A stretch of 64,000 nucleotides of DNA from Pseudochelatococcus sp. Lineage in GTDB: Bacteria > Pseudomonadota > Alphaproteobacteria > Rhizobiales > Beijerinckiaceae. This document shows, piece by piece, positions 1 through 64,000 of this stretch. The stretch's first letter is position 1. The number at the start of each line of letters is the position of its first letter. The notes under the pieces were generated by a model. That model ran no database searches. It saw nothing but the letters and a program-made list of their open reading frames with translations, and was not told the origin of the DNA. Both the position numbers and the translations under genes were made by a program. The stretch is from assembly GCF_050946405.1 (NCBI RefSeq), contig NZ_JBMNUS010000013.1:71443-135442 (forward strand), written 5' to 3'.

Positions 1-1
1 G

Positions 2-652
2 GCCGGCATGGCCGAATATGTCTGCGCCGGCGTCCTGCTCCTTCACCGCGATCTGATCGGCTACATCGCCGATCAGCGGAACGGGCGCTGGAACCCGCGG
101 CCGATCGTGCCGGCGGAGCAGCGGTGCGTCGGCGTCATGGGGCTCGGCGCGCTGGGCATGGCCGTCCTCGCGCCGCTGAAGGCGCTCGGCTTTCGGCTTG
201 CCGGATGGAACCGCTCGTCGCGCTCCATCGAGGGCGTCGAGACCTACGCGGGCGCGCAGGAGCGCGACGCCTTTCTCGCCCGGTGCGACATCCTGGTCTG
301 CCTGCTGCCGCTGACGCCCGAGACGCGCGGCTGCCTGAACGCCGATCTGTTCGCGAGACTGCCCGAGGGCGCCGGCATCGTGAACGTGGGGCGCGGCGGC
401 CATCTGGTCGAGGCGGATCTTCTGGCGGCGCTGGATCGCGGGCGGATCGGCGGCGCCGTTCTCGACGTCTTCGCGCAGGAGCCGCTGCCGCAGGAGCATC
501 GGTTCTGGCATCATCCGCGCGTGTTCCTGACCCCGCACATGGCCAGCATGACGCAGCCCGAGGGCGGCGCGCGCGCCGTCATCGCCAACATCCGCCGCCA
601 TCGCGCCGGCGAGCCGCTGCTCAACCGTGTCGACCGCTCGCGCGGCTATTGA
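2..652 (+). CDS. D-isomer-specific 2-hydroxyacid dehydrogenase (glyoxylate/hydroxypyruvate reductase-like), C-terminal part; the 5' end lies outside the window
   Basis: ORF 8..652 translation has an NAD-binding stretch VGVMGLGALG and a catalytic region GRGGHLVEADLLAAL..VLDVFAQEPLP..HPRVFLTPHMAS. The frame stays open to the window edge. Confidence 0.8.
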   Translation, partial: AGMAEYVCAGVLLLHRDLIGYIADQRNGRWNPRPIVPAEQRCVGVMGLGALGMAVLAPLKALGFRLAGWNRSSRSIEGVETYAGAQERDAFLARCDILVCLLPLTPETRGCLNADLFARLPEGAGIVNVGRGGHLVEADLLAALDRGRIGGAVLDVFAQEPLPQEHRFWHHPRVFLTPHMASMTQPEGGARAVIANIRRHRAGEPLLNRVDRSRGY

Positions 653-678
653 GGCGAGGCATGGGGAACGTCGCCAGC

Positions 679-1611
679 TCACGCCTTGCCGCCGACGATG
701 TTCCCCAGCTCCAGCTCGGGGTAGAGCGCATCGACGACGCTGACGTCGTGGCGCAGCTCGGCGATGATCCAGTCCTGCACGGCGGTGACGATGGGCCGCA
801 GCGGCTTGCGGCGCGAGCGGACGAACTGGCAGCGCCGCTGCGTCGTCGTCACGCGCGTGCCGGCCGGCACCAGCGCCCGCGTCCGCAGCCAGTGGGCGAC
901 GACATTGAGCCAGCCCAGCGCGACGCCCTGCCCGAGCAGCGCCGCCTGCACGACGATGGCGTAATCGAGGAAATTCATGGAATCGAAGCGCGTCGAATCG
1001 GCGCCCTCGCCGGCGAAGAACAGGCTCGACCACGCCGTGTGCCTGTCATCGGGGTCCGCCAGCATGTCGATGTCGCGGCTGTCGCCGCGATGCCGCAGAT
1101 GGTTTTCCCGATAATCGGCGTTGCTGATGGGAATCAGGATTTCCGGCATGATGTCGGCCGCTTCGTGCCGGGGATCGGGCGCGCTCACGAAGCGCATCCC
1201 GATGTCGACGTCGTGCACCTCGCCGGCCAGCTCGCCCATGACCAGTTGAAACCGCAGATCGACGGTCGGGAAAGTGCGTTTGAAATCCGCCATGCGCGGC
1301 ATCATCCAGTGCGTCGTGAAGCCCGTCGAGACGGACAACGTCACCGTCTCGATGCCGGTCTTGTGATCCTCGATCTCGCGCAGCGCATTCTCGATGCCGG
1401 AAAAACCGCGCGCGATGGCGTCGAACAGGATGCGCCCCGGCCCCGTCAGCGTCGCGCCGCCGGCCTGGCGCGCGAACAGCGCGACATCGAGATGTTCCTC
1501 CAGCCGCGAGACCATGCGGCTCACCGCGGCGGGGGTGACGTTCAGCTCCTCCGCCGCTTTCGAGAAGTTGCCGCAGCGCGCTGCGGCCTCGAAAGTGAAG
1601 AGGCTGTTCAT
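679..1611 (-). CDS. LysR-family transcriptional regulator
   Basis: N-terminal HTH MNSLFTFEAAARCGNFSKAAEELNVTPAAVSRMVSRLEEHL. It is divergent from the ABC ATPase gene. The start is taken at MNSLF (1611); the ORF extends to 1656. Confidence 0.85.
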   Translation of the reverse strand: MNSLFTFEAAARCGNFSKAAEELNVTPAAVSRMVSRLEEHLDVALFARQAGGATLTGPGRILFDAIARGFSGIENALREIEDHKTGIETVTLSVSTGFTTHWMMPRMADFKRTFPTVDLRFQLVMGELAGEVHDVDIGMRFVSAPDPRHEAADIMPEILIPISNADYRENHLRHRGDSRDIDMLADPDDRHTAWSSLFFAGEGADSTRFDSMNFLDYAIVVQAALLGQGVALGWLNVVAHWLRTRALVPAGTRVTTTQRRCQFVRSRRKPLRPIVTAVQDWIIAELRHDVSVVDALYPELELGNIVGGKA

Positions 1612-1874
1612 GGAAGGAAGGCGGCGTCTGAGTTTGTCCATTACATCATGTAACAACGGAGTGGATTATTTTTCAATTGCCTCGGTGACGGAACTTTGAT
1701 GAGGTAAGGACAACGAGGCGTTCAACGGCCTTAATTTATAACAAACAAGGGGAGCGCGGCAGCAGGCGACGACCGGAATATGGTCGAACATGCCGCTTGT
1801 TGTGCAGTTTCTTGCTCGTTCTGGTGTCAGTTGCATTTCAATGCTTCTGAACAGGCAATCTGTAGTGGGATAGC

Positions 1875-2963
1875 ATGGCGAAACTATCATTCCGGGAGCC
1901 CGTTGGCGTATCCGTGCGCTCGGCGACGAAATCTTACGGCGGCTTTCTCGCGCTGGACGACGTGAGCCTCGAAGTGGCTCCGGGCGAGTTCGTCTCCATT
2001 CTCGGGCCGTCGGGTTCCGGCAAGACGACGTTTCTCGGCATTCTGGGCGGTTTCGTGCAGCCGACGTCGGGGAGCATCCATCTGGGATCGGTGGATATTA
2101 CATTCGCGCCGCCGCACAAGCGGGACATCGGCATCGTGTTCCAGAACTACGCGCTGTTCCCGCACATGAGCGTGGCCGACAACATCACGTTTCCGCTGCG
2201 GGCGCGGCATCTGCCGAAGGCGCAATGGGCCGACAAGCTGGAGGCGGCGCTCGCCATGGTGGAGCTGTCGGGCTACGGCGGACGGCAGATCCACGAGCTT
2301 TCGGGCGGGCAGCGTCAGCGCGTGGCGCTGGCGCGGGCGATGATCTTCGAGCCGCGTCTGATCCTGATGGACGAACCGCTGTCGGCCCTCGACAAGCAGT
2401 TGCGCGAGACCATGCAGATCGAGCTGAAGCAGCTCCACAGGAAGCTCGACGCGACCATCATCTACGTCACCCACGACCAGCGCGAGGCGCTGACGATGAG
2501 CGACCGGATCGCGATCATGAACAAGGGCCGCATCGCCCAGATCGATACGCCCGAACGGCTGCACGACCGGCCGGCGGATTCCTTCGTCGCGAGCTTCATC
2601 GGCGAGGCGACGCTGCTGCCCGTAACCAGGGAGAGCGACGACACCGTCGTGCTCGGCGACACGCGCCTGCGTTCCGCGCAGCCCGTGCCGCGCGGCGATC
2701 GGCTGTTCCTCGCGGTGCATTCGGAAAAGCTCGTCGTCGCCGGCGAGGAGGGCGGCGAAACGCCCAACCTGCTGCGCGCGACCGTGACGGATACGCTTTA
2801 TCAGGGAGAAAGCATCCGTGTCTTCATCAGGCTCGGCAGCGGCGACCAGCTCAGTCTGCGGCTGCCGAGCAACCATTCCGGCCGGCGGCTTCTGAGGCAG
2901 CCCGGCGAATCCATTACGGTTGCGCTGCACCCGGACGACACCGTCGTGGTGCCGCAGGCGTAA
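1875..2963 (+). CDS. ABC transporter ATP-binding protein (PotA / spermidine-putrescine importer type)
   Basis: Walker A GPSGSGKTT, signature LSGGQRQRVALARA, Walker B LILMDEPLSALD, plus a C-terminal TOBE-like region. Confidence 0.9.
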   Translation: MAKLSFREPVGVSVRSATKSYGGFLALDDVSLEVAPGEFVSILGPSGSGKTTFLGILGGFVQPTSGSIHLGSVDITFAPPHKRDIGIVFQNYALFPHMSVADNITFPLRARHLPKAQWADKLEAALAMVELSGYGGRQIHELSGGQRQRVALARAMIFEPRLILMDEPLSALDKQLRETMQIELKQLHRKLDATIIYVTHDQREALTMSDRIAIMNKGRIAQIDTPERLHDRPADSFVASFIGEATLLPVTRESDDTVVLGDTRLRSAQPVPRGDRLFLAVHSEKLVVAGEEGGETPNLLRATVTDTLYQGESIRVFIRLGSGDQLSLRLPSNHSGRRLLRQPGESITVALHPDDTVVVPQA

Positions 2964-3096
2964 CGCGCTTCCGGGGAGGCGCCGCGCCGCCCTCCCGGAA
3001 CGACAATCGACGAAAGAAGACGAAACTCCGGGCGGGCGGGCGTTCGCCGGCGGCACGCGCGCATGCGCCCTCGTTCTTGCGGAAAGGCTATCGTAA

Positions 3097-3822
3097 ATGA
3101 AAATCACCGATTTCAAGGTCCTGACCTTCGACGTGGTCGGAACGCTGATCGACTTCGAGACGGGCGTGCTGGAAGCCGTGCGCGCGCTCGGGGGAGACAA
3201 GGCCCGGCAGGCGACGGACGACGAGATCTTCCAGCCGTATCTGCGCGGCCGGGCGAAGTTCTACGGCCGCTCGTCCTCGGCGATGAAGGATGTCTATCTG
3301 TCGCTGGCCGCCGAGACCGGATACCGCGCCGACGACGCCACCGCCGACGCCTTCCAGCTCGCCGTGCTGCGCTGGCCCGCCTTCGCGGATTCGGTCGCGG
3401 CGCTGGCCCGCCTGCGCCGCAATTTCCGCCTCGTCGCCATGACGAACGCCGACCGCACGGCCTTTTCCGCCTATGCCGAAACGCTCGGCAATCCGTTCCA
3501 CGACAGCGTGACCTGCGACGACACCGGCTATGCCAAGCCCGCGCCGGAGTTCTTCGCCTTCAACAAGGGCCGGCAATCGGCCGCCGGCTTCAGGCAGTCC
3601 GAGATCCTGCATGTGGCGCAGAGCCAGTATCACGATATCGGCATCGCCCGCGAGCTGGGCTATGCGACGTGCTGGATCGAGCGCCGGCAGGGCTTGCAGG
3701 GCTTCGGCGGCACGCCCGAGCCCAGGGAGGTGACGAAGCCCGACTTCCACTTCTCCAGCCTGAAGCAGCTCGCCGACGCCGTCGACGCCGAACACGCCCT
3801 CGACCGCAAAGTTGCGGCCTGA
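3097..3822 (+). CDS. HAD-superfamily hydrolase (haloacid dehalogenase type II-like)
   Basis: N-terminal HAD motif I FDVVGTLIDFE. Size of 241 aa fits. The overlapping 3063..5147 ORF is a frame shadow in this region. Confidence 0.7.
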   Translation: MKITDFKVLTFDVVGTLIDFETGVLEAVRALGGDKARQATDDEIFQPYLRGRAKFYGRSSSAMKDVYLSLAAETGYRADDATADAFQLAVLRWPAFADSVAALARLRRNFRLVAMTNADRTAFSAYAETLGNPFHDSVTCDDTGYAKPAPEFFAFNKGRQSAAGFRQSEILHVAQSQYHDIGIARELGYATCWIERRQGLQGFGGTPEPREVTKPDFHFSSLKQLADAVDAEHALDRKVAA

Positions 3823-3845
3823 AGGCCCGAAGCAGGGTGACGATC

Positions 3846-5147
3846 ATGGGCTCCCCACCGTTTCCGGATATCCGCTCGCTGTGGCAGGACACCGCCGCCG
3901 CCCGGCCCGCCTTCGGGCGGCTGGCGGGAGAGCATCGCTACGACGTGGCGATCGTCGGCGGCGGCTACACGGGGCTCAGCACCGCGCGCTATCTCGCCCT
4001 CGCCGGCTTGCGCCCGATCGTGCTGGAGGCAAGCCGCATCGGGTGGGGGGCGAGCGGCCGCAACGGCGGCGTCGTTTCCGGCAAGTTCCGCATCAGCTAC
4101 CCGGACATCGCCGCCCGTTTCGGCACGGAAACCGCGCGGCGGATGCACGACCTCGCGCTGGAGGCGATCGATCATGTGGGCGAGCTGACGCGGGTCTACG
4201 GCATCGCCGCCGCGGATTACCGGCCCAACGGCTCGCTGCGCTGCGCCCACAACGCCGTGAGCCTCGAGGCGCTGAAGCGCGAAACCCTGTGGCTGCGGCA
4301 GGAGCTGGGCGACACCGCCTGTTCCATCCTTTCCGCCGGGGCGGTGGCGGAAGAAACCGGCTCGCGCGATTTCGTCGGCGGCATGCTCAACACGCATGGC
4401 GGCATCGTTCACCCGCTGAATTTCGCCCTCGGACTGGCGGGCGGCCTCAAGGACGCGGGCGTCATCATCGCCGAGCAATCGCCCGTTACCGGCATTCGCC
4501 GCGATGAAAACGGCGTCGTCGTGGAAACGCCGGAAGGCGCGGTCAGGGCGCGCCAGGCCGTGATCGCCACGGACGGCTATTCCGATCTCACGGCGGCGAC
4601 GGCGGGCGTGCGCAAGGCGATCATCCCCTTCCGGTCGGCGATGATCGCCACGGAGCCCCTTGCCGGGACGCCCGGCGAGGGATTGTTGCGGACCGACCGC
4701 AGCTACACGGAGACGCGGCGCATGATGCGCTGGTTCCGCAAGTTCGACGGCCGGTTGCTGTATGGCGGCCGGGGCGCCTTCGGCAAGCAGGATTCGGAGA
4801 GCGCCTTCACCGCCCTGCGCAACGCGATGGTGCGCCAGTTCCCGGAGCTCGAATCCGTGCGGGTCACGCATCGCTGGTCCGGGCTGGTGGCGATGACGCT
4901 CGACAGCCTGCCCCATGCGGGCCGGCTCGACGACCGCATCGTGTATTGCCTCGGCTATAACGGCACGGGCGTCGCCATGGCCTCCAACATGGGCCGTTAC
5001 GTCGCGCGCATCGTCACCGGCGAGCGGCCGGATGTCGGCCTCGTGTCGGCGCTGCCGCTGAAGAACGTGCCGTTCTACACCCTGCGGGAGCCGGCCGTGA
5101 GGCTCGTGGCGGGATGGTATCAGTTCCTCGACGCCATCGGCCGCTAG
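3846..5147 (+). CDS. FAD-dependent oxidoreductase (DAO family; gamma-glutamylputrescine / amine oxidase-like)
   Basis: Dinucleotide fold YDVAIVGGGYTGLSTARYLA shortly after the ATG at 3846 (MGSPPFPDIRSLW). This is the downstream part of ORF 3063..5147. Confidence 0.85.
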   Translation: MGSPPFPDIRSLWQDTAAARPAFGRLAGEHRYDVAIVGGGYTGLSTARYLALAGLRPIVLEASRIGWGASGRNGGVVSGKFRISYPDIAARFGTETARRMHDLALEAIDHVGELTRVYGIAAADYRPNGSLRCAHNAVSLEALKRETLWLRQELGDTACSILSAGAVAEETGSRDFVGGMLNTHGGIVHPLNFALGLAGGLKDAGVIIAEQSPVTGIRRDENGVVVETPEGAVRARQAVIATDGYSDLTAATAGVRKAIIPFRSAMIATEPLAGTPGEGLLRTDRSYTETRRMMRWFRKFDGRLLYGGRGAFGKQDSESAFTALRNAMVRQFPELESVRVTHRWSGLVAMTLDSLPHAGRLDDRIVYCLGYNGTGVAMASNMGRYVARIVTGERPDVGLVSALPLKNVPFYTLREPAVRLVAGWYQFLDAIGR

Positions 5148-5277
5148 GGTGTGTTCCGGTTGGCGCGGGAGAAACATGGAGCGTTTCAGGGGAGGCTGCC
5201 GAACGAAAAAATATAAAGCGGCTGTCACGACCGTGCGGCCGGCAAATGCATCCGGAAAAGACCAGAGGAGAATAACG

Positions 5278-6318
5278 ATGATCGTGAAATTTACGCTGCT
5301 GACGATGCTGTCTTCCGTCGCCGCCCTCGCGGCCGGGACGGCGAGCGCGCAACAGATAACCTTCGTGTCGCAGGGGGGCGCCTATCAGGAGGCCCAGACC
5401 AGGGCGATTCTGGACCCCGTGGCGCAGTTGCTCGGCATCACCATCCGGCAGGACAGCTCGCCCGACGCCTGGCCCGTGATCCGCACCCAGGCGGCGACGG
5501 GAAAACCCATCTGGGACGTGATCGACACGCCGACGAAGGATTGCGTCCGGGGCGGCGAGCAGGGCTTCATCGAGAAGCTGGATTTTTCCCGGATTCCGAA
5601 TGCCGCCGACCTGCCGGAGCAGTACAAGAGCCCGTATTCCGTCGCTTATGAGTTCTATTCGAGCGTTCTCGCCTACAACAAGGACAAGTACGGCGATAAC
5701 CCGCCGCAGGGCTGGGCGGATTTCTGGAACGTGGAAAAGTTCCCCGGCACCCGCGCCCTGCGCAATCATCCGCTGGCGACGCTCGAGGCGGCGCTGATCG
5801 CCGATGGCGTTGCGCGCGACCAGCTCTATCCGCTGGATGTCGACCGCGCCTTCAGGAAGCTGGAGCAGATCAAGCCGCATGTCACCGTCTGGTGGACGTC
5901 CGGTGCGCAATCGGCCCAGCTTCTAGCCGACGGCGAGGCGGATCTGGTGATGGCGTGGAACGGCCGCGTGGCGGCCGTGCAGAAGGAAGGCGCGCCGGTG
6001 GGCTTCACCTTCGGCGACGGCCTGCTGCAATACACCTCGCTGTGCATCCTGAAGAACGCGCCGAATCTGGATACGGCGGTTCAATTCGTGAATGCCGCGC
6101 TGACGCCCGACATCCAGGCCAATTTCCCGACCTATATCGACTACGGCCCGGCCAATCCCGCCGCCTACGGCACCGGCAAGATCAGCCCGGAGCGCGCGGC
6201 GCAACTGCCGAGCTCTCCCGCGAACACAGCCGTGCAGGCGTTGATCTCCGAAGAATGGTGGAGCTCGCCGGCGGGCGAGGAGGCGCAGCGGCGCTGGGCC
6301 TCGTTCATCCAGCGCTGA
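5278..6318 (+). CDS. ABC transporter periplasmic substrate-binding protein (PotD/PotF polyamine-type)
   Basis: Signal peptide MIVKFTLLTMLSSVAALAAGTASAQ starts at the ATG at 5278, preceded by aggag. The length and context next to PotB/C-like permeases fit. Confidence 0.85.
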   Translation: MIVKFTLLTMLSSVAALAAGTASAQQITFVSQGGAYQEAQTRAILDPVAQLLGITIRQDSSPDAWPVIRTQAATGKPIWDVIDTPTKDCVRGGEQGFIEKLDFSRIPNAADLPEQYKSPYSVAYEFYSSVLAYNKDKYGDNPPQGWADFWNVEKFPGTRALRNHPLATLEAALIADGVARDQLYPLDVDRAFRKLEQIKPHVTVWWTSGAQSAQLLADGEADLVMAWNGRVAAVQKEGAPVGFTFGDGLLQYTSLCILKNAPNLDTAVQFVNAALTPDIQANFPTYIDYGPANPAAYGTGKISPERAAQLPSSPANTAVQALISEEWWSSPAGEEAQRRWASFIQR

Positions 6319-6382
6319 TCGTCGCCGACGCGGGGCGGCTTGCCGCCCCGCGCCTTTCGCTTCCATCGATGGAGGAATAACC

Positions 6383-7255
6383 ATGGCCGCCTGCCCTCCG
6401 GGTCCCGCAGTCCTTCATGAGCGGCGCGAACAGCGGCTGACGTTGCTGCTGCTCGCGCCGGCGCTCGCGGTCGTCGTCTGCCTGCTCGTGCTGCCGCTGC
6501 TCTGGCTGGCGTGGCAGTCGATCCGGGGCGACGGCGGCTTCACGCTGGTGAACTACCAGCGGTTTCTGACCGACGACATCTATCTGATCTCGTTTCTTCA
6601 GACCTTTCGGATCGCCGTGACGGTGACGGTCGCGACGCTGCTGCTCGGGTATCCGGTGGCCTATGCCGCCGCGCTGGCGCCGCGGCAATGGAGCCTGCTC
6701 ATCCTGGCGGCCGTGGTGCTGCCCTTCTGGACGAGCGTGCTGGTGCGCGCCTATGCCTGGCTCATCCTGCTGCAAAGGCGCGGCCTCGTGAATTCGGCAT
6801 TGACCGATCTCGGGTTGATCGACAGCCCGCTGCTGCTCGTCAACAACGAGTTCGGCACGGTGCTGGCGACGATACACATCCTGCTGCCGTTCATGGTGCT
6901 GCCGCTCTACGCCACCATGCAGAAGATCCCGCGCGAGCTGACGATGGCGGGCGCGAGTCTCGGCGGCAGCCCCTTCTTCGTCTTCACGCGCGTCTTCCTG
7001 CCGCTGTCCCTGCCGGGTGCGATCGCGGGCATGGTGCTGGTGTTCGTGCTGACGCTCGGTTTCTACATCACGCCGGAACTGCTCGGCGGCGGGCGCACCT
7101 TCATGGTGTCGATGCTGGTGTCGCGCAATATCGAACTCTATCACGAATGGGGCGCGGCCTCGTCCATCAGCATGGTGCTGCTCGCCAGCGTGTTCCTGAT
7201 CTTCCGTCTGTCGACAAGGCTCGTTCCCTTCGAGCGCATCATGGGTACGAGGTGA
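6383..7255 (+). CDS. ABC transporter permease (PotB-like)
   Basis: Multi-pass hydrophobic protein. It carries an EAA-like loop region MAGASLGGSPFFVFTRVFLPLSLPG. Confidence 0.85.
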   Translation: MAACPPGPAVLHERREQRLTLLLLAPALAVVVCLLVLPLLWLAWQSIRGDGGFTLVNYQRFLTDDIYLISFLQTFRIAVTVTVATLLLGYPVAYAAALAPRQWSLLILAAVVLPFWTSVLVRAYAWLILLQRRGLVNSALTDLGLIDSPLLLVNNEFGTVLATIHILLPFMVLPLYATMQKIPRELTMAGASLGGSPFFVFTRVFLPLSLPGAIAGMVLVFVLTLGFYITPELLGGGRTFMVSMLVSRNIELYHEWGAASSISMVLLASVFLIFRLSTRLVPFERIMGTR

Positions 7256-7258
7256 GCC

Positions 7259-8056
7259 ATGATACCCTCCCGTTTCTTCCTCTACGGCTTTGTCGCGCTG
7301 GTGCTCGTGTGGCTGATGGTCCCCGTCGTGATCATCGTGCCGATGTCGTTCTCGGATTCGCGCTTTCTCGCCTTTCCGCCGCCGGCGTGGTCGCTGCGCT
7401 GGTACGAGGCCTATCTGGGCAGCGCGGCGTGGATGCAGGCCACGCGCGTGAGCCTCATCGTCGCCTTCGCCAGCGCCGTCATCGCCACCGTCATGGGCAC
7501 CGCCGCCGCCTATGCGCTCAACATGACATCCTCCCGGCTGGTGCGTAACCTGCAAGTGATCCTGTTCCTGCCGCTCGTCGTGCCGATCGTCATCACGGCC
7601 GTGGGCATCTTCTTCATCTACGCCAACACCGGCCTGCTGGCGACGATGACGGGGCTCATCCTCGCCAACGTCATGCTGGGGCTGCCTTATGTGGTGACGT
7701 CGGTGCTGGTGGGCCTGCGCAAGTTCGATCCCGTGCAGGAAATGGTGTCGCGCAGCCTCGGCATGAACAGGTTCCGCACGTTCTTCATCGTGACCCTGCC
7801 GCAGATCCGGCCGAGCGTGATTTCCGGCATGCTGTTCGCCTTCATCTCCGCGCTCGACGAAACCGTCGTCGCGTTGTTCATCTCCGGCGGCGAATACCAG
7901 ACGCTGACCAAGCGCATGTTCACCGCCCTGCGGGACGAGATCGACCCGACCATCGCGGCCATCAGCTCCCTGCTGACGGCGACGTCCTTCATCATGGTGA
8001 TGCTGCTGTCGCTCAACGCGCGCAGCGCCGGGAACAGGCGGAACGAGGCGGCATGA
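7259..8056 (+). CDS. ABC transporter permease (PotC-like)
   Basis: Multi-pass hydrophobic protein with an EAA-like loop SRSLGMNRFRTFFIVTLPQIRPS. It starts 4 nt after the upstream permease. Confidence 0.85.
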   Translation: MIPSRFFLYGFVALVLVWLMVPVVIIVPMSFSDSRFLAFPPPAWSLRWYEAYLGSAAWMQATRVSLIVAFASAVIATVMGTAAAYALNMTSSRLVRNLQVILFLPLVVPIVITAVGIFFIYANTGLLATMTGLILANVMLGLPYVVTSVLVGLRKFDPVQEMVSRSLGMNRFRTFFIVTLPQIRPSVISGMLFAFISALDETVVALFISGGEYQTLTKRMFTALRDEIDPTIAAISSLLTATSFIMVMLLSLNARSAGNRRNEAA

Positions 8057-9741
8057 TGGCCGATCATCTCATTCTGGGCGGCGGGTCTGCGGGCTGCGTG
8101 CTGGCGGCGCGGCTTTCGGAGGATGCGCGGCGCGCCGTGATTCTGGTGGAGGCGGGCCGCAACATCGCCGCGGACGACGTTCCCGACGATATCCGCAGCC
8201 GCTATCCGGGCCGGGCCTATCTCGACACCTCCAACATATGGCAGGCGCTGCGGGCGCTGATGGGCGAGGCCATGCCGCGCCCGTCGCGGCGCTACGAGCA
8301 GGCGCGGCTGCTGGGCGGCGGCTCCGCCATCAACGCGCTGATGGCGAACCGGGGTGCGCCGGCGGATTACGACGAATGGGAGGCGCTCGGCGCCGCCGGC
8401 TGGAACTGGGACGCCTGCCTGCCCTTCTTCCTCGGCATCGAGGCCGACCGCGATTTCGACGGCCCGCTGCATGGCGCGAACGGCCCGCTCTCCATCCGCC
8501 GCATCGGCGACGACAGGATATCGCCATTCGTGGATGCGGTGCTGAAAACGCTCGACGCGCGCGGCCATCCGCAGCGTGCCGACCAGAACGGCGTCTGGCA
8601 GGACGGTGCGTTTCGCGGCGCCGTCGCCGTGAGCGACGCGGGCGAGCGGCTGCCCACGTCCATCGCCTATCTCACGCCGGAGGTCCGGCGCCGGCCCAAT
8701 CTCACGCTGCTCACCGGCCATCAGGCCGCCCGCATTCTCTTCGACGGCCGGCGGGCCGTGGGGGCGGAGATCGTCGGCCCGGACGGCGGTTCGCGCACGA
8801 TCCGCGCGCGCGAGGTCATCGTCGCGGCGGGCGCGATCCATACGCCGGCGCTGTTGCTGCGCTCGGGCGTCGGCCAGCCGGAGGCGCTGCGCGATATCGG
8901 CGTTCCGGTCGTGGCGTCCGCCGCGGGCGTGGGGCGCAACCTGATGGAGCATCCCTCCATCGCCGTCGCCGCCTATCTGCCGCCGGCGATGCGCGCGCCC
9001 GACCCGCGCGAGCACCATGAACAGGGCGTGTGGCGCTACTCCTCCGGCCTGCCGGAGACGCCGGCGGGCGACATGCACGCCGCCATCCTGTCGCGTTCCG
9101 GCTGGCATTCGGTGGGCGGGCGCATCGGCAGCCTGTTCTTCTGGGTCAACAAGTCGTACTCGCGCGGCTTTCTGAAGCTCGCGGACGCCGATCCCCGCGC
9201 CGAGCCCTTCGTCGATTTCCGCATGCTGTCCGACGCGCGCGATCTGGAGCGGCTGAAGACGGCGCTCCGGCTGGGCGCGGAAGTGCTCGCCGATCCGCGC
9301 CTTGCCGGCGGCATCGGCCCGGTCTTCCCGTCGAGCTATACGCCGCGCGTGGCGAAGATCGCGCTTCCCGGCCGCTGGAACGCCTTCCAGCGCGGCCTTC
9401 TCGCGGCGATGCTCGACGGGGCGGGGCCTCTGCGCGGCGCGCTCATCCATGCGCTCGTGACCCTCGGGACGACGATGGACGGCCTGCTGCGGGACGACGG
9501 GGCGCTGACGGATTTCGTGCGCCGCAACGTCGGCGGCACCTGGCACGCCTCCGGCACCTGCCGCATGGGCGCGGATGGCGATCCCGAAGCCGTCACCACG
9601 CCGCGGGGCAAGGTGCGGGGCGTCGAGGGCCTGCGCATCGCGGACGCCTCGCTCATGCCGTCGATTCCCCGTGCAAACACCAACATTCCGACGATCATGA
9701 TCGCGGAACGCATTGCCGATTTCGTCCGCAAGGGGTTTTAA
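8053..9741 (+). CDS. GMC-family FAD oxidoreductase (choline/alcohol dehydrogenase-like)
   Basis: N-terminal LILGGGSAGCVLAARLSED, and C-terminal GMC signature GTCRMG..VVD..GLRIADASLMPSIP. There is an ATGA start/stop overlap with the permease gene. Confidence 0.85.
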   Translation: MMADHLILGGGSAGCVLAARLSEDARRAVILVEAGRNIAADDVPDDIRSRYPGRAYLDTSNIWQALRALMGEAMPRPSRRYEQARLLGGGSAINALMANRGAPADYDEWEALGAAGWNWDACLPFFLGIEADRDFDGPLHGANGPLSIRRIGDDRISPFVDAVLKTLDARGHPQRADQNGVWQDGAFRGAVAVSDAGERLPTSIAYLTPEVRRRPNLTLLTGHQAARILFDGRRAVGAEIVGPDGGSRTIRAREVIVAAGAIHTPALLLRSGVGQPEALRDIGVPVVASAAGVGRNLMEHPSIAVAAYLPPAMRAPDPREHHEQGVWRYSSGLPETPAGDMHAAILSRSGWHSVGGRIGSLFFWVNKSYSRGFLKLADADPRAEPFVDFRMLSDARDLERLKTALRLGAEVLADPRLAGGIGPVFPSSYTPRVAKIALPGRWNAFQRGLLAAMLDGAGPLRGALIHALVTLGTTMDGLLRDDGALTDFVRRNVGGTWHASGTCRMGADGDPEAVTTPRGKVRGVEGLRIADASLMPSIPRANTNIPTIMIAERIADFVRKGF

Positions 9742-9774
9742 AAGGGTGTCATTCATCCACGGGGAGCAGACGAC

Positions 9775-11202
9775 ATGAAGAACGCACATCACTTCTACAT
9801 CGACGGCGCCTGGGTTGCCCCTCTGGGCGGGAGCGCGCTCGACGTCATCGATCCGGCCACGGAGCAGCCGTTCGCCTCGATCGCGCTCGGCACGGCGGCC
9901 GACGCCCGGCGTGCCGTCGCCGCCGCCCGCAAGGCGTTCCCAGCCTTCTCACAAAGCCCGCGCGCCGACAGGCTGGCGCTGCTCGAGCGCATCGCGGAAA
10001 TCCTCAAGCGGCGCAACGACGAGATCGGCGACATCATCTCGCGCGAGATGGGCGCTCCCCGGCAAATGGCGCGCGAGGAACAGGCGGGCAGCGGACGCTA
10101 CCATTTCAGGGAAACGATCCGCGCCTTCCGCGATTTCTCCTTCGAATACATGCAGGGTTCCACGCGCATCGTGCATGAGGCGGCCGGCGTCGTGGCCATG
10201 ATCACGCCGTGGAACTGGCCGCTCAACCAGATCGCCTGCAAGGTCGCGCCGGCGCTCGCCACCGGCTGCACGATGGTGCTGAAACCTTCCGAGATCGCAC
10301 CCCTCAACGCCGTGATCTTCGCGGAAGTGCTGGAAGAGGCGGGCGTGCCGCCGGGCGTGTTCAATCTCGTGCACGGCGACGGGCCGACCGTGGGCGCGGC
10401 GCTGTCGAGCGATCCCGACGTCGACATGGTGTCGTTCACCGGTTCCACCCGCGCCGGCATCGCCGTGGCGCACGCGGCGGCGCCCACGGTGAAGCGGGTG
10501 CATCAGGAACTGGGCGGCAAGTCGCCCAACATCGTCCTGCGAAGCGCGCCGTTCGAGGAGGCCGTGCGCGCGGGCGTTCTCAAGTGCTTCGACAATTCCG
10601 GCCAGTCGTGCAACGCGCCGACGCGCATGCTGGTGCCGCAGGAGCGCATGGACGACGCCGTCCGCATCGCCGCCGCCGCGGCGGACGCCCTGCGTGTCGG
10701 CCCGCCCGACGCGGCCGACACCGACCTCGGCCCGGTCGTCAGCCGCGCCCAGTTCGACCGCATCCAGGCGCTGATCGCCAGGGGCATCGAGGAAGGCGCG
10801 GAACTGGCCGCCGGCGGTCCCGGCCGGCCGGTGCACCTCAATGCGGGCTACTACGTCCGCCCGACGGTGTTCGGGCGCGTCACCAATGACATGACCATCG
10901 CGCGGGAGGAGATTTTCGGGCCGGTCCTCTCCATCATCGGCTACGGCGCCACGGAGGAGGCGGTGGCCATCGCCAACGATACGCCCTACGGTCTTGCCGC
11001 CTATGTGCAGGGCGCGCAGGAAGAGGCGCGCTCGCTTGCCCCGCTGCTGCGCGCCGGCGTGGTGCGGCTGAATGCCTCCGCCTGGGACGGCGCGGCGCCG
11101 TTCGGCGGCTACAAGCAATCCGGCAACGGGCGCGAATACGGCCGGTTCGGCCTGCACGAGTTCAGCGAGATCAAGGCCGTCGTCGGCTTCGACGAGGCGT
11201 GA
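9775..11202 (+). CDS. NAD(P)-dependent aldehyde dehydrogenase
   Basis: ALDH motifs FTGSTRAG, ELGGKSP, and a catalytic-Cys region NSGQSCNAPTR. Confidence 0.9.
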   Translation: MKNAHHFYIDGAWVAPLGGSALDVIDPATEQPFASIALGTAADARRAVAAARKAFPAFSQSPRADRLALLERIAEILKRRNDEIGDIISREMGAPRQMAREEQAGSGRYHFRETIRAFRDFSFEYMQGSTRIVHEAAGVVAMITPWNWPLNQIACKVAPALATGCTMVLKPSEIAPLNAVIFAEVLEEAGVPPGVFNLVHGDGPTVGAALSSDPDVDMVSFTGSTRAGIAVAHAAAPTVKRVHQELGGKSPNIVLRSAPFEEAVRAGVLKCFDNSGQSCNAPTRMLVPQERMDDAVRIAAAAADALRVGPPDAADTDLGPVVSRAQFDRIQALIARGIEEGAELAAGGPGRPVHLNAGYYVRPTVFGRVTNDMTIAREEIFGPVLSIIGYGATEEAVAIANDTPYGLAAYVQGAQEEARSLAPLLRAGVVRLNASAWDGAAPFGGYKQSGNGREYGRFGLHEFSEIKAVVGFDEA

Positions 11203-11240
11203 AAACGGCCGGCGACGGGCCATCATCAGGGGAAAGAACG

Positions 11241-12698
11241 ATGCTTGAGCTTCAGGATGCTTCGCTTCTCGTGTCCCGCTGCCTGATCGGCGGCGAATGG
11301 ATCGCGGGGGGCGGCGAGACGGTCGCGGTCGACGATCCGGCGACGGGCGGGATCGTCGGCCATGTGCCGGCCGCCGGGGAAGCGGAAACCGCGCAGGCGA
11401 TAGCCGCCGCCGCCACGGCGCTGAAGGAATGGCGCAAGCGCCCCGCCGCCGAGCGGGCGGCGCTGCTGGAACGCTGGCACGAACTCGTCCTCGCCAATGT
11501 CGAGGATCTCGCGCGCATCATGACGGCGGAGCAGGGCAAGCCGTTGCCGGAAGCGCGGGACGAGATCCGCTATGGCGCGTCCTTCATCAAGTGGTTCGCC
11601 GAGGAGGCGCGCCGCATCCACGGCGGCACGGTGCCCGCGCCCGCGAGCGACCGGCGCATCCTGACGCTGAAGGAGCCGGTCGGCGTCTGCGCCATCATCA
11701 CGCCGTGGAATTTTCCCAACGCCATGATCACCCGCAAGGTGGCGCCGGCGCTGGCGGCGGGCTGCACGGTGATCGTCAAGCCGTCCGAGTTCACGCCCTA
11801 TTCGGCGCTGGCGCTCGGCGTGCTGGCGGAGCGCGCGGGCATTCCCGGCGGCGTGATCAACATTCTCACCGGGCTGCCGCAGGCCATCGGCAAGACCCTG
11901 CTGGACAGCGACATCGTGCGCAAGGTGTCGTTCACCGGCTCCACGCGCGTGGGCTCGCTGCTGATGGCCGGCAGCGCGCCGACGGTCAAGCGGCTGTCGC
12001 TGGAACTGGGCGGCAACGCGCCCTTCATCGTCTTCGACGACGCCGATCTCGATGCCGCCGTCGAGGGCGCGCTGGCGTCGAAGTTCCGCAACGGCGGGCA
12101 GACCTGCGTCTGCGCCAACCGCCTGCTGGTGCACGAGCGCATCTACGACGCTTTCGCCGACAGGCTGGCGCAGCGGGTGAACGCGCTGAAGGTGGGGCCG
12201 GGCTTCGCCGAGGGCACGCAGATCGGCCCCATGATCAACGACGCCGCCGTGGAGAAGATCAACGACCACGTGGCGGACGCGCTGGCGCGGGGCGCCCGCA
12301 ACCTGACGCCGCGGACCGATCTGCCGCAGGGGCGCCGCTACGTCGCGCCCGTGGTGCTCGCCGATGCGGCCGCCGGCATGCGCCTCGCGGATGAGGAAAC
12401 CTTCGGCCCCGTGGCGCCGCTGTTCAGGTTCCGCACCGACGACGAGGCGATCGCCTTCGCCAACGGCACGCCCTTCGGCCTTGCCGCCTACTTCTTCACG
12501 CAGAACCTCAAGCGCGCCTTCACGGTGGGCGAGGCGCTGGAATTCGGCATGGTGGGGCTCAACACGGGCAGCATTTCCATGGCGGTCGCGCCGTTCGGCG
12601 GCGTGAAGCAATCGGGGCTCGGCCGGGAAGGCGGGCGCGAGGGCATCGAGGAATATCTTGAGACGAAGGCGTTCCACATCGGCGGCCTGAACGGCTGA
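11241..12698 (+). CDS. gabD: Succinate-semialdehyde dehydrogenase-like aldehyde dehydrogenase
   Basis: ITPWNFPNAMITRKVAPALAAGC, LELGGNAPFIVF and NGGQTCVCANR match the SSADH subfamily. The start is at MLELQD (11241), behind ggggaaag. Confidence 0.8.
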   Translation: MLELQDASLLVSRCLIGGEWIAGGGETVAVDDPATGGIVGHVPAAGEAETAQAIAAAATALKEWRKRPAAERAALLERWHELVLANVEDLARIMTAEQGKPLPEARDEIRYGASFIKWFAEEARRIHGGTVPAPASDRRILTLKEPVGVCAIITPWNFPNAMITRKVAPALAAGCTVIVKPSEFTPYSALALGVLAERAGIPGGVINILTGLPQAIGKTLLDSDIVRKVSFTGSTRVGSLLMAGSAPTVKRLSLELGGNAPFIVFDDADLDAAVEGALASKFRNGGQTCVCANRLLVHERIYDAFADRLAQRVNALKVGPGFAEGTQIGPMINDAAVEKINDHVADALARGARNLTPRTDLPQGRRYVAPVVLADAAAGMRLADEETFGPVAPLFRFRTDDEAIAFANGTPFGLAAYFFTQNLKRAFTVGEALEFGMVGLNTGSISMAVAPFGGVKQSGLGREGGREGIEEYLETKAFHIGGLNG

Positions 12699-12716
12699 AG
12701 CCTCCACGGAGTTGAG

Positions 12717-13793
12717 ATGAGCGACAGAACTTATGACATCGCGGTGATTCCCGGCGACGGCATCGGCAAGGAGGTGATGCCGGAGGGCGTGCGCGCGCTG
12801 GAAGCCGCCGCGCGCCGCTTCGGCTTCGGCATCAGGCAGACGTGGCACGATTTCGCCAGTTGCGATTACTACGCGAAGCACGGAAGCATGATGCCGGAGG
12901 ACTGGAAGGAGCGCCTGGGCCGCCCGTCCGCGTTGTTCTTCGGCGCGGTGGGCTGGCCGGATACGGTGCCCGATCATGTATCGCTGTGGGGATCGCTGCT
13001 GCAATTCCGCCGCGAATACGATCAATACGTCAACCTGCGGCCGGTACGCCTGATGGAGGGCGTGCCTTGCCCGCTCGCCGGTCGCAAGCCGGGCGACATC
13101 GATTTCTGGGTGGTGCGCGAGAACACGGAAGGCGAGTATTCGTCCGTCGGCGGGCGCATGTTCGCCGGCACGGAGCGCGAGATCGTGTTGCAGGAAACGG
13201 TGATGACGCGCCACGGCGTCGACCGCATCCTGCGCTTCGCCTTCGAGCTGGCCCGGAAGCGCCCGCGCCGGCAACTGACGTCGGCCACCAAATCGAACGG
13301 CATCGCCATCACCATGCCCTATTGGGACGAGCGGGTGGAGGCCATCGGCGCGGAATATCCCGAAGTGGCGCACAACAAGTTCCACATCGATATCCTCACC
13401 GCCAACTTCGTTCTCAAGCCGCAGATCTTCGATGTCGTCGTCGGCTCCAACCTGTTCGGCGACATCCTGTCCGATCTCGGCCCGGCGTGCGCCGGCACCA
13501 TCGGCATCGCGCCGTCCGGCAACATCAATCCCGAGGGCGATCATCCGTCGCTGTTCGAGCCCGTGCACGGCTCGGCGCCGGACATCGCCGGCCGGAACGT
13601 CGCCAACCCGATCGGACAGATATGGTCGGCGGCGATGATGCTCGACCATCTCGGCGAGGCGGAAGCCGCTGCGGCCATCGTGCAGGCCATCGAGGCGGTG
13701 CTGAAGGAGCCCGCCTTGCGCACCCGCGATCTCGGCGGCCGCGCCGATACCGTCACATGCGGCAAGGCGATCGCCGACGCCATCGGCGGATAG
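12717..13793 (+). CDS. Tartrate dehydrogenase/decarboxylase (D-malate dehydrogenase) family, isocitrate/isopropylmalate dehydrogenase fold
   Basis: YDIAVIPGDGIGKEVMPEG at the N-terminus, then NLFGDILSDLGPACAGTIGIAPSGNINP. Confidence 0.8.
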   Translation: MSDRTYDIAVIPGDGIGKEVMPEGVRALEAAARRFGFGIRQTWHDFASCDYYAKHGSMMPEDWKERLGRPSALFFGAVGWPDTVPDHVSLWGSLLQFRREYDQYVNLRPVRLMEGVPCPLAGRKPGDIDFWVVRENTEGEYSSVGGRMFAGTEREIVLQETVMTRHGVDRILRFAFELARKRPRRQLTSATKSNGIAITMPYWDERVEAIGAEYPEVAHNKFHIDILTANFVLKPQIFDVVVGSNLFGDILSDLGPACAGTIGIAPSGNINPEGDHPSLFEPVHGSAPDIAGRNVANPIGQIWSAAMMLDHLGEAEAAAAIVQAIEAVLKEPALRTRDLGGRADTVTCGKAIADAIGG

Positions 13794-13801
13794 AGCATCG
13801 T

Positions 13802-13833
13802 GCGTTCAAGCCGATCGATCGGCTTGAACGCAA
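13802..13833. repeat. Perfect 32-bp palindrome tgcgttcaagccgatc/gatcggcttgaacgca directly after the dehydrogenase stop codon
   Basis: Read directly. Each half is the exact reverse complement of the other. Confidence 0.9.
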
Positions 13834-13878
13834 ATTGCTCCGGTGTCGGTAAAATATATTTCAAATCAGCAGGATGCG

Positions 13879-13913
13879 GGACTTCCGCGTTTCGGGAAAA
13901 CGCGGAAGTCCCC
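13879..13913. repeat. Hairpin-forming inverted repeat: 15-bp arms gggacttccgcgttt / aaacgcggaagtccc with a 5-nt loop
   Basis: Read directly. It lies in the same intergenic space as the 32-bp palindrome and just upstream of the cupin ATG at 13931. Confidence 0.9.
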
Positions 13914-13930
13914 TGAACGGGAGAAGCTGG

Positions 13931-14284
13931 ATGAGCAACCTGATCGTGTTCGACCTTGAGAACCTCGGCGCGCCCGAGGAGAGCGAGGCCGCGCCGGAGC
14001 GCCTTGTCGAAGGCCGGCCGACCTACAAGACGTGGGAGAAGGATGTCGTCGACGACGGGCGCATCCGTTCCGGCGTGTGGGAAGCGACGCCCGGCGCCAC
14101 CCGCTCCGTGAAGGGCGAGACGTGGGAGTTCTGCACGATCCTCTCCGGCGTCGTCGAACTGGCGGAAGAGGGCGGCGAGACCCGCCGCCTTGCGGCGGGC
14201 GACACGTTCATCATGCGGCCGGGTTTCGTCGGCGTGTGGCGCACCATCGAGACGGTGCGCAAGCTGTGGGTGATCGTTTCCTGA
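13931..14284 (+). CDS. Small cupin-domain protein (DUF861 / EutQ-like cupin)
   Basis: The 117 aa protein has a cupin-like core GVWEATPGATRSVKGETWEFCTILSGVVELAEEGGETRRLAAGDTFIMRPGFVGVW. The start is moved to MSNLIV because the upstream ATG (13874) sits inside the hairpin repeat. Confidence 0.6.
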   Translation: MSNLIVFDLENLGAPEESEAAPERLVEGRPTYKTWEKDVVDDGRIRSGVWEATPGATRSVKGETWEFCTILSGVVELAEEGGETRRLAAGDTFIMRPGFVGVWRTIETVRKLWVIVS

Positions 14285-14344
14285 TACCCGCACGGCCGGG
14301 TTTGCGACCGCGCCGGCCCTGCTCAAGCCCGCGCGCAGGTCATC

Positions 14345-14377
14345 GGGCCGGATCGCGTCGATCCGGCCCTTTTTCTT
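14345..14377 (+). terminator. Rho-independent terminator candidate
   Basis: GC-rich stem gggccggatc / gatccggccc, a 5-nt loop gcgtc, then tttttctt. It lies between the convergent cupin and aminotransferase genes. Confidence 0.7.
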
Positions 14378-14388
14378 CGCCGCGTCGA

Positions 14389-15729
14389 TTACTGTGCGCG
14401 GTTGAGCGCATCGCCGAGGACGGACACGATCTCGCCGATCTGCTCGCGCTCCACGATCAGCGGCGGCGACAGCGCGATGATGTCGCCGGTGACGCGGATC
14501 AGCACGCCCCGGTTGAGGCAGTCGATGAACACGTCATACGCGCGCGCGCCGGCGGCGCCGGGGCGGGAGGAAAGCTCGATGCCCGCGACGAGGCCGAGGA
14601 CGCGGATGTCGATGACGTTCGCGGCGCTCTTCAGGCTGAAGATCGCCTCCTGCCATTCTTCCGCGAGGCTCGCGCCGCGCGTCAGCAGGCCCTCGTCGGC
14701 GTAGATGTCGAGCGTCGCGATGCCGGCGGCGCAGGCGGCGGGGTGGCCCGAATAGGTGTAGCCGTGGAAAAGCTCGATGGCCGCCTCGGGGCCGGTCATC
14801 AGCGCGTCGTGCACCTTCCGCTGCACGAACACGGCGCCCATCGGAATGGTGCCGTTGGTCAGGCCCTTGGCGGTCGTCACGATATCCGGCGTGACGCCGA
14901 AGTAGTCCGTGGCGAAGGGCGTGCCGAGACGCCCGAAGCCGGTGATCACCTCGTCGAAGATGAGCAGGATGCCGTGGCGCGTCGCGATTTCGCGCAGGCG
15001 CTCCAGATACCCCTTCGGCGGCGGCAGCACGCCCGCCGACCCCGCGAGCGGCTCCACGATGACGGCGGCGATGGTTTCCGCGCCGTGCAGCGCCACCAGC
15101 CGCTCGAGATCGTCGGCCAGTTCCGCGCCGTGCTCGGGCAGGCCCTTCGTGAAGGCGTTGCGGGCGGGGTCATGGGTGTGGCGCAGATGGTCGGCGCCCG
15201 GCAGCAGCGGAAACACGCGCCGGTTGTTGACCAGCCCGCCGACCGAAAGGCCGCCGAAGCCGACGCCGTGATACCCGCGCTCGCGGCCGATGACGCGCGT
15301 GCGCGTGCCCTGCCCGATGGCGCGCTGGTAGGCGATGGCGATCTTCAGCGCCGTGTCGACCGATTCCGAGCCCGAATTGGTGAAGAAGATGCGGTCGAGC
15401 TGCGCGTCCGCGCCGCCCGGCGCGACGGCGGCGAGGCGCTCGGCGAACTCGAAGGCGATCGGATGGCCCATCTGGAACGAGGGGGCGTAATCGAGCGTGG
15501 CGAGCTGGCGCTCCACCGCCGCCGTGATCTGCCGCCGCCCGTGACCGGCGTTGACGCACCACAGGCCGGCCGTGCCGTCCAGCACGCGGCGGCCGTCGAC
15601 CGTGGTGTAGTGCATGCCCTCCGCCGCGGCCAGCAGGCGCGGCGCCTTCTTGAATTGCCGATTGGCGGTGAAGGGCATCCAGTAGTTGTCGAGGGACGGC
15701 GTGTTCGGCCTGTCGGCGGCGGTCGTCAT
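14389..15729 (-). CDS. Class III (omega) aminotransferase, beta-alanine/omega-amino acid--pyruvate transaminase-like
   Basis: The translation from the ATG at 15729 reads MTTAADRPNTPSLDNYWMPFTANRQFKKAPRLL...GLWCVNAGHGRRQI. The rest of the 14389..16452 ORF is upstream read-through. Confidence 0.9.
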   Translation of the reverse strand: MTTAADRPNTPSLDNYWMPFTANRQFKKAPRLLAAAEGMHYTTVDGRRVLDGTAGLWCVNAGHGRRQITAAVERQLATLDYAPSFQMGHPIAFEFAERLAAVAPGGADAQLDRIFFTNSGSESVDTALKIAIAYQRAIGQGTRTRVIGRERGYHGVGFGGLSVGGLVNNRRVFPLLPGADHLRHTHDPARNAFTKGLPEHGAELADDLERLVALHGAETIAAVIVEPLAGSAGVLPPPKGYLERLREIATRHGILLIFDEVITGFGRLGTPFATDYFGVTPDIVTTAKGLTNGTIPMGAVFVQRKVHDALMTGPEAAIELFHGYTYSGHPAACAAGIATLDIYADEGLLTRGASLAEEWQEAIFSLKSAANVIDIRVLGLVAGIELSSRPGAAGARAYDVFIDCLNRGVLIRVTGDIIALSPPLIVEREQIGEIVSVLGDALNRAQ

Positions 15730-15966
15730 GATGAAAGCTCCTCTGGCGGTTTTTCCCGTGGCGGGTGCAGGCAGCGTAATCACGGTTATGATTTGCCAAC
15801 AAGTCCTTTTCTGATGACTGATAACACGTTGAAATATATGGTGGTGCGCGTGGCCGTGTTTCGGTTTTCGAAACGGCTGCAACGCCGGAGGCTTTTCGGT
15901 CTGACGCGTTTTTCTCGCGCGGAGCGGCATCCGCTTCGCTTGGAAACGCTTTATCGCGGGGAGGGA

Positions 15967-16518
15967 ATGTTGATCGACGATCTCGGCGGCCGGCTGCGCT
16001 ACGTCCGCACGCTTCACAATCTGTCGCAGCGGGAACTCGCCAAGCGGGTCGGCGTCACCAATTCCACCATCTCGCTGATCGAATCCAACACCAGCAACCC
16101 CTCGGTGGGCGCGCTGAAGCGCATTCTGGACGGCATCCCGATCAGCCTCGCGGACTTTTTCGGCCTTGAGCCGGCCGCGCCGAAGAAGGCGTTCTACCGC
16201 GAGGACGAGATGGTCGAGATCGGCAAGGGGCCGATATCCTACCGGCAGATCGGCGAGAACCTCGTGGGCCGCGCCATGCAGATTCTCAGGGAGCGTTACC
16301 AGCCCGGCGCGGATACAGGGGTGATTCCGCTGGTTCACGACGGCGAGGAAGGCGGCGTCGTTCTCAGCGGGCGGCTGGAGGTGACGGTGGACGGCGAGCG
16401 GCGCATTCTCGGCCCCGGCGACGCCTATTACTTCGAAAGTCGCCGCCCGCACCGCTTCCGCTGTCTCGGTCCCGTGCCGTGCGAGGTCGTGAGCGCCTGC
16501 ACGCCGCCTACATTCTAG
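15967..16518 (+). CDS. XRE-family HTH + cupin transcriptional regulator (PuuR-like)
   Basis: HTH LSQRELAKRVGVTNSTISLIESN, followed by a C-terminal cupin VVLSGRLEVTVDGERRILGPGDAYYFESRRPHRF. It is divergent from the aminotransferase gene. Confidence 0.85.
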   Translation: MLIDDLGGRLRYVRTLHNLSQRELAKRVGVTNSTISLIESNTSNPSVGALKRILDGIPISLADFFGLEPAAPKKAFYREDEMVEIGKGPISYRQIGENLVGRAMQILRERYQPGADTGVIPLVHDGEEGGVVLSGRLEVTVDGERRILGPGDAYYFESRRPHRFRCLGPVPCEVVSACTPPTF

Positions 16519-16566
16519 AGCGCGCTCCGTTCAAACGGAGAAGGAGTTTCCGGCGAGGCAGCCGGC

Positions 16567-17034
16567 TCATGTTCCGCGTCCGCGGGCGCGGGCGGCGAGC
16601 GCGTTGCGGATCGCGAAGCTCGAATGGATGCGCGACACGCCGGGCAGCGTCGACAGGATTTCGGTGTGAACGCGCTCGAACGCGGCGGCGTTCTCCACCT
16701 CCAAGCGCAGCAGGTAGTCGGCCGAACCCGTCATCAGATAGCACTCGCGAATCTCGGGATGCTTGCGCACCGCCGTCTCGAAACGGGCGAGATAATCTTC
16801 CGTCTGCCGCTCCAGCGTGATGTTGACGATGACGGCCATGGTGGCGTCCGGCAGCGCGTGGTCGATGATGGCCGTGTAGCCGCGAATCACGCCGCTGTGT
16901 TCGAGCTGCCTGATCCGCCGCAGGCAGGCGGAAGGCGACAGGCCGACTTCCCCGGCGAGTCTCGCGTTGCTCATGCGCGCGTCGAGACGCAGCAGGCGAA
17001 TGATGTTGCGGTCGACGGTGTCCAGGCCAGTCAT
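16567..17034 (-). CDS. Lrp/AsnC-family transcriptional regulator (DadR-like by context)
   Basis: MTGLDTVDRNIIRLLRLDARMSNARLAGEVGLSPSACLRRIRQLEHSGVIRGY. It is divergent from the alanine racemase gene. Confidence 0.85.
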   Translation of the reverse strand: MTGLDTVDRNIIRLLRLDARMSNARLAGEVGLSPSACLRRIRQLEHSGVIRGYTAIIDHALPDATMAVIVNITLERQTEDYLARFETAVRKHPEIRECYLMTGSADYLLRLEVENAAAFERVHTEILSTLPGVSRIHSSFAIRNALAARARGRGT

Positions 17035-17197
17035 GCAATAACCTTCCAATTCATCGTTTATTATTGCATGGAATTTCCATTGTTGAAACGATCGTGTGCA
17101 GTTTGCGCATCCATTGCGCGATCGTTGCGGTAGGCTCAATGCCGTTTCGCGGGGCTGCCCTTCGGGGTGGGCGCGGCCCTGCGCCGGGGGTGTTTTT

Positions 17198-18346
17198 ATG
17201 GTCGAAGACGTTTCTCCTGCCGTTGCGCGGCAGATATCCTGCGGCATCCTGACGGTCGATCTCGACGCGCTGGCGCGCAATTATCGCGCGCTGCGCGAGC
17301 GGCTCGCGGGCGTCGCCGCCGGGGCCGTCGTCAAGGCGGATGCCTATGGTCTCGGCGCGGAACAGGTCGCGCCCGTGCTCTATGATACCGGCTGCCGCGA
17401 CTTCTTCGTCGCCCATCTCGGCGAGGCGCTCGCGCTGCGGCCGGCACTGGATGATGACGCGCGGCTCTACGTATTGAACGGCCTGCTGCCGGGAGCGGAG
17501 AACCTGTGCGCCGACGCCGGTATCGTGCCCGTTCTCAACACGCCCGAGCAGGTGGCGAACTGGGCGGCGACGGCGCGGGCGCGCGGCCGGGAACTGCCGG
17601 CGGTGCTCCAGTTCGATACCGGCATGTCGCGGCTCGGGCTCTCCGGCGGCGAGGCGCAGGCGCTCGCGGCCGATCCCGCGCGGCTCGCCGGCGTGCGCGT
17701 CGCTTATCTGATGAGCCATCTCGCCTGCGCCGACGAGCCCGACAACCCGCAGAACGCCGATCAACTCGCGGCGATGCGCCGTTTCGCCGCCCTCTTTCCG
17801 GGGGTGCCGCCGTGCTTCGCCAATTCCGGCGGCATCTTTCTCGGCGCGGATTATCACGGCGCGCTGGCGCGCCCCGGCATCGCGCTCTACGGCGGCGCGC
17901 CGGCGGCGGGCGACGTCAACCCGATGGAACCGGTCGTGCGGCTCGACGTGCGCGTGATCCAGACCCGCACGGTGCCCGCCGGCGCCCGCGTCGGCTACGG
18001 CGGCGCCCACGTCACGGCGGGCGAAACGCGCCTCGCCACGATCGCGGCGGGTTATGCGGACGGCCTCTCCCGCCACCTCGGCGGTCGCGGCGCGGTTTAC
18101 GTCGACGGCGTGCGCCTGCCGATCGCCGGGCGCGTGTCGATGGACAGCATCACCGTCGACATATCGGCGCTGCCGCCGGGAACGTTGACGACCGGCAGCC
18201 TCGTGGAAGTGATCGGCCCGCATCAGACGCTGGAAGACGTCGCGGAAGCGGCCGGAACCATCGCCTACGAAATTCTGACCGCCCTCGGGTGGCGCTACCA
18301 TCGCGACTACGTTCGGACAGCGGAAAAAAACAGGGGAACCGCATGA
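17198..18346 (+). CDS. dadX: Alanine racemase (catabolic, DadX-type by context)
   Basis: PLP-Lys region [12 protein letters not shown], and a C-terminal region [21 protein letters not shown]. The start is the ATG at 17198 within ORF 17096..18346. Confidence 0.85.
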
Positions 18347-19602
18347 ACATCGTCATTCTCGGCGCGGGCGTGATCGGCGTCACCTCCGCCTATTATCTCG
18401 CCAGGGCGGGCCACAAGGTGACGGTGCTCGACCGCCAGCCCGGCCCGGCGCTCGAAACGAGCTTCGCCAACGCCGGCGAGATATCGCCCGGCTACGCCGC
18501 GCCATGGGCCGCGCCGGGCATTCCGCTCAAGGCGCTCAAGTGGCTGTTCATGACGCATGCGCCGCTGGTGATCCGCCCGCTGCCGGCCCTTGCCGCGTGG
18601 CGCTGGATGTTCGCCATGCTGCGCGAGTGCTCCGATGAGCGCTACAAGATCAACAAGGGGCGGATGGTGCGCCTGGCGGAATACAGCCGCGATTGCCTCA
18701 TCGTGCTGCGTGAGGAAACCGGCATCGCCTATGATCACCGCACGCAGGGCACCTTGCAGGTCTTCCGCACGCAAAAGCAGTTCGACGGCATCGCCAAGGA
18801 CATCGCGGTGCTGAAGGCGGACGGCGTGCCGTTCGAGGTGCTGGATGCGGCGGGCTGCGTCGCGGCGGAACCCGGCCTCGCGGGGGCGCGGGAGAAGATC
18901 GTCGGCGGCCTGCGCCTGCCCCACGACGAAACCGGCGATTGCTTCAAGTTCACCAACGAACTGCACCGGATCTGCGAGGGGCTCGGCGTCACGTTCCGCT
19001 TCGGCGTCGACATCCGCCGCCTGCGGGTGGCGGGCGGGCGCATCGCCGCCGTCGAAACGGCGGCCGGCGACGTCACCGCCGATGTTTTCGTCGCCGCGCT
19101 CGGCAGCTACGCGCCGGCGCTGCTCGCGCCGCTCGGCCTGCGCCTGCCGGTCTATCCGGTGAAGGGCTACTCGATCACGCTGCCCGTTGTCGACGAGGCC
19201 CGCGCGCCGGTTTCCACGGTGATGGACGAGACCTACAAGGTGGCGATCACGCGGCTCGGCGACCGCATCCGCGTGGGCGGCATGGCGGAGATCGCCGGCT
19301 TCAACCTCGATCTGCCGCCGGCGCGGCGCGCCACCCTCGAACATTCGGCCGAAGACCTTTTCGGCGGCGCGGGAGACCGGCAGCGGGCGACCTTCTGGAG
19401 CGGCCTGCGGCCGATGACGCCGGACGGCACGCCGGCCATCGGCCCGACGCGCTACGCGAATCTCTTCCTCAACGCCGGCCACGGCACGCTCGGCTGGACC
19501 ATGTCCTGCGGTTCGGGCCGCGTGTTGGCCGATCTCGTCGGGGGAACGAAGCCCGATATCGAAACGGCGGACCTCGCGCCCGGCCGCTACGAATCGCGCT
19601 GA
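18343..19602 (+). CDS. dadA: D-amino acid dehydrogenase small subunit
   Basis: [32 protein letters not shown] dinucleotide fold. There is an ATGA overlap with the racemase stop codon. C-terminal [19 protein letters not shown]. Confidence 0.9.
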
Positions 19603-19646
19603 CGCAGCCGGAATGTCCCTTCGTTACGATTGAAATGTAACGGCCG

Positions 19647-20207
19647 TTGCATTATAGGGGTGCCATGGTTTCCTTGGCATGGCTCCTCCTGACCTACAAG
19701 GTCCCCCCCGATCCCGCCGCGCGGCGGGTCGCGCTCTGGCGCAAGCTGAAGGGCATGGGCGCGGTCTATCTGCAAAACGGCGTCTGCCTGCTGCCGAAGA
19801 CCGACGATCACGCCCGCCGCCTGAAGATGATCGGGAACGACGTCGCCGAAATGGGCGGCGAGGCGGTCATTCTCGAAACCGTGGCGCTGGATCGCGGGCA
19901 GGAGGAAAAGGTCGTCGCGCGATTCAGGGCCGACCGCGACGAGCAATACCGGGAGTTCCTCGGGCGCTGCGCCGATTTCGAGGCGGAAATCGCCAAGGAA
20001 ATCGCCATCGGGAAATTCACCTACGCCGAGCTGGAGGAAGAGGACACCGACCTGAAGAAGCTTCAGGGGTGGCTGGAGAAGATCAGGAAGCTCGACTTCT
20101 ACGGCGCGCTGCTGGCGGAGGAAGCCGCCTCTCGCCTGCGAGCCTGCGAGGCGGTGCTCGAAAGCTATGCGCAGCGCGTCTTCGACGCCCATGACGAGAA
20201 CCGGTAG
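19647..20207 (+). CDS. ChrB N-terminal-domain protein (chromate-resistance regulator-like)
   Basis: WLLLTYKVPPDPAARRVALWRKLKGMGAVYLQNGVCLLPK matches my recollection of the ChrB_N family. An alternative start is the Met at 19665. Confidence 0.65.
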   Translation: MHYRGAMVSLAWLLLTYKVPPDPAARRVALWRKLKGMGAVYLQNGVCLLPKTDDHARRLKMIGNDVAEMGGEAVILETVALDRGQEEKVVARFRADRDEQYREFLGRCADFEAEIAKEIAIGKFTYAELEEEDTDLKKLQGWLEKIRKLDFYGALLAEEAASRLRACEAVLESYAQRVFDAHDENR

Positions 20208-20208
20208 T

Positions 20209-21429
20209 ATGGGCATTTTCAGGCGCGACGACGAGATGAAGGCATCGGCCGGCCGGCGCGGCATTCCCGCGGGCGTCTGGGCGCTCGGCTTTGTCTCCAT
20301 GCTGATGGATATCTCCTCCGAGATGATCCATGCGTTGCTGCCGGTCTACATGGTGGCGGTGCTCGGCACCTCCATGCTGACCGTCGGCATCATCGAAGGC
20401 ATCGCGGAGGCGACGGCCGCGATCACCAGGATCTTCTCCGGCGCGCTCAGCGACCGGCTCGGCCGGCGCAAGTTCCTCGCCGCGCTGGGCTACGGCCTCG
20501 CGGCCTTCACCAAGCCGATCTTTCCGCTGGCGCCGTCGATCGGCTGGCTCGTCGCCGCCCGTTTCATCGACCGCGTCGGCAAGGGCATTCGCGGGGCGCC
20601 GCGCGATGCGCTGGTCGCGGACATCGCGCCGCCCGAACTGCGCGGCGCGAGCTTCGGCCTGCGCCAGTCGCTCGACACGGTCGGCGCGTTCATCGGCCCG
20701 CTGCTCGCCATCGGCCTGATGTGGCTGACGGCGGATCATTTCCGGACGGTGTTCTGGATCGCGGTGATTCCGGCTTTCCTGTCGCTTGCCGTCATCCTCT
20801 TCGCGGTGAAGGAGCCGGAGCGGCCGCAGGAGCTGCGCCGCGTCCGCATGCCGCTGCGGCGCGAGGAACTGCGCCGCCTTGGCGCGGGCTACTGGCGGGT
20901 GGTCGCCGTCGCCGCCGTCTTCACGCTCGCCCGCTTCAGCGAGGCTTTCCTGATCCTGAAGGCGCAGTCCATCGGGCTGCCGCTGGCTCTCGTGCCGGTC
21001 GTTCTCGTCCTCATGAGCCTGGCCTATTCGTTGTCCGCCTATCCGGCGGGCGTGCTGTCGGACAGGATGGACCGGACGGCGATCCTGATCTGCGGCCTCG
21101 GCCTGCTCATCCTGGCCGATCTGGTGCTTGCCTTCGCCGGCGGGCTTGTCGGCCTGGGGATCGGCGTCGTGCTGTGGGGCCTGCACATGGGGCTGTCGCA
21201 GGGCATCCTGGCCACGCTCGTCGCGGATACGGCGCCGGCGGAACTGCGCGGGACGGCGTTCGGCATGTTCAATCTCGTGACCGGGTTCGCGCTGCTGGCC
21301 GCGAGCGTCATTGCGGGCGGTCTGTGGGATCTCGCCGGGCCGCGCGGCACGTTCCTCACCGGCGCGGCTTTCGCCACGCTGACGGTGGCGGGGCTGGCGA
21401 CATTGCGGCATCGGCGAGGCTCTCGCTGA
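20209..21429 (+). CDS. MFS transporter
   Basis: About 12 hydrophobic segments, and an MFS loop motif GALSDRLGRRKF. The ATG lies 1 nt after the ChrB-like stop codon. Confidence 0.8.
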   Translation: MGIFRRDDEMKASAGRRGIPAGVWALGFVSMLMDISSEMIHALLPVYMVAVLGTSMLTVGIIEGIAEATAAITRIFSGALSDRLGRRKFLAALGYGLAAFTKPIFPLAPSIGWLVAARFIDRVGKGIRGAPRDALVADIAPPELRGASFGLRQSLDTVGAFIGPLLAIGLMWLTADHFRTVFWIAVIPAFLSLAVILFAVKEPERPQELRRVRMPLRREELRRLGAGYWRVVAVAAVFTLARFSEAFLILKAQSIGLPLALVPVVLVLMSLAYSLSAYPAGVLSDRMDRTAILICGLGLLILADLVLAFAGGLVGLGIGVVLWGLHMGLSQGILATLVADTAPAELRGTAFGMFNLVTGFALLAASVIAGGLWDLAGPRGTFLTGAAFATLTVAGLATLRHRRGSR

Positions 21430-21557
21430 AGCCGTGCCGGGGCGCAAGAAATGTCGCATTCTGGCGGCGGCCGCCGCCGCCGACCGTGCGGATATCGGAT
21501 GGAATCGACACGGCCATGCCGTTCAGCGCCGGCACGGAGCGCGTTAACGCTCCTGAA

Positions 21558-21663
21558 ATTTCACGCATTTTCACGGATATTCAAGAGGTGCCTCATCAAT
21601 GGGCAGAGACTGCCTAATGGGTAGTCACATCGGCAAAAATTGCATGATAACGACAAAAATTGC
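21558..21663 (+). promoter_or_regulatory. Low-GC upstream region of the megasynthase gene with two pairs of direct repeats (candidate operator/promoter)
   Basis: ATTTCACG occurs at 21558 and 21568 (10-bp phasing). CAAAAATTGC occurs at 21634 and 21654 (20-bp phasing). This is the only AT-rich patch between the MFS gene and the FAAL domain. Confidence 0.3.
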
Positions 21664-21711
21664 GTCGCGGGGAGAGGCGGGCGCTTGCGTCGTCATCTCC
21701 CATATCGTTAC

Positions 21712-24700
21712 ATGTCGGCGACAATCAGGCAGACTTTCCCCTCCCGATCGGATCAGCCGTTCATGTGCTCGTTCAAAGCGCCGTCGACGCTCAATGACGC
21801 CCTTGTCTCAAATGCGGGCGTGTCGGAGATCGGAGTTGCGGGCATTGGCGATCCGCCGCGCGGCGTGACCTTTTTCGGGGCCGACCGCCAGCTCACGCAT
21901 GTTTCCTACGCGCAGTTGCTCGACCGCTCCCGCCGCTGGCTGTGGCATCTGACGCAGGGCGGCGTCCGCCCCGGCGACGAGGTGCTGATCGTCACCGACG
22001 ACCTGCCGCTGTTCACGACGGTTTTCTGGGCCTGCGTGCTCGGCGGCATCGTCGCCGTGCCGGTCTCGACACCCACGAACGACGAGGGGGCGCTCAAGAT
22101 CGCGCGTATCCGGGGCGTTCTGCGGCGTCCGTGGATCGTCTCGGACGCGCGGGTGCATGCTCGCCTCGCCGCCGTCGCGGACGGGATCGCGCCGGAACGC
22201 ACGGCGTGCGCCGGCGAGCGCTCGATCGCGGTTCCCGGCGTCGTGCTCGATTGTCCGGCGGCGCCGGTGGCATCCGTGGCGGCGTCGGATGTGGCCTTCA
22301 TCCAGTTTTCCTCCGGCTCGACGGGCGCGCCGAAGGGCGTGATCGTCACCCACGCCAACCTGATCGCCAATTGCACGGCCATTCTCAAGGGCATCCTTGC
22401 GAACGCGCCCGGTGAAAACGGAGAAGCCGCGCGCCTGTTGAGCTGGATGCCGCTGACGCATGACTTCGGCCTCATCTGGTTCCACATCCTGCCGACCGTC
22501 TTCGGGCTGGATCACGGCCTCGTCCCGACGAAGCTCTTCGTGCGCAACCCGCTGGTGTGGATGCAGGCGGCCTCCGACATGAAGGCGAGCGTGCTCGGCG
22601 GGCCGAATTTCTCTTACCGGCATTTCCTCAAGCATTTCGATGCCGGCAAGCCGCGCGACTGGGATCTGTCGCCGGTCCGCGTCATCGCCAACGGCGCGGA
22701 GCCCATCTCCTGCGAACTGGCGGAGGAGTTCACCGCGGCGCTCGCGCCTTGCGGACTCGATCGCGGGGCGATGACCGCCGCCTACGGGCTGGCGGAAGGC
22801 ACGCTGGTGGTGAGCATGGCGCAGCCCGGCGCGGGGCTCGGCCGGATTTCCGTCGACCGCAACCGCGTCAATCCCGGCGAGCGCGTCGCGCCGCTGGATG
22901 AAGGCGATGACGCCGCGGTGAGTTTCGCGGATGTCGGGACGCCGCTGGATTGCGTGTCGCTGCGCGTTGTCGACGAGGCGGGGCTGCCCTGCGCCGACGA
23001 TGTGGTCGGCCGCTTGCAGATAACCGGCGCGAGCGTGACCGCCGGTTACTACAACGACGACGAGGCGACGCGCGCCGCCTTCACGGCGGACGGCTGGCTG
23101 GATACGGGCGATCTGGGCTTCATGCGCGCCGGGCGTCTCGTCGTCACGGGCCGCCGCAAGGACGTGATCATCGTCAACGGGGTGAACTACTATCCGCAGG
23201 ACATCGAGCGCGTGGCCGGCGAGGCGGAAGGGCTCGACCTCAACATGGTGGTCGCCGGCGCGATCCCGCGCGGGGTTCTCGGCGAGGATCGGGAAGGCGT
23301 CGTGCTGTTCGTGCTGTTCCGGCGCGAGGTGGAGCGGTTCCTCCCGCTCGCCCGCGAGGTGCGCGACCGCGTGCTGCGCGAGATCGGCATTCCCGTCGAT
23401 CGCGTCATTCCGGTGGCCCGCATCGCCAAGACGACGAGCGGCAAGGTGCAGCGCTTTCAGATGGTGGGGCAGTTCGTCGCCGGTGCGTTCGATGAAGCGT
23501 TGCGCGCGCTCGATGCGGCGGATGCGGCCGAGGGCGCCGCGCTGCGCCGGGCGTGGGAGCGGGGCGACGAGGCCGCGCTGGTGGCGGAACTGGCGGCGTG
23601 GGGCGCGCGCATCGTGCCGGGCGGCGCGCTCGATCCGGGCCGGCCGCTCATGGAAAGCGGCTTCACGTCGCTGCGTCTCGTCGAACTGATGCGGCGCATC
23701 GGCCGCGCGCTCTCGCTGGACCTGCCGGTCACGCTCGCCTTCGAACAGCCGACGCTGGCGGCGCTCGCCGGCGCGCTCGTGCGCCTGCGCAGCGCCGATG
23801 CCGCGCCTGCGGAAGCGCCGCGCGCCGCGCCGGCGGCGGAGCGGGCGCGGATCGGCATCACCGGGCTGGCCTGCCGCCTGCCCGGCGGCGTTGAAAGCCC
23901 GGCCGGCTTCTGGCGGCTGCTTGAAGGCGGCGTCGATGCGACGGCGCCGGTCGCGCCCGGCCGCTGGCCGGCTTACGACGCCAGCCTGACCGTGACCGAT
24001 CGCGGCGGCTATCTGGCGGATATCGAAACCTTTCCGGCCCGGTTCTTCAATCTGACGCAGGTGGAGGCCGATGCCGTCGACCCGCAGCAACGGCTGCTGC
24101 TCATGACGGCCTGGGAGGCGCTGGAGCACGCGGGGATCGATCCGCTGTCGCTGAAGGGATCGCGCACCGGCGTGTTCGTGGGCATCAGCCCCGGCGATTA
24201 CGTGCAGGCGCAGGCGCGCGCCGGCCGGCTCGACGCCATCGGCCCGCATGCGTTTCTCGGCAGCGCAACGAGCGTCGCGGCCGGGCGCATCGCCTATGTG
24301 CTGGGGCTGGAGGGGCCGGCGCTGGCCGTCGACACGGCCTGTTCGTCGGCGCTCGCGGCGCTCCATCTCGCGGTGCGGGCGCTGCGGGCCGGCGAGTGCG
24401 ACCGCGCGCTGGTGGCGGGCGTCAATCTCATCCTCGGCCCCGAGATGCATGTGGGCCTCAGCCGCATGAACGCGCTGTCGCCCGCGGGGCGCTGCCGGGC
24501 TTTCGACGCGGCGGCGGACGGCTACGCGCGCGGCGAGGGCTGCGTCACGCTCGTGCTGGAGCGTCTCGATGCCGGAGATGCGCCACGTCCGCTCGCCCTT
24601 GTGCGCGGCACGGGCCTCAACCACGACGGCGCGTCGAACGGGCTCACCGCGCCCAACGGCGCGGCCCAGCGGGCGGTGATCGCCGCCGCGCTCGCGGATG

Positions 24701-27700
24701 CGGGCCTTGCGCCGGCCGATGTCGACTATGTGGAGGCGCACGGCACCGGCACGCCGCTCGGCGACCCGATCGAGGCGATGGCGCTGGCGGAAGCCTACGG
24801 CGCGGGGCGCGACGGCGAGCTGCGCGTCGGCTCCGTCAAGACCAACATCGGCCATCTGGAGGCCGCCGCCGGTCTTGCCGGCCTCGCCAAGGCGGTGCTC
24901 GCGCTCCGGCATGGCAGCCTGCCGGCCTCGCTGCATTTCGAGACGCCCAATCCGCTGATTCCGTGGCCGCAACTGCCCCTGCGCGTCGTCGACCGCGCCG
25001 AGCCGTGGCCGGCCGTGGCCGGGCGGGTGCGCCGGGCCGGCGTCAGCGCCTTCGGCATGAGCGGCACCAACGCGCATGTCATCATCGAGGAAGCACCGCC
25101 GGCGCCCGTGCCCGCGCATGACGACGCGCGGGCGACGGTGCTGCCGGTTTCCGCGCGCACGCCGGAGGAATGCGCCGCGCTGGCGGAGCGTTACGCGGCC
25201 GCGCTGGAGCGCGCCGACAGCGGCCGCATGCACGATCTGGCCCGCACGGCAGCGTGCGGCCGGGCGGCGATGGCGCATCGGCTGGCGGTGACGGGACGCG
25301 ATCCGGCGGAACTCGCCGCGAAGTTGCGGGCGAAGGCCGCCGCCGGGGCTGGCAGGCCCGATGCCGGCGCGCCCGTCGTCTTCCTGCTGCCGGGGCAGGG
25401 GGCGCATGCGCCGGAGGCGGTGCGCGCGCTCCATGCGCGCGAGCGCGTGTTCCGTGAGACGCTGGATGCGGCCGATGCGGCGCTTGAGGGCTTTCTGGAC
25501 CGGCGCCTGACCGATCTCCTGCTGTCGCCGGAGGGCGCGCCGCTTCTGGGGCGCACGGCCTACAACCAGCCGGCGACGGTGGCGGTGTCGCTGGCGGTGG
25601 CGGCGATGCTGCGGGCGTTCGGCGTGCGGCCCGATGCGGTCATCGGGCATTCGGCCGGCGAGATCGCGGCGGCGGCGCTCGCGGGCATGCTGGATCTGCC
25701 CACGGCGGTGCGGTTCGCGGCGGCGCGCGGCGCGGCCATGCAGGCGCTCGACGGCGGCGCGATGATCGCGGTGCGCGCGCCGGCGCAGACGATCAACGAC
25801 GTGATTGCGCAGACCCTGGCGCGGGTCGAGGGCGTGGGCGTCGCCGCCTGGAACGCGCCGGCGCGCGTCACGCTGTCGGGGCCGCGCGAGGCGGTGGCGC
25901 GGGCGGCCGCCGTCCTGCGCGAGGCAGGCGCGCGCGTGGCAGAGCTGCGCGTGGCGGAGCTGGACGTGTCGCACGCCTTCCACTCGCCGATGATGGACGG
26001 CGCGCTCGCCCCCATCCGCGAACTTGCCGCCGGCCTCACGGTGAGCGCGGCGACGGGGCGCATGATTTCCACGCTGACGGGCGGGCCGGTCGATGCCGGG
26101 GCGCTGCGCGATCCCGCCTATTGGGCGCGGCAGGCGCGCGAGCCGGTGGCCTTTGCCGCCGCCGTGTCGGCGGTGGGGGGCGATGCGCCCGACCGCGTCG
26201 ATCCGGTTCTGATCGATCTTGGCGCGCGGCCGGTGCTGGCGCCGCTCGCGGCGGAGGTGCTGCCGCAGGCGCGCTGCCTCGCCGTCTGCGACGCGCGCCG
26301 GCCCGACGAGCGGCTCATCGAGACGCTGGGCGAACTGTTCGAAGCCGGCCGGCCCGTGGCATGGCCCGCCGTCTTCGCGGAGCGTCCCGGCCGGCTCGCG
26401 GAAGCGCCGACCTATCCCTTCATCGGCAAGACGCGCGTGCTGCCGACGGCCGGTGCGGATTCCCGCGCCGGCGAAGCGCAGGCGGCCGGCCGGGCGGAAG
26501 CGCTGCCCGTGCCCGCGGCGACAGCCCCGGTGGCGGGGCGCGAGGCGGTTGCGCACGTCATCCGCAGCGTCCTGCGCGGCGTCGCCGGGCTCCAGCCGGA
26601 GGAGGTGGCGGGCGATGCGACATGGTTCAGCCTCGGCCTCGATTCGCTGCTGATCGTCCAGCTCCAGCAGGCGCTGGCGCGCGAATACGCCATCGACCTG
26701 CCGCTCGCCGCCGTCATGGAGAACGGCGATACGCTCGACCGGCTCGTGACCCTCGTGGTGGAGCGCCTGCCCCGCGTGGCGCAAGCGCCGGTGGAAGCGC
26801 CCGTTATGGAGACGCCCGCTGCGGCGGCGGCTGGCGGCGAAGGCGTCGAGGGGCTTCTCGCCCGGCAGATCGACGCCATGAGCGCGCTGTTCAGCCAGCA
26901 ACTCGCGTTGCTTCAGGGCGGAGTCCGGCCGGCGGTTTCGACGCCCGCCGCTATCCCGGACGTCGCAGTCGCCGGGCCGGCCCCGGCCGCGCCGAAACGC
27001 GAGATCAAGGGCCTGTTCAAGGCGCTGCCGGCGCGCAGGGAGCAGGCGAATCCGGCGCAGGAGGCGCATGTGCGCCGCCTTGCCGCCGCCTTCAACGCCC
27101 GCACGCGCTCCTCGAAGGAGCATACGGCTGCCTATCGTGGCGTCTACGCCAACCCGCGCGCCGTGATCGGCTTCCGCCCCGAGTGGAAGGAGCTGAACTA
27201 CCCCCTGCATGTGGAGCGGGCGGAAGGGCCGTATGTGTGGGATATCGACGGCCATCGTTATGTCGACATCACCATGGGTTTCGGCGTGACGCTGTTTGGC
27301 CACAACCCGCCCTTCGTGCGCGAGGCGCTGGCGGCGGAGCTTGCCGCCGGCTTTCCCGTCGGCCCGCAGAGCGCGCGGGCCGGGCGGGTCGCCGCCATGA
27401 TCAGCGCCATGACCGGCGTGGAGCGGGTGGCGCTGTTCACCACCGGCAGCGAGGCCGTCATGGTCGCGCTGCGGCTGGCGCGCGCGAAAACCGGCCGGCG
27501 CAAGATCGTGACCTTCGTCAATTCCTATCACGGCACGTTCGACGGCGTGCTGGCGGTGGGCTGGACCGAGGGCGCGCGCGTGACGACCATGCCCGTGAGC
27601 GAAGGTACGCCGCAAGGCATGGTCGATGACGTGATCGTGCTGCGCTACGGCGATCCGGCCGCGCTCGACGTCATCCGCCAGCACCTCGCCGAACTGGCGG

Positions 27701-30700
27701 CCGTGGTGGTGGAGCCGGTGCAGAGCCGCGACCCGGCGGTGCAGCCGCGCGCCTTCCTGCACGAGTTGCGGGCGCTGACGGCGCAGGCGGGCGTCGCGCT
27801 CGTTTTCGACGAGACGATCACCGGCTTTCGCGTGCATCCCGGCGGGGCGCAACGCCATTTCGGCATCGAGGCCGATATCGTCACCTACGGCAAGGTCGTC
27901 GGCGGCGGCATGCCGATCGGCGTCGTCTCGGGAAGGCGGCATTATCTCGACGGCGTCGACGGCGGCGACTGGCAGTATGGCGACGATTCCGTTCCTTCCG
28001 CCCGCACCGCCTTCGTGGCCGGCACCTTCAACAACCATCCCCTGACGGCGGCGGCGGCGGAGGCGGTGCTGAAGCACCTCGCCGCCGAGGGGCCGCAGTT
28101 GCAGGAGCGGCTGAACGCCCGCACCGCCGCGATGTGCGCCGAGCTAGACGCCCTGTTCGCGGCCGAGGACGTGCCCGTCCGCATGGCGCATTTCAGCTCG
28201 CTGTTCCGTTTCGAGTTCGCCGGCGACACCGAGATCCTCAACTATCACCTGCTCAACAACGGCGTTTTCGTCTGGGAGGGGCGCAACTGCTTCCTCTCCA
28301 CCGCCCACAGCGACGACGACATCCGCTTCATCGTCGAGGCGGTGCGCAAGGGCATCGCGGAGATGCGGGCCGGCGGATGGCTGCCGCCGTCGCCGGGCCG
28401 CGCCGCGCCCGAGGCGCGCCAAGAGCATGGTGCGCGCGAGGAGGCAGGACCGGCGCCGCTCGGCCGGGGGCAGGGCGAGATGCTGGCGCTGCTCGAAGCG
28501 CGGCCGGAGGCGACGCTCGCCTATAACGAGATGGTGGCCTTCGCGCTCGACGGCCCGCTCGACCGGGAGGCGCTGCGCCGCGCCTTCGCCGGGCTCGTGC
28601 GGCGCCACGAGGCGCTGCGTTGCGCGGGCATCGACGAGACCGGCTGGCGCGCGGCGGCTCTTCCGCCCGCCGACCTGCCGGCGGAAGAGCCGGCCGAAGA
28701 AGGAGCGGTGATGGCGCGCCTGGCGCGCGAACTCGAAACGCCGTTCGATCTGCAACGCGGGCCGCTCATGCGCGCGCTGCTGCTGCGCCTTGCGCCGCAG
28801 CGGCATGTGGTGGCTTTCACCGTGCATCACATCGTCGCCGACGGCTGGTCGCTCGGCCTGATGGCGGGCGAACTCGCGGCGCTTTACGCCGCCGAACGGG
28901 CCGGCGTGGCGGCGGCGCTGCCGCCGGCCGAATCGTTCCGCGCCTTCGTCGCCTGGACGCAGGGCTTGGACGGCGGCGCGTCTCCGATGGCGGAAGACAG
29001 CGCGCCCGTCGTCCTGCCGGCCGCCGATTTCCCGCATCGCGCGTCCTTCCGCGGCGGGCGCGTCCACCGCCGCCTGTCGGCGGGCGGGCGGGAAGGCGAA
29101 GGCGTGTTCGATGCCGCGAGGCGTTTCGCGCGCGCGCATGACACAAGCCCGTTCACGGTGCTGCTCGCGGCCTATGCGCTGCTGCTCGGCCGCCTGTCGG
29201 ACCAGCGCCGGCTGACCATCGGCATTCCCGTCGCCGGCCATACGGAGGCCGGCTTGCCGGTGATGGTGGGGCAGGCGTCGGCGGTGCTGCCGCTGACGCT
29301 GGAACTCGATCCGCAAGCGGATTTCGCAGCCCTCGTTGCCCATGTGAAGGCGGCGCTGGCCGATGCCCGGCACGGCGTCGGCGGGCTCTTCACCGCGCAG
29401 GGCGGGCGGGGCACCGATGTCAACGTGCTGTTCAACCTCGACCGCGGTTTCCGGCTCGATTTCGAGGGATTGGGGCTGACGTGGATATCGCCTCCGGTCA
29501 GCCGGCCGAAAAAGGACCTGTTCCTCAACGTGCTGGAGCTGAACGGCGAAGCGCTGCTCGATCTCGATCATGACGGTGCGCTGGGCGATTCCGCCACGGC
29601 GGAGCGCTGGCTCGATTCCTTCCTGTCGCTGCTCGCCGAGGGGCTGCGCGCGCCCGCGACGCCGATCGCGCGCCTGCCGCTCTCCGCCGCTGACCGGGCG
29701 GCACAGGCGGATGATGTGCGCACGCGCGACGGCTTCGGCGCGCCGGCCGCCATCGGCACGGTCGCGCCGGTGGAGGCGCGCGACGATGCGGGGCTTTGGG
29801 CCGACACGGGGCGGCTCGGCCGGCTGCGGGCGGATGGCGGCGTCGAGGTGCTGGGCGAGGCGCGGCGTTTCCTGCGCACGCGCGGCGGCTGGCTCGATCT
29901 CGACCTTCCGGCGCGGGTGCTGCGGGAACACCCGGCGCTGGCCGATGCCGCCGTGATCGCGGAATCCGGCGGGCTGACCGCCTTCGTGACGCCGCGCGCG
30001 GGCGGGCAGGTCGACGGGCAGGCGCTCGCCGCCTATGCGGCGCTGCGGCTGCCGCCCGAGGCGCGGCCGGCCGCCTTCGTCGTGACGGATATCGCGCGCG
30101 ATGCCGGGGGGCGCGCCCTCCTGCGCGCCGATCACGGCGAGCGTCTCGCCACGCGCGCCCTCACGCCCGCCCGCACCGATGCGGAGAAGGCGGTCGCGGC
30201 GATCTGGGCCGAGGTTCTCGGGCTGGAGGAAGTCGGCGTCCTCGACAGCTTCTTCGACCTCGGCGGTCACAGCCTCAAGGCGCTCGCCATCCTCGCGCGC
30301 GTCGAGGCGCGGCTCGGGCGCACCGTGCGGCTGCGCGCCTTCTTCGAGGAGCCGACCGTGGCGGGGCTCGCGTCACGTCTGGGCGCGGGCGAGGCGCATG
30401 CCGTCATTCCGACCGCGGCACCGGCGGCGCATTATCCGGCGTCGAACGCGCAGGCGCGGCTGTGGATGCTCGACCGGATCGATCCCGGCCTTGCCGCCTA
30501 CAACATCGGCTTTTCGCTGCGCAGCGCCGCGCCTCTCGACGAAACCGCGCTGCGGATCGCGCTGGCGGGCCTCGCCGGGCGGCACGAGAGCCTGCGCACG
30601 GCGCTCATCGACCATGACGGCCTGCCGCGCCAGACGATCCTGCCCGCGTTGCAGCCCGAGCTGCGCATCGAGGATGCGGTGGGCGCGGACGCGGCGGCGC

Positions 30701-33700
30701 TCGTCGCGCGGGAGCGGGCCATCGCCGCCGAGCCCTTCGCGCTGGAGCGCGCGCCGCTCTGGCGGGCGGTGCTGCTGCGCGGGGGGCAAGGGGATATCGA
30801 GCCGGCGGGCGACCGTCTGGTGTTCGTGCTGCATCATGCCATTGCCGATGTGTGGTCGGTCGGCGTTTTCGTGCGGGATTTTCTGGCGTTGTACGCAGAG
30901 GCCGGCGGCGCACGGCTGCCGGCGCTGGCGCTGCAATACCGGGATTATGCGGTCTGGCAGGTGGGGCGGCCGGAGCCGCATCTTGACTGGTGGGTCGCGG
31001 CGCTGGCGGATGCGCCCCGGCTGGAGCTGCGGCCCGACCGGCCGCGCCCGCCGCTCAAGACCTTCAACGGCGATCATGTCGTTCTCGATGTGCCGGGGCC
31101 GGTCGCGGCGGCCCTCAAGGCGCTTGCCGCCGTCAACGGCGCGAGCGCGTTCACGGCGGTGGTCGCGGCGCTCTGCAACCTGCTGTGGGAAGAGACGGAG
31201 GCGCGCGACATCGTCATCGGCACGGTGACGGCGGGGCGCGACCATCCGGCGCTCGCGGACCAGATCGGTTTCTTCGTCAACACGCTGGCGCTGCGCGCGC
31301 GGGTGGCGCCGGAGGCGGGCTTCCTGCCGCTGCTCGCGGGCGTGCGCGATGCGCTGCTGGCGGCGGCCGAACATGGCGATACGCCGCTCGACCGGGTGGT
31401 CGAGGCGTTGAACCGCCCGCGCGATCCGGCGCGCAATCCGCTGTTCGAGGTCGTCGTGGTCATGGACGACCGCGAGGAGATCGACCGGCTGCTCGCCGGC
31501 ACCGGCTTCGCGCTCGCGGAAATCGACACGGCGACGGCGCAGTTCGACCTCACGCTTTATGTCACCGACGGCGCGGACGGCATCCGCATCAAGGCGACCT
31601 ACAATACCGACCTGTTCGACCGCGCCCGCATCGAGGGACTGATGGCGCGGCTGGCGGGGCTGATGGCGGGGGCGGCCGCCGATCCGGCGCGCGCGCTCGC
31701 CGCGCGGGCGCAGGGGGGCAGGGCGGCGCATGGTTCCGCGCCTGGCCAACGGCAAGGCTACGCGCCGTCGCGCCATCAGGAGCGGCTGTGGTTCGTGGAT
31801 CACTTCGAGCGCGGCGTGCTCTATCCGTCCGGGCCGACCTATTACAACATGCCGTTCGTGGTGCGCGTCGACGGCGCGGTCGATGCCGCGCGGCTCGCGG
31901 CTGCCGCTGCGGCGCTTGCGGCGCGGCATGAGGCGCTGCGCGCGGCGCTCGTCACGCAGGGCGACCGTCCGGCCGTCGAGGTCGCGGCGGCTGCGGCGCT
32001 GCCGGTTGCGGAGATTGCGGCGCCGGCGGGGGCGGGGCTTGCCGCAGTCGAGGAGGCGAGCCGCGCGGCCTTCGACCTCGATACGCCGCCGCTCGCCCGT
32101 CTGACGCTCTGCCGCGAGGCGGGGAGCGGCGCCTGCTGGCTCGCCCTGACGGTTCATCACGCCATGGGCGACCGGGCGGCGCTGCGCACGCTGGCGGAGG
32201 AACTCGCCCGCCTTTATGCCGACCCGGCCGCCGCCCTGCCGGAAATCCGCCCCTTCGGCGCGGCCCATGCGCTGCCGGAGCGGGCGGTGGAGGCCGGCCA
32301 TGAGGCGGATGCCGCCTATTGGCGCGAGGCGCTGGCGGGCGTTTCCGCGCTCGTGCTGCCGACGGACCGGCCCCGCCCCGCGATCCACACCTTCACGGCG
32401 GGCCGCGTCGCGGGGCGGCTCGACGCGGCGCTGCGCGGGCGGATCGACGCGCTGGCGGCGGCGCTCGGCGTGAGCCGGGCGGATGTGCTGCGCGCCGGTT
32501 ATCAGGCGTTGCTGCATCGTCTTTCCGGCCAGCGGGATGTCGTCATCGGCGAGACCGTGCAGCCGCCGCAACCGGCGCGGACGGTCGGGCCGCTCGCCAA
32601 TCTCCTGCCCTTGCGGCTCGACGTGGAGGCCGGCGAGGGCTTTGCCGCGCTGGTGCGGCGCGCGGCGGCGCGGCGGCAGGCGGATGCGGCGCATGGCGCG
32701 ATCCCCTTCGATCTGCTGGTGCTGGCGGTGAAGCCGCGCAACGACATGAGCCGCACGGCGCTGTTCGATGTGCTGTTCCACCATGAGAATGCGACCGCCG
32801 CCCTGCCGGCCGGGTGGGCGGCGGTCGACACCGGGCTCGGCTGGGGCAAGTACGATTTCGTGCTGTCCGTGGTGCCGGATGGCGACGGGCTGGCGGTGAG
32901 CCTCGTCTACAACCGCGACCTTTTCGACGCCGCCAGCGCGCAGGCCGTCCACGCGCGCTACGGGCAACTGCTGGCGGCGGCGCTGGCGCAGCCGGAGCGG
33001 CCGCTGTCTGCGCTCGACATCATGCTGCCGGGAGAGCGCGCGGCGCTGCTGGCCGAAGCCGGCGAGGTGGCCGATTACCCGCGCGGCCTCACGCTCACGG
33101 CGCGTTTCGAGGAGATGGCGGCGCGCCACGGGGCGCGCATCGCCGTCACCGACACCGACGGGGAACTGACCTATGCGGCGCTCGACGCGCGCGCCAACCG
33201 GCTGGCGCATCGCCTGCGCGCGCTCGGCGCGGGACCGGAGGCGCTGGTCGGGCTGTTCGTGGGGCGCACCTGGCGCATTCCCGCTGGCATTCTCGGCATT
33301 CTCAAGGCGGGCGCGGGCTATGTGCCGATCGATCCCGCCTATCCCGACGAGCGCATCCGCTTCATGGTGGCGGATTCGGGCATGCGGCTCATCGTCACCG
33401 ACGCTGAAAACGCGGCGGCGGCGCACCGCCTCGGCATTGCTACGGTGGTGATCGATGATCTGGCGGAGGACCTGCCCGTCGCGGCGACACCCGAAAATGC
33501 CGCGCCCGAAAATGCTGCGCCCGAGAACGTCGCTTACGTCATCTACACGTCCGGTTCCACCGGCATGCCCAAGGGCTGCGTCATCGAGCACCGCAACGTC
33601 ATCCAGCTCTTCTTCCACGAGGGGCGGCCGTTCGCCTTCGGGCCGGATGACGTGTGGAGCCTGTTCCACTCCGCCTGTTTCGACTTCTCGACGTGGGAGA

Positions 33701-36354
33701 TCTACGGCGCGCTGCTCTTCGGCGGCCGGCTCGTCGTCGTGCCGCAGGCGCTGACGCGTGAGCCCGCCGCCTTTCTGGAACTCGTCGCCCGCGAGGGGGT
33801 GACGGTGCTGAGCCAGACGCCGACCGCCTTTTACGGGCTGATCGAGGCGGCCCGGCAGCGCCCCGGCCTGCATCTTGCGCTGCGCGAGATCGTCTTCGGC
33901 GGGGAAGCGCTGGCGCCGGCCCGGCTTGCCCCGTGGCGGGCGCTCCACCCGGCCGCGCGCCTCGTCAACATGTACGGCATCACCGAAACGACGGTGCATG
34001 TGACGTTCAGGGAGATCGGCGACGCCGAGATCGCGGAGGGCCGCAGCGTCATCGGCCGGCCGCTGCCGTCCTGCGGCGTGTTGCTCGTCGGCCCCGATCT
34101 CGCGCCCTGCCCGCGGGGCGTGGCCGGCGAGATCGTGGTCGCGGGCCACGGCGTCGCCCGCCGCTACCTGAACCGGCCGGAACTCACGGCGGAGCGCTTC
34201 ATCGCGCACCCGGACCTGCCCGGCGGGCGCGTCTACCGCTCCGGCGATCTCGGCCGGATCGGGCTTGACGGCGAGCTGGTCTATCTCGGCCGCATGGACG
34301 ATCAGGTCAAGATACGCGGCTTTCGCATCGAGCCTGGCGAGATCGAGCGCCGGCTGGTCGCGCATCCCGCGATCCGCGATGCGGCCGTTCTCGCCGAGGG
34401 CGGCGAGGGCGGCGAGGGCGCGGCGGGCGAGAGCCTCTGCGCCTGTGTCGTCACCGATGCGCCGCCCGGCCGCGAGGAGCTGTTTCACTATCTGGCGGAC
34501 AAGCTGCCCGACTACATGATTCCGTCGCGCTTCCTGCGCGTGGCGCGCATCCCGCTCACGGCCAACGGCAAGGCGGACCGCCGGCGGCTCGCGGCGGAGG
34601 GCGGCGAGGCGATCGGCGCGGGGGGCGGCGCGGAGGAAGGCCGGGCGCCGCGAACGCCACTGCAAAAGGCGGTGGCGCGCATCTGGTGCGAGGTGCTGGG
34701 CGTGCCGCAGGTGGGGCTCGACGACAATTTCTTCGCGCTCGGCGGCCATAGCCTCAAGGCCAATCAGGTCGTGGTGCGCATCCGCCAGCGCCTCGGCGGC
34801 AGTCTCGACCTGCGCGATTTCTTCAGCGCGCAGACGCTCGCCGTGCTGGTCGAGCTGATCGAGCGGCGCGGGCTCGGCGCGGCGGGCACTATTGCCCCGG
34901 CGCCGTCCGCGCCCGACTATCCGCTCTCCTTCGCGCAGCGCCGGCTGTGGCTGGTGCAGAACATGAACCCCGATAGGGTGGCCTACAACATGGCCGGCGC
35001 CTTCGTCGTGGAGGGGGCCGTCGACCGGGAGCGGCTGGCGGCGGCGTTCCGGGCGCTGGCGGTGCGCCACGAGATCCTGCGCACGCGCTTCGTCTCGCGC
35101 CACGGCGAGCCCCGGCAGGTGGTGGATGCCGGCATCGACGGGCATATGGCGGTGTTCGAGGCCGGCCATGACGCGGGAAGCGGCGGGATGGCGGCCGTGG
35201 AGCGGCTGCTCGCGGCGGAGCTTCGCCATGTCTTCGATCTCGCGCGCGGGCCGCTGGCGCGGGTGCATCTGGCGGAGCTGCCCGTCAAAGGGCACGGCGG
35301 CTGCGCCATCATCATCAACCTGCATCATATCGTCTCCGACGGCTGGTCGGTGACGGTCATGCTGCGCGAGCTGGAGGCGCTCTACCGCGCGGCGCTGGCT
35401 GCGCCGCAGGCGACGCCGGCGGAGATCGCGGCGCGGGCCGGGCTGCCGGCGCTGCCGGTCCAGTACCGGGACTATGCCTTGTGGCAGCACGGCGAGGCGG
35501 CGGGCGAAGGGTTGCGGGCGGCCCGCTCCTACTGGCTCGCCCGCTTCGAGGACGAGGCGCCGGCGCTGGAACTGCCGGCCGACCGGCCGCGTCCGCATAC
35601 GCCCGGCGGGGCCGGCGCCATCGTGCATGCCGTGCTCGACGAGGAACTGACGCAGGCGCTGAGGGACCTCGCGCGCCGCCACGACATGAGCCTGTTCGGC
35701 GTGCTCGCCGCGCTCGTGCGGGTGCAGCTCGCGCTCCTGTCGGGGCAGGACGACATCACCATCGGCACGCCGGTCGCCGGCCGCAACCTGCTGGAGCTGG
35801 AGGGGCAGATCGGCTTCTACCTCAACCTGCTGGCGCTGCGCGGCCGCATCGGGCCGCAGGATGCCTTCGGCGATGTCCTGAAGGCGGAGCGCACCCTGGT
35901 GCTCGACGCCTTCGCCCATGAAGCCTGTCCGTTCGACCTCCTGGTCGGGGAGCTGGGCGTCACGCCGGAGCGCGGCCGCCATCCGCTTTTCGACGTGCTG
36001 ATCATTCTCCAGAACAACGAGCCCGTGCGCCTCGACCTTGCCGGGAGCCGGGGCGCGCCGCTGCGCGATACCAGCATCAGCGCCAAATACGATCTCAACT
36101 ATATGTTCGAGGACCGGCCGGCGCTCGAACTGCTGCTGGAATACGCGGCGGATCTTTTCGATGCGGACACGGCCCGCCGCATCGCCGGGGATTTCGTCGC
36201 CCTCGCGCGGGCGGTCGCCGCCGATCCCTCCATCGGCGTCGACAGCCTGCGGGATCGCATGCAGCGGGCCGTGCCGCCGCCGGATGCGCCAGCGGCGGAT
36301 GTGCTGGCGCATGACGCGGCGCATGGTGCGGCTTTTGCCGATGACGGGTGGTGA
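21712..36354 (+). CDS. Hybrid FAAL-PKS-aminotransferase-NRPS megasynthase: FAAL-ACP-KS-AT-ACP-AMT-C-(A remnant)-PCP-C-C-A-PCP-C
   Basis: A single ORF (21640..36354; the 21640 codon is TTG) carries all the motifs listed in the domain features below. The most likely ATG starts are 21712 (MSATIRQ) or 21763 ([14 protein letters not shown]). Confidence 0.95.
   Translation: [4880 protein letters not shown]
21850..23490 (+). other. Domain: fatty acyl-AMP ligase / acyl ligase (FAAL-like adenylation domain)
   Basis: [22 protein letters not shown] (about 22290-22350), [37 protein letters not shown], and a terminal SGKVQRF. Confidence 0.85.
23560..23790 (+). other. Domain: ACP1
   Basis: [19 protein letters not shown]; the candidate Ppant Ser codon is at 23668..23670. 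Confidence 0.7.
23845..25110 (+). other. Domain: ketosynthase (KS)
   Basis: VDTACSS with Cys at 24340..24342, [27 protein letters not shown], and it ends at [10 protein letters not shown]. Confidence 0.9.
25370..26290 (+). other. Domain: acyltransferase (cis-AT, malonyl-type signature)
   Basis: [16 protein letters not shown] with Ser at 25651..25653, and SHAFHSP (the HAFH motif is associated with malonyl-CoA selection). Confidence 0.85.
26530..26770 (+). other. Domain: ACP2
   Basis: [18 protein letters not shown]; Ser codon at 26644..26646. Confidence 0.85.
27080..28390 (+). other. Domain: PLP-dependent class III aminotransferase (AMT, glutamate-1-semialdehyde aminomutase-like)
   Basis: [42 protein letters not shown], and [13 protein letters not shown] with the candidate PLP Lys at 27892..27894. 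Confidence 0.85.
28450..29690 (+). other. Domain: condensation C1
   Basis: HHIVADGWS at 28825. Confidence 0.85.
29700..30150 (+). other. Vestigial adenylation-domain remnant (C-terminal subdomain only, motifs decayed)
   Basis: There are only about 190 codons between the end of C1 and the PCP1 serine. WADTGRL stands in place of A7, [22 protein letters not shown] in place of A8, and DAGGRALLR in place of A10. No A1-A6 motifs are present. Confidence 0.7.
30170..30390 (+). other. Domain: PCP1
   Basis: [11 protein letters not shown]; Ser codon at 30271..30273. Confidence 0.9.
30420..31700 (+). other. Domain: condensation C2
   Basis: [16 protein letters not shown] at the start; HHAIADVWS at 30832. 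Confidence 0.85.
31760..33010 (+). other. Domain: condensation-like C3 (tandem to C2, atypical active-site context HHAMGDRAA)
   Basis: It starts [30 protein letters not shown], with HHAMGD at 32155. No carrier domain lies between C2 and C3. Confidence 0.75.
33070..34600 (+). other. Domain: adenylation A2 (by-eye code DFWSVGMVHK, Thr-like)
   Basis: [14 protein letters not shown] (about 33540), [51 protein letters not shown]. Confidence 0.85.
33490..33534 (+). repeat. In-frame 15-bp tandem repeat x3 ([15 protein letters not shown]) inside A2
   Basis: cccgaaaatgccgcg / cccgaaaatgctgcg / cccgagaacgtcgct, read directly. Confidence 0.9.
34650..34870 (+). other. Domain: PCP2
   Basis: [11 protein letters not shown]; Ser codon at 34750..34752. 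Confidence 0.9.
34915..36354 (+). other. Domain: C-terminal condensation C4
   Basis: [16 protein letters not shown] at the start; HHIVSDGWS at 35323. The protein ends about 340 codons later with no carrier or TE domain. Confidence 0.85.
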
Positions 36355-36357
36355 GCC

Positions 36358-38247
36358 ATGTGCGGCATCGTGGGATTTCTCGACCGGGATGGCGCGCCGC
36401 GCCCGCACGATCTGCTGCGCCGCATGGCGGAGGCCGTGCGCCACCGGGGGCCGGATGACGAGGGCTTCTTCACCGGCGACGATATCGGTCTCGGGTTCCG
36501 CCGTCTGTCGATCGTCGATCTGGAAGGCGGGCGGCAGCCGATGTTCGCCGGCGACGGGCGTGTGGCGGCCATCTGCAACGGCGAGATCTACAACCACGCC
36601 GAGCTGCGGGCCGATCTCACGGCGCGCGGCCACCGCTTCCGCACGCGCTGCGACACGGAGGTGATTCCGGCGCTGTTCCTCGAATACGGGCTCGACTTTC
36701 CGCGCCGCATCAATGGCCAGTTCGCCTTTGCCGTCTACGATCGGGAGACGCGCCGGCTGGTGCTGGGGCGCGACCATGTGGGCATCGCGCCGCTGTTTCA
36801 TGCCGAGGTCGGCGGGCTGCTGTTGTTCGGCTCGGAAATCCGGGCGCTGCTGTGCCATCCGGGCCTTGCCCGCGATGTCGACCTGACGGCGCTCGACCAG
36901 ATCCTGACCTTTCCGGGGCTGGTGAGCCCGCGCACGATCCTGGCGAACGTGCGCGCGCTGCCGCCGGGGCATCTGCTGGTGGCCGATCCCGGCCGGCCGC
37001 CGCGCCTCGATCGCTTCTGGGATCTCGATTTTCCGCGCCATGATGAGTTTCCGCGCCATGACGAGATCGGCCCGCCCGGCCGGGCGGACGATTACGTCGA
37101 CGAGCTGGACGCCGCGTTGCGGCAGGCGGTGCGCTACCGGTTGCAGGCCGATGTGCCGGTCGCCGGCTATCTGAGCGGCGGCCTCGACAGTTCGCTCGTC
37201 GCCGCCATCGTCGCCGATCTGGAGCCGGGGGCCACGCGGCATACGTTCTCCATCACCTTTCCCGACAGGGCGATCGACGAGCGCGAGCCGCAGCGCCTCG
37301 TCGCGGCGAGGCTCGGCACCGCCCATCACGAGCGGGAGATCGATCCCGCGCGACTCGCCGCCGGGCTCGACCGCATCGTGGGCTGTGCCGAAGCGCCGCT
37401 GCGCGAATCCTATAACGTATGCTCGCTGCATCTGTCGGGCATGGTGCGCGAGGCCGGGCTCAAGGTGGTGCTCACCGGCGAGGGCGCGGACGAGCTTTTC
37501 GGCGGCTATGTGGGCTACAGGCTCGATGCGGAGCGCGCGCCTGACGCGGACGACCCTTACGATCTCGACGCGCTGATCGAGGGCGAGTGGCGCGAGCGCC
37601 TGTGGGGAGACAGCCGTTTCTTCTACGAGAAGGATTATGGCGCGAGCCGCGACATCCGCCGCGAACTCTACGCGCCGGCGCTGGCCGAGCGCTTCGAGGC
37701 GTTCGACTGCCTCGCCCATCCGCTTGTCGACCGCGCGCAGATCGAGGGCCGGCATCCGTTTCATATCCGCTCGTATCTCGATTTCAAGCTGCGCCTGGCC
37801 GATCATCTGCTGGCGGATCACGGCGACAGGGTGAGCTTCGCCAATTCCGTCGAGGCGCGCTATCCGTTTCTGGACATCGGCGTCATCGACGTGGCGCGCC
37901 GCATCCCGCCCGCCCTCATGGTGCATCAGGGCGAGGAAAAGCATATCCTCAAGCGTCTCGCCCGGCGCTACCTGCCGGCGCAGATCGTGGAGCGCAAGAA
38001 GTTCAGCTTCGTCGCCCAGAGCAGCGCCACGCTGCTGCGCGAGGGCGTGCCGCGCGTGCGCGAGGTGCTCGACGAGGCACGCGTCGCGGCGGACGGCTAC
38101 TTCAGCCCGGAGGCGGTCGCGCATCTCAAGCAGCGGCACGCCGCGCCGGGCGCGGAACTCAACCAGACCTTCGAAGACGACTTCCTGATGGTCGCACTGA
38201 CCTTCGGGATCCTGCGCGAACAATTCGATCTGCCGAAACTCTCATGA
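36358..38247 (+). CDS. Asparagine synthetase B-type glutamine-dependent amidotransferase
   Basis: N-terminal nucleophile MCGIVG, the PP-loop SGGLDSS, and a length of 629 aa. It starts 4 nt after the megasynthase stop codon, and its stop overlaps the next NRPS start (ATGA). Confidence 0.9.
   Translation: MCGIVGFLDRDGAPRPHDLLRRMAEAVRHRGPDDEGFFTGDDIGLGFRRLSIVDLEGGRQPMFAGDGRVAAICNGEIYNHAELRADLTARGHRFRTRCDTEVIPALFLEYGLDFPRRINGQFAFAVYDRETRRLVLGRDHVGIAPLFHAEVGGLLLFGSEIRALLCHPGLARDVDLTALDQILTFPGLVSPRTILANVRALPPGHLLVADPGRPPRLDRFWDLDFPRHDEFPRHDEIGPPGRADDYVDELDAALRQAVRYRLQADVPVAGYLSGGLDSSLVAAIVADLEPGATRHTFSITFPDRAIDEREPQRLVAARLGTAHHEREIDPARLAAGLDRIVGCAEAPLRESYNVCSLHLSGMVREAGLKVVLTGEGADELFGGYVGYRLDAERAPDADDPYDLDALIEGEWRERLWGDSRFFYEKDYGASRDIRRELYAPALAERFEAFDCLAHPLVDRAQIEGRHPFHIRSYLDFKLRLADHLLADHGDRVSFANSVEARYPFLDIGVIDVARRIPPALMVHQGEEKHILKRLARRYLPAQIVERKKFSFVAQSSATLLREGVPRVREVLDEARVAADGYFSPEAVAHLKQRHAAPGAELNQTFEDDFLMVALTFGILREQFDLPKLS
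37030..37065 (+). repeat. In-frame 18-bp tandem duplication (FPRHDE FPRHDE) in the AsnB-like gene
   Basis: tttccgcgccatgatgag / tttccgcgccatgacgag, with one synonymous difference. Confidence 0.9.
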
Positions 38248-41200
38248 CAGGACAAGGCCCCGTGCACTCCACCATGCAGCCTCCCGTGCAGCGTCCCATG
38301 CAGCGTAGCTCCTACGTCGACCGGTTCGAGGAGAATGCACGGGCGCGCCCCGCCGCCGCCGCGCTGGCGACGGCGGCGGGTGAAGTGTCCTACGGCGCGC
38401 TCGACGCGCGGGCGCAGCGCCTCGCCCGGCGGCTCGCGCGGCTGGGGGCGGGGAAGGGCGTCATCGTCGGCCTGTTTCTGGACGCCGACGAAACCTATGT
38501 CGCGGCGCTGCTCGGCGCCGGCAAGACGGGCGGCGCCTTCCTGCCGCTGCCGCCGGACCTGCCGCCGCTGCGCGTCGCCGCCTGCCTCGCCAAAGCGGAA
38601 TGCGGGATCGTCGTGACGCTGGGCCGCCACCGCGCCGCGCTGGATGCGGCGCTGGCTGAAGCCGGCCGATCGGTCGCGGTCATCGAGGCGGATGCGCCGG
38701 ACGATGCCGGCGACGCCGCGCCGGTGGCGCGCGCCATCGGCCCTCACGATCCCTGCTACGTCATGTTCACGTCGGGCTCCACCGGCGCGCCGAAGGCCAT
38801 TCTGGGGCCGCATCGCAGCCTCTCCCACTTCCTGCGCTGGGAGGTCGGCGAGTTCGGGCTGGATGAGACGGTGCGCGGCTCGTGGCTCGCGCCCGTCACC
38901 TTCGATGTCAGCCTGCGCGACATCCTCGTGCCGCTCATGGCCGGGGGCACGCTCTGCATTCCCGATGCCGAGACGCGGATGGTGCCGCGCAAGCTGGTCG
39001 ACTGGCTGGCGCGCGAAAAGGTGACGCTGGTGCATTGCGTGCCGACGGTGCTGCGCCTGATCACGCGCGAGCTGGCCGACCGCGGCGGCGATGCCGGCCT
39101 TGCGGTGCGTCATCTGCTGGTGGCGGGCGAGCCGCTGCTCGGCGCGGATGTCGCGGCCTGGCGGGCGGCGGCAGGCGGGCGCGCCGAGGTCGTGAACCTC
39201 TATGGCCCGTCGGAAACCACGCTGGCGAAGGTGTTCCACCGCATCGGCGAATTGCCCGCCGATCCGCGGCGGGTGCTGCCCATCGGCCGGCCGCTGCCCG
39301 ACACATCGGTGCTCGTTCTTTCCAACGGCCGGCTTTGCGGCCCGCAGCAGATCGGCGAGATCCACATCCGCACCGCCTATCCCTCGCTCGGCTACCTGAA
39401 CGACGCGGCGCTGACGGCGGCGAGCTTCATCCGCAATCCGCTCGGCAACGACGATGCCGACATCGTCTACAAGACCGGCGATCTGGGGCGCTACCTGCCG
39501 GACGGCACCGTCGAATGCCTCGGCCGGCAGGACAATCAGGTCAAGGTCAATGGCGTGCGCATCGAGCTTGCCGAGATCGAGGTCGCGCTGCGCGCCGTCG
39601 CGGGCATCGCCAAAGCGGCGGCGGCGGTGCATGCGGGCGGCGGGGCCGATCCCGTGCTCGTGGGTTATTATGTGCCGGATGCCGGCGCGGCGCCGTCGGC
39701 GGAGGCGATCAAGGCGCAGCTCGGGCGCATCCTGCCGGCGGCCATGCTGCCGCACGTGCTGGTGCGTCTCGACGACCTGCCGCGCACCATCAGCGGCAAG
39801 CTCAATCGCAAGGCGTTGCCGCGCCCGGAGGAGCTGTTCTACGCCGAGCATGCCTATGTGGCGCCGCAGGGCGAGACGGAAGACAAGCTCGCGGCCATCT
39901 GGCGCGAGATCTTCGGCCTGACGCGCGTCGGCGTCGAGACCGCCTTTCACGATTTCGGCGGCGACAGCCTGCGGGCGATCCGCGCCGTGCAGAAGATCTT
40001 CCAGACATTCTCCGTCGAGATCAGCCTGAAGGATTTTCTCGCCGCCGCGACGATCCGGGAACTGGCGCGCCTCGTCGCGGCCGCAGTCCCCGCGCCGGTG
40101 AGCGCCATTGCGCGCGCGGCCGATGCGGCAAGCTATCCCGCCACCCCGGCCCAGAACCGGCTGTGGCGTCTCGACCGGCTCGGCATCGCCCCCACCGCCT
40201 ACAATCTGACGGAAGCGTGCGAGCTGCTGGGGCCGGTGAACGAGGCGGCGCTGGAGCGCGCCTTTCGCGACCTGATCGGCCGCCACGAATCGCTGCGCAC
40301 CACATTCGAGGAGGATGCGGACGGCAACGCGCGCCAGATCGTGCACCATGACACGCCCTGGCGGCTCGAACGCGTCGACCTGCGCCGCCATGCGGAGCCG
40401 GACCGCGCCGCCGCGCTGCTGGCGCGGGACAATGCCGGGCATCGCTTCGACCTGCATCGCGGCCCGCTGCTGCGCGTCGTGCTCGCCCGCCTGCCGGATG
40501 CGGAGGGCGCGGCGCGGCATGTGCTGCTGTTCAACATTCATCACATCGTCGCCGACGTGTGGTCGCTCGGCGTGCTGGTGCGCGAGGTGGCGGCGCTCTA
40601 TGCGGCGGCACTCGCCGGCCGCGACGCCGGCCTTGCGCCGCCGGCGCTGCAATTGCGGGATGTGGCCGTGTGGCAGGCCGGGCGGGCGGCCGCCGGCGCG
40701 CTGGACGGCGACCGCGCCTATTGGCTGGAGCGCTTCTCCGCGCTGCCCGCGCCGCTCGACCTGCCGGCCGACCGGCCGCGCCCGCCGGTGCAGACCTTCA
40801 ACGGCACCACGCGGCGCTTCCGCCTGCCGGCGGACCTGACCGGGCAGCTCGACGGCCTCGCGCGCCGGCACGGCACGACGCGCTTCGCCGTGGTCACGGC
40901 GCTGACGAAGGCGCTGCTGCACCGTTATACCGGACAGACGGATATCGTCGTCGGCAGCCCCGTCGCCGGCCGCACGGATGCGGCGCTGGCGGACCAGATC
41001 GGCTATTACGTCAACACGCTCGCGCTGCGCGACACTGCGGAGGCGGGAGCGCGCTTCGCCGACCTGCTCGCGCGCGTGGCGGCGACGGTGCGCGAGGGGC
41101 TCGCGCATCAGGATTACCCGTTCGACGCGCTGGTGCAGGAACTGCCGCTCGAACGCGACATGAGCCGCTCGCCGCTGTTCGACGTCATGGTCGTCGACCA

Positions 41201-44200
41201 CGCCTTCGAGGATGGCGACCTGCGGCTGGAGGGCGTGCGCGTCATGCCCTTCGGCGACCGGAACGCCTGGAACTTCAGCCGTTTCGATCTCGTCTTCCAT
41301 TTTCAGGACGAGGCGGACGAGCTGGTGCTCGATCTCAACTACAACACCGACCTGTTCGACGATGCGCGCATCCTGCGCATGGGCGCGCATTTTGCGGAGC
41401 TGGCGCGCGCCGCAGCCGGCGACGAGTCGCAGGCTGTCGGGGAACTTAACCTGCTGCCGGCGGACGAAAGCCGGGAACTGGCCGCTTTCACGCACGGGCC
41501 GGTCGTGGCGCGCGATGCGGCGGCGACCATCGTCTCGACCTTCGTGGCGGCGGCGCGCCGTCACGCCGGGCGCCCCGCCGTCATCGATGCCGGAGGGCGC
41601 GTGCTCTCCTATGGCGCGCTCGACGGGGCGACGGACCGGCTGGCGCACGATCTCATCGCGGCGCATGGCGTCGCCCCCGGCGAGCGCGTGGCGGTGTTCG
41701 CGAGGCGCACGCCGGAATCGGTCGCCGCCATGCTCGCGGTGATGAAGGCCGGCGGCGTCTATGTGCCGATCGATCCCGACTATCCGGCCGCGCGGATACG
41801 GTTCATGCTGCGCCAGGCCGGCTGCCGGCTGGCGCTCGCCGACAGCGGGGCGGCCCCGGTCGCGGATGTGCAGGTCGTCGCCGTCGCGCCCCGGCTCGCG
41901 GCCGGCGACGCGGCGCAGCCCGTCGACCGCAGCGGCGCGGGCGAGGCGGCCTATGTGATCTTCACCTCCGGGTCGTCGGGCGAGCCGAAGGGGGTGGCGG
42001 TCGCCCACGGCGGTTTCGTCAACATGTCGTCGGGGCAGATCGCCCTTTTCGGACTCACGCCCGAGGACCGGGTGTTGCAGTTCGCCTCGCCGTCCTTCGA
42101 CGCCTCGCTCGCCAACATGTTCATGGCGCTGTTCAGCGGCGCGGCGGTGGTGCTGCCGTCTGCCGGCGACATCAAGAACACGGCCGATTTCCTGGCGCTG
42201 CTGGCGCGGAGCGGCACCACGGCGCTCACCCTGCCGCCGACCTATCTGCGCGCGCTGCGGCGGGCGGAACTGGCCGGGGTGAGGGTGCTCATCACGGCGG
42301 GCGAGGAAGCGCCGGCCGCCGACCTGCTCCATTACGCGCAGCGGCTCGCCGCCTTCAACGCCTACGGCCCGACGGAGTTTTCGGTCTGCGCCACGGTGCA
42401 TGAGGTCAGCGAGCGAGACCGCGACCGCCTGCGCCTGCCCATCGGCCGGCCGTTGCCGAATACGAGCGTGCATGTTCTCGATGCCGCGCTCAAGCCCGTC
42501 CCGGTCGGGATCGCGGGGGAAATCTGGCTCGGCGGCAGCGGGCTCGCGCTCGGCTACGAGGGCGATGCGGCGCAGACCGCCGCGCGCTTCGTCACGCATC
42601 CGCACACGGGCGAGCGCCTCTACCGCACCGGCGATCGCGGCGCGTGGCGCGAGGACGGCGCGGTCGATTTCCTCGGCCGCGCCGACGATCAGGTGAAGGT
42701 GGCGGGCCACCGCATCGAGCCGGGCGAGATCGAGGCGGCGATGCGCGCGGTGCCGGGCGTGCGCGACGCCCATGTCGCCACAGTGGCGCGGGCCGACGGC
42801 TCCGCCGCGCTCGCCGCCTGGTACTGCGCGGACGAGCGCGTGGAGCTGTGGCCTTCGGTGGCGGAGTTCTACGTCTACGACGACATCGCCTATGGCAGCA
42901 TGGCCGCCGACGAGGGGCGCAACCGGCGCTACCGCGAGGCTTTCGCGCGCCACCTGCCCGGCAGGACGGTGGTGGATATCGGCACCGGGCCGGTGGCTAT
43001 CCTCGCGCGCCTCGCCATCGAGGCCGGCGCGCGCAAGGTCTACGCCATCGACAGGCTGGAGGCGACGGCGCGCAAGGCGCGGGAGACCGTGGCGGCGCTC
43101 GGCCTCGACGACCGCATCACGGTGATCCACGGCGACGCCCTGACCCTGGAGCTGCCCGAGACGGTGGATTTCTGCATCTCCGAGATCGTCGGCGCCATCG
43201 GCGGGGCGGAGGGCGCGGCGCGCATCATCAACGGCGCGCGCCGCTACCTGAAGGACCCGGCGGCCATGCTGCCGCAGTTCAGCGACACGCGCATCGCGGC
43301 GCTGGCGCTGCCTCACGACCGGCTCGCGCCGGGCTTTTCGGACATCGCGGCGCATTACGTCGACAAGATCTTCGCGGAGGTCGGCCAGCCGTTCGACCTG
43401 CGCCTGTGCCTCAAGAACCTGCCGCGCGAGGCCATCGTCTCCACCGACGCGCCGTTCGAATATCTGGACTACACGCGCGAGGTGCCGGTCGAGGCGACGC
43501 ACACGGTCGAACTCGTCGTCACGCGGGACAGCGAGATCACCGGCTTCCTCGTCTGGCTGCGGCTCGGCGTCGATGCGGATGCGGTGGTGGATATTCTCGA
43601 CAACCCCGGAAGCTGGCTGCCGGTGTGGCTGCCGGCCTTCGCCGTGCCGGTCGCGGTGGCGGCGGGCGACCGCATCGCCATCACCATCGCGCGGCGGCTT
43701 TGCGGCAACGGTTTCAACGTCGACTTCTTCCTCGACGGCACGGTGACGCGGGCGGCCGGCGAGGCGGTGCCGTTCGCCTGCCGCAGCGCGCATTTCGGCG
43801 ACGGCTTCCGCCGCACGCCCTTCCATGCGGGGCTGTTCGCGGGGGAAGGGGTGCCGCGCTTCGAGGCGCCGACGCCGGCCGTGGTGCGCCGTCACCTGCT
43901 GGGCGCGGTGCCGGCGCATGCCGTTCCGTCCTTCCTCGTGCCGCTCGACAGGCTGCCGGTGACGATCAACGGCAAGATCGATCGCGCCGCCCTGCCGGCC
44001 CCCGGCGATGTCGCGGAAGGAGCGCGCCGGGGAGAGGCGCTTGCGCCGCAGACGCCGCTGGAGCGGCAGGTGCTGGATGTGTGGCGCGAGATCATGAGCC
44101 GGCCGGACATGACGGCGGGCGATGATTTTTTCAGCATGGGCGGCGATTCCATCCGCGCCATCCAGATCGTCTCGCGCCTGCGCCAGCTCGGCTGGAAAGC

Positions 44201-45683
44201 CGAAATCCGCGACGTGTTCCAGAATCCGACCGTCGCGCAGTTTGCGGGCGTTCTCGCGCCGGTACGCGCGCGGGCCGATCAGGGCGCGGTTGTCGGCCCC
44301 GCGCCGCTGACGCCGGTGCAGCGCTGGTTTCTCGAAACGAGCGTGCGGCCGGACCATTTCAACCAGGCGGTGGTGTTGCATGCGGAGGCGATCGACGCGG
44401 CCGCGGCCCAGGCGGCGCTCGAAGCCGTCTGGCGTCATCACGACGCCCTGCGCGCGGTCTTCACCCATGATGGCGGCGGCTGGTCGCAGTCCCTGCTCCC
44501 GCCCGGCGAGCCGCCCCGCGTGGTGGAGATCGCAGCCGATGATCCGGCCGCCTTCGCGGAGGCGGCGCGCGCCGTACAGGCGGGTTTCCGCATCGACCGG
44601 GGGCCGCTGCTCGTGGCGGCGCTGCTGGCGCGCGGCGCGGCGACGACGGAGGATGCAGGGGGAAGCCGGCTGCTGCTCTGCGCGCACCATCTCGTGATGG
44701 ATATCGTGTCGTGGGGCATCCTGATCGAGGACTTCACGGCGGCCTACCTGGCTCATCAGGACGGCACGACGCCGCGCCTGCCGGACAAGACGGATTCCTG
44801 CCGCGACCATGCGCGGGCGCTGGAATCGATCGCGGCGCGGGTGGACTGGACCGGCCGGCTCGGCTACTGGCGCGCGCTGGAGCGGGATGCGCCGCTGCTG
44901 CCGGGCTTCGCCGGCCCGTTCCGCGTCGCGGATGCGTTCACCCTCCAGGGTGTGCTGGCCGCCGGGGTGACGGCGGCGCTGCTCGGCCCGGCCAATCACG
45001 CCTATACGACGGGAACGGAAGACCTGCTGCTCGCCGCTCTTGCTCTCGCGATCGAGCGGCATTTCAGCCGCGCCGGGGCGCTGGTGACGGTCGAGAGCCA
45101 CGGCCGCGAATACCCGCTGGCCGATCTTCTCGGCGATGGCGAGGCGCCCGACGTCACCCGCACGGTCGGCTGGTTCACGGCCTTCCATCCGTTCCGGCTG
45201 GAGGCGGCGTCCGGGATCGGCGAGACCGTGCGCGGCGTCAAGGAGGCGCTGCGCCGCGTGCCGGATCGCGGCTGGAGCCATCTCCTGATGCGGACGCTGC
45301 CGGCGGAATGGGTGGTGCCGGACCTGCGGCCGCAGATCGGCTTCAACTATCTCGGTCAGATGCGTTCGGCCCCCGCCGGCGTCGGCCCCTTCGCCGTCGA
45401 CTGGGACGCGCCCGGCGGCGCGGTGGCGGCGGATGCGCACCGTCCGCATGCGATCGACGTGCTGGCCATGGCGGTGGACGGGGAGCTGCGCGTCAGCCTC
45501 GACGTCGACGAGGCGGCGATCGGACGGGAGGCGGGCGAGGTGCTGCTGCGCCGCTTCCTCGCGGCGATCGAGGAAGTCGTCGCCCATTGCCTCGCGCGGG
45601 AAACCGCCGAGCTTACCCCGTCCGACATGACCTACGACAAGCTGTCGCTGGACGATCTCGATCGTCTGCTGCTGGCCGAATGA
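38244..45683 (+). CDS. NRPS: A-PCP-C-A(embedded methyltransferase)-PCP-E
   Basis: The start is the ATG at 38244 ([12 protein letters not shown]...), within ORF 37587..45683. Motifs are listed in the domain features below. Confidence 0.95.
   Translation: [2479 protein letters not shown]
38300..39830 (+). other. Domain: adenylation A3 (by-eye code DVRHLALLAK, not assignable)
   Basis: [67 protein letters not shown]. Confidence 0.85.
39870..40080 (+). other. Domain: PCP3
   Basis: [11 protein letters not shown]; Ser codon at 39966..39968. Confidence 0.9.
40130..41440 (+). other. Domain: condensation C5
   Basis: [16 protein letters not shown] at the start; HHIVADVWS at 40539. Confidence 0.85.
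41520..42830 (+). other. Domain: adenylation A4, N-terminal part through motif A8 (by-eye code DAATIAAVCK, Phe/Tyr-like)
   Basis: [69 protein letters not shown]. Confidence 0.85.
42831..43880 (+). other. Embedded class I SAM-methyltransferase domain with protein-arginine-methyltransferase (PRMT)-like motifs, inserted between A8 and A9 of A4
   Basis: [81 protein letters not shown]. The A domain resumes with [21 protein letters not shown]. Confidence 0.7.
43881..44000 (+). other. Domain: adenylation A4, C-terminal part (A9-A10)
   Basis: [30 protein letters not shown]. Confidence 0.8.
44050..44260 (+). other. Domain: PCP4
   Basis: [11 protein letters not shown]; Ser codon at 44148..44150. The GGDSI form is the one usually seen upstream of E domains. 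Confidence 0.9.
44290..45683 (+). other. Domain: epimerization (E), C-terminal, with a COM-donor-like tail
   Basis: E motifs [18 protein letters not shown] (44685), [38 protein letters not shown]. The tail reads [22 protein letters not shown]. Confidence 0.85.
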
Positions 45684-45723
45684 GGAGCGGAACGATGCGC
45701 GCCGGGCGGCTCGGGAGGGAGCC

Positions 45724-47364
45724 ATGAAGCTTCTGGATCTGCTGCGCAAGGAAGCGGGCATCGGCGGGCCGCGCTTCATCGGTTTCGCTGCCCTGTCGGG
45801 CCTGTCCAACGCCGCCATTCTGGCCATCATCAACCTTGCCGCCAGCAATGCGAGCGACAAGGGGGAGAATTTTCACAATCTGATCCTGTTCGGTCTCGCC
45901 ATCGCCGTCTTCGTCGTCACGCAGCGCGCGCTGATGATCGAGGTCTGCGAGAAGGTGGAGTTGCTGATCGACCGCATCCGGGTGCGGCTGATCGAGCGGG
46001 CGCGGCGGGCGGAGTTTCTGGAGCTGGAGGAGATCGGCCGTTCGGAGATCTACGCCTGCCTCACCCGCGAGACGCAGATCCTGTCGCAGGCGGCGCCCAA
46101 TGTCGTGATCGGGTTGCAGTCGGCTATCCTCGTGGTGTTCACGCTGCTTTACATGGCCTTTCTGTCGCAGACGGCCTTCTGGCTGTCGGTCGGCTTCACC
46201 GTCGTCGGCGCGATGATCCATCTGTCGCGCTCGGCGGAGGTCAAGCGCGAGCTGCGCGCCGCCTTCGAATGCGAGAACGCGCTGATCGAAAGCCTCGGCG
46301 ACATGCTCGACGGCTTCAAGGAAGTGAAGATGAGCACCGGCCGCTCCGCCGACATCGCGCACAGGATCGCGGAGATTTCGGCGCGGGTCGGCCGGATGCG
46401 AATCAGGACGCAGACGCTCTACGCGACGGATTTCGTGATGTCGCAGGTCACGTTCTTCATCATGACCGGCATCATGGTGTTCGTCGTGCCGACCATCAGC
46501 GACGCCTATATCGAGGTGGTGGTGATGACGACCACCGCGAGCCTGTTCCTGATCGGCCCGGTGTCGAACGTGGTCGGCAGCCTGCCCATCTTCTCCAACG
46601 CCAACGCCGCGGCGGAGAACGTGATGGCGCTGGAGGAGCGGCTCGGGCGCGTCAACGGCGAGGTGCGGGACGCCGGCGGCGGCTTCCCCGACTTCCGGCG
46701 GATCGCGCTCCAGGGAGCGAGTTTTTCGCACCGGCCTTCCGGCGGCGACAAGGGGTTCGCGGTCGGTCCGGTCGATTTCACGGTGGAGCGGGGAAAGACG
46801 ATCTTCCTCACCGGCGGCAACGGCTCCGGCAAGACCACGTTCATCCGCCTGCTGGTGGGGCTCTATCCGCCGGGCGGCGGCGTCATCCGCGTGGACGGCG
46901 CGCCCGTCGGCCCGGCCAATGCCGCCGATTACCGCAACCTGTTCTCCGTGATCTTCTCGGACAACCATCTGTTCACGGAGCTTTACGGCATCCCCTCCAT
47001 TGATGCCGATCAGGCGGCGGAATTGTTCGCGCTGCTCGAAATGCAGCACAAATCGCAGATCGCCGGCCGTCGCTTCACCACGGTGCGGCTTTCCGGCGGA
47101 CAGCGCAAGCGGCTCGCCCTCATCGCCGCCCTGCTGGAGAAACGGCCCGTCTGCGTGTTCGACGAATGGGCGGCGGATCAGGACCCGTATTTCCGCGAGA
47201 AATTCTACAGGATTATACTTCCGCGCCTGAAGGAAAAAGGCGTCACCGTCATCGCGATTACTCACGATGACGCCTATTTTGACATGGCCGATGTCCACAT
47301 CCACATGGACAATGGGCATCTGACCGTCGTGAAGGACGAATCCGTTCTTGAGGGAACCACCTGA
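45724..47364 (+). CDS. Cyclic-peptide export ABC transporter (SyrD/PvdE-type fused permease-ATPase)
   Basis: N-terminal MKLLDLLRKEAG..FIGFAALSGLSNAAILAIINLAA, Walker A GGNGSGKTT, LSGGQRKRLAL, and Walker B VCVFDEWAADQD. Confidence 0.9.
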   Translation: MKLLDLLRKEAGIGGPRFIGFAALSGLSNAAILAIINLAASNASDKGENFHNLILFGLAIAVFVVTQRALMIEVCEKVELLIDRIRVRLIERARRAEFLELEEIGRSEIYACLTRETQILSQAAPNVVIGLQSAILVVFTLLYMAFLSQTAFWLSVGFTVVGAMIHLSRSAEVKRELRAAFECENALIESLGDMLDGFKEVKMSTGRSADIAHRIAEISARVGRMRIRTQTLYATDFVMSQVTFFIMTGIMVFVVPTISDAYIEVVVMTTTASLFLIGPVSNVVGSLPIFSNANAAAENVMALEERLGRVNGEVRDAGGGFPDFRRIALQGASFSHRPSGGDKGFAVGPVDFTVERGKTIFLTGGNGSGKTTFIRLLVGLYPPGGGVIRVDGAPVGPANAADYRNLFSVIFSDNHLFTELYGIPSIDADQAAELFALLEMQHKSQIAGRRFTTVRLSGGQRKRLALIAALLEKRPVCVFDEWAADQDPYFREKFYRIILPRLKEKGVTVIAITHDDAYFDMADVHIHMDNGHLTVVKDESVLEGTT

Positions 47365-47401
47365 ACAGGCGGTTGCGTTTTGACGAGAGGCATGCAGGGG
47401 A

Positions 47402-50400
47402 ATGACGATCATGCTCGGGACATCGCAATGGCGTGAGGGCGGCGGAAGGTGGCTGCGCCGGTTCGCGCTCGGATCGGCCGCCGCGGCGGCGGTGACGGGA
47501 ACGGCGCTGGCCGCCGATGTTTCGCAGGTGGGGCCGGTCTTGCAGGGGTTTCTCGATGCGACGGCCTCGCAAGGCACGCTTCAGGGGGTCGCGATCGGCG
47601 TCGACCTGCCGGGTGGCGAAGGGAGCTGGTTCGGCGGGGGCGGCTATCGCGACATCGCCCGCACCGAGCCGCTCGGCGCCGACCTGCAATTCCGCATCGG
47701 CAGCGCGTCGAAGACCTTCACCGGCACGGCGGTGTTGCAGCAGGTGGATCAGGGGCTGATCGGGCTCGGCGATTCGATCGACAAATGGGTGCCCGATCTC
47801 AACGTGCCCGGCGGCGACCGGATCACCGTCGAGAACCTGCTCAGCATGACGAGCGGCATTCCCGACTATCTGGGCGCGGAGTCGATCCATAGCCCCGGTA
47901 ATACGATATTGCAGGAATGGGCCAACTTCCACGGCCCGGCCGGTTCCCACGGCAACGCCGACTACACGCCCGAGCAGCTCGTGGGCGCGGTGGTCGACAG
48001 TCTCGGGGCCAGCTTCGGGCCGGTCGGCGAGATGTTCTATTCCAACACCAATTTCGCCCTGCTCGGCATCATCGCGCAACGCGCGTCGTGCCTCGGAGCC
48101 TCCGGTTGCCGGACGATCGACGAAATGGTCAACGGCATCGCCGCTTCCATGGGGCTTGCCGACACGGTCTTTCCCGCTTCGTCCGCCTTCACGGCGCCTT
48201 ATGCGGAAACGGCGCAGGTCGTCATCGGCGACGCTTCCTATTACGGCGTTCCGCCCGGCAGCAGCTTCGACATGACCTTCCTCGATCCGCGCGTGCCGTG
48301 GGCGGCGGGCGCGGTGTTGTCGACGCCGGCGGATGAACTGAAATGGGTGCGCCAGCTCGCGACCAACAGCGACGGGCTGCTGTCGGCGCAGACGCAGGCC
48401 GAGCGTGTCGGCGTGGCGGAGCCCGGCGAGGTGAGCGGCGTGCCGGTGTTCTACGGCCTCGCCCTCTATGCCATGCCCGGCGTGGGGAGCGGCACCTATC
48501 TGACCGGCCACAGCGGGCTGATCGGCGGCGACACGGCGTCGCTGTTCTACAATCCGGCGCTGGACGTGGCCTATGCCGTCAATTTTCTCGGCTATCAGGC
48601 CAATGCATTGCCATGGTTTCCGCTCTACGGCGCCTCCGACGCCCTGGGCCGTTACGTTTATGCGGGAAGGGAAGGGGGCAATTACAGCTCCGTCATGATC
48701 CTGTGGGCGCTCGACCGCAACGTCACGCTGGCGCTCACCGCGCAGGGCTCGTGCAGCTACGGGGCCGGCCCGCAGGGCGCGGGCGGCGACAGGACCTGTG
48801 CGGGCGACAGCGTGCGCACGACGCCGATCGCCGTCACTGATGGCACGCTGACCATCGCCCCGTCCCACCTGACCATGGGCAATTACTACATCGATCCCGT
48901 CACCGGCGCCGTTTCGCTGGCGCAGGTGGCGCGGCCGAGCCTTGCGATGTTCGGCAGCCATTCCGCCGCGGTGGCGTTGCAGGGCGGGGCCTCGCTCGTG
49001 CTGCCGCAAGGGGCGACGGCCGAGCTGTGGGGCACGAACTCCGCCACCGTCAGCATGACCGGCGCGGACAATGCCGCGCACATCGGCGGCACGCTTCTCA
49101 CCTACGGCGTGGATTCGGTGGCGGTGCGGATTATGGGCGACCGCAACCGGGTGAACGTGCTGCCGACCGGCGCTGTGGTCGGCGCCAGCGCGCCCGCCAT
49201 CGCCATGAGCGGCCGCGACAACGCCGCCGTCATCGGCGGCAGCGTGACGACCTACGGCCACGGCATCGAGCGGATCGCCATCGCGGGCGAAGGCGGCGGC
49301 AATCGCGTGGAGGTGGAGCCCACCGGCTATGTCGGCGGCGACATCGCGCTCGCCGGCGACGGCAACCGGGTGAGGGTCGACGGCATCGTCTCGGGCCATG
49401 TGCCGATGGCGGGAGGCGACGCGGTGCTGAGCGGCGAGGGCGTGATCACCGGCGTCGTGGGCGGCGGCGGCACGGTGGCGCCGGGCAATGGCATCGGCAC
49501 GCTTACCGTCGGCGGCTATGCCGGGCGCGATACCCGGCTGATGATCGAGACCGGGCCGGGCGGCGCGAGCGACCTGCTCGCGGTGGCTGGCCCCGCTTCC
49601 CTGACCGGCGGCAGCCTGCATGTCACGCCGCCGCCGGCGGCGGCGAGCGGCATCTACAATGTCCTCTCCGCCGGCGCGGTGGAAGGGGCGTTCGCCGCCG
49701 CCACCACCGGCGGCCGCGTGGGCCTTGGCGTGCAATACACGCCGACGGCGGTCAATGTCGCGGCGGTCAACCCCTTCCTGTTCGATGCGGCGGTGCGCAC
49801 CGGCGCGGCCGATACCCTGCGCAATCTCGACCTGTTCGAGGAGCGGGCGGCGGCGTTCGCCGCTTCAGCTACTTCCGCCGCGCCGGCCGGTGCGGCACGT
49901 GGGCCTGCCGCCGGCGCGCAGGCCGAAAACCTGAAGGAATGGTTCTCGCGGCGCGGCGCGTCGGCGGCGGGTTCCCGCGCGGCGGGGGCGGCGGTCTGGG
50001 CTTCGGCCTACGGCGCCTTCGACCGCCATGCCGCGGATGGGCCGGTGCCGACCATCGCGTCGGAGGGCGGCGGCGTCGCGGTGGGCGCCGATGCCGAACC
50101 CCTGCCCGGCCTGCTTGTGGGCGCGATGGGCGCCTACAGCCGCACCCAGGCGACGACGCCGGCGAATCCGGGAATGAAGTTCTCCTCCGACGCCTACAAG
50201 GCCGGCGTCTACGGCGCTTACGAGGCCGGGCGCGTGCTGTTCAGCGCCTCGCTGCTCGCCGGCCGGGGCGACGACACCACCACGCGCGCGGTGGAATCGG
50301 GAGCGCTCGCCGGTGTGGCGCAGGGCAGCTTCGACGATTTCCGCCTCGCCGCCCGCGTGGGGGCGCGCGCGACCTTCGATGTGGGCGCGGGCGTGCGCCT

Positions 50401-50836
50401 GACGCCGCGCGCCGCCGTCACGCTGCTGCGGATCGAGCAGGACGCCCATCGCGAGATCGGCGGCATTCCGGGCTACGGCTTCGGCATCGGCATCGGGGCA
50501 AGCACGTATGAACAGGTGCGGTCCGAGGCATCCCTTGCGGTTGCGAAGACTTTCGACGTTTCCCTGGGCGGCTGGAGCGGCCGGCTCACGGGCGAGCTTC
50601 GCGCCGGCCTCGCGCGCGACATCGTGCTGAAGAGCGCGAACGGATGGGTCGACGTGCCCGGTTTCAGCCCCGTCGTCACCGGCGGCTTCAAGCGGAACGC
50701 CTGGGTGATGCCGGTCGGCGGCCGGCTGGAGCTGGCGGCGAGCGACTCGCTCTCCGTCTTCGCCGCCTACGATGGCGCGTTCTCCAGCCTCGGTGGCGTC
50801 AATACGGTGCGCGGCGGCTTACACTGGCGTTTCTGA
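47402..50836 (+). CDS. Autotransporter with a beta-lactamase-fold (S12 / class C / family VIII esterase-like) serine hydrolase passenger
   Basis: Signal peptide ...AAAVTGTALAADV. SxxK = SASK (Ser at 47702), YSN (48038), HSG (48509). Passenger repeats such as GNGIGTLTVGGYAG lie near 49490. The C-terminal beta-barrel (about 49990-50836) ends in GGLHWRF. Confidence 0.85.
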   Translation: MTIMLGTSQWREGGGRWLRRFALGSAAAAAVTGTALAADVSQVGPVLQGFLDATASQGTLQGVAIGVDLPGGEGSWFGGGGYRDIARTEPLGADLQFRIGSASKTFTGTAVLQQVDQGLIGLGDSIDKWVPDLNVPGGDRITVENLLSMTSGIPDYLGAESIHSPGNTILQEWANFHGPAGSHGNADYTPEQLVGAVVDSLGASFGPVGEMFYSNTNFALLGIIAQRASCLGASGCRTIDEMVNGIAASMGLADTVFPASSAFTAPYAETAQVVIGDASYYGVPPGSSFDMTFLDPRVPWAAGAVLSTPADELKWVRQLATNSDGLLSAQTQAERVGVAEPGEVSGVPVFYGLALYAMPGVGSGTYLTGHSGLIGGDTASLFYNPALDVAYAVNFLGYQANALPWFPLYGASDALGRYVYAGREGGNYSSVMILWALDRNVTLALTAQGSCSYGAGPQGAGGDRTCAGDSVRTTPIAVTDGTLTIAPSHLTMGNYYIDPVTGAVSLAQVARPSLAMFGSHSAAVALQGGASLVLPQGATAELWGTNSATVSMTGADNAAHIGGTLLTYGVDSVAVRIMGDRNRVNVLPTGAVVGASAPAIAMSGRDNAAVIGGSVTTYGHGIERIAIAGEGGGNRVEVEPTGYVGGDIALAGDGNRVRVDGIVSGHVPMAGGDAVLSGEGVITGVVGGGGTVAPGNGIGTLTVGGYAGRDTRLMIETGPGGASDLLAVAGPASLTGGSLHVTPPPAAASGIYNVLSAGAVEGAFAAATTGGRVGLGVQYTPTAVNVAAVNPFLFDAAVRTGAADTLRNLDLFEERAAAFAASATSAAPAGAARGPAAGAQAENLKEWFSRRGASAAGSRAAGAAVWASAYGAFDRHAADGPVPTIASEGGGVAVGADAEPLPGLLVGAMGAYSRTQATTPANPGMKFSSDAYKAGVYGAYEAGRVLFSASLLAGRGDDTTTRAVESGALAGVAQGSFDDFRLAARVGARATFDVGAGVRLTPRAAVTLLRIEQDAHREIGGIPGYGFGIGIGASTYEQVRSEASLAVAKTFDVSLGGWSGRLTGELRAGLARDIVLKSANGWVDVPGFSPVVTGGFKRNAWVMPVGGRLELAASDSLSVFAAYDGAFSSLGGVNTVRGGLHWRF

Positions 50837-51586
50837 CCGGGTGTTTCCGAGCCGCATATGCGCGAGGACTTGCGCGTGAAACTCGTCCGCGTTCTCGCGC
50901 AGGAAGAAGTGCCCGCCCGCGATCGTCACCAGCTCGAAACCATCGCCCGCGACCGCCGCCCAGCCGGCGATCTCGCGCGGCGAGACGAGCGGATCGTCCG
51001 CGCCGGCGAAGGCGACGACCGGACAGGTCAGGCGCTCGACCGGAAAGGGCAGGGACGTTTCCGCCAGGGCGAAATCCGCCCTGAGCGTGCGCTCGAACAA
51101 TTCTCGGAACTCCGCGTTGCGCACGATTTCCTCCGGCGTGCCGTTGTAGGAGGACAGCCGGCGCCAGAATTCTTCGGAAGGCAGGTCATGCAGCGGCGGC
51201 ATGCGGGGCGGGGCGCCGGGAGGGCGATGCGCGGCGACCATGACGCAGGCGGGCGCGGGAAGACCGAGACGATCCGCCGCCCGCGCGAGACAATAGGCGA
51301 CGCGCGCGCCAAGCGAGTAGCCGAGCAGGACGTAGGGACGATCGAGCAGCGGCGTGAGCGCCTCGATGAGGCGCGCCAGCAGGAGGGGCATCGAGGCAAT
51401 GGGGGTCTCCGAAAAGCGGCTTTCGCGGCCGGGGAACTGCGCGGGCAGGACTTCGAGCCGCTCATGAGCGCGCGCATGCGCCCGCAATCCGGCGAAGGCG
51501 GATACGCCGCCACCCGCGAAGGGCAGACAGATCAGCCGCATGGCAGGGCGACCCGTACCCCCGGCGGCGGGAAACCAACGGCGCAT
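50819..51586 (-). CDS. Type II thioesterase (GrsT/TEII family alpha/beta hydrolase)
   Basis: RLICLPFAGGG, GYSLGARVAYCLA (GxSxG), and a C-terminal GGHFFL. The start is uncertain (ORF extends to 51703; the Met at 51586 gives a typical length of about 255 aa). Confidence 0.85.
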   Translation of the reverse strand: MRRWFPAAGGTGRPAMRLICLPFAGGGVSAFAGLRAHARAHERLEVLPAQFPGRESRFSETPIASMPLLLARLIEALTPLLDRPYVLLGYSLGARVAYCLARAADRLGLPAPACVMVAAHRPPGAPPRMPPLHDLPSEEFWRRLSSYNGTPEEIVRNAEFRELFERTLRADFALAETSLPFPVERLTCPVVAFAGADDPLVSPREIAGWAAVAGDGFELVTIAGGHFFLRENADEFHAQVLAHMRLGNTRSETPV

Positions 51587-51882
51587 GGCCGCAGCAGAGA
51601 CGGACGGTTCCGCTCCTTCTTCGCCAGCAGCGGTAATGTCTCTCTCCATTGCCATCATGTCTTCGGGGTATCGGATCGTGCGCATTATTATAGCAGGCGA
51701 CAAAGGTATAGCTCTCGACTCCGATGGTCAACTATGATAGGTGTAGGATATTACTTTCATGAAATAGAAAGTGTTCTGGACAGTGTGCGCCGGTTGCGTC
51801 GGGGCGGGGCCTGAAAGCGGTGGGCGGTGGACTGTCACGGTTGCGAATTCCATCTCGTTTCATACTCCCGGAGGAGAGCATC

Positions 51883-52512
51883 ATGGTTGCCGAGGCGCAG
51901 AACAGTGTCGGGGAAGAAGTCGCGGCAGCCGAGCCTGCCAGCCGCCAGAAGGCCGAGCAGATCATTCGCAAATATACGCTGTGGGCGACGGGCGCGGGCC
52001 TCATTCCGGTTCCCGTGCTGGACGCCGTCGGCGTGGCGGGCGTGCAATATGCGCTGGTCAACGATCTGGCGTCGCTCTACGGCGTGCCGTTCTCGAAGGA
52101 GCGCGTGCGCGCGCTCGTCGCCGGCCTGGTCGGCGGCGGCGTTCCGGCGCTGCTGACCACCGGCGGGCTCGCCAGCGCGGCGAAGGCCGTTCCGTTCGTG
52201 GGCTCGCTGCTCGGCGCGGCGGTGTTTCCCGCGCTTTCGGCCGCCGCGACCGTGGCGCTCGGCCGGGTGTTCACGCAGCACTTCGAGGCCGGCGGCACGC
52301 TGCTTGACTTCGACGCCGAGAAGACGCGCGCTTTCTTCGCGGAAGAGTTCGAGAACGCCCGCAAGGAAGTGGGCGAGACGCTGGCAAGCGCGGGTGTCGG
52401 CGTGGCCGGAAAAGCCAAGGCGGCAGATGCCCCGGCTGCTCCCGTTCCTGCCGCCGCTGCTCCTGCTTCGGCGGCGAAGAAGGAAACGGCTGCCGCGCCC
52501 GCCGCCGTGTGA
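51883..52512 (+). CDS. DUF697-family membrane-associated protein
   Basis: IIRKYTLWATGAGLIPVPVLDAVGVAGVQYALVNDLASLYGVPFSKE. The ATG at 51883 is preceded by ggaggagag. The C-terminal tail is Ala/Pro-rich. Confidence 0.65.
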   Translation: MVAEAQNSVGEEVAAAEPASRQKAEQIIRKYTLWATGAGLIPVPVLDAVGVAGVQYALVNDLASLYGVPFSKERVRALVAGLVGGGVPALLTTGGLASAAKAVPFVGSLLGAAVFPALSAAATVALGRVFTQHFEAGGTLLDFDAEKTRAFFAEEFENARKEVGETLASAGVGVAGKAKAADAPAAPVPAAAAPASAAKKETAAAPAAV

Positions 52513-52625
52513 GGCTGCGAGCGCGTCGGCATCGTGCCGGCGCGCCTTGCCGGAATGGGCGCCTTCCGATCGTAACGGGTGGGAGACACGCTGACGCCGG
52601 GGCGGGTTGACGAGAAAGAACGCGA

Positions 52626-52817
52626 ATGGCTGTCGTCATTTACTTTATGCTGTGCGTGCTTGTCGGGATACTCGGCCTCGGTTATTGGGGCGGCTTTCTT
52701 CTGTACTTCATTCTCGCGCTCGCCATGACGCCGCTTGTCGCCTTGCTGGTGCTCATCATCGTGGGATCGAGCGAGGGGCGGCGCGGCTTCGCGCGGTTCA
52801 GGAAGCCGGAGCCCTGA
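52626..52817 (+). CDS. Hypothetical small membrane protein (63 aa, two predicted TM helices)
   Basis: ORF MAVVIYFMLCVLVGILGLGYWGGFLLYFILALAMTPLVALLVLIIVGSSEGRRG.. is strongly hydrophobic. No family was recognised. Confidence 0.35.
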   Translation: MAVVIYFMLCVLVGILGLGYWGGFLLYFILALAMTPLVALLVLIIVGSSEGRRGFARFRKPEP

Positions 52818-52914
52818 CGATATCCCTGCCCGCATGGCCGGGCGCGGCCGGGTTGCGCCGCGCATTCGATGAACGTTCATGGCCGGCCTTGCCGCCGGTG
52901 CGTCACGGAAGACG

Positions 52915-54318
52915 ATGACACAACAAGATCTTTTCACCCCGGATGCCGGTGTCGCGCCTGCGCGGCACTGGCGCCGGTTTCGTCTGCCGCGCCGCCGCGA
53001 TCTTATGCTGTGCGTGCTTGTCGTGCTGCTTTGCGTGACGTTTCTCGCGCCCTACATGGTCGTCAATATTCCGGCCGGGTCCGCCGGCGTGATATGGCGT
53101 CGCTTCGGCGGAGGCACCGATACGGAGATGGTGCTGCACGAGGGCATCGCGCTGATCTGGCCGTGGAACCGCGTGCAGCTCTATGACCTGCGTCTCCAGA
53201 GCGAAAGCATCGATATCGTCGCGATTTCCCAGGACGGGCTGAACATCACCATCGGCCTGACCTTCCGCTGGTTCGTCAACCCCAAGTTCGTCGGCTGGTT
53301 GCACAAGATCGCGGGCCCCCAATACATGCAAAGAATTCTCCTGCCGGAACTGAACTCATCGACAAGACAGGAGTTTTCGAAGTTCAGGATGGTGGATTAT
53401 TATGGCCCGAACCGGGAAGAAATGCTTTCCCGCGTTTACAGCACCGTCGTCGATCGCGGATTTCCCAACTTCATTTTCGCGCCGAAGGATCTCGATACGG
53501 TCAATGCCGGTCTCAAGGTCAACGACGGCCTGATCATGCTGACCGATGTCCTGATTCGCGAAGTGGTGATGCCGCCCCGCGTCGTTGCCGCGGTGCAGGC
53601 GAAAATCGAGCAGCAGCAACTCGTTCAGGAAATGCAGCACCGGGTGGAGCGCGAGCGCTTCGAGAACCAGCGCAAGGAAATCGAGGCGGAAGGGATTCGC
53701 AAGTTTCAGCAGATCGTGCAGACGGGGATTTCCGAAGCCTATCTCAAGTGGCGCGGCATCGAGGCGACGGTCCTGCTGGCGAACTCGCCCAATGCCAAGA
53801 CGATCGTTCTCGGCGGCAACGGCGGCCTGCCTCTCATTCTGAACACCGGCGACGCGGGGACGCCGGCGGCGGTTGCGGCCGCGCCGTCCGCGCCTCCCGC
53901 CCCCGAGGGCAAGAACGGCGCGGCCAGATATCTCGGTTCCGTCGACATCTCGCGGCCGGACATGCGCAATCGGGAATCGAAGGGATTGGGCCTCGGCGCG
54001 ACGCTGCATCCGGCGCAGGGCGCGTGGTCCCGCGATGTCGCCGCCATCGGGCCTACCGCGACCTCCGGCATCGCCGGTTCCGCGAACGCGGCCGGCCCTG
54101 ACGCGAGCCGGGTTCCCGGCGTTTCTCCCGCCGGCCCCGGCAATGTGGAGGCCGGCGCGCTGTCGATGCCCGCGCCGCGTCCGCCGGGCGTGCTGCCGAT
54201 CATGTCGCCGTTCATCGGCGTCGGCGGCACGGTTTCGTTCTGGCAGAAGCTTTCCAGCCTCTTCGGTATCGCGGACCCGCCCGGCGGGCAGGCCGAGACC
54301 GGGCCGCCCACGCCCTGA
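52915..54318 (+). CDS. SPFH/band-7 (prohibitin/flotillin-like) membrane protein with a C-terminal Pro/Ala/Gly-rich tail of about 160 aa
   Basis: The N-terminal TM segment LMLCVLVVLLCVTFLAPYMVV is followed by an SPFH core: GSAGVIWRRFGGGTDTEMVLHEGIALIWPWNRVQLYDLRLQSESIDIVAISQDGLNITIGLTFRW, then a coiled region QAKIEQQQLVQEMQHRVERERFENQRKEIEAEGIRKFQ. Confidence 0.75.
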   Translation: MTQQDLFTPDAGVAPARHWRRFRLPRRRDLMLCVLVVLLCVTFLAPYMVVNIPAGSAGVIWRRFGGGTDTEMVLHEGIALIWPWNRVQLYDLRLQSESIDIVAISQDGLNITIGLTFRWFVNPKFVGWLHKIAGPQYMQRILLPELNSSTRQEFSKFRMVDYYGPNREEMLSRVYSTVVDRGFPNFIFAPKDLDTVNAGLKVNDGLIMLTDVLIREVVMPPRVVAAVQAKIEQQQLVQEMQHRVERERFENQRKEIEAEGIRKFQQIVQTGISEAYLKWRGIEATVLLANSPNAKTIVLGGNGGLPLILNTGDAGTPAAVAAAPSAPPAPEGKNGAARYLGSVDISRPDMRNRESKGLGLGATLHPAQGAWSRDVAAIGPTATSGIAGSANAAGPDASRVPGVSPAGPGNVEAGALSMPAPRPPGVLPIMSPFIGVGGTVSFWQKLSSLFGIADPPGGQAETGPPTP

Positions 54319-54331
54319 TCCGGCCGGGCAC

Positions 54332-57300
54332 ATGTCCGCGGCGGGCCGGCAGCGGGCAGGACGTCACCAGCAACTTCCAAACCGTAATGGCGAAACCGTG
54401 CTCTCCCGCGACAACATCAAGGACATCTATCCGCTGACGCCTTTTCAGGAAGGGGTCGTCTTTCACGATCTCATGGAGCGCGAGGCGGCGCACGAGGGCC
54501 AGCGCGCCTACTTTCAGCAGATGAGCTTCACCGTGCGCGGGCCGCTGGATATCGCGGCCTTCCGGCGCGCCTGGCAATTCCTGGTGGACCGGCATGACGT
54601 GCTGCGCACCGTCTTCCGGCCGACAGGCGCGGAGCGGCCGTTGCAAATCGTGCTGAAGGCGCGTGAACTCGTGCCGGATGTCGTCGACTGCCGCGCTCTC
54701 GGCCCGGATGCCGCCGGCGCGACCTGCGAGCGCTACGAGGCGGAGCAGCGGCAGCGCCCGTTCGATCTGCGGCGCGACCTGCTGGTGCGGCTCGGCCTGC
54801 TGCTGATCGCCCCGGAGGAGACCCGCGTCGTGTTCGGCTTCCATCATGTGCTGATGGACGGCTGGTGCATCGGCATCTTGCAGGACGACCTGACGCGCGC
54901 CTATCAGGCTTTTACGCGCGGCGATGCGCCGCGTCTGCCCGCCGCCGTTCAGTTCGGCGGTTTCGTCAAGGCGAGCGAGCGGCGGCGCACGGCGCGGGCG
55001 CTGGATTTCTGGCGCGATTATCTCGCGGATTACGAGACCGCCGTGGCGCTCCCCGGCCGCCGCCCCGTCGCCCTCGACGGGCCGCGGGACAGCCTCACGC
55101 ACGAGGCGGCGCTGGGCGAGGCGCTGACGGCGCAACTCGATGCGCGGGCGCGCGCGCTCGGGGTGACGCCGGGCACGCTGGCGCAGGCGCTCTGGGGCGT
55201 GCTGCTGGCGAAGATGGAGAATCGGCGGGATGTCGTCTTCGGCACCATGGCCTCGACGCGCCTGCCCGATCTTCCGGGCGGCGAGGCCGTGCTGGGGCCG
55301 TGCATCGGCATGCTGCCGCTGCGCATCCGCTACGCGCCATCCGAAACCTTCGCGGAACTCGTGGCGCAGGTCCATGCGCAACGGCCCGGCTGGCTCGGGC
55401 ACGTGCATTGCGCGCTGGCCGACATCCAGCAGGCGAGCGCGCCGCGCGGCGCGTTGATCGGACATTATTTCGTCTATGAGAACTACCCGCTCGACGCGCG
55501 TTTCCGGGGCGAGGCGCAGGTGCTCGCGCCCGGCGTGACGATCCATGACGTGCGGATGTTCCAGACCGGCAATTACGATTTCGGGGCGCTCATGCTGCCG
55601 GGCGAAAGCGCGCGCCTCGTGTTGACCTTCAACAGCCGGGCGGTCGATCCGGCGGCCGTGGCGCGCATCGGGCGCTGGTTCGTGCGGCTGGCGCGGCAGG
55701 CCGCCGGGGAGCCGGACTGCGCCATCGATGCCATGACCCTGCTCGATGACGAAGAGGCGGCGCGAATCGAGGCGTGGGGCCGGGGGGCGGAGCCCGGCGT
55801 GCTTGCGCCCGACATCGCGGCGCTGCGGCGCGATGTCGTGGCCCGTAGGGGCGAGGCCCCGGCTGTGCGGGCCGGCGGGCGCACGCTCTCGCACGCGGAA
55901 CTGGAAGCGCGGGCGCGCGGGCTCGCGGCCTGGTTTCGCCGCGCGCACGGGATCGGGCCGGGCGATCCGGTCGCGCTGCATCTGCCTGCCGGAGAGGGGC
56001 TGGTGACGGCGATGCTGGCCTGCCTGCTGCTCGGCGCGCCGTTCGTGCCGCTCGACCCCGGCAATCCGGCGCTGCGCACGGCCCATATCCTGAAGGACAG
56101 CGGGGCGCGGCTCGTGCTGGCGCAGGGCGCGCTGCCGGAAGAGGCGGCGGCCGGCGTGCCGGTGGCGCAATCGCCGGCCGATCCCGGCGCGCTCGACGGG
56201 GAAGCGCTGCCGGCCGTCGACGCCGACGCGACGGCCTACATCATCTATACTTCCGGCACGACGGGCGTGCCGAAGGGGGTGCGCGTCGGCCAGTCCGCGC
56301 TCATCAATTATGTCGGCTGGTTCGGCACGCTGTCCGGCGCCGGGCCTGACATGCGCACGGCGCTCGTGACCTCGGCGGCCTTCGATCTCGGCTATACCGG
56401 CCTGTTCGGCGCGCTGCTCGGCGGCGGCTGCGTGTCGCTTCCCGACGAGGACGAGCGCCGCGATCCGGCCCATGTGCTCGCCCTGCTGGCCGACCACGGC
56501 ATCATGGTGCTCAAGACGACGCCCTCCTATCTGTCGATGCTCCTCGCGACGCCGGGCGGGGAGGCGCGTCTTGCCGGGGCGGGCGCGCTGCGCCTGCTGC
56601 TGCTCGGCGGCGAGCCGCAGAATTTCGCCGAGCTGCGGCGTCTGCGGCAACGGCTTCCGGGCCTGCGCATCTACAATCATTACGGGCCGACCGAGGCCAC
56701 CATCGGCTGCGCCGCCGGCCCGCTCGACGATCTGGCGGATCGCGGCGAGGGGCCGCAACGTCTCGGCCGGCCGATCGCGGGCGTGCGCCTTTTCGTGTGT
56801 GACGCCGCGCTGCGGCCCGTGCCGCCCGGCGTGCCGGGCGAACTGCTCGTGGCCGGGCGCGGCCTCGCGCAGGGATATGTGAACGCCTCGCCCGCCGACG
56901 CCGCCCGCTTCGCCGTCCTGCCATGGTGCGGCGGGCTGCGCGTCTACCGCACCGGCGACCGCGTGCGCTGGGCCGATGACGGCACGCTGGAGTTTCTCGG
57001 GCGCGTCGACGATCAGGTGAAGGTGCGCGGCTATCGCGTCTCGCTGAAGGAGGTCGAGGCGGCGCTGACGGCGCTTGAGTGCGTGCGTGACGCGGCGGTG
57101 GTGACGGATGCGCGCGGCGGCGCGACCGAGCTTGTCGCCTATGTCGTCCCGGAAGGGGAAAGGCCGGAAGGGGAAACGACGCCGGCCGCCATCCGCGCCG
57201 CTCTGGCGCGGCGTCTGCCGCCGCCGATGATACCGGCGCGCTTCATCGCCGTGTCGCGCTTCCCGCTGACCGCCAACGGCAAGACCGACCGCAAGGCGCT

Positions 57301-58387
57301 GACCGAACACCGGCGGCCGCAGGCTCCCGCGCCCGGAGCGCCGGAGGCGGGAAACGAGACGGAGGAGAAACTGCGCGCGATCTGGCGCGAGGTGCTGTTT
57401 CTCGACCATGTGGGCCTCGACGACGATTTCTTCGCGCTCGGCGGCCACAGCCTGAAGGCGATCCTCGTCGCCTCGAAGGCGCGGGCGGTGTTCGAACGCC
57501 CGCTCACGCTGCGCAGCCTGTTCGATCACCCCACCGTGCGCCGACTCGCCGTGCATATTGTCGGCGGCGCCACGCCCACGCCTGTCGGCGGCGATCGGGT
57601 GCTGCCGCTGCGCGCGGGATCGTCCGACGCGCCGCTCGCCGTCTTTTTCCCGCCGGCGCTCGGCACGTCGACCCCCTACCGCGATCTGGTCGAGCCTCTC
57701 GCGGGCGATGTCGCCTGCATCGGGATGCAGGCGCCGGGTTTCGACCGCGACGAGCCGTTCGCGGAAAATGTGGCGGACTGCGCCGGACATTTCGTGCGGG
57801 CCTTGCGGCCGCTGATCGGACAGGGGCGGAGACTTCGACTGGTCGGCTGGTCCATGGGTGCGCATTTCGCACTGGAGACGGCGTTGCAGTTGGAGGCGGA
57901 AAACGGAGGGCATCGGAGCCCGGCGCTCGAACTGATCCTGCTGGACAGCGCCCCGCCGGCGGCGGACGACGGAACGAACGATGCGTCGGACGGCTTGCCG
58001 GGCTTCGCGGCGTTACGCACGCGCCCTTATTGGGGCCGCGTGCTGGCGATCATGGATGCGATGCCCCCGGCCGATCTCGCGCGCATCGAGCGTCTCGCCC
58101 GGCACAATCATGCCGCGGTGCGGCGACATCGCTTCACCGGCGTCGTTCACAGCCCCGTCACCTGCCTGGAGGCCGCCGATGCGCTTCCCCGCGCGGGCAT
58201 GGAAGGCTTCCGCCGATTCGCGGCCGGGCGATTCGCCGTGCATGAGGTCGGTGGCGATCATTACTCGATGTTCCATCCGCCGCATCTGAACACGGTGCTG
58301 TCGTGGCTTGAACAACTGCTGACGGCCAGCGGCAGCGGCGCGGGCGCGACACCGGCCGCCAGCGCACCGGGATCGCTGACGGCATAG
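54332..58387 (+). CDS. NRPS termination module: C-A-PCP-TE
   Basis: This is the in-frame part of ORF 53873..58387. The ATG at 54332 lies 13 nt after the SPFH stop codon. An alternative start is the GTG at 54398, immediately before LSRDNIKDIYPLTPFQEGVVFH. Confidence 0.95.
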   Translation: MSAAGRQRAGRHQQLPNRNGETVLSRDNIKDIYPLTPFQEGVVFHDLMEREAAHEGQRAYFQQMSFTVRGPLDIAAFRRAWQFLVDRHDVLRTVFRPTGAERPLQIVLKARELVPDVVDCRALGPDAAGATCERYEAEQRQRPFDLRRDLLVRLGLLLIAPEETRVVFGFHHVLMDGWCIGILQDDLTRAYQAFTRGDAPRLPAAVQFGGFVKASERRRTARALDFWRDYLADYETAVALPGRRPVALDGPRDSLTHEAALGEALTAQLDARARALGVTPGTLAQALWGVLLAKMENRRDVVFGTMASTRLPDLPGGEAVLGPCIGMLPLRIRYAPSETFAELVAQVHAQRPGWLGHVHCALADIQQASAPRGALIGHYFVYENYPLDARFRGEAQVLAPGVTIHDVRMFQTGNYDFGALMLPGESARLVLTFNSRAVDPAAVARIGRWFVRLARQAAGEPDCAIDAMTLLDDEEAARIEAWGRGAEPGVLAPDIAALRRDVVARRGEAPAVRAGGRTLSHAELEARARGLAAWFRRAHGIGPGDPVALHLPAGEGLVTAMLACLLLGAPFVPLDPGNPALRTAHILKDSGARLVLAQGALPEEAAAGVPVAQSPADPGALDGEALPAVDADATAYIIYTSGTTGVPKGVRVGQSALINYVGWFGTLSGAGPDMRTALVTSAAFDLGYTGLFGALLGGGCVSLPDEDERRDPAHVLALLADHGIMVLKTTPSYLSMLLATPGGEARLAGAGALRLLLLGGEPQNFAELRRLRQRLPGLRIYNHYGPTEATIGCAAGPLDDLADRGEGPQRLGRPIAGVRLFVCDAALRPVPPGVPGELLVAGRGLAQGYVNASPADAARFAVLPWCGGLRVYRTGDRVRWADDGTLEFLGRVDDQVKVRGYRVSLKEVEAALTALECVRDAAVVTDARGGATELVAYVVPEGERPEGETTPAAIRAALARRLPPPMIPARFIAVSRFPLTANGKTDRKALTEHRRPQAPAPGAPEAGNETEEKLRAIWREVLFLDHVGLDDDFFALGGHSLKAILVASKARAVFERPLTLRSLFDHPTVRRLAVHIVGGATPTPVGGDRVLPLRAGSSDAPLAVFFPPALGTSTPYRDLVEPLAGDVACIGMQAPGFDRDEPFAENVADCAGHFVRALRPLIGQGRRLRLVGWSMGAHFALETALQLEAENGGHRSPALELILLDSAPPAADDGTNDASDGLPGFAALRTRPYWGRVLAIMDAMPPADLARIERLARHNHAAVRRHRFTGVVHSPVTCLEAADALPRAGMEGFRRFAAGRFAVHEVGGDHYSMFHPPHLNTVLSWLEQLLTASGSGAGATPAASAPGSLTA
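54400..55720 (+). other. Domain: condensation C6 (follows an E domain in the assembly order)
   Basis: IKDIYPLTPFQEGVVFH; HHVLMDGWC at 54842. Confidence 0.85.
55790..57310 (+). other. Domain: adenylation A5 (by-eye code DLTKLGHIGK, 9/10 to the canonical Asp code DLTKVGHIGK)
   Basis: YIIYTSGTTGVPKG, AFDLGYTG, VLKTTPSY, NHYGPTEATIGCA, YRTGDRV, GRVDDQVKVRGYRVSLKEVE, NGKTDRKAL. Confidence 0.85.
57149..57178 (+). repeat. In-frame 15-bp tandem duplication (PEGER PEGET) inside A5
   Basis: ccggaaggggaaagg / ccggaaggggaaacg, read directly. Confidence 0.85.
57350..57560 (+). other. Domain: PCP5
   Basis: FFALGGHSLKA; Ser codon at 57449..57451. Confidence 0.9.
57590..58387 (+). other. Domain: thioesterase (TE)
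   Basis: GWSMG with Ser at 57851..57853, and a C-terminal His context VGGDHYSMF. Confidence 0.85.
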
Positions 58388-59166
58388 GCGGTGAGGCGCG
58401 GCCGCTCGCCGGCGCGCAGGAGCATGGTGAGCGCGAAGGCGTGGCCCGAAGCGAGCAGACCGCTCTGGACGTGCCAGACGCCCGCGCGGCGCAGGTCTTC
58501 GTCGAGATGGGCGAAGCCGAGACGGGTGAAGCCGAGACTGGCGAAGGTTGGCTGATCGAGCGAGAAACCGGCGCAGGTCAGCGGGCGGGAAAGGCCCTGG
58601 CCAAGGCCCTTCACCACGCTTTCCTTCAGCGTCCACAGCCTGAAGAAGCGCTCCGCCATCGGTGTCGGGCAGTCGCCGTGAGCGGAATCCGGCTGGATGG
58701 GAGAGCGTTCCAGCGCGGCAAGGCCGGCCAGTTCCGCCGCCGTGCAGAAGCTTTGCGCCAGTTCGATCGTCGCCGTCGCCGGCGTCACGCGCTCGACATC
58801 GACGCCGGTCTCGCGGCCCTCGCACAACGCGACCGCCACGCAGCCCGCCGTGTGCGACAGGCTGAAGCGCACGTCAGGCATCCCCGGCGCGCGCACGATG
58901 CACGGCTTGCCGAGGGGCGAGGCGGTAAAGCGCCATGCCGCCGGCCCCGTTCCGGCGATATGGCGGGACAGCGCCCCCCGCAGCAGGCCGTGCGCGGCGA
59001 CGAATGTCTCGCGATCGCGCTCGAAACGGAAACGGCCCGCCCGCGCGGTCTCCTGCGCGTCGAGCCACGCTGCCGCCCGCCCGCCGGCGATCCCGGCCGG
59101 AGCCGCGATGTAAACCGATACCGGAATGTCCCGTATGGACGCCGGACTGTCGTGCATTATATCCAT
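58261..59166 (-). CDS. 4'-phosphopantetheinyl transferase (Sfp/EntD type)
   Basis: RFRFERDRETFVAAHGLLR, FSLSHTAGCVAVA, GVDVE, FRLWTLKESVVKGLG. Its 3' end overlaps the NRPS TE-coding region. Confidence 0.85.
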   Translation of the reverse strand: MDIMHDSPASIRDIPVSVYIAAPAGIAGGRAAAWLDAQETARAGRFRFERDRETFVAAHGLLRGALSRHIAGTGPAAWRFTASPLGKPCIVRAPGMPDVRFSLSHTAGCVAVALCEGRETGVDVERVTPATATIELAQSFCTAAELAGLAALERSPIQPDSAHGDCPTPMAERFFRLWTLKESVVKGLGQGLSRPLTCAGFSLDQPTFASLGFTRLGFAHLDEDLRRAGVWHVQSGLLASGHAFALTMLLRAGERPRLTAYAVSDPGALAAGVAPAPLPLAVSSCSSHDSTVFRCGGWNIE

Positions 59167-59348
59167 ACCCGTTATCGCTTCGACGGAAAAACCACCGGAA
59201 AACCCTTATGCCGGCGGATGGCGGGACGCATCCTATCATGCGCGGCCGGGCGGGCGCGACGGCGCAGGAATGCTCTTGACCGACGCAAGCGTTGACGCGA
59301 CGTTATCGCCGATGGTCGCCGCAATCTATGGCGCGGTGCGGTGATAGT

Positions 59349-60407
59349 ATGACATTTATGCGGAGCGGTCGGATGAAAATATGGTCGGGCTTTCCGGCGC
59401 TCGCGGCAGCGGCTTTCATGACGGGCTTGCCGGCAAATCCGCCGGCATGGGGAGCGGATGCGGCGCCGTTCGACCAGTCGCCCTATGAGCGGCCGGCGTC
59501 GCTCGTCGAGGTGGGCGATGGGCAACGGCTCAATCTCGTCTGCCGGGGCGAAGGTTTTCCGACGGTTCTTCTCGAAGCGGGTTTCGGCGAAAGCGCGGTG
59601 ACGTGGCGCGACGTTCAGCCGGAAATCGCCAAAGTGACGCGCGTCTGCGCCTATGACCGGGCCGGGCTCGGTTTCAGCGATCCCGCCAGGGCGGCGCAGG
59701 ATGTGGCGGGCATGGCCGCGCGGCTGCGGGCTCTTGTCGACGCGGGCGGTATCGGCCGCCCGTTCGTTTTGGTGGCGCATTCGATGGGCGGGTTGATCGC
59801 GGCCCGGTATGCCGACGAGAATCCGCGCGATCTGGCGGGGCTGGTGCTCGTCGATCCCGCCGTGGCGCATCAGGAGCGGCACATGGCCGCCGTCACCCGC
59901 TCCTATTTCATCGCGAACGCGCAGCAACGCGCCGTGATTCTCGCCTGTCTGGATGCCGCGAAAGCCGGCGATATGACGCCGGGCAGTTCTCTGCCGGCCG
60001 AATGCGGCAACCCGACACCCGGTGCCGGCCCGGTGCTGGCGGCGGCGGAAAGCGCGCGGATGAAGAAGGTTTCCTATTGGGAGGCGCTGCTTTCCGAACA
60101 TGAAAACATGTTCTCCATGCAGGAGGACAGCTCGACCGTGGATGACATCCAGCTCACCGGCTCCACCCGGCGATATGGAACCTTGCCGCTGATCGTTCTC
60201 ACCGCCGGGAATGCGTTGCCCGATATGCCGGAGGCCGAAAAAGACCCCGCCAATACATTGTGGATGAAGCTGCATGACGAACTGGCGGCGCGCTCCGACC
60301 GGGGCGTGAATCGCCTGGCCCCGCAATCGGGGCATTATATCCAGAACGACGCGCCGCAGGAGGTGATCGCGGCCGTGCTCGAAGTCGTCACCGCCACGCG
60401 GCGGTGA
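59349..60407 (+). CDS. Secreted alpha/beta-fold hydrolase
   Basis: Signal-like N-terminus MKIWSGFPALAAAAFMTGLPANPPAWG, then LLEAGFGES and the nucleophile elbow VAHSMGG. The start could be 59349 or 59373. Confidence 0.7.
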   Translation: MTFMRSGRMKIWSGFPALAAAAFMTGLPANPPAWGADAAPFDQSPYERPASLVEVGDGQRLNLVCRGEGFPTVLLEAGFGESAVTWRDVQPEIAKVTRVCAYDRAGLGFSDPARAAQDVAGMAARLRALVDAGGIGRPFVLVAHSMGGLIAARYADENPRDLAGLVLVDPAVAHQERHMAAVTRSYFIANAQQRAVILACLDAAKAGDMTPGSSLPAECGNPTPGAGPVLAAAESARMKKVSYWEALLSEHENMFSMQEDSSTVDDIQLTGSTRRYGTLPLIVLTAGNALPDMPEAEKDPANTLWMKLHDELAARSDRGVNRLAPQSGHYIQNDAPQEVIAAVLEVVTATRR

Positions 60408-60432
60408 CAGTTCGCGGACAGCGCGCGAGCCC

Positions 60433-61446
60433 TTACCTGACCGGGCAGGAATTGCCGTTGGCGCTGTAATTGATGACCTTGATCTTGCCGCCGATGATGT
60501 CGTCTCGTATGGCGACGATCTTCTTTTCCATATCGGCTGTCACGAGCTTGCGGTTGTTGTCGTCCAGCGCCCAGTCGACGCCGCCTTCCTTCAGGCCGAG
60601 GGAGATGGTGCCCGGTTTCCAGGTGCCGTTCTTCGCATCCTGAAACGCACCGTAAACCGCGTTGTCGACGCGCTTGAGCATGGAGGTCAGCACCGTGCCG
60701 GGCTGTATGTGATTCTGGTTGCTGTCCACGCCGATGGCCAGTTTGCCCTTGTCCTTCGCCGCCTGCATCACGCCGATTCCGGTGCCGCCGGCGGCGGCGA
60801 AAATGACATCCACGCCGCGGCCGAACTGCGCGTCGGCAAGATCCGCGCCCTTCGCCGGGTCGCGCCACACGGAAGGGGTGGTGCCGACCATGTCCGCGAT
60901 ATATTCGATCTGCGGATTGATATATTTTCCTCCCTGGGCGTAACCGCAGCCGAAAGCTTGTATCGGCGGAATATCCATGCCGCCGATGAAGCCCAGCTTG
61001 CCGCTTTTCGAGGCCATCGCGGCCAGCGCACCCACGAGGAAGGAGCCTTCCTCGTCCTTGAACACGATCGACTGAACGTTCGGCGCCTCGATCACGGAAT
61101 CGATGATGACGAACTTCACGTCGGGAAACCGCGGCGCGACCTTTTCAAGCGCGGGCTTCTGCGCGGAGCCGACCGAGACCACCACGCTCACGCCGCGCCG
61201 GGCGAGATTGGTCAGCGCCTGTTCGCGCTGGTTCTCGCCGGTGATCTCGAATTCGCGATAAGCGGCGCCGGTTTCCTTCCTGAACCGCTCCGCGCCATTA
61301 TATGCGGCTTCGTTGAAGCTCTTGTCGAACTTGCCGCCCATGTCGAACACGATGGCCGGGCCGGAACTCTGGGCCGGAGCGGAGACGCTCGTCATCATTA
61401 AAGCAATTCCGGCAAAAGCCGATGCCGCAATTCCGATATGGCGCAT
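60433..61446 (-). CDS. BMP-family (Med / basic membrane protein) ABC-transporter substrate-binding protein
   Basis: Signal peptide MRHIGIAASAFAGIALMMTSVSAPAQS, then VFDMGGKFDKSFNEAAYNG and FIGGMDIPPI. Confidence 0.85.
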   Translation of the reverse strand: MRHIGIAASAFAGIALMMTSVSAPAQSSGPAIVFDMGGKFDKSFNEAAYNGAERFRKETGAAYREFEITGENQREQALTNLARRGVSVVVSVGSAQKPALEKVAPRFPDVKFVIIDSVIEAPNVQSIVFKDEEGSFLVGALAAMASKSGKLGFIGGMDIPPIQAFGCGYAQGGKYINPQIEYIADMVGTTPSVWRDPAKGADLADAQFGRGVDVIFAAAGGTGIGVMQAAKDKGKLAIGVDSNQNHIQPGTVLTSMLKRVDNAVYGAFQDAKNGTWKPGTISLGLKEGGVDWALDDNNRKLVTADMEKKIVAIRDDIIGGKIKVINYSANGNSCPVR

Positions 61447-61834
61447 GATCAATTCCTTTCGCTGACGGCCTCCGGCCGGAGCGCGGGTTCGCTCTTGTGA
61501 TGTCGGAGCGATTTCCCGATCAACGAAAGAGATCGAGAAATCGCTGAAAATCAAAGGCTTGTGTGTAGTTTGACCCGATATCCCGAAACGGTCGCGCTCC
61601 CGGAGTCTGGCCGATGAGACAAATATGGCGCGCTTACGTGGCCCTTTTACGAAACCGCCCGCAAGTTATGGGAGAAAATGTCCAGAGCAGCGCTAAAACG
61701 TTTAAAATGCATCGTAAATGTCAGATATGACATGAGAGATCACGGCGTGTATGGCGCAAATCGGTCATTATTATCACAAAACCGCAATGCTTCATGGCTA
61801 CTGTTTTTCGAGCAGTAGCGGAGAGGGTTCGGTT

Positions 61835-63853
61835 ATGGCGTTTTCTGGTCCCGCCATCGGCATTCGCGGCCGTTTGTGGTTGGCATTCGGCGTCATTTCG
61901 ACATTGCCGATTCTGGCGGCGCTGGTTGCGTGGCTGGCTTTCAACGATGTGGCCGAACGCATGGATCAGGTCGCCCAGCGGCGATTGCCGCAGATCGAGG
62001 CTGCGCTGCGGCTGGCCGCGACGGCGGAGCGGCTGGTCGGTTATGGTCCGCAGATCGTGGCGGCGCCGGGCGCCGATGCGCGCGAGGCCATCTGGCGGCG
62101 TGTCGATCCCATCCGGGATGAAGGCCGCAGCCTGATCGAAGCCCTGCGCGGCACGACGGATGCGGTGGAGATCACCGATTACATCTCGTATATCGACGAC
62201 ATGAGCCGGATGTTGACCGATATTCATAATCTGGTGAACGCCATTGGCGAAAACAGAGCCGAATTTGTCCGGCTGATGCAGAAGGTCGAGCCGGCGGCCG
62301 GTGATTTCGACCGGGTGGCGGAGCAACTGGACGATATCGAAGCCGGCGCCTTGCTCGGACAACTGAATGTAAAGCTGGTGGGCGCCTTGCTGGGCTTGCC
62401 GGTTCTGACCGATCTGGATGCGGTCGACCGCGCCAGAGCCGGCGTGGAGGAGCATCGGGCGGAGCTCGTGCGTCTGGTCGGGGGGCTGGAGGCGGCCGAT
62501 GCGGAGCGAATCGCGCCGGTTCGCGATGCGTGGCTGGCAGTTCTGGATGCCCAGCCGTTTCAGATGCAGAGCGATTTTCTGCTCGACGGGGAAGATCGCG
62601 ATCTGCTGCTCGTTTCAAACGCCACCGTTGCGGAGCGCCTGCGAGAGCGGACGGCCGGTCTGGTGGCGGACGCCAGCAACGGCGCGCGGGCGGCGGCCGC
62701 GGATGTGCGCACGGTCATTGCCGATGGCGTATGGAAGCTCTTCGGCGTCGCGATCGGCGCCGTGGTGCTGGCGATTGCAATCGGCTGGCTGTATGTCAAC
62801 CGCCTGCTCATCCGCAGCCTGACACGCCTCATCGATATCATGCGCCGGTTGTCGCAAGGCGAGCGCGAGATCGCGATTCCCGATCTGCACCGGCGCGACG
62901 AAATCGGCGCCATGGCCGCCGCGCTGGAGGTGTTCAAGCAAAATGCCATCGAGCGCCATCATCTGGAAGAGAATCAGCGCCATGCAAGCGAGGCCCAGGC
63001 GCAACGCGTTGATGCCGTCGAGGCGCTGATTCGCGATTTCGACGATGAGATGGTCAACGTGCTCGCCCTGATCAGGGCCTCGTCCGAATCGCTCGAGAGC
63101 ACCGCCCGATCCCTCAATACGACCGCGGACGCAAGCTCCGGCAATGTCGTCAATGTTTCGACGGCTGCCGAGCAGGCATCGGCAAACGTGCAGAATGTCG
63201 CATCGGCCTCTGAACAACTCGCCGCCTCGATCAACGAGATTTCCCGTCAGATCAGTGATTCGCGTCAGATCGCCGATCAGGCGCTCGCGTCCGTGCGCGA
63301 AACGGACGGCACGGCCCGTCAGCTTCTGAGCGCGAGCGAGCGAATCAACGAGATCGTGGCGCTGATCAGCACCATCGCCCAGCAAACGAATCTGCTGGCG
63401 CTTAACGCCACGATCGAGGCGGCCCGTGCGGGCAACGCCGGCAAGGGCTTCGCCGTGGTGGCGTCGGAGGTCAAGTCCCTGGCTGATCAGACCGAACGCG
63501 CGACGGGCGACATATCCGAGCATCTCAGAGCGATTCAGACGGTTTCGCAAACGGCCGTTTCCGCCATTCATGGCGTCGGCGAGATCATCGAGCGAATCAA
63601 CGTGATCTTTTCGGAGATCTCTCAGGCGGTATCGCAGCAAGGAGCTGCGACTCGCGAAATCGCCGAAAGCGTTCAGCAGGCGGCTACGGGCACGCAACAG
63701 GTTTCGGTGAAGATGCGGGATATTTCCCAGGGTGTGAGCGACACCCGCCAGCATGCCGCCGATGTGCTCGGTTCCGCCTCCGGGCTGGCGAAGGAAGCCC
63801 AGGGCGTGCGCCATACGGTCGAGCGATTTTTCGACGAAATCCGTGCTGCGTAA
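61835..63853 (+). CDS. Methyl-accepting chemotaxis protein
   Basis: Two TM segments flank a periplasmic region. A HAMP region ([27 protein letters not shown]) follows, then the conserved signalling hairpin [37 protein letters not shown]. Confidence 0.85.
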
Positions 63854-63904
63854 GGCGTTGTGGGGATCGGACGTTCCTTTCGTCAAGAAAGTTTCATTTT
63901 TGGA

Positions 63905-63933
63905 TTGACATGGATATTTGTGTGATCTAGATA
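63905..63933 (+). promoter_or_regulatory. Sigma-70-like promoter candidate (TTGACA-N17-TAGATA) with no ORF behind it inside the window
   Basis: ttgaca at 63905..63910, a 17-nt spacer, then tagata at 63928..63933. It lies in the AT-richer tail after the MCP gene. Confidence 0.35.
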
Positions 63934-64000
63934 GGGGTCACACCGGCGCTGCGGCTTACGAGTTTTGCGGCGACGGACTGGTTTTTCTTTAGGTTGCGTC

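Follow-up and report, generated by a model that had tools for sequence, protein, structure and literature searches.

Three synthetase genes lie at 21.6-59.2 kb of the window, by which we mean the whole 64-kb stretch of DNA analyzed, from a Pseudochelatococcus sp. MAG, a soil-type alphaproteobacterium. All positions refer to the window, and features are on the plus strand unless stated otherwise. Domains were called with Pfam on complete open reading frames (ORFs) and on overlapping 700-aa slices, and this reproduced exactly the FAAL-PKS-AMT-NRPS domain string of the original prediction. The first gene encodes a hybrid megasynthase (21763..36354) with the order FAAL-ACP-KS-AT-ACP-AMT-C-(Asub remnant)-PCP-C-C-A(Thr)-PCP-C. 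Its ORF (21640-36354) is open from a TTG, which would give 4904 aa; a gene caller placed the start in an identical Logan contig 41 codons later, at ~21763 (4863 aa), and the ATG at 21763 is the likely start. The cluster start had been set at 21540, which is too early by 100-220 nt relative to the start codon of this gene. NRPS 2 (~38262..45683; A-PCP-C-A(MT)-PCP-E) and NRPS 3 (54332..58387; C-A-PCP-TE) complete the assembly line. Catalytic motifs were intact in every enzyme examined (KS, AT, AMT, AsnB, S12 hydrolase, TEII, and TE).

The head of the megasynthase consists of FAAL (aa 85-616), ACP (aa 660-713), KS (aa 737-1101), AT (aa 1247-1534), a second ACP (aa 1640-1705), and AMT (aa 1853-2211). 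The FAAL and the first ACP (21892..23778; AMP-binding 1.4e-50, PP-binding) correspond to a fatty acid loading unit, and the top solved-structure matches of the FAAL domain include the FAALs 3PBK and 3KXW, the FAAL-PKS 7R7E, and FadD32. In the KS-AT-ACP extension module (23848..26754), we found the KS motifs DTACSS, HGTGT, and NIGH (Cys/His/His), the malonyl-type cis-AT motifs GHSAG and HAFH, and the ACP motif LGLDSL; the motifs of the module are kept in the orthologues. Pfam detected no KR, DH, or ER domain in this module. The embedded class-III (PLP) aminotransferase domain (27196..28272; Aminotran_3 6e-51) is 79-82% identical in the orthologues, where its PLP lysine (in TYGKVVGGG) is also kept. 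With the KS residues and the PLP lysine present, together with the FAAL, the malonyl cis-AT, and the lack of reductive domains, the proposal of a beta-amino fatty acyl starter stood. The FAAL would adenylate a fatty acid for loading onto ACP1, KS and cis-AT would extend it by two malonyl-derived carbons on ACP2 without reduction, and the aminotransferase would turn the beta-keto function into a beta-amine. Public data abound in ACP-AMT proteins of this kind, with 1420 of the 8000 scored candidates reaching E <= 1e-20; among the named relatives, the best come from Paenibacillus and share just 43-44% identity.

Iturin systems use a separate FenF transacylase, whereas the AT is encoded in cis here. 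The products of the ralsolamycin and occidiofungin pathways contain amino fatty acids. Iturins and puwainaphycins are the established examples of beta-amino lipopeptides made by a FAAL-PKS-AMT route (PMC4219810); the core logic of the cluster is already well known, and the chemistry it uses is known chemistry. Iturin synthetases (MycA/ItuA/BamA with MycB/C; PMC4219810) also carry acyl-AMP ligase, ACP, KS, ACP, class-III AMT, C, and NRPS domains in one protein, start from a beta-amino fatty acid, and release by a terminal TE. In contrast to these Bacillus systems, the host here is Gram-negative, there are five modules instead of seven, the first of them without an A domain, tandem C domains are present, one module is split over two proteins (C // A-PCP), the predicted product includes O-methyl-D-Tyr, and AsnB, the S12 surface peptidase, and membrane proteins are encoded as well. 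The cyanobacterial puwainaphycin/minutissamide systems (PMC4219810) share the FAAL start, the PKS module, the embedded aminotransferase feeding an NRPS, the TE end, and an ABC transporter within the cluster. Their FAAL and ACP are encoded as individual proteins, whereas all parts are fused here; in addition, Pfam detected no monooxygenase or C-methyltransferase in our cluster, for which a pentapeptide product is predicted. Ralsolamycin (Ralstonia) and occidiofungin (Burkholderia) are listed as proteobacterial FAAL lipopeptides (PMC11837247) and likewise come from hybrid PKS-NRPS pathways. Judged by their descriptions, they are set apart by much longer peptides, betaproteobacterial hosts, and the lack of any reported autotransporter peptidase or DUF697/SPFH set.

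Module 1 (28480..30378) comprises a C domain (aa 2281-2681, HHIVADGWS), a degenerate C-terminal A subdomain (aa ~2715-2850) without A core and A10 lysine, and an adjoining intact PCP (aa 2851-2913, GGHS). It is followed by tandem C domains (30427..33051; aa 2930-3353 and 3380-3804), the first LCL-like (HHAIADVWS) and the second divergent (HHAMGDR; HHxxxD[R/K/P]A in orthologues). The first was also considered as an E domain, and this was ruled out by SxAQxRLW and HHAIADVWS, which mark a true C domain. Module 1 has the same architecture in Xanthobacter, Methylobacterium, and Azospirillum, in agreement with the original prediction of trans-loading at position 1. The absence of the A core and of the A10 lysine, the low conservation of the A remnant (51-56% identity, the lowest of all segments), and the lack of a free-standing A domain encoded in the cluster (Pfam) would also suit a product of only four residues, with module 1 and one tandem C domain being skipped as evolutionary debris. 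We consider this improbable, since PCP1, at 71-78% identity, ranks with the best conserved segments and retains the invariant FFDLGGHSLKAL, HHIVADGWS of C1 is present in every orthologue, HHxxxD is kept in both tandem C domains, and the identical architecture was retained in three further genera; such maintenance is unexpected of debris at 63-65% overall identity. Both tandem C domains are ~61-67% identical in orthologues, similar to the remaining C domains. Because of this conservation at the level of working domains, the adenylation-less module and the tandem C domains appear to be a conserved design rather than decay. Since module 1 lacks a working A domain, PCP1 must be loaded by another one. 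The neighboring Thr A domain is our best guess for the loader, although the similarity of PCP1 to PCP2 (55% identity) exceeds that to PCP5 (45%) by only a modest margin. C1 would then couple the beta-amino acyl chain to the residue on PCP1.

A-domain specificity codes were read manually from motifs. The last part of the megasynthase (33106..36246) contains A (aa 3823-4311), PCP (aa 4344-4407), and a C domain (aa 4426-4869) that pairs with the A-PCP of the next protein; its code DFWSVGMVHK supports the expected Thr-like residue 2. For residue 3, the first code of NRPS 2, DVRHLALLAK, had no verifiable match, so that this position stays as unassignable as originally stated; Arg239 and His278 in the code suggest an acidic substrate. 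Residue 4 had been proposed to be a methylated, D-configured aromatic residue, and we found a Phe/Tyr-like code (DAATIAAVCK), an embedded methyltransferase, and a true E domain (HHLVMD, ESHGRE, FNYLGQ). In the methyltransferase insert (~42819-43871), we found all four motifs described for type III Ms(O,Tyr,a8-a9) domains (PMC8341866), and the insert is PRMT-like by sequence, a similarity reported for embedded Tyr O-methyltransferase domains (PMC10127204). By its motifs, it is thus of the known Tyr O-methylating type; N-methylation of residue 4 was rejected, as these motifs point to the Tyr side-chain oxygen. The a8/a9 insertion, the four signature motifs, the PRMT-like insert, and the Tyr/Phe-like A code are shared with ThxA2, DidJ, and VatN (PMC8341866), whose A domains are interrupted in the type III manner, A8-Ms(O,Tyr)-A9, and with LynB3-OMT (PMC10127204). 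Unlike them, the protein studied here has a single M domain, without a back-to-back N-methyltransferase, followed by an E domain. NRPS 3 has a DCL-type C domain (YPLTPFQEG), the Asp code DLTKLGHIGK, as anticipated for position 5 (Asp or Asn), and a TE with GWSMG.

Chain elongation would thus proceed with Thr, the unassigned (acidic?) residue, Tyr, and Asp, with Tyr being O-methylated by the embedded domain and epimerized to D before Asp is added via the DCL-type C domain. The predicted product is beta-amino fatty acyl-X1-Thr-X3-D-Tyr(OMe)-Asp/Asn. One carboxylate of the product may be amidated by the AsnB-type glutamine-dependent amidotransferase encoded between the first two synthetase genes (36358..38247; TIGR01536, 434.7 bits versus a cut-off of 267). 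This enzyme has an N-terminal MCG and SGGLDS, and its position is the same, at 58-80% identity, in each of the four loci extending over this gene.

We compared the locus with those of Xanthobacter, Methylobacterium, Azospirillum, a second Pseudochelatococcus (B33), and three metagenome or Logan loci. The same cluster is present in all four named organisms. The synthetases are 63-68% identical across related clusters, and the megasynthase orthologues of Xanthobacter and Methylobacterium are of equal length (63-65% identity). All recoverable A codes match, except for one Thr-code position (DFWNVGMVHK in Methylobacterium) and, in the related metagenome locus L084, two positions in the Tyr-like code; the Asp code is identical in six loci. 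In L084, the AMT protein lacks the C1-to-C4 segment, indicating that family members differ in peptide length. Recurrence of the whole arrangement in other genera and the uniform GC3 of all large ORFs (0.84-0.88) show that the cluster is not a chance assembly. Together, these data point, with a probability of about 0.8, to an intact, horizontally patchy alphaproteobacterial biosynthetic gene cluster for a small beta-amino fatty acid lipopeptide. A literature search gave no characterized counterpart, consistent with the earlier impression that the domain order is unlike that of any characterized cluster.

The SyrD-like cyclic-peptide-type ABC exporter (45724..47364; TIGR01194, 313.8 bits versus a cut-off of 286) probably carries the product out; its orthologues are 68-74% identical at an unchanged position. 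Directly downstream, at 47402..50836, the original prediction had an exported beta-lactamase-fold hydrolase. The protein is in fact a 1144-aa autotransporter fusion, in which a signal peptide and passenger are followed by a stalk rich in Gly and a PF03797 barrel with a terminal F (Beta-lactamase 5.6e-40, Autotransporter 8.3e-29). The passenger is an S12 D-peptidase-like serine hydrolase with the motifs SASK, YSN, and HSG, and its best solved-structure match is the alkaline D-peptidase 4Y7P (3e-23). The genes of two S12 enzymes, BogQ and TriF, are located in NRPS clusters. Both are described as D-peptidases, and D-stereospecific S12 peptidases act on lipopeptides (PMC12903863). The known enzymes (4Y7P; BogQ/TriF; Lip3/Lip7, PMC12903863) share the beta-lactamase fold, SxxK, YxN, and H/KxG with the passenger and cut beside D residues, an activity that is putative for the fusion. 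In contrast to them, the passenger carries a fused type Va autotransporter barrel, which would place it on the outer membrane, at the surface of the Gram-negative cell. There, it may act on the exported product for maturation or self-protection, the simplest target being the only D-L bond, D-Tyr(OMe)-Asp.

Three genes within the cluster that the earlier reading had omitted encode a DUF697 membrane protein (51820..52512; PF05128 2e-10), a 63-aa protein, found by translation and predicted to have two transmembrane helices (MAVVIYFMLCVLVG...; 52626..52817), and an SPFH/Band 7 membrane protein (52879..54318; PF01145 7e-17). The DUF697 gene (42-63% identity) has the same position in loci L085-L089 and is also present in L084. 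Counterparts of the 63-aa protein are called genes of 59-75 aa that align clearly and occupy the equivalent place in four other loci, and SPFH orthologues are 48-53% identical at an unchanged position. The synteny S12-DUF697-small ORF-SPFH-NRPS3 is kept in four other loci, while L089 shows S12-DUF697-NRPS3, with neither small ORF nor SPFH gene. No known role in NRPS chemistry exists for any of the four genes, and a 33% identical autotransporter homologue lies beside peptide-uptake and D-amino-acid oxidase genes without an NRPS. This would be expected if an unrelated envelope operon had entered the cluster by chance. Such an origin is unlikely, since the S12 relatives of at least 42% identity with examined neighborhoods (Hyphomicrobiales, Azospirillum, and metagenome loci) are all between synthetase genes of related clusters, despite differing gene order and strand. 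Moreover, proteins with this fusion are a great rarity: of the 8000 candidates scored, drawn from 5.8 billion clusters, just 22 were related at E <= 1e-10. Throughout the family, the cluster comes with an unusual D-peptidase, predicted at the cell surface, and with several membrane proteins. DUF697, the two-helix protein, and SPFH may have a membrane role, probably in product tolerance.

Release by the TE could yield a linear acid or, by ring closure onto the free beta-amine, a macrolactam. In the linear case, the TE would hydrolyze rather than cyclize, giving a microginin-like lipopeptide whose beta-amine stays free, and the S12 enzyme at the cell surface would remove the C-terminal Asp in the manner of a DL-carboxypeptidase. 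The Ser/His set of the TE is normal, with no cyclase mark, the closest S12 enzymes are carboxypeptidases or endopeptidases cutting after D residues, and the S12 and Asp-module genes belong to one conserved block. On the other hand, iturin- and puwainaphycin-type systems sharing the head module yield macrolactams (PMC4219810), and the exporter passes the cyclic-peptide exporter model, though this is merely a family name. The release modes are inseparable on sequence alone, and we regard the linear product as a real possibility at somewhat less than even odds.

In the relatives, TauD hydroxylase genes (two loci) and a TonB-receptor gene (one locus) hint at metal binding. A siderophore-like lipopeptide metallophore, rather than a membrane-active antibiotic or surfactant, would agree with the position of the TauD-family gene next to the Asp module in two relatives, which is the usual beta-hydroxy-Asp route, with TonB-dependent receptor fragments and an isochorismate-synthase-like gene near the cluster of one relative, and with the invariant terminal Asp. 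This function is doubtful, because genes for TauD, a TonB receptor, a siderophore importer, hydroxamates, or catechols are missing from the 64-kb window, a single possible beta-hydroxy-Asp offers too few Fe(III) ligands, and the conserved partners are exporter, peptidase, and membrane proteins.

The two remaining accessory genes, which, like AsnB and the exporter, were detected as originally listed, are on the minus strand. In line with the ORF-based statement that an MbtH-like protein is lacking, the MbtH motif was absent from every frame of the window. The TEII (50819..51703; PF00975 1.3e-30; GYSLG and GGH) is present in Methylobacterium at 61% identity and missing from some relatives. The Sfp/HetI-type PPTase (58261..59166; PF01648 3e-12; NF042922 3e-21, below its cut-off) is conserved in locus L087, and in Xanthobacter it is encoded upstream of the megasynthase.

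The cluster is built around three large ORFs, all on the plus strand and with a GC3 of 0.84-0.88. Domains were called with Pfam on the whole proteins and, for the first protein, on ten overlapping 700-residue slices. Protein 1, the megasynthase (ORF 21640-36354), gave the order FAAL-ACP-KS-AT-ACP-AMT-C-(A C-terminal subdomain only)-PCP-C-C-A-PCP-C, protein 2 (NRPS 2, about 38262-45683) A-PCP-C-A(methyltransferase insert)-PCP-E, and protein 3 (NRPS 3, 54332-58387) C-A-PCP-TE. The domain string of the original prediction was thereby reproduced exactly, with whole proteins and slices alike. Its start at 21540 lies slightly upstream of the gene, because the frame is open from a TTG at 21640 and a gene caller on the identical contig begins the protein 41 codons further in. 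Motif checks revealed the serines of all five PCPs and both ACPs, as well as GWSMG and a His in the TE of protein 3. The C domain of this protein is of the DCL type (motif YPLTPFQEG). In a genome scan, full-length relatives were found in Xanthobacter sp. VTT E-85238 and Methylobacterium sp. EM32; their megasynthases (4880 and 4864 residues) are 63-65% identical to that of the window and have the same domain order, A-less module included.

The N-terminal AMP-binding and PP-binding domains correspond to an acyl-AMP ligase with its own carrier protein, and the best solved-structure matches of the loading domain include the FAALs 3PBK, 3KXW, 7R7E, and FadD32. The KS has an intact Cys/His/His triad (DTACSS, HGTGT, NIGH), the cis-AT carries GHSAG and the malonyl-type HAFH motif, and the embedded class-III PLP aminotransferase (Aminotran_3, 6e-51) has its lysine in TYGKVVGGG. 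This catalytic YGK lysine is conserved in four genera, and the catalytic motifs checked in orthologs were conserved as well. A C domain with HHIVADGWS begins 70 residues after the AMT. KR, DH, ER, and monooxygenase domains gave no Pfam matches in protein 1, which has no unassigned stretch long enough for one. With intact KS, AMT, and AT motifs, a FAAL-like loader, and no reductive domains, the predicted route from beta-ketone to beta-amine is well supported at the sequence level, and the head would work by the established MycA/PuwE logic (PMC4219810). Similar ACP-AMT proteins are common in public sequence data; the best database match of the ACP-AMT segment studied here was no more than 61% identical.

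The head shares with the iturin system (MycA) an N-terminal FAAL and carrier, a nonreducing KS module, and an AMT followed by a C domain. The iturin operon, however, has a separate malonyl transacylase and seven modules for an Asn-rich heptapeptide, whereas the window cluster has a cis-AT and five modules with Thr/?/Tyr-like/Asp codes. Puwainaphycin-type pathways have a monooxygenase domain beside the aminotransferase and a reducing, methylating PKS module (PMC4219810), neither of which was detected by Pfam in the window cluster. Thus, with its cis-AT, five modules, and different residues, and lacking the cyanobacterial monooxygenase, the cluster works like the iturin synthetase and the PuwE head but belongs to neither family. 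A review of FAALs names no alphaproteobacterial beta-amino lipopeptide (PMC11837247), and a characterized counterpart of the cluster was not found in the literature searched. The cluster is an orphan, conserved variant of known biosynthetic logic: its core chemistry is familiar, and the novelty lies in the conserved A-less module and the tandem C domains and, most of all, in an obligatory, predicted surface D-peptidase with its set of membrane proteins. Lipopeptides with beta-amino fatty acids, such as iturins, puwainaphycins, and laxaphycins, act on membranes and have potent antifungal and cytotoxic activity.

Module 1, the first peptide-building module, retains just a degenerate C-terminal subdomain of its A domain, and the A10 lysine is missing. 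We rejected a deletion or MAG artifact, as an independent Logan assembly gave the same protein length and the architecture is common to Xanthobacter, Methylobacterium, and Azospirillum too. The carrier domain of the module, PCP1, shows 71-78% identity between genera, with FFDLGGHSLKAL invariant, the first C domain after the AMT retains HHIVADGWS in orthologs, and the A remnant can be aligned at 51-56% identity. Judged by these comparisons, the A-less module is a maintained design. We considered that module 1 might be skipped; given its conservation across genera, PCP1 must instead receive its residue from another A domain of the system. Its closest match among the PCPs is PCP2 (55% identity), followed by PCP5 (45%), which weakly suggests loading by the neighboring Thr A domain.

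The first C domain of the tandem pair carries SNAQARLW (the C-type N-terminal motif), HHAIADVWS, YRDYAVW, and IGFFVNTLALR. Reading the pair as PCP-E-C was rejected, since these motifs are of the LCL type and E motifs were found in the true E domain that ends NRPS 2. Thus, the tandem C domains had been predicted correctly. The second C domain is divergent (HHAMGDR in the window, HHxxxD[R/K/P]A in relatives), and its best solved-structure matches were ordinary LCL-type C domains (Txo1, Txo2, fuscachelin, TycC). We also considered that the second C domain might be an interface domain for a beta-hydroxylase or an X domain that recruits a P450; the window contains neither a TauD nor a P450 gene. 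Both tandem domains are conserved as well as the remaining C domains.

Ten-residue specificity codes were read by hand from the A4, A5, and A10 motifs. The module 2 code DFWSVGMVHK (DFWNVGMVHK in the Methylobacterium ortholog) is Thr-like, the classical Thr code being DFWNIGMVHK. The module 3 code DVRHLALLAK matched no code that could be verified; its Arg239 and His278 may point to a substrate with an acidic side chain. D-x-R-H codes may be linked with iso-linked acidic residues in microcystin synthetases, and support for this link was not found in the literature text searched. Modules 4 and 5 have the codes DAATIAAVCK (Phe/Tyr-like) and DLTKLGHIGK (Asp), respectively. The recoverable codes agree across the fetched loci, except at a single position of the Thr code (S or N) and at two positions of the Tyr-like code in the divergent metagenome locus L084.

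The insert in the module 4 A domain follows GRADDQVKVAGHRIE (a8), precedes NGKIDR (a10), and lies between a8 and a9. This is the position of the insert in type III interrupted A domains, which O-methylate the Tyr side chain and are marked by the motifs V(V/L)(E/D)(I/V)GxGxxA, GD..(L/I)PEx(A/V)(D/E)xC(V/I)SEI(V/I/F)GxI, (I/V)FxxxxxxFDLR, and WLPV(F/Y)(F/L)P (PMC8341866). In module 4, VVDIGTGPVA, GDALTLELPETVDFCISEIVGAI, and IFAEVGQPFDLR are exact matches, and WLPVWLPA corresponds to the fourth motif with one position off (W for F/Y). The second motif is conserved in orthologs. The insert is also similar to protein arginine methyltransferases (PRMT6, 2e-17). A role as an arginine or guanidine methylase was rejected, because the insert fits the published Tyr O-methyltransferase motifs and PRMT likeness is known for that class; it was noted for such an insert in the lyngbyapeptin synthetase (PMC10127204). 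Thus, the motifs indicate that residue 4 is most likely O-methyl-Tyr. The E domain after module 4 would convert it to the D form, and the DCL-type C domain of protein 3 would accept this residue.

The product is most likely a beta-amino fatty acyl-X1-Thr-X3-D-Tyr(OMe)-Asp(or Asn) lipopeptide. The TE would release it as a linear acid or, as in iturin-type synthesis, as a macrolactam closed onto the beta-amine, and the ABC protein, which passes the cyclic-peptide exporter model, would export it. A metallophore was considered as an alternative product: two relatives have TauD genes and one has a TonB-receptor gene, but neither gene is present in the window. The TauD-family dioxygenase genes lie directly after the Asp-module synthetase (19720-20691 in the Azospirillum sp. 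TSH100 locus L086 and 21243-22211 in the related locus L088; not in the window), and these strains may make a beta-hydroxy-Asp variant of the lipopeptide.

The AsnB protein scores above the cutoff of the curated asparagine-synthase model, and its N-terminal Cys and SGGLDS loop are in place, indicating a real glutamine amidotransferase. Its gene separates the genes of proteins 1 and 2 in all loci covering that position. Candidate targets of the enzyme are the Asp side chain, a C-terminal carboxylate, and a carboxylate of residue 3. The type II thioesterase gene (50819-51703) is on the minus strand, and the plus-strand ORF at the same place is spurious; the thioesterase gene overlaps the autotransporter gene (47402-50836) by 18 nt (50819-50836). 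The PPTase gene (58261-59166, minus strand) was assigned by a family profile match. It is convergent with the NRPS 3 gene, and the 3' ends overlap by 127 nt (58261-58387); the long tail of the PPTase may be an artifact of ORF calling. As predicted, there is no MbtH-like ORF, the MbtH motif being absent throughout the window.

For the protein encoded at 47402-50836, the predicted beta-lactamase hydrolase fold held (PF00144), and the description as an exported hydrolase fell short, since the passenger is fused to an autotransporter barrel (PF03797). The 1144-residue protein consists of a signal peptide (judged by eye; N terminus ...AAAAVTGTALAADV), an S12 passenger, a glycine-rich stalk, and a barrel that ends in Phe (8.3e-29 over residues 865-1124; C terminus ...GLHWRF). 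These are the features of type Va autotransporters: signal peptide, passenger, and C-terminal barrel with a terminal aromatic residue. The passenger (PF00144, 5.6e-40) has SASK, YSN, and HSG as its SxxK, YxN, and (H/K)xG motifs, and its closest solved structure is alkaline D-peptidase (3e-23). A more distant S12-autotransporter fusion (L090, JGI 3300035696, 10001-13114; 33% identical) is found with no NRPS and adjoins an oligopeptide ABC importer and a D-amino-acid-oxidase-type gene, which fits D-peptide scavenging as the ancestral role of such fusions.

A search with the fusion returned 22 proteins among 8000 candidates scored; no copy was found in the plasmid collection searched. Neighborhoods were fetched for five homologs with at least 42% identity (Methylobacterium sp. 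EM32, Azospirillum sp. TSH100, Pseudochelatococcus sp. B33, a Logan contig, and an NCBI assembly), and all five lie within the same cluster family. Three genes that the original prediction did not list are located between the fusion and protein 3. They encode a DUF697 membrane protein, a small ORF product (52626-52817; 63 residues, two hydrophobic helices), and an SPFH/Band 7 protein. The block S12-DUF697-small ORF-SPFH-C-A(Asp)-PCP-TE is kept in four of the five fetched loci, even with the megasynthase gene on the opposite strand. The homolog from the NCBI assembly has 706 residues and no autotransporter barrel; there, the hydrolase, DUF697, and Asp-module genes are kept, without the small ORF and the SPFH gene. 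That the S12 and membrane-protein genes are an unrelated envelope operon sitting inside the cluster was considered as an unlikely alternative. In two related loci, the SPFH gene is separated from the last synthetase gene by a gene for a BBP2_2 outer-membrane beta-barrel (L087, 17975-19255; L088, 15788-17125).

In ClbP/XcnG-type prodrug activation, a starter C-A(Asn)-PCP-E module provides an N-acyl-D-Asn pro-motif, and the peptidase is anchored by C-terminal transmembrane helices. In contrast, the only E domain here follows module 4, module 1 has neither A nor E, and the peptidase ends in a beta-barrel, ClbP being a weak match (2e-6). SurE/PBP-type offloading cyclases are cytoplasmic enzymes that act in place of a missing TE, whereas the S12 protein described here is equipped with an export signal and an autotransporter barrel, and a TE is present in the last module.

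D-L bonds such as D-Tyr(OMe)-Asp are of the kind cut by S12 D-peptidases (PMC12903863). Since a single such bond is predicted in the product, we infer that the surface enzyme most plausibly matures or detoxifies the lipopeptide outside the cell; the three membrane proteins would plausibly protect the envelope of the producer. A linear, trimmed product was considered as an alternative. A more specific proposal, to which we give roughly one chance in ten, is that the lipopeptide is completed after its export. To the PBP-like S12 enzyme, displayed on the outer membrane, the C-terminal D-Tyr(OMe)-Asp would resemble a D-Ala-D-Ala donor. The enzyme would become acylated by the D residue and expel Asp, and the acyl group would then be hydrolyzed or passed to the free beta-amine, the latter giving a macrolactam at the cell surface, while the DUF697, two-helix, and SPFH proteins shield the cell's own membrane. 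If true, a nonribosomal lipopeptide of Gram-negative bacteria would mature outside the cell by a leaving-group route. The fixed link of the cluster to a predicted surface D-peptidase and three membrane proteins may mark an unrecognized form of lipopeptide maturation or tolerance in diderm bacteria.

With its relatives, the cluster forms a conserved family in genera associated with plants and soil (Methylobacterium, Azospirillum, Xanthobacter, and Pseudochelatococcus). Several of the carriers are in culture, which allows a direct search for the product. For NRPS enzymology, the family raises the questions of how an A-less PCP is loaded, what the second, divergent C domain does, and what the glutamine amidotransferase acts on. 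The G+C content is 0.71-0.75 in the synthetase genes (22000-46000), 0.65-0.71 in the upstream flank, and 0.60-0.63 in the downstream flank. Combined with the patchy distribution among Hyphomicrobiales and Azospirillum, this fits horizontal transfer of the cluster.

The predicted boundaries were essentially right: neither the MFS and ChrB genes on the upstream side nor the alpha/beta hydrolase gene on the downstream side is conserved in related loci, and they were thus left out of the cluster. The hydrolase gene (59292-60407; Abhydrolase_1/6, weak thioesterase match) lies just beyond the PPTase gene, and a minus-strand ORF at the same site (59172-60335) has no family match and is probably spurious. 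Positions 1-20200 have ordinary catabolism gene content: a D-2-hydroxyacid dehydrogenase, a LysR regulator, a PotA-type ABC importer, two DAO-type oxidoreductases, a GMC oxidoreductase, two aldehyde dehydrogenases, a tartrate dehydrogenase, a cupin, a class-III aminotransferase, an Lrp regulator, an alanine racemase, and a ChrB-N protein. Those compared (the Lrp regulator, alanine racemase, second DAO-type, and ChrB-N genes) are not conserved beside related clusters.

The metagenome locus L084 (ENA ERZ4231649 NODE_638, 1-23147) is a rearranged relative with FAAL-ACP-KS and AT-ACP-AMT on separate proteins. Its AMT protein ends without a C domain and is followed by AsnB and then by an A-PCP-C-A(OMT)-PCP-E protein. 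At the contig end, a C-domain protein is encoded on the opposite strand, with two DUF697 genes and a BBP2_2 barrel gene nearby. Contigs from three unrelated-looking Logan runs (SRR31066337, SRR22347833, and SRR22347831) encode an identical AsnB with the same neighboring genes, indicating that public data contain this organism, or a strain nearly identical to it, more than once.

Follow-up and report, generated by a model that had tools for sequence, protein, structure and literature searches.

Organization of the locus

The window, i.e. the whole stretch of 64,000 nucleotides from Pseudochelatococcus sp. that was analysed, carries the gene of a hybrid PKS/NRPS megasynthase and three further biosynthetic genes on the same strand:

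21712..36354, + strand: hybrid PKS/NRPS megasynthase gene (ORF list, translation, Pfam, orthologue colinearity)
36358..38247, + strand: AsnB-type glutamine-dependent amidotransferase (Pfam GATase_7 and Asn_synthase)
38244..45683, + strand: NRPS2, A-PCP-C-A(MT)-PCP-E (Pfam; E-domain motifs)
54332..58387, + strand: NRPS3, C-A-PCP-TE (Pfam; specificity code; start codon)

According to the ORF list and the translation, the megasynthase is encoded by one unbroken ORF on the + strand (21640..36354, 4904 aa), and Pfam matches and motifs gave the layout FAAL-ACP1-KS-AT-ACP2-AMT-C1-(A relic)-PCP1-C2-C3-A-PCP2-C4. Intact over its 14.7 kb, this ORF has colinear orthologues in Methylobacterium sp. EM32 (4864 aa) and Xanthobacter sp. 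VTT E-85238 (4880 aa), with 55-85% identity, and the closest database match to the megasynthase showed 60-62% identity. The ORF first opens at TTG 21640. Inspection of the start candidates revealed GGGAGAGG 8 nt upstream of TTG 21685, while no comparable upstream site was found at ATG 21712, the start assumed in the initial annotation. It is likely that one of these two codons, TTG 21685 or ATG 21712, is used, though which of them is uncertain; the FAAL domain is intact in either case. An antisense ORF (21808..28077, 2089 aa) and other overlapping ORFs gave zero Pfam matches; they are high-GC artefacts.

The AsnB-like protein begins with MCGIVG and scored 434.7 bits with TIGR01536 (cutoff 267); its top PDB match is the hydroxyamidotransferase 7YLZ. 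All related loci examined (L001, L002, L003 and L083) have its gene directly 3′ of that for the FAAL-AMT protein, and the same AsnB-like gene follows the Methylobacterium and Xanthobacter orthologues. The start codon of NRPS2 overlaps the asnB-like stop codon (ATGA). Specificity codes of NRPS2 are DVRHLALLA and DAATIAAVC, both of which recur in L083, while the A domain of NRPS3 has the Asp-like code DLTKLGHI. The cluster, which comprises four A domains (amino-acid modules) in total, also encodes a cyclic-peptide ABC exporter scoring above the curated cutoff and a terminal TE. The locus is an orphan cluster, predicted to make a lipopeptide.

Domains of the starter unit

The initial annotation had described six starter domains in a single reading frame ahead of the first C domain. 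This order was confirmed by Pfam (AMP-binding, PP-binding, ketoacyl-synt N/C, Acyl_transf_1, PP-binding, Aminotran_3, Condensation) with E-values far beyond chance, and each of the nine motifs quoted for these domains occurs exactly once in frame, at the positions reported for it:

21712..23559, + strand: FAAL, fatty acyl-AMP ligase (Pfam AMP-binding 1.2e-50, N-terminal copy; NCBIfam; PDB relatives; insertion)
22309..22338, + strand: SSGSTGAPKG motif of the FAAL
23572..23814, + strand: ACP1 (PP-binding 9.7e-11; 51% identity to ACP1 of P0001)
23659..23673, + strand: GFTSL motif of ACP1, holding the phosphopantetheine Ser
23842..24954, + strand: ketosynthase (KS) with Cys-His-His triad (ketoacyl-synt 1.2e-78, Ketoacyl-synt_C 8.9e-44)
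24331..24348, + strand: DTACSS motif of the KS
24733..24753, + strand: EAHGTGT motif of the KS
24844..24861, + strand: NIGHLE motif of the KS
after the KS to about 25371, + strand: KS-AT linker (KAsynt_C_assoc and KS-MAT linker models)
25372..26319, + strand: cis acyltransferase (AT), predicted malonyl type (Acyl_transf_1 5e-37 to 5.8e-39; alignment to solved cis-ATs)
25645..25662, + strand: GHSAGE motif of the AT
25969..25989, + strand: SHAFHSP motif of the AT, with HAFH
26527..26769, + strand: ACP2 (PP-binding 2.4e-11 and 4.7e-10)
26632..26649, + strand: LGLDSL motif of ACP2
27100..28395, + strand: PLP-dependent class III aminotransferase, AMT (Aminotran_3 6e-51 to 9.8e-53)
27883..27909, + strand: TYGKVVGGG motif of the AMT
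27892..27894, + strand: AAG codon of the Schiff-base (PLP) Lys, as stated in the initial annotation (translation)

The NCBIfam matches of the FAAL domain all remained below the curated cutoffs, including the top model, PRK09192 fatty acyl-AMP ligase, with 332 bits (cutoff 600 bits). In the PDB comparison, its best solved relatives were FAAL-class enzymes (3PBK, 3KXW, McyG 4R0M and FadD32). The distance between the A5 and A6 motifs amounts to 75 aa, compared to 51-52 aa in all four of the cluster's NRPS A domains, and the additional 24 aa form a FAAL-type insertion in the ligase. There is a slight possibility that the ligase loads a compound other than a fatty acid, for instance an aromatic or short branched one as in McyG, in which case the product would be a beta-amino acid peptide and not a lipopeptide. 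McyG (4R0M), an activator of phenylpropanoids, is indeed among the three best solved relatives of the ligase, whose top PDB match is annotated merely as an adenylation-domain protein. On the other hand, the top NCBIfam models are FAAL families, the ligase and its counterpart in an iturin-type synthetase share 41% identity across 548 residues, and homologues sharing the whole architecture are labelled iturin-family subunit A by JGI.

Between KS and ACP2, no reductive domain (KR, DH or ER) was detected by Pfam. ACP2 is predicted to carry malonyl as well as the beta-ketoacyl and beta-aminoacyl chains. The AMT can be aligned over its full length (432 residues, including TYGK) with the solved AMT of MycA (6KFM, 6KFR, 6KFU; E 5e-155) and is 53% identical to the AMT of P0069, an iturin-type subunit of B. 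amyloliquefaciens. A truncated or non-catalytic fold, which the initial annotation had considered when it suggested the alignment with MycA, was not borne out; by this alignment, the domain is a full-length homologue of the biochemically characterised MycA AMT with the PLP Lys kept.

The acyltransferase and its duplication

Alignment with solved cis-ATs including CurL (4MZ0) revealed that the catalytic Ser, the Arg (ARG) and the His of HAFH are all kept, the latter having been singled out for scrutiny in the initial annotation. The same residues are present in the Methylobacterium and Xanthobacter orthologues. The match to malonyl-type cis-ATs supports the prediction that the AT is malonyl-specific.

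A duplication adjoining the catalytic His had been overlooked in the initial annotation:

25933..25962, + strand: 15-bp tandem duplication encoding RVAEL RVAEL (DNA repeat, 4 residues ahead of HAFH)

The DNA copies differ by one synonymous base, and alignment showed that neither the Methylobacterium nor the Xanthobacter orthologue has the duplication. Of 57 other AT domains, 54 (both orthologues included) have a spacing of 35 aa from a landmark to HAFH, and only the AT of the window has 40 aa. In an AlphaFold model of the AT (mean pLDDT 92.5), the first copy lies in a surface loop following helix 186-200 and the second forms the native strand, with pLDDT values of at least 93 throughout the segment. 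The model thus suggests that the fold is kept despite the duplication, even though the activity may still be impaired. Due to the position of the repeat, 4 residues ahead of the catalytic-His motif, and the unique spacing, one might suppose that the cis-AT is crippled and that the housekeeping FabD supplies malonyl in trans, in the way FenF does for MycA, or that the strain has lost the function of this cluster. This is improbable, however, since the second copy restores the native register up to the catalytic His, the model accommodates the first copy at the surface with high pLDDT and the catalytic residues are intact. The near identity of the copies and the intact remainder of the ORF also argue against it.

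The region downstream of the aminotransferase

28480..29682, + strand: C1, first condensation domain (Condensation 1.7e-47)
28825..28851, + strand: HHIVADGWS motif of C1
29740..30170, + strand: degenerate relic of an A-domain C-terminal subdomain (weak AMP-binding_C match, 1.4e-4)
30172..30414, + strand: PCP1, A-less carrier with Ser codon 30271 (PP-binding 5.9e-16)
30427..36246, + strand: C2 and C3 (tandem C), A, PCP2, C4 (Pfam slices, HHxxxD motifs, specificity code, PDB matches)

Within P0069, C1 best matches the C domain that follows the AMT directly and is the first of that protein (residues 1941-2380), and PCP1 aligns to the first PCP of this protein with 41% identity. The relic has neither an A core nor an A3 motif, and P0001 and the two orthologues likewise lack an A3 motif between C1 and PCP1; the relic itself shows 55-66% identity and is free of large gaps. 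Downstream of C3, the A domain has the Thr-like code DFWSVGMVH, and the C domains of this rest of the megasynthase match ordinary C domains in the PDB. The iturin paradigm counts the first C domain and an A-less PCP among the parts of the starter machinery, where they accomplish a C-PCP transfer step (PMC11751314). By analogy with this proposal for the iturin synthetase, the starter unit would also take in C1-PCP1 (28480..30414), PCP1, like its counterparts in ItuA and MycA, taking over the beta-aminoacyl chain and handing it on. The initial annotation had called the starter machinery complete, a description to be amended in this respect, as C1 and PCP1 fell outside its boundaries.

Discussion

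The identity and order of the domains, their catalytic residues and their homology to characterised domains led us to conclude, with a probability of roughly 0.85, that this region encodes the lipoinitiation section of a hybrid PKS/NRPS of the MycA/ItuA type (iturin family) with an integrated malonyl-specific AT. The FAAL would adenylate a free fatty acid, of presumed length Cn, and load it onto ACP1, while the cis-AT would charge ACP2 with malonate. The KS would then form a Cn+2 beta-ketoacyl-S-ACP2 in a single C2 extension which no KR, DH or ER follows, and the PLP-dependent AMT would convert it to beta-aminoacyl-S-ACP2, probably with glutamine as amine donor as in MycA. This sequence of fatty-acid activation, one malonyl extension and transamination had already been put forward in the initial annotation, and the cis-AT module, the lack of KR, DH and ER and the AMT homology speak for it. 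The chain would move via C1 onto the A-less PCP1 and be joined by C2/C3 to Thr on PCP2. Further residues would be added by C4 together with NRPS2 (A-PCP-C-A(MT)-PCP-E) and then by NRPS3 (C-A(Asp-like)-PCP-TE), whose TE would release a short, probably cyclic, lipopeptide.

The initial annotation had also implied that the machinery is of a rare kind that arose by recent fusion, a notion suggested by the best-studied systems, which are not fully fused (MycA/ItuA with a separate malonyl transacylase, puwainaphycin with FAAL, ACP and PKS split), but rejected as highly improbable, since FAAL-KS-AT-AMT occurs in this order in one polypeptide in 82 of the best 120 database cluster representatives and the A-CP-KS-AT-CP-PLP layout had already been tabulated (Milano et al. 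2013). Carriers of the fusion belong to the Proteobacteria, Myxococcota, Bacteroidota, Actinomycetota and even Paenibacillus; a cis-AT was missing in only 15 of the 120, all of them iturin types of Bacillales. The all-in-one cis-AT layout is thus real, but it is the known majority form among the database relatives.

The puwainaphycin proteins PuwC/PuwD/PuwB/PuwE and ralsolamycin RmyA make FAAL-initiated beta-amino fatty acid lipopeptides by a PKS module with embedded AMT, as predicted for the window protein. In the Puw system, FAAL, ACP and first PKS reside on different proteins, a split that the initial annotation had cited in agreement with the literature. PuwE adds a monooxygenase and RmyA-type proteins contain luciferase-like monooxygenase domains after the AMT, while no oxygenase domain was found by Pfam in the window protein. 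McyE (microcystin) and NdaF-type modules (KS-AT-ACP-AMT-C-A-PCP) resemble the window protein in possessing a cis-AT PKS module, an embedded class III AMT and an NRPS C domain, and carry out the conversion of beta-keto to beta-amino on the carrier that is predicted for the window protein. Unlike the window protein, McyE has no N-terminal FAAL-ACP and obtains its chain from upstream PKS modules.

With MycA/ItuA/BmyA, the A subunits of mycosubtilin, iturin and bacillomycin synthesis in Bacillus, the window protein shares the order FAAL, ACP, KS, ACP, AMT, C, A-less PCP, C, A, PCP as well as the predicted chemistry, a single non-reducing C2 extension with subsequent transamination. P0069 is colinear with it (FAAL 41%, KS 39%, AMT 53%, C1 26%, PCP1 41% identity) but has no counterpart to its AT. 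Malonyl is transferred by the separate FenF/ItuD in Bacillus, as correctly stated for mycosubtilin in the initial annotation, and would be transferred by the integrated AT in the window protein. The latter additionally contains the A-domain relic between C1 and PCP1 and an extra C-like domain (C3) ahead of the first A domain, which is of the Thr type and not of the Asn type. Moreover, with four A domains the cluster has far fewer amino-acid modules than the iturin-type systems.

Among the cis-AT relatives, Thiorhodococcus drewsii G2E5C9 has the same layout (A-CP-KS-AT-CP-PLP1-C-CP-C-C-A-CP-C) with Mal and Thr predictions, and Pedobacter heparinus C6XWU5 is another uncharacterised relative with a cis-AT (Milano et al. 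2013). What separates the window protein from these two and from the Methylobacterium and Xanthobacter orthologues is only sequence divergence and its own RVAEL duplication.

Domain organisation of the megasynthase

The function proposed for the starter half of the megasynthase was supported by our analysis, but the novelty of its layout was not, and the orphan cluster around it is of modest interest for natural-product mining. In the initial annotation, a FAAL-like ligase, ACP1, KS, AT, ACP2 and an aminotransferase (AMT) had been placed in one frame of a single polypeptide. This was borne out by the presence of a single ORF and by the order of its Pfam domains. Along the protein these are AMP-binding, PP-binding, ketoacyl-synt N and C, the KS-AT linker, Acyl_transf_1, PP-binding, Aminotran_3 and Condensation, after which come a weak AMP-binding_C remnant, PP-binding, two more Condensation domains, a complete A domain followed by PP-binding, and one more Condensation domain at the end. 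Each motif quoted previously was found once, in frame and where it had been reported, and the codon of the PLP lysine is indeed AAG (27892..27894). A long antisense ORF overlapping the entire starter region and other overlapping ORFs gave no Pfam match; they are artefacts of high-GC coding sequence (the G+C content of the window is approximately 70%). Domain order, motif positions and the artefact status of the overlapping ORFs thus confirm the domain layout. The start codon is ambiguous. TTG 21685 is preceded by the Shine-Dalgarno-like sequence GGGAGAGG 8 nt upstream, while no such site lies upstream of ATG 21712, the start chosen initially.

Features of the megasynthase gene
21640..36354, + strand: single ORF of 4904 codons
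21640..21714: ambiguous start codon, candidates TTG 21685 and ATG 21712
21808..28077, - strand: antisense ORF of 2089 codons
25933..25962: 15-bp tandem duplication (RVAEL RVAEL) in the AT, four residues before HAFH, copies differing by one synonymous base
28480..29682, + strand: C1, directly after the AMT, motif HHIVADGWS
29740..30170, + strand: relic of an A-domain C-terminal subdomain between C1 and PCP1, degenerate A7-A10-like stretches
30172..30414, + strand: PCP1
30427..33050: C2 and C3, tandem condensation-like domains before the Thr-type A domain, motifs HHAIADVWS (C2) and HHAMGDRAAL (C3)

Chain initiation

The closest solved relatives of the N-terminal ligase belong to the FAAL class (E. 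coli and Legionella FAALs, McyG, FadD32), and its top NCBIfam model is 'fatty acyl-AMP ligase', with a score under the curated cutoff. Motifs A5 and A6 are separated by 75 residues, compared to 51-52 in the cluster's own four NRPS A domains, and this insertion of 24 aa fits the FAAL-specific insertion. The corresponding ligase of P0069, an iturin-type subunit of B. amyloliquefaciens, is 41% identical. Judged by these likenesses, the domain corresponds to the N-terminal FAAL of iturin-type machinery and would load a carrier protein, not CoA. The condensing KS retains its Cys-His-His triad (DTACSS, EAHGTGT, NIGHLE) and is flanked by two PP-binding domains with the motifs GFTSL and LGLDSL. Pfam matches to the reductive domains KR, DH and ER were not obtained, including between KS and ACP2.

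An Acyl_transf_1 domain is embedded between KS and ACP2. Malonyl-specific ATs are marked by GHSxGE with a residue other than Gln at x, by a conserved Arg, and by HAFH instead of YASH. In an alignment with solved cis-ATs (e.g. CurL), the catalytic Ser (GHSAGE), the carboxylate-binding Arg (ARGAAM) and the HAFH His (SHAFHSP) were all in place, and the catalytic residues are kept in the orthologues of Methylobacterium sp. EM32 and Xanthobacter sp. VTT E-85238, so that a malonyl-specific cis-AT is predicted. The RVAEL duplication occurs in the window alone and was absent from every homologue examined. Counted from an N-x-P landmark further upstream, HAFH follows at 35 residues in 54 of the 57 other AT domains examined, both orthologues included, and at 40 residues only in the window AT; the segment is otherwise length-invariant. 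An AlphaFold model built with a 17-sequence alignment reached a mean pLDDT of 92.5, with at least 93 in the duplicated segment. In this model, the first RVAEL copy lies in a loop that follows a helix, and the native strand is formed by the second copy. Since the model keeps this strand with high pLDDT, the AT is probably functional despite the duplication, which may have arisen by recent mutation or reflect a fault in the assembly.

The AMT aligned over 432 residues with the sequences of the MycA AMT crystal structures (6KFM, 6KFR, 6KFU; E 5e-155), including the TYGK motif, and the comparison suggested initially thereby showed the PLP lysine to be kept. The AMT of P0069 is 53% identical, and motifs for phosphate and pyridine binding (TTGSEAV, YHG, FDETITGFR) are legible in the translation. 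PLP lysine and homology to the MycA AMT point to a class-III (GSA-aminomutase-like) aminotransferase. Neither a defective AMT nor an AT deprived of its catalytic His, the two weaknesses that the initial annotation had named as speaking against its reading, was found. The evidence on AMT, ligase, AT and KS together with the absence of reductive domains gives good support to the inference that one malonyl (C2) extension is followed by transamination of the beta-keto thioester.

The C1-PCP1 pair and the tandem C domains

The starter machinery had been called complete at 28390. All parts from FAAL to AMT are present, but by the iturin paradigm this end is too early. [quoted passage not shown] By analogy to this described role, the starter machinery would reach to approximately 30414. 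C1 and PCP1 show positional homology with the first C and the first PCP of P0069, and downstream of the AMT a C domain with an A-less PCP precedes C-A-PCP, as in iturin-type synthetases. Neither an adenylation core nor an A3 motif was detected between C1 and PCP1. The A relic located there is 55-66% identical in the two orthologues, and an extra segment of about 110-150 aa at the same position exists in some Bacillales relatives, though not in the B. amyloliquefaciens homologue. The conserved relic and the similar segment in Bacillales suggest that the C-PCP transfer pair derived from a full C-A-PCP module. That C1-PCP1 is an A-less module loaded in trans, possibly by the AsnB-like enzyme encoded next to the megasynthase, was rejected since iturin-type synthetases show the same order; moreover, the AsnB-like gene also occurs in clusters without any C1-PCP1.

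The PDB matches of C2 and of C3 are to ordinary C domains. For the extra tandem C domain, Thr dehydration or a scaffold function for a partner enzyme are possibilities. An epimerisation domain at the place of C2 can be dismissed because of the C-type motifs, the sole E domain of the cluster being at the end of the downstream synthetase NRPS2.

Gene neighbourhood and related clusters

Features downstream of the megasynthase gene
36358..38247: AsnB-type glutamine amidotransferase, starting with MCGIVG (catalytic Cys2)
38244..45683: NRPS2, A-PCP-C-A(MT)-PCP-E
47402..50836: beta-lactamase-fold/autotransporter protein, 1144 aa, serine beta-lactamase/PBP fold (PF00144) with autotransporter beta-barrel
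50858..54318 and 58441..59295: two ORFs (318 aa and 284 aa), DUF697 and SPFH/Band-7 genes
54332..58387: NRPS3, C-A-PCP-TE
Further downstream feature: cyclic-peptide ABC exporter, score above the curated cutoff

The stop codon of the AsnB-like gene overlaps the NRPS2 start (ATGA at 38244), and the gene directly follows the FAAL-AMT gene in all four related loci. Its product passed the TIGR01536 cutoff and has the hydroxyamidotransferase 7YLZ as best solved relative. In view of the beta-lactamase-fold neighbour, a beta-lactam synthetase with the beta-amino acid as substrate was considered. This was rejected, as Cys2 is kept, TIGR01536 was passed and the match to an amidotransferase (5e-58) is far better than that to beta-lactam synthetase (1e-11). 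The catalytic Cys2 and the much closer likeness to carboxylate-amidating enzymes indicate that the AsnB-type enzyme probably amidates a carboxylate, e.g. of an Asp-type residue. The beta-lactamase-fold/autotransporter protein may act as a hydrolase in processing or in self-protection. No family match was obtained for the ORFs of 318 and 284 aa. Upstream, the cluster is bordered by the gene of an MFS transporter and by an intergenic region richer in AT, beyond which genes of ordinary metabolism follow.

The nearest database protein (60% identity; locus L001 of GCA_977010415.1) has neighbours as in the window: an AsnB-like gene, an A-PCP-C-A(MT)-PCP NRPS, a C-A-PCP-TE NRPS, DUF697 and a beta-lactamase-fold gene. 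Colinear megasynthases were also revealed by a genome scan, one of 4864 aa in Methylobacterium sp. EM32 and one of 4880 aa in Xanthobacter sp. VTT E-85238, each with the AsnB-like gene after it; per 100 residues they are 55-85% identical to the window protein, without large gaps. The approximate A domain codes are DFWSVGMVH in the megasynthase (Thr-like; DFWNIGMVH in L001), DVRHLALLA (unassigned), DAATIAAVC in the A domain with MT (Phe-like) and DLTKLGHI in NRPS3 (Asp-like). In the sister cluster L083/L084 (genes at 3292..26297), the FAAL-ACP-KS-AT-ACP-AMT protein has the AMT as its last domain, and three A domains (DVRHLALLA, DAATIAAVC, DLTKLGHV) are accompanied by only two C, one E and one TE domain. 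Hence, the beta-aminoacyl chain lacks a C domain that could take it up, a hint that it may be joined or released by a non-canonical route. DUF697 genes recur beside the related clusters L001 and L083.

Proposed biosynthesis and product

In the route that we infer, including fatty-acid substrates, amine donor, chain length and product, the FAAL would activate a fatty acid and load it onto ACP1, the cis-AT would transfer malonyl to ACP2, and the KS would form beta-ketoacyl-S-ACP2. The AMT, with PLP on the lysine at 27892..27894, would convert this into the beta-aminoacyl thioester, with Gln as the probable donor; Gln is the amine donor of MycA (PMC3870968). C1 would then pass the chain to PCP1, and C2/C3 would join it to Thr, followed by three further residues. 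A terminal TE is present in the cluster (NRPS3) and would release the product, possibly through cyclisation onto the beta-amine in the manner of iturins. The window thus probably harbours an orphan lipopeptide cluster for a beta-amino fatty acid peptide.

Literature searches yielded nothing relevant on a named product of this cluster family or on a FAAL-ACP-KS-AT description. We tentatively propose, with a probability of roughly one in four, that a Gram-negative cluster family comprising the window, Methylobacterium sp. EM32, Xanthobacter sp. VTT E-85238, GCA_977010415.1 and metagenomic relatives makes undescribed short iturin-like beta-amino lipopeptides with chemistry beyond the iturin rules, in view of the AsnB gene and the shortage of C domains in L083/L084. 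The nearest relatives that we found come from Alphaproteobacteria, a group from which, to our knowledge, no beta-amino fatty acid peptides are known, making the cluster a reasonable target for genome mining. Knowledge of how beta-amino starters are built is unchanged.

Distribution of the architecture and comparison with known systems

A search with the 2226-aa region and domain-by-domain BLAST of the 120 best cluster representatives revealed FAAL, KS, AT and AMT in this order in one protein in 82 of them. These originated from Sphaerotilus, Melittangium, Cystobacter, Chitinophaga, Alteromonas, Actinokineospora, Iodobacter, Microbulbifer, Zooshikella, Pseudoalteromonas and even Paenibacillus; a C domain comes next in 56, and 17 are stand-alone FAAL-to-AMT proteins. 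FAAL-KS-AMT proteins without a cis-AT made up 15 of the 120 best representatives, all of them Bacillales iturin types. A Cystobacter fuscus protein (P0019), considered as CtmA of cystomanamide synthesis, was rejected because its first A code, read by hand, is Gly-type, not Asn. With 82 of the 120 representatives sharing it, the fused cis-AT layout is not the special arrangement that had been implied. It was already tabulated in 2013, when the survey of PLP domains in assembly lines by Milano et al. listed A-CP-KS-AT-CP-PLP1 for Pedobacter C6XWU5 (PMC3870968). Because the single-polypeptide layout is widespread and catalogued, the window protein, once put forward as a compact target for engineering, offers no more in this respect than dozens of other available homologues, several of which are from cultured strains.

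The contrasts drawn initially with malonyl transfer by the separate protein FenF and with the split FAAL, ACP and PKS genes of puwainaphycin clusters agree with the literature (for FenF/ItuD acting in trans, PMC11751314), but the MycA/ItuA and puwainaphycin systems are not representative of the family layout. The window protein shares the order AMT-C-PCP-C-A-PCP with the Bacillus iturin-type subunit P0069. Where the Bacillus enzymes use the discrete transacylase FenF/ItuD, the window protein has an embedded AT that the Bacillales homologues lack, and this is the sole architectural difference in the initiation machinery. With all six starter domains in order in one polypeptide, it is a cis-AT FAAL-PKS-AMT hybrid and a further member of a known, widespread architecture: Thiorhodococcus drewsii G2E5C9, tabulated as A-CP-KS-AT-CP-PLP1-C-CP-C-C-A-CP-C with malonyl and Thr predictions (PMC3870968), has the same layout.

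Follow-up and report, generated by a model that had tools for sequence, protein, structure and literature searches.

Adenylation (A) domains that lack their N-terminal part, with loading by another A domain, are already documented in fungi and in bacteria. The fungal synthetases SidD and Nps6 contain a truncated A domain without about 290 N-terminal residues, and in SidD the A1 domain loads both T1 and T2 (PMC10192304). In FbsE, from fimsbactin biosynthesis in Acinetobacter, the A domain is also truncated, and FbsF is predicted to provide the A domain that loads serine in trans (PMC11291136). Other assembly lines have modules without an A domain, as in thalassospiramide and WS9326A (PMC10510592), and carriers outnumber A domains in these two as well as for SyrE module 9, albicidin, cystobactamid and ramoplanin (PMC8949500). 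The carriers of the deficient modules are served by the A domain of another module or by a stand-alone A-PCP protein, sometimes via shuttling enzymes (PMC10510592, PMC8949500).

Here we describe a bacterial case, unusual rather than new, from the 64-kb stretch of Pseudochelatococcus sp. DNA that was analysed (the window). As in the 'dA' of SidD and Nps6, the N-terminal part of an A domain is gone (about 370 residues here) and the C-terminal part is kept in front of an intact carrier. The mechanism that we propose is that of SidD, in which the carrier is loaded by an A domain belonging to an adjacent module of the same protein. SidD and Nps6 are fungal and make hydroxamate siderophores, whereas the present gene belongs to a hybrid PKS/NRPS of the Hyphomicrobiales with an iturin-like beta-amino fatty acid part; the remnant is also shorter here. 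FbsE likewise has a truncated A domain in a bacterial NRPS, and another protein is predicted to supply the A domain that loads its PCP; it differs in belonging to a siderophore pathway with cyclisation domains and in having its loader on a separate polypeptide. The surplus of carriers is shared with the systems of the two reviews cited above, in which the A domain is absent or full length and inactive; a conserved C-terminal remnant is described in neither review.

The first subunits of the iturin and mycosubtilin lines and the cyanobacterial and other beta-amino fatty acid lipopeptide synthetases (L002-L017, and puwainaphycin as far as the excerpted part of PMC4219810 describes it) have the same order of FAAL, KS, aminotransferase and C. 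In the iturin-type relatives examined the A domain after that C is complete, whereas in the present protein and in its Methylobacterium orthologue (L001) it is truncated.

Gene and domain architecture

The gene occupies a single unbroken frame and encodes, by Pfam, the domain order FAAL-ACP-KS-AT-ACP-aminotransferase-C1-A*-PCP1-C2-C3-A2-PCP2-C4. Its start codon is likely the ATG at 21763; the TTG at 21640 is the mechanical start of the open reading frame, which yields a 4904-aa translation. From MCSFKAPS on, the product matches WP_433460181.1 exactly (P0004; 4863 aa; metagenome-assembled genome (MAG) of Pseudochelatococcus sp.). One database source names this protein 'iturin family lipopeptide synthetase A'. 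FAAL, KS, class-III aminotransferase and then a C domain, all on one protein, mark an iturin-type subunit A, but the complete C-A-PCP first module that follows the aminotransferase in that type is replaced here and in the orthologue by one with a truncated A domain.

21763..36354, + strand: hybrid PKS/NRPS gene (Pfam domains; 4863-aa protein)
28477..29691, + strand: C1, condensation domain after the aminotransferase (HHIVADGWS intact, aa 2396, nt 28825)
29692..29796, + strand: C-A linker and short A-core remnant, RTRDGFGAPAAIGTVAPVE, probably the beta-hairpin before motif A6
29797..30138, + strand: C-terminal A subdomain remnant, motifs A7 to A10 (PF13193, PDB phmmer, AF2, Foldseek)
29797-29817, + strand: A7*, WADTGRL, degenerate A7
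29854-29919, + strand: A8*, GEARRFLRTRGGWLDLDLPARV, degenerate A8
30100-30126, + strand: A10*, DAGGRALLR, Lys absent
30139..30189, + strand: stub-PCP1 linker (29% identity and dN/dS 0.92 against L001; pLDDT below 50)
30190..30399, + strand: PCP1 (PF00550, E=8e-16; GGHSL intact; serine aa 2877, nt 30268-30270)
30433-31719, + strand: C2 (HHAIADVWS)
31792-33039, + strand: C3 (HHAMGDRAA)
33106..34605, + strand: A2, the nearest complete adenylation domain (code DFWSVGMVHK, Thr-like)
36358..38247, + strand: AsnB-like glutamine-dependent amidotransferase (Pfam GATase_7 and Asn_synthase)

Module 1 thus has an N-terminal A deletion with the C-terminal part kept inside an otherwise complete C-x-PCP module. 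The carrier and the neighbouring C domains are intact, and the amino-acid A domains are fewer than the carriers.

Anatomy of the truncated A domain

Aligned with related modules, the interval between C1 and the PCP1 serine measures 194 residues here and 195 in the Methylobacterium orthologue. The same distance is 556-574 residues in four aminotransferase-C-A-PCP relatives, and about 365-380 residues are therefore missing. An earlier sequence-only reading of this DNA had counted about 190 codons and had put the PCP1 serine at 30271; the serine lies one codon away, at nt 30268-30270. That reading had also proposed a profile search with PF00501 and PF13193 and AlphaFold modelling of the region. 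Across the 4904-aa translation PF00501, the AMP-binding core, has just two Pfam matches, and by tblastn the adenylate-forming cores of the gene are FAAL and A2. Between aa 2588 and 2937 PF00501 is absent even at E≤10, so the truncation stands, and with it the claim that motifs A1-A6 and the specificity pocket are missing. What is found of an A domain is its C-terminal fold: PF13193 (AMP-binding_C) matches aa 2760-2817 with E=2e-4 and 22.6 bits, slightly below the cutoff of 24.5 bits, while the PF00501 core with A1-A6 and the pocket is not found.

Comparison with known structures agrees. Searched with phmmer against PDB sequences, the stub together with PCP1 is collinear with PvdL, LgrA, SrfA-C and TycB over a stretch that begins at A7 and takes in the rest of the PCP (E-values 5e-28 to 2e-22). 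The stub on its own gave 17,351 matches at E≤1e-3 among 1.84 billion representative proteins, and nearly all of the best 150 start at about query residue 31-46, A7 being residues 42-48. An AlphaFold2 model reaches pLDDT 81-93 across the A-subdomain core of the stub, and Foldseek matches it to the A-PCP parts of DhbF, ObiF1, SrfA-C, EntF and LgrA (E about 1e-16). The model confirms, at the level of a predicted structure, that the stub carries the ANL C-terminal fold. In the A10 region and the linker after it, which are both variable, pLDDT drops below 50; by eye, the alignment shows this linker without the LPxP motif of intact A-PCP linkers.

The motifs that remain are eroded, as had been noticed. 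In both orthologues A7 reads TGRL, with Arg in place of the Asp of Y-x-T-G-D, and the Lys of the NGK in A10 is present neither in the window (DAGGR) nor in L001 (RADGS). Profile searches and motif alignments confirm, for the sequence, the loss of motifs A1-A5, the specificity pocket and most of A6, leaving a stub that consists of a short A-core remnant and the A7-A10 subdomain. With the core motifs missing and A7, A8 and A10 eroded, the stub cannot adenylate, and PCP1 therefore either needs another loader or goes unused.

The sequence-only reading had recognised the C-terminal subdomain correctly but had taken it to be all that survives. About 35 residues before A7 (aa 2685-2719) are retained as well, comprising the C-A linker and a probable pre-A6 beta-hairpin, and the remnant is therefore slightly larger than the small subdomain alone. 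Strands are predicted for this segment in the AF2 model. MAFFT placed it at motif A3 in one alignment and at A6 in another; we favour the hairpin before A6, which it probably is, because the remnants of two other proteins, P0065 (VLDRTGKPVGVGVVGEL) and P0095, show the same element more clearly.

Conservation and recurrence of the remnant

The isolate genome of Methylobacterium sp. EM32 (L001) encodes the same architecture with 61% identity. Its stub has the same boundaries and is 58% identical, with one gapped position and no frameshift over a synonymous divergence of about 0.7-1.0; the pre-A7 segment is about three quarters identical and PCP1 67% identical. The window derives from a MAG, and NRPS repeats are prone to misassembly, by which A-core sequence might have been collapsed out in assembly or binning. 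We regard such an artefact as extremely improbable. In the isolate the architecture is likewise in frame, the interval measuring 195 residues, which argues against an artefact, and the stub, its motifs degenerate throughout, is not two intact half-domains joined end to end.

Further orthologues of the stub were sought in three ways. A word-indexed protein search returned just three ordinary A-domain fragments (34-38% identity), a full HMMER scan of representative proteins gave, among the matches listed, the protein itself and then ordinary A domains, and stub patterns had no match in two metagenome scans. The analysis of selection therefore uses one pair. By the Nei-Gojobori method, applied to this one orthologue pair in a GC-rich genome, dN/dS is about 0.42 for the stub (bootstrap 0.25-0.64) and 0.41 for the C-terminal subdomain remnant, compared with 0.38 for C1, 0.33 for PCP1, 0.41 for FAAL, 0.34 for the whole gene and 0.90-0.92 for the two linkers that flank the stub; a pooled-linker control, at 0.60 (0.35-0.97), overlaps the stub. 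A value near that of C1 and well under those of the flanking linkers indicates that the stub is not freely decaying.

Close relatives give the direction of change. The closest relatives of C1 are the C domains that follow the aminotransferase in aminotransferase-C-A-PCP modules. A complete A domain comes after this C in L002, L003, L004, L006, L008, L009, L011, L013 and L031; in L017 the PCP was undetected. Among the close C1 relatives examined the stub is common to L001 only, and the complete A domain of all the others makes it a derived state. More distantly, comparable C-remnant-PCP modules occur in Pseudooceanicola, in the actinomycete Actinocrispum (P0065) and in a Thermoanaerobaculia MAG of the acidobacteria (P0095). 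As judged from the sequences compared, these similar remnants arose independently. The remnant boundaries are closely similar in the Hyphomicrobiales pair, the actinomycete and the acidobacterial MAG, that is, in at least three lineages of three phyla; the Pseudooceanicola remnant is shorter. P0028 has an A-less C-PCP module without any remnant.

The stub had been called decayed and a frozen intermediate of A-domain deletion. Several features would suit a functionless leftover that decays neutrally until the A domain has disappeared altogether: every catalytic motif is eroded, the A10 region and the next linker are variable, the stub is slightly less conserved across the orthologues than the intact subdomain of A2 (58% against 70% identity; dN/dS 0.41 against 0.30), and remnant-free modules such as that of P0028 exist. 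We nevertheless think this account improbable in view of a bootstrap upper bound of 0.64, a reading frame kept with one gapped position over the divergence given above, the close similarity of the pre-A7 segment between two genera, and the recurrence of similar boundaries in independent lineages. By these comparisons the stub is a stably maintained element under purifying selection and not a transient state.

Purifying selection on the remnant and the recurrence of similar boundaries in unrelated bacteria suggest that A subdomain and PCP, together with a small fragment of the A-core, form a structurally self-sufficient unit able to outlast the core. Such a unit is relevant to the evolution of NRPS modules by internal deletion, and also to the engineering of A-less modules that share one A domain.

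Loading of PCP1

By tblastn the window contains five adenylate-forming cores (FAAL, A2, A3, A4 and A5), so that four amino-acid A domains face five PCPs. Profile searches and tblastn of the scanned open reading frames of the 64-kb window revealed no stand-alone A domain or A-core. Given this deficit of one A domain in the window, the best explanation is that another A domain loads PCP1, in line with the earlier statement that PCP1 must be loaded by something else if it is used at all. The nearest paralogue of PCP1 is PCP2 (49% identity), the other PCPs being 32-43% identical (PCP5 43%). This similarity and the location on the same polypeptide tentatively point to A2 as the leading candidate loader. 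The A2 code in the orthologue is DFWNVGMVHK. Comparing the remnant with A2, A3 and A5 did not single out a loader, the local alignment scores of 94-99 being indistinguishable.

We infer that module 1 is active and loaded in trans, with A2 as the loader. In the proposed mechanism, module 1 (C1-A*-PCP1) would still work in elongation, and the deletion of about 370 residues from its A domain would date back to an ancestor shared by the Pseudochelatococcus and Methylobacterium clusters. The remaining roughly 150 residues, the A-core beta-hairpin and the A7-A10 fold, can bind neither ATP nor amino acid; as a folded spacer or tether they would present PCP1 to its neighbours C1 and C2. PCP1 would be aminoacylated by the A domain of another module, most likely A2, and C1 would join the beta-amino fatty acyl chain, coming from the aminotransferase-processed ACP, to the PCP1-bound residue. 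Taken together, an active module 1 loaded by another module's A domain, most likely A2, with the stub as a conserved spacer or tether, is the account that we hold to be somewhat probable as a whole. A more active part for the remnant is conceivable, though we give it only a slight chance: as an adaptor, the kept beta-hairpin and A subdomain might allow A*-PCP1 to dock on the A2 core in the thioester-forming conformation, one A-core then serving two 'subdomain-PCP arms'. An adaptor would account for the similar remnant boundaries kept across the lineages compared.

The loader might instead be encoded outside the window, as a stand-alone A domain or as an A-PCP with a thioesterase-like shuttle, and no A domain of the assembly line would then be involved. 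Precedents are found in WS9326A (PMC10510592) and in syringomycin, albicidin and ramoplanin (PMC8949500). The window covers part of a 135-kb contig, so a dedicated A domain could lie elsewhere, and an alpha/beta-hydrolase with a weak thioesterase match (59292-60407) stands at the end of the cluster, whose extent is about 20.1-60.4 kb. No exact-protein record was found for the proteins of the window's edge genes. Dedicated trans-loaders are, however, usually clustered with their assembly line. Neither the window nor the 22 kb around the Methylobacterium orthologue contains a stand-alone A or A-PCP gene, and an outside loader is in our judgement unlikely, though it is the alternative to which we give most weight.

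The sequence-only reading had also named, speculatively, the adjoining AsnB-like enzyme, which would adenylate an amino acid and load PCP1. Its gene is the next one downstream, and Methylobacterium has a syntenic counterpart with 80% identity. In the biosynthesis of albicidin and cystobactamid, the trans-complementing module contains a related ANH-like domain (PMC8949500).

Enzymes of the asparagine-synthetase type are well established to form acyl-adenylates, but loading of a carrier protein by a member of the AsnB family is not known to us. The protein is a full two-domain glutamine-dependent asparagine synthase that scores 434.7 bits with TIGR01536 (cutoff 267.1) and retains the glutaminase Cys at its N-terminus (MCGIVG), which together imply amidotransferase chemistry, that is, amide formation with ammonia and not thioester formation. 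The code of A5, DLTKLGHIGK, is Asp-like, and the ordinary AsnB role would be conversion of Asp to Asn or supply of Asn. The enzyme is therefore an unlikely loader on its sequence features, and we rate loading by it as very improbable.

Possible module skipping and the extra condensation domain

PCP1 might never be aminoacylated. Module 1 would then be dead or skipped, the beta-amino acyl chain would be handed straight to C2 or C3 and from there to PCP2, and the product would have no module-1 residue. The module has no A domain, the surplus C domain in C2-C3 could mean that the line contains vestigial parts, and module skipping has been reported for the thalassospiramide pathway (PMC10510592). 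C1, however, is the sole C domain of the post-aminotransferase type, and PCP1 is its sole adjacent acceptor. The catalytic motifs of C1, PCP1, C2 and C3 are kept in both species at dN/dS 0.33-0.49, HHIVADGWS and GGHSL being identical between them, and three conserved C domains for one condensation are harder to explain than one extra C. The intact motifs of C1 and PCP1 under purifying selection make skipping appear less likely than trans-loading; we think it improbable, and module 1 is probably active.

The assembly line also has one C domain beyond its need, in the tandem C2-C3, whose HHxxxD motifs are kept in both orthologues. This leaves the logic of the line partly unexplained, and PCP1 may be used in a non-canonical way. 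With one position A-less and one C extra, collinearity cannot predict the peptide of this uncharacterised iturin-like pathway of the Hyphomicrobiales, and we agree with the earlier view that the residue at the module-1 position is not predictable from sequence. Two routes to the lost specificity were tried and rejected: the first-module codes of relatives are too varied (Gly-like, Thr, Ser and others), and the A domains whose subdomains are the 30 best matches of the stub have diverse codes, none Thr-type, and give no signal of the ancestral one.

As to the tandem itself, an epimerase was rejected for C2 and C3, neither of which has epimerase motifs, and so was a known type of dehydrating C domain; the PDB matches of both are ordinary C domains, none distinctive at E≤1e-5. 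The upstream 'tandem C' of P0095 is no parallel to C2-C3, being an ordinary epimerase-C pair.

Module 1 lacks an adenylation core

The megasynthase gene is a single long ORF whose database counterpart, WP_433460181.1 from a Pseudochelatococcus sp. MAG, is labelled ‘iturin family lipopeptide synthetase A’ by one source. Its Pfam domain order is FAAL (fatty acyl-AMP ligase), ACP, KS, AT, ACP, class-III aminotransferase, C1, stub, PCP1, C2, C3, A2, PCP2 and C4, the stub being the C-terminal remainder of the module 1 adenylation (A) domain. The cluster contains:

21640–36354, megasynthase with the stub (mechanical ORF; database counterpart starts at ATG 21763)
36358–38247, AsnB-like gene, downstream of the megasynthase, between two NRPS genes
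Downstream of the AsnB-like gene, second NRPS, A3-PCP3-C5-A4(methyltransferase)-PCP4-E
47402–50836, beta-lactamase-fold/autotransporter fusion, 1144 aa, inside the NRPS cluster
Downstream part, ABC transporter
Downstream part, C7-A5-PCP5-TE NRPS
59292–60407, alpha/beta-hydrolase at the cluster end, thioesterase-family match weak

Between the C1 end and the PCP1 serine we count 194 residues (MAFFT alignment), bearing out the gap of about 190 codons in a sequence-only reading; the same interval spans 556–574 residues in four complete relatives (MAFFT, related modules). The motifs quoted in that reading are all in place (WADTGRL at 29797, GEARRFLRTRGGWLDLDLPARV at 29854, DAGGRALLR at 30100), and the PCP1 serine is present but lies at 30268–30270, one codon off the proposed 30271. 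The absence of an AMP-binding core also holds: a profile search of aa 2588–2937 recovers no PF00501 (Pfam, E ≤ 10) and only the C-terminal subdomain, PF13193, at aa 2760–2817 (E = 2e-4, slightly below the gathering score). Across the entire megasynthase PF00501 has just two matches, and tblastn places the adenylate-forming cores of the gene in FAAL and A2.

The likeness of the stub to A domains is far beyond chance, as sequence and structure searches both demonstrate. With phmmer, stub plus PCP1 aligns collinearly from A7 into the carrier domain with PvdL, LgrA, SrfA-C and TycB among PDB sequences (E = 5e-28 to 2e-22), and the stub alone has 17,351 matches at E ≤ 1e-3 among 1.84 billion representatives, the best 150 nearly all starting in the query at A7 or just upstream. 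An AlphaFold2 model (pLDDT 81–93 in the subdomain core, 79–93 in the PCP, <50 in the A10 loop and linker) matches in Foldseek the A-PCP portions of DhbF, ObiF1, SrfA-C, PvdL, EntF and LgrA, as well as ANL ligases across ~160 columns. The C-terminal subdomain (A7–A10) is present as first read, but it is not all that survives: ~35 residues upstream of A7 remain, made up of the C-A linker and a segment that probably corresponds to the pre-A6 hairpin. The stub is not a functional A domain, since tests for the core and for the catalytic residues found neither.

The remnant is shared with Methylobacterium

A scan of the genome collection returned a single true orthologue, belonging to the isolate Methylobacterium sp. 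EM32, with 61% identity over C1-stub-PCP1. As this isolate has 195 residues in the C1–PCP serine interval, a MAG assembly artefact is ruled out. In both species A7 reads TGRL and the catalytic A10 Lys is missing.

Divergence between the window and Methylobacterium genes (two whole genes aligned; dN/dS from this one orthologue pair by Nei–Gojobori, GC-rich genome)
Region; identity; dN/dS
Stub A7–A10 (aa 2720–2833); 58%; 0.41
Whole remnant (aa 2685–2833); –; 0.42 (bootstrap 0.25–0.64)
C1; 64%; 0.38
FAAL; 59%; 0.41
C3; 61%; 0.49
Whole gene; –; 0.34
Aminotransferase-C1 linker; –; 0.90
Stub-PCP1 linker; 29%; 0.92
Pooled linkers (noisy control); –; 0.60 (0.35–0.97)

Catalysis lost in both species, together with the low dN/dS of the stub, indicates that the loss of function predates the split of the two genera and that the remnant has been maintained since. 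The first reading's observation of a truncated, coreless A domain is thus confirmed, and ‘decayed’ is apt for catalysis but not for an ongoing process. Its further proposal of a frozen intermediate of deletion finds no support, the remnant being kept in both genera at a dN/dS of 0.42 with only one gapped position in the stub alignment.

The nearest C1 relatives in other genomes, including Plantactinospora, several cyanobacteria, Saprospiraceae and Pseudooceanicola, all sit between an aminotransferase and a complete A-core with PCP, except for one locus (L017) with a complete A-core and no PCP detected. Since these relatives carry the complete module, the truncated state is derived.

Similar remnants occur elsewhere

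In Pseudooceanicola sp. (14437–14800 of locus L009) and P. nanhaiensis DSM 18065 (14440–14810 of L031), synthetases of the order aminotransferase-C-A-PCP-C-x-PCP contain a second module, C-(about 118 aa)-PCP. This remnant, conserved between the two species, is shorter than the window's, starting within A8, and its A10 Lys is replaced (FPRSSTGAINR).

Domain HMMs built from the window were then run on the 150 top-ranking representative NRPS proteins. Among 719 PCPs, 708 come after an A-core and 3 after a PCP, 3 are the first domain detected and 5 directly follow a C domain, in a sample chosen by likeness to the stub, so that these frequencies are not a population estimate. One of the five is the window's own; the others are:

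P0065, aa 1024–1172, Actinocrispum sp. NPDC049592, C-remnant-PCP (one)
P0095, aa 5734–5897, Thermoanaerobaculia MAG, C-remnant-PCP (one)
P0028, Myxococcales MAG, two remnant-free C-PCP modules

P0065 and P0095 share the window's layout and boundaries, with a C-A linker, pre-A6 hairpin (VLDRTGKPVGVGVVGEL and LGPDLRPVPLEVPGQL, respectively), degenerate A8 and lost A10 Lys; both have TGE where TGD is expected. Ranking 544/763 by domain score, the P0095 remnant has no specific relationship to the window stub, and the remnants therefore seem to have arisen independently, with boundaries that converged.

Truncated-A and A-less modules are already known. The fungal SidD and Nps6 have a truncated ‘dA’ that is short of ~290 residues at its N terminus; in SidD, T1 and T2 are both loaded by A1 (PMC10192304). 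The A domain of FbsE in fimsbactin biosynthesis is truncated, with PCP loading predicted by the FbsF A domain (PMC11291136). In the thalassospiramide and WS9326A lines, A-less modules rely on other A domains or on A-PCP proteins plus shuttles (PMC10510592), and missing or inactive A domains in SyrE, albicidin, cystobactamid and ramoplanin are trans-complemented (PMC8949500). Judged on sequence alone, the window module has the features of the ‘dA’ type and may work like these systems. It adds a case in an alphaproteobacterial iturin-like pathway, of interest for the evidence that its remnant is selectively maintained and that similar remnants recur in distant phyla.

PCP1 is probably loaded by another A domain

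Across the window, tblastn locates five adenylate-forming cores and no more (FAAL, A2, A3, A4 and A5) alongside five PCPs, and none of the larger flanking ORFs shows a stand-alone A domain by Pfam. The active sites of C1 (HHIVADGWS) and PCP1 (GGHSL) are identical in Methylobacterium, both domains are under purifying selection, and C1 is the sole C domain of the type taking an aminotransferase-processed donor. Together, these observations are best explained by an active module 1 in which a non-cognate A domain loads PCP1.

Specificity codes taken from alignment
A2; DFWSVGMVHK (DFWNVGMVHK in Methylobacterium); Thr-like
A3; DVRHLALLAK (identical in Methylobacterium); no specificity call
A4; DAATIAAVCK; Phe-like, methyltransferase insertion
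A5; DLTKLGHIGK; Asp-like

A2 is the leading, though weak, candidate loader, as it lies on the same polypeptide and PCP1 most resembles PCP2 (49% identity; PCP5 43%, PCP3 and PCP4 32–33%). That the remnant is an adaptor by which PCP1 uses a neighbouring A-core strikes us as improbable. A2 also holds a short in-frame tandem repeat, PENAA-PENAA-PEN (33490–33528), just upstream of motif A3 (YTSGSTG).

The AsnB-like enzyme, also put forward speculatively as a loader, is unlikely in that role. It is a complete glutamine-dependent asparagine synthase with amidation chemistry, scoring 434.7 bits against TIGR01536 (cutoff 267.1) and retaining the N-terminal Cys, and the Asp-like code of A5, the last A domain, suggests a plausible, ordinary function: amidating Asp to Asn, either in a residue or in a precursor. 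The gene is syntenic and 80% identical in Methylobacterium, exceeding in conservation every NRPS domain save KS and the aminotransferase. It interrupts a module split over genes at 35200–39500, where C4 ends the megasynthase and A3-PCP3 opens the next NRPS, an arrangement identical in Methylobacterium.

C2 and C3 stand in tandem directly after PCP1 (30433–33039) with no carrier between them. C2 has a canonical motif (HHAIADVWS) and C3 a divergent one (HHAMGDRAA); both retain HHxxxD in the Methylobacterium orthologue, and epimerase motifs were not found in either. The line carries six true C domains where five condensations are needed, a surplus of one C domain beside its deficit of one A domain. 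In the second NRPS, the C-terminal match scored as ‘condensation’ (44260–45680) is an epimerisation domain (PVQRWF, HHLVMD, ESHGRE, TVGWF, FNYLGQ), so the residue that the N-methylating A4 activates probably ends up in the D form.

The alpha/beta-hydrolase may act as a type II thioesterase; a WS9326A-type aminoacyl shuttle is the less likely alternative. The 47402–50836 protein combines a beta-lactamase/penicillin-binding-protein-like fold (aa 58–393) with an autotransporter beta-barrel (aa 865–1124), and might serve as a hydrolase anchored in the outer membrane that acts on the product or provides resistance.

Follow-up and report, generated by a model that had tools for sequence, protein, structure and literature searches.

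In the megapolipeptin assembly line of Paraburkholderia megapolitana, MgpC is built as C-C-A(Thr)-T, its second condensation (C) domain carries HHxxxDR, and the second Thr added is L-allo-Thr (PMC11411415). The authors grouped this second C domain with the starter C domains and only guessed at its role (PMC11411415). In the icosalide line, two successive C domains, the second of them a starter C that N-acylates Ser, are both required for one residue (PMC10510592). Interface (I) domains, including that of MxgB, are C-like domains that modulate beta-hydroxylation (PMC13638107) and either separate the condensing C domain from the adenylation (A) domain or stand at the module N-terminus. CmodAA domains (AmbE-C2, AlbB-C2/C3, LgnD-C2) also belong to the C family and perform unusual chemistry on carrier-bound beta-hydroxy amino acids.

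The window, that is, the whole stretch of Pseudochelatococcus sp. DNA analysed here (64,000 nucleotides), encodes a similar tandem. One PKS-NRPS gene has the Pfam domain order FAAL-ACP-KS-AT-ACP-aminotransferase-C1-(Asub relic)-T1-C2-C3*-A(Thr)-T2-C4 (Table 1); the recorded product has 4,863 aa, and the true start is therefore probably near 21763. Compared by its description, the megapolipeptin line likewise runs KS-AT-T-aminotransferase-C-(A)-T and then C-C-A(Thr)-T, and the second C domain of MgpC resembles C3 in its HHxxxDR motif as well. However, MgpB has a full A domain with an odd code where the window has the Asub relic, and the downstream modules are different. C1 is the acceptor of the beta-amino fatty acyl chain coming off the ACP, and T1 is the carrier that donates to C2. 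In the relic, the C-terminal subdomain alone is left and the A core is deleted, as judged from the weak AMP-binding_C match and the NCBIfam matches. Among orthologues the relic is decayed or deleted (2-54% identity), and T1 is conserved at 53-74%. C4 is part of a split module whose A-T portion is encoded after an AsnB-like gene. This AsnB paralogue, which separates C4 from its A-T partner, occupies the same place in every orthologue and in four distant loci of the C3-type family defined below; we regard it as a context gene only and claim no link to C3.

Table 1. Features around the C2-C3 tandem, in nucleotides counted from the start of the window
Feature	Coordinates	Strand	Description
PKS-NRPS gene	21640..36354	+	single ORF, 4,904 aa (ORF list, translation, Pfam)
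C1 (HHIVADGWS)	28459..29739	+	divergent C domain; PF00668, 163 bits; HMM log-odds -75
Adenylation-domain relic (Asub)	29797..30144	+	weak AMP-binding_C match and NCBIfam matches to A-domain C-termini
T1 carrier domain (GGHS at 30262)	30175..30384	+	PP-binding, 59 bits; without an A domain of its own
C2 (HHAIADVWS at 30832)	30430..31719	+	LCL-type; Pfam 265 bits; log-odds -176
C2-C3 linker	31720..31767	+	Ala/Gly/Arg-rich; from domain boundaries; also placed at about aa 3354-3376 (nt 31699-31767)
C3, C* member	31768..33054	+	SRHQERLWFVDHFERGVLYPSGPTYYNMPF at N-terminus, HHAMGDRAA at 32155, DMSRTALFDV; Pfam 207 bits; log-odds +222
A domain, code DFWSVGMVHK (Thr-type)	33106..34572	+	Pfam AMP-binding and AMP-binding_C; code extraction
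T2 carrier domain (GGHS at 34741)	34669..34860	+	PP-binding match, motif position; holds the Thr-derived residue
C4 (HHIVSDGWS)	34915..36249	+	LCL-type, downstream of T2; Pfam 282 bits; log-odds -216
Asparagine synthase (AsnB) paralogue	36358..38247	+	Pfam; TIGR01536 434.7 bits vs cut-off 267.1

The original prediction had described two full-length C domains joined by a short Ala/Gly/Arg-rich linker, with no carrier or A domain between them, and this anatomy was borne out. Translation of 21640-36354 places the HHAIADVWS motif of C2 at nt 30832 (aa 3065) and the HHAMGDRAA motif of C3, which stands in place of HHxxxDG, at nt 32155 (aa 3506); the start of C3, SRHQERLWFVDHFERG, falls at nt 31768. 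Each domain covers nearly the whole PF00668 profile, C2 from position 3 to 441 of 456 (264.9 bits, E = 1.6e-78) and C3 from 3 to 456 of 456 (207.4 bits, E = 4.4e-61), and Pfam gave no PP-binding or AMP-binding match between the two. The linker has about 16 residues and is 6-25% identical among orthologues; in other organisms the C2-C3 junction is frequently a gene boundary. The Thr-type code read from the next A domain, DFWSVGMVHK, was reproduced by alignment to GrsA numbering, an extraction procedure we consider valid because it gave the expected Phe-Leu-Lys-Ser-Asn-Ala-Leu-Leu order for a clovibactin-type cluster. A fold outside the C family had been set beforehand as a possible refutation of the tandem; the AlphaFold2 model of C3 (pLDDT 93, pTM 0.91) superposes on solved C domains with TM scores of 0.82-0.88, and C3 is therefore a true C-family fold. 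Such C-C tandems are uncommon: among the 832 C domains of 150 large NRPSs there were 18 cases, 10 of them C3-type.

C2 itself is a plain condensation domain of the LCL type. Its nearest solved structures are LCL domains (Txo2, 206 bits; TycC6, 178), its HHxxxDVWS motif is retained in all orthologues, and it presumably forms the peptide bond in the Thr module. C3 is a member of a discrete family of condensation-like domains, derived from LCL and phylogenetically widespread, that we name C*. When 1,151 C domains were scored by the log-odds of a C* HMM minus a bulk-LCL HMM, the distribution was bimodal with an empty bin, and 94 domains from many phyla were C* members, C3 among them at +222. The family signature is SxHQERLWFIDxFExGxxYxxxPxYHNxP, HHxxxD[R/K/P] and DMSRTALFD; C3 carries the complete motif set that includes the Y-(H/Y)-N variant, HQERLWF...FE.G..Y...P.Y(H/Y)N.P together with G.GKYD. 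Among the 90 non-identical members, the two His of the motif are conserved in 99% and 97% and the Asp in 100%, and about 15 family-specific residues are invariant. The G position of HHxxxDG is occupied in these 90 by R (51), K (20), P (10), Q (3), G (1), H (1) or another residue (4). In the subclade holding C3, the C4 sequence motif (YxDFAxWQ) and the Ser after D-R are both lost. Across six alphaproteobacterial orthologues C3 is 48-63% identical, and C1, C2 and C4 are conserved equally. On LCL structures the C* profile reaches 296-316 bits.

Within its module C* follows the condensing C domain and precedes the A domain; in the great majority of cases the module is one that loads Thr. A C domain precedes C* in 82 of 88 assessable cases, directly so for 71 members, and a T domain is nowhere its clear predecessor; where C* opens an ORF, the upstream ORF ends in a C domain in 11 of 12 assessable cases and in a weak T match in the twelfth. 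The A domain behind C* has a Thr-type code in 78 of 83 cases (~94%), against 42 of 809 behind other C domains (Fisher p = 2.5e-74, not corrected for phylogeny). The layout in the window, C2 (LCL), C3 and then A(DFWSVGMVHK), fits this context. Five C* members stand before non-Thr codes, apart from one in the Asn module of a clovibactin-type cluster. The A domains behind C* form a group of their own, 43-50% identical to plain Thr A domains of the same protein, and might pick free L-allo-Thr directly.

The residues made by known lines bear on what C* modules deliver. In Lysobacter loci, the order Leu-Arg-Ile-[C-C*-A(Thr)]-Gly-Asn matches the position of allo-Thr8 in lysobactin, with an LCL domain as the downstream C and a GGHS T domain. 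We take this residue to be L-configured. One review gives it as D-allo-Thr (PMC10628113). In a Janthinobacterium locus, Gln-Gly-[C-C*-A(Thr)]-His matches residue 8 of jagaricin, which is N-Me-L-allo-Thr (PMC12077216). C* modules mark the L-allo-Thr position in the lysobactin-type, jagaricin-type and megapolipeptin lines, a link that covers three products, two of them mapped through related genomes rather than the producer strains.

We propose that C2 condenses and that C3 controls C-beta of the carrier-bound Thr to give L-allo-Thr, a reading that in our judgement has an even chance of being right. C2, which is canonical and supplied by T1, would form the peptide bond. With no upstream carrier domain of its own, C3 could act only on the residue held by T2; it would most likely set the C-beta configuration of this residue, so that the module would yield L-allo-Thr (erythro) and not L-Thr, and would leave it undehydrated, without formation of dehydrobutyrine (Dhb). 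C3 itself may catalyse the step through its conserved HHxxxD(R/K) pocket, or it may dock an unlinked trans enzyme in the fashion of an interface domain. For this window we prefer the former, given the conserved catalytic His and the lack of an encoded partner enzyme: the 64-kb window yielded no oxygenase or reductase candidate.

NRPS interface domains were reportedly treated by Reitz et al. (PNAS, 2019), and glidomide is said to be a further I-domain system. That C3 is a non-catalytic interface domain in this sense, docking on the T2-bound residue an alpha-ketoglutarate oxygenase or another trans tailoring enzyme encoded outside the cluster, seems to us unlikely but worth serious weight. C3 shares the I-domain position between C and A, and in both kinds of module the stereochemistry of the residue's beta-hydroxyl is important. 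In the clovibactin-type cluster, which encodes a TauD hydroxylase too, module 5 handles hydroxy-Asn and contains a C* member (log-odds +122, HHIVADRRSL); as in I-domain systems, hydroxylase and C-like domain co-occur, suggesting that C* is interface-domain-like. This member and the five before non-Thr codes also suggest that C* is not strictly specific for Thr or allo-Thr and may be a docking domain. Of about 77 C* loci, 9 have a CloD-like TauD gene within 10 kb, but most loci have no recurrent partner family. Compared by description, I domains differ from C* in that C* keeps both His and the Asp and is mostly without a nearby hydroxylase gene: the MxgB I domain lacks the motif or the second His (PMC13638107), whereas C* keeps HH in 97-99%. 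Moreover, Thr already carries its beta-hydroxyl, no TauD, P450 or cupin oxygenase is present in the 64-kb window, and a six-frame search of the window with CloD as query gave no TauD match. The glycopeptide X domain is likewise a C fold with a non-condensing use, and the C* profile scores 239 bits on it (4tx2), but it occupies the end of the assembly line, no longer has the catalytic motif and serves to recruit P450s, of which the window has none. The non-catalytic scaffold offered in the original prediction is therefore upheld in part: the interface-like position and the member beside TauD favour it, whereas the conservation of HH and D at 97-100% and the lack of a hydroxylase in the window do not.

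We consider it improbable that C3 aids unusual loading or iteration, with the Thr A domain serving both T1 and T2 and C3 transferring Thr or making a second Thr-Thr bond, or that C3 adds a second acyl group to Thr in the style of the icosalide starter C. T1 has no A core yet is conserved, and megapolipeptin has two Thr units for one clear Thr A domain, for which its authors suggest iteration or capping by the second C domain (PMC11411415). However, the C-A-T module of MgpB itself could supply the first Thr, and the lysobactin- and jagaricin-type C* modules are ordinary: no carrier lacking an A domain lies close by, and their products contain one Thr each. For acylation, the icosalide tandem is a precedent, with two successive C domains as in the window (PMC10510592), but C* modules give no extra acyl group in known products, and C* is far from the starter C clade, its profile scoring 87 bits on CDA C1 (4jn3) against more than 296 on LCL; a starter-C identity for C3 was rejected on this score.

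The main idea of the original prediction, that C3 is a CmodAA-type domain dehydrating the Thr-derived residue to Dhb, is in our view very improbable. C3 is indeed an additional C-family domain adjoining a Thr A domain, with a changed active-site motif, but a CmodAA identity is contradicted on four defining features. Dehydrating C domains come directly after the T domain to which the Ser or Thr is attached and modify that donor residue (PMC10880069), whereas C3 comes after C2, lacks an upstream T domain and stands before the Thr A domain. CmodAA domains strictly conserve the DG of HHxxxDG (PMC11342130), whereas C3 has D-R (HHAMGDR) and C2 has HHAIADV. A dehydrating C domain is preceded by a GGDSx-type (TE) T domain (PMC10880069), whereas T1 and T2 are both GGHSL. 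Finally, dehydrating C domains fall in the D-clade (PMC10880069, PMC11342130), near the DCL, dual E/C and AmbE-C2 domains, whereas C3 is LCL-derived, and the C* profile scores 92 bits on the AmbE CmodAA domain (PDB 7r9x) against 296-316 on LCL. In addition, C* modules in known products give intact allo-Thr and not Dhb; since they mark the L-allo-Thr position, C3 is not a Thr dehydratase. C2 and C4 are LCL-like as well, and so is the internal C domain in the next synthetase, NRPS2; none of the three matched AmbE, and their best PDB matches were LCL domains. What stands of the original prediction is the anatomy and the non-canonical, Thr-related, C-family nature of C3; the CmodAA/Dhb role does not. 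Equally remote is a functionless evolutionary scar, an inactive remnant of a deleted module: the neighbouring module is plainly without an A core, and in C3 the G, W and S of HHxxxDGWS are missing, as is the C4 motif, but this reading is contradicted by conservation, since in the six orthologues C3 is kept like functional C domains whereas the Asub relic decays, and the 94 C* members across phyla have family-specific invariants and a fixed context.

Returning to control of C-beta by C3, we put forward tentatively, as a possibility we rather doubt, that C*, and possibly interface domains too, form a new catalytic class of the condensation fold that inverts C-beta from threo to erythro on carrier-bound beta-hydroxy amino acids, and that this class is the long-sought source of L-allo-threonine in Gram-negative nonribosomal peptides. 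His-mediated retro-aldol/aldol chemistry, or elimination and re-addition on the thioester, would be a plausible candidate route. If true, C* inversion would explain the L-allo-threonine of lysobactin, of jagaricin/herbicolin-type peptides and of the megapolipeptins, and the C* step combined with alpha-epimerisation would yield D-Thr.

Translation of the PKS-NRPS gene gave a single ORF encoding the domain order FAAL-ACP-KS-AT-ACP-class III aminotransferase-C1-T1-C2-C3-A-T2-C4. The motifs on which the original prediction had relied were all present, HHAIADVWS at 30832 in C2, HHAMGDRAA at 32155 in C3, and the N-terminus of C3 (SRHQERLWF...) at 31768. Both C2 and C3 had been read as full-length condensation domains, and the Pfam profile indeed covered positions 3-441 of 456 in C2 (265 bits) and 3-456 of 456 in C3 (207 bits), with no Pfam domain between them and an A domain of code DFWSVGMVHK behind C3. 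The AF2 model of C3 was confident (pLDDT 93, pTM 0.91) and showed the C-domain fold, with a TM of 0.82-0.88 to Txo2, TycC5-6, FscG and LgrA. The C2-C3 tandem is real. A megablast comparison of plasmids with the region returned only short, generic NRPS matches.

Coordinates of the cluster genes in the window and of the clovibactin-type locus
Feature	Coordinates	Details
PKS-NRPS ORF	21640-36354 (+)	4,904 aa
AsnB paralogue, bona fide	36358-38247	TIGR01536 above cut-off
Remaining assembly line (NRPS2, NRPS3)	38262-45683 and 53873-58387	NRPS2: A(DVRHLALLAK)-T(GGDS)-C(HHIVADVWS)-A with inserted methyltransferase (DAATIAAVCK, Tyr-like)-T(GGDS)-E; NRPS3: C-A(DLTKLGHIGK, Asp)-T-TE
Serine beta-lactamase/PBP fold with C-terminal autotransporter beta-barrel	47402-50836	1,144 aa
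Two ORFs in or next to the cluster	50858-51814 and 59175-60335 (-)	318 and 387 aa
L084, clovibactin-type cluster	469035-498858	Eleftheria terrae plasmid NZ_CP106952

An exhaustive HMMER search with C3 yielded 150 giant NRPSs, whose domains were mapped with the window's own domains as queries. Almost all of the best single-domain matches either stood second in a T-C-C-A-T tandem or came first in their protein. These C3-like domains share an N-terminal motif, S[YF]HQERLWFIDxFExGxxYxxxPxYHNxP, the active site HHxxxD[R/K/P]xS[LM], and the motif DMSRTALFD. An alignment-based pattern scan, run on one genome per species, picked up 251 loci, 80 of which were kept; a genome scan by single-sequence patterns found no loci, and protein homologue searches by C3 alone or by the family profile returned only fragments below about 800 aa, almost all of them generic LCL domains. 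The pattern scan placed close orthologues of the entire gene in Xanthobacter, Methylobacterium, Bradyrhizobium, Azospirillum and Telmatospirillum, and distant members in Acidobacteriota, Bacteroidota, Lysobacter, Janthinobacterium, Pseudomonas, Methylovulum, Verrucomicrobiota, Chloroflexota and Streptomyces. We scored 1,151 C domains by the family HMM minus a bulk-LCL HMM, and the distribution was bimodal with one empty bin, leaving 94 members. In the window gene C3 scored +222, against -75 for C1, -176 for C2 and -216 for C4. As judged from sequence, C3 belongs to a discrete family, which we call C*, a recurrent yet functionally unassigned C-domain subtype. A starter C domain was rejected as an identity for C3, the C* profile giving 87 bits on CDA C1 and 296-316 bits on LCL structures.

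The catalytic residues are strongly conserved in C*. Over 90 non-identical members the two His were kept in 99% and 97% and the Asp in 100%, while the Gly of HHxxxDG gave way to R (51), K (20) or P (10). The family has about 15 invariant positions of its own, including a second conserved His at aa 3583, and the C4 motif YxDFAxWQ is lost in the window's C* subclade. Compared with six orthologues, C3 was 48-63% identical, like C1, C2 and C4, and the C2-C3 linker was 6-25% identical. The Asub relic, a remnant of an adenylation domain between C1 and T1, was 2-54% identical and deleted in one orthologue. By its conservation pattern, C3 is a functional domain and not a relic.

The position of C* is equally regular: 71 of the 94 members come directly after another C domain, 20 stand first in a protein or ORF, 2 follow a gap, and the remaining one is C3 of the window, after C2. 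For 18 ORF-start members in fetched loci, the upstream ORF ended in a C domain in 11 and in a weak T match in 1, while 6 lay at contig edges. The first domain of the tandem was canonical wherever examined, with PLSFAQQRLWF, HHxxxDGWS and a preceding GGHS T domain. On its N-terminus (PLSFAQQRLW) and HHxxxDGWS motif we rejected an E domain at this position, and because the canonical domain always comes first, C3 as the peptide-bond catalyst with C2 as the extra domain was rejected too.

A Thr-type A code followed C* in 78 of 83 cases, compared with 42 of 809 behind other C domains (Fisher p = 2.5e-74, shared ancestry not being corrected for); five C* members precede non-Thr codes. The A domains behind C* were mutual nearest neighbours in 76 of 78 cases and only 43-50% identical to plain Thr A domains of the same protein, so C* and its A domain move as a unit. 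Tandem C-C pairs whose second domain is not C* also exist (L057 from Flavobacterium chilense, P0129, P0062 and P0119). These precede Ser, Gly, Val and other A domains, and several carry HHxxxDGWC or HHLIVDGWG motifs; there may be further inserted C-like subtypes with residue preferences of their own.

Dehydration of the Thr-derived residue by C2, C3 or C4 had been proposed. C3 lacks four features that define CmodAA, the dehydrating C domains: it falls outside their clade, its place with respect to the loaded T domain differs, it has no DG dipeptide, and no GGDSx T domain lies upstream (PMC10880069, PMC11342130). C4, which is placed to dehydrate Thr on T2, is of the ordinary LCL kind and follows a GGHS T domain, and the internal C domain next after it is LCL-like too. 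The dehydratase reading is wrong, and nothing in the cluster predicts Dhb.

The A-domain codes around C* allowed three characterised product families to be recognised. In Lysobacter enzymogenes and Lysobacter sp. the loci spell out Leu-Arg-Ile-[C-C*-A(Thr)]-Gly-Asn, with a dual E/C-type C domain (HHxxxDH) following Arg and an LCL domain following Thr. We take this order to be residues 5-10 of lysobactin, with D-Arg6 and allo-Thr8. A lysobactin-like cluster has been reported in L. enzymogenes (PMC5397603). One Janthinobacterium locus has the order Gln-Gly-[C-C*-A(Thr)]-His, matching positions 6-9 of jagaricin. Jagaricin B has N-Me-L-allo-Thr as residue 8, and L-Thr, D-allo-Thr and Dhb as its further Thr-derived residues (PMC12077216). 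For megapolipeptin, MgpB has the layout KS-AT-T-TA-C-A-T and MgpC the layout C-C-A(Thr)-T-...; its authors remarked on HHxxxDR in the second C of MgpC, and L-Thr enters first and L-allo-Thr second (PMC11411415). This is the published architecture nearest to the window gene. L-allo-Thr coincides with the C* module in all three families, and a link between the C* subtype and L-allo-Thr is plausible. Literature searches on allo-Thr formation, tandem C domains and HHxxxDR turned up the motif in the megapolipeptin paper alone, and in the full texts searched no function was given to a C*-type domain.

A tblastn search of plasmids with a C* domain gave one outstanding match, Eleftheria terrae P9846 (45% identity). 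Besides two NRPSs, its locus, L084, has genes for an ABC transporter and a TauD dioxygenase, and its A-domain codes, Phe-Leu-Lys-Ser-[C-C*-A(Asn)]-Ala / Leu-Leu, follow the clovibactin order. The C* (log-odds +122, HHIVADRRSL) lies in the hydroxy-Asn module beside the TauD gene, which is the interface-domain (I domain) paradigm. Because this C* sits in an Asn module with TauD, C* is interface-like and the family not exclusively tied to Thr. In several respects C* still differs from published I domains. The catalytic motif is kept in C*, whereas it is absent from the one I domain compared by description (PMC13638107). CloD-like TauD genes were near only 9 of about 77 C* loci, and a census of 116 flanking ORFs (Asn_synthase 11, TauD 6, Asp_Glu_race 4) gave no universal partner. 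No TauD was found in the window, six-frame search included, and siderophore-type beta-hydroxylation was rejected for this reason. Speculatively, the common denominator of C* modules is erythro stereochemistry at C-beta. L-allo-Thr is erythro; the hydroxy-Asn of clovibactin is (2R,3R) and would derive from an L-erythro intermediate. Reitz et al. reportedly linked stand-alone hydroxylases together with I domains to L-erythro products.

Beyond the anatomy, family, context, conservation and product correlation established here, we infer the following steps. C1 would link the beta-amino fatty acyl chain to the cargo of T1, and the A domain would load L-Thr on T2. With T2 at the acceptor side of C3, the C-beta configuration would be set to allo, after which C2 would condense the T1-bound chain with the T2 residue. 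C4 would pass the chain onward with L at C-alpha, since T2 is of the GGHS type and C4 is LCL. In the window we favour autonomous catalysis by C3, given its conserved motif and the lack of an encoded partner. C3 may instead recruit an unlinked enzyme to the T2 residue, as the clovibactin-type module might suggest. It may also gate for L-allo-Thr selected by the A domain. The 10-residue code does not differ between A domains behind C* and those of the plain Thr type, no specificity-determining position separated them at strict thresholds, and the single consistent difference was near GrsA position 242, mostly Y versus W.

Neither the 318-aa nor the 387-aa ORF matched Pfam, NCBIfam or PDB sequences; the former lies between the autotransporter gene and NRPS3 and is the sole unassigned candidate trans partner of C3. 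No adenylation core is left in the module behind C1, where just the decaying Asub relic precedes a well-conserved T1 (29797-30384). T1 must obtain its cargo in trans, and the Thr-alloThr pair of megapolipeptin suggests by analogy that the single Thr A domain may supply it; this predicts a peptide starting beta-amino fatty acyl-X-alloThr. The AsnB paralogue splits a module, lying between the terminal C domain and a gene that begins A-T (code DVRHLALLAK), and this arrangement recurs beside C* modules, in distant phyla included (loci L004-L013, L014, L021, L029 and L041). Its candidate roles are Asn supply, amidation, or making the substrate of the DVRHLALLAK A domain. The PBP-fold/autotransporter gene lies inside the cluster and adjoins a cyclic-peptide ABC exporter, and its product could be a surface-displayed peptide cyclase, hydrolase or self-resistance enzyme. 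In NRPS2, GGDS T domains stand upstream of an LCL-like C domain, which is unusual, and the NRPS2 C domain shares with C2 D-V-W-S instead of D-G-W-S, kept in all orthologues. The predicted product is a beta-amino-fatty-acid lipopeptide with allo-Thr and no Dhb.

Structure prediction would improve, since C* modules would at present be called plain Thr, or their C* be mistaken for an inactive or a starter C domain. As a C*-A(Thr) pair often begins at a natural protein boundary, it is an attractive portable unit for engineering allo-Thr, and with C* in view one may ask if interface domains are truly non-catalytic. To our knowledge, the sole proposed route to L-allo-threonine is SDR-based and concerns actinomycetes. 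Its bacterial source in peptides is still unknown, according to the globomycin cluster paper (PMC9943842). A domain family that marks L-allo-Thr positions is a concrete candidate for the origin of this residue, and the question becomes testable.
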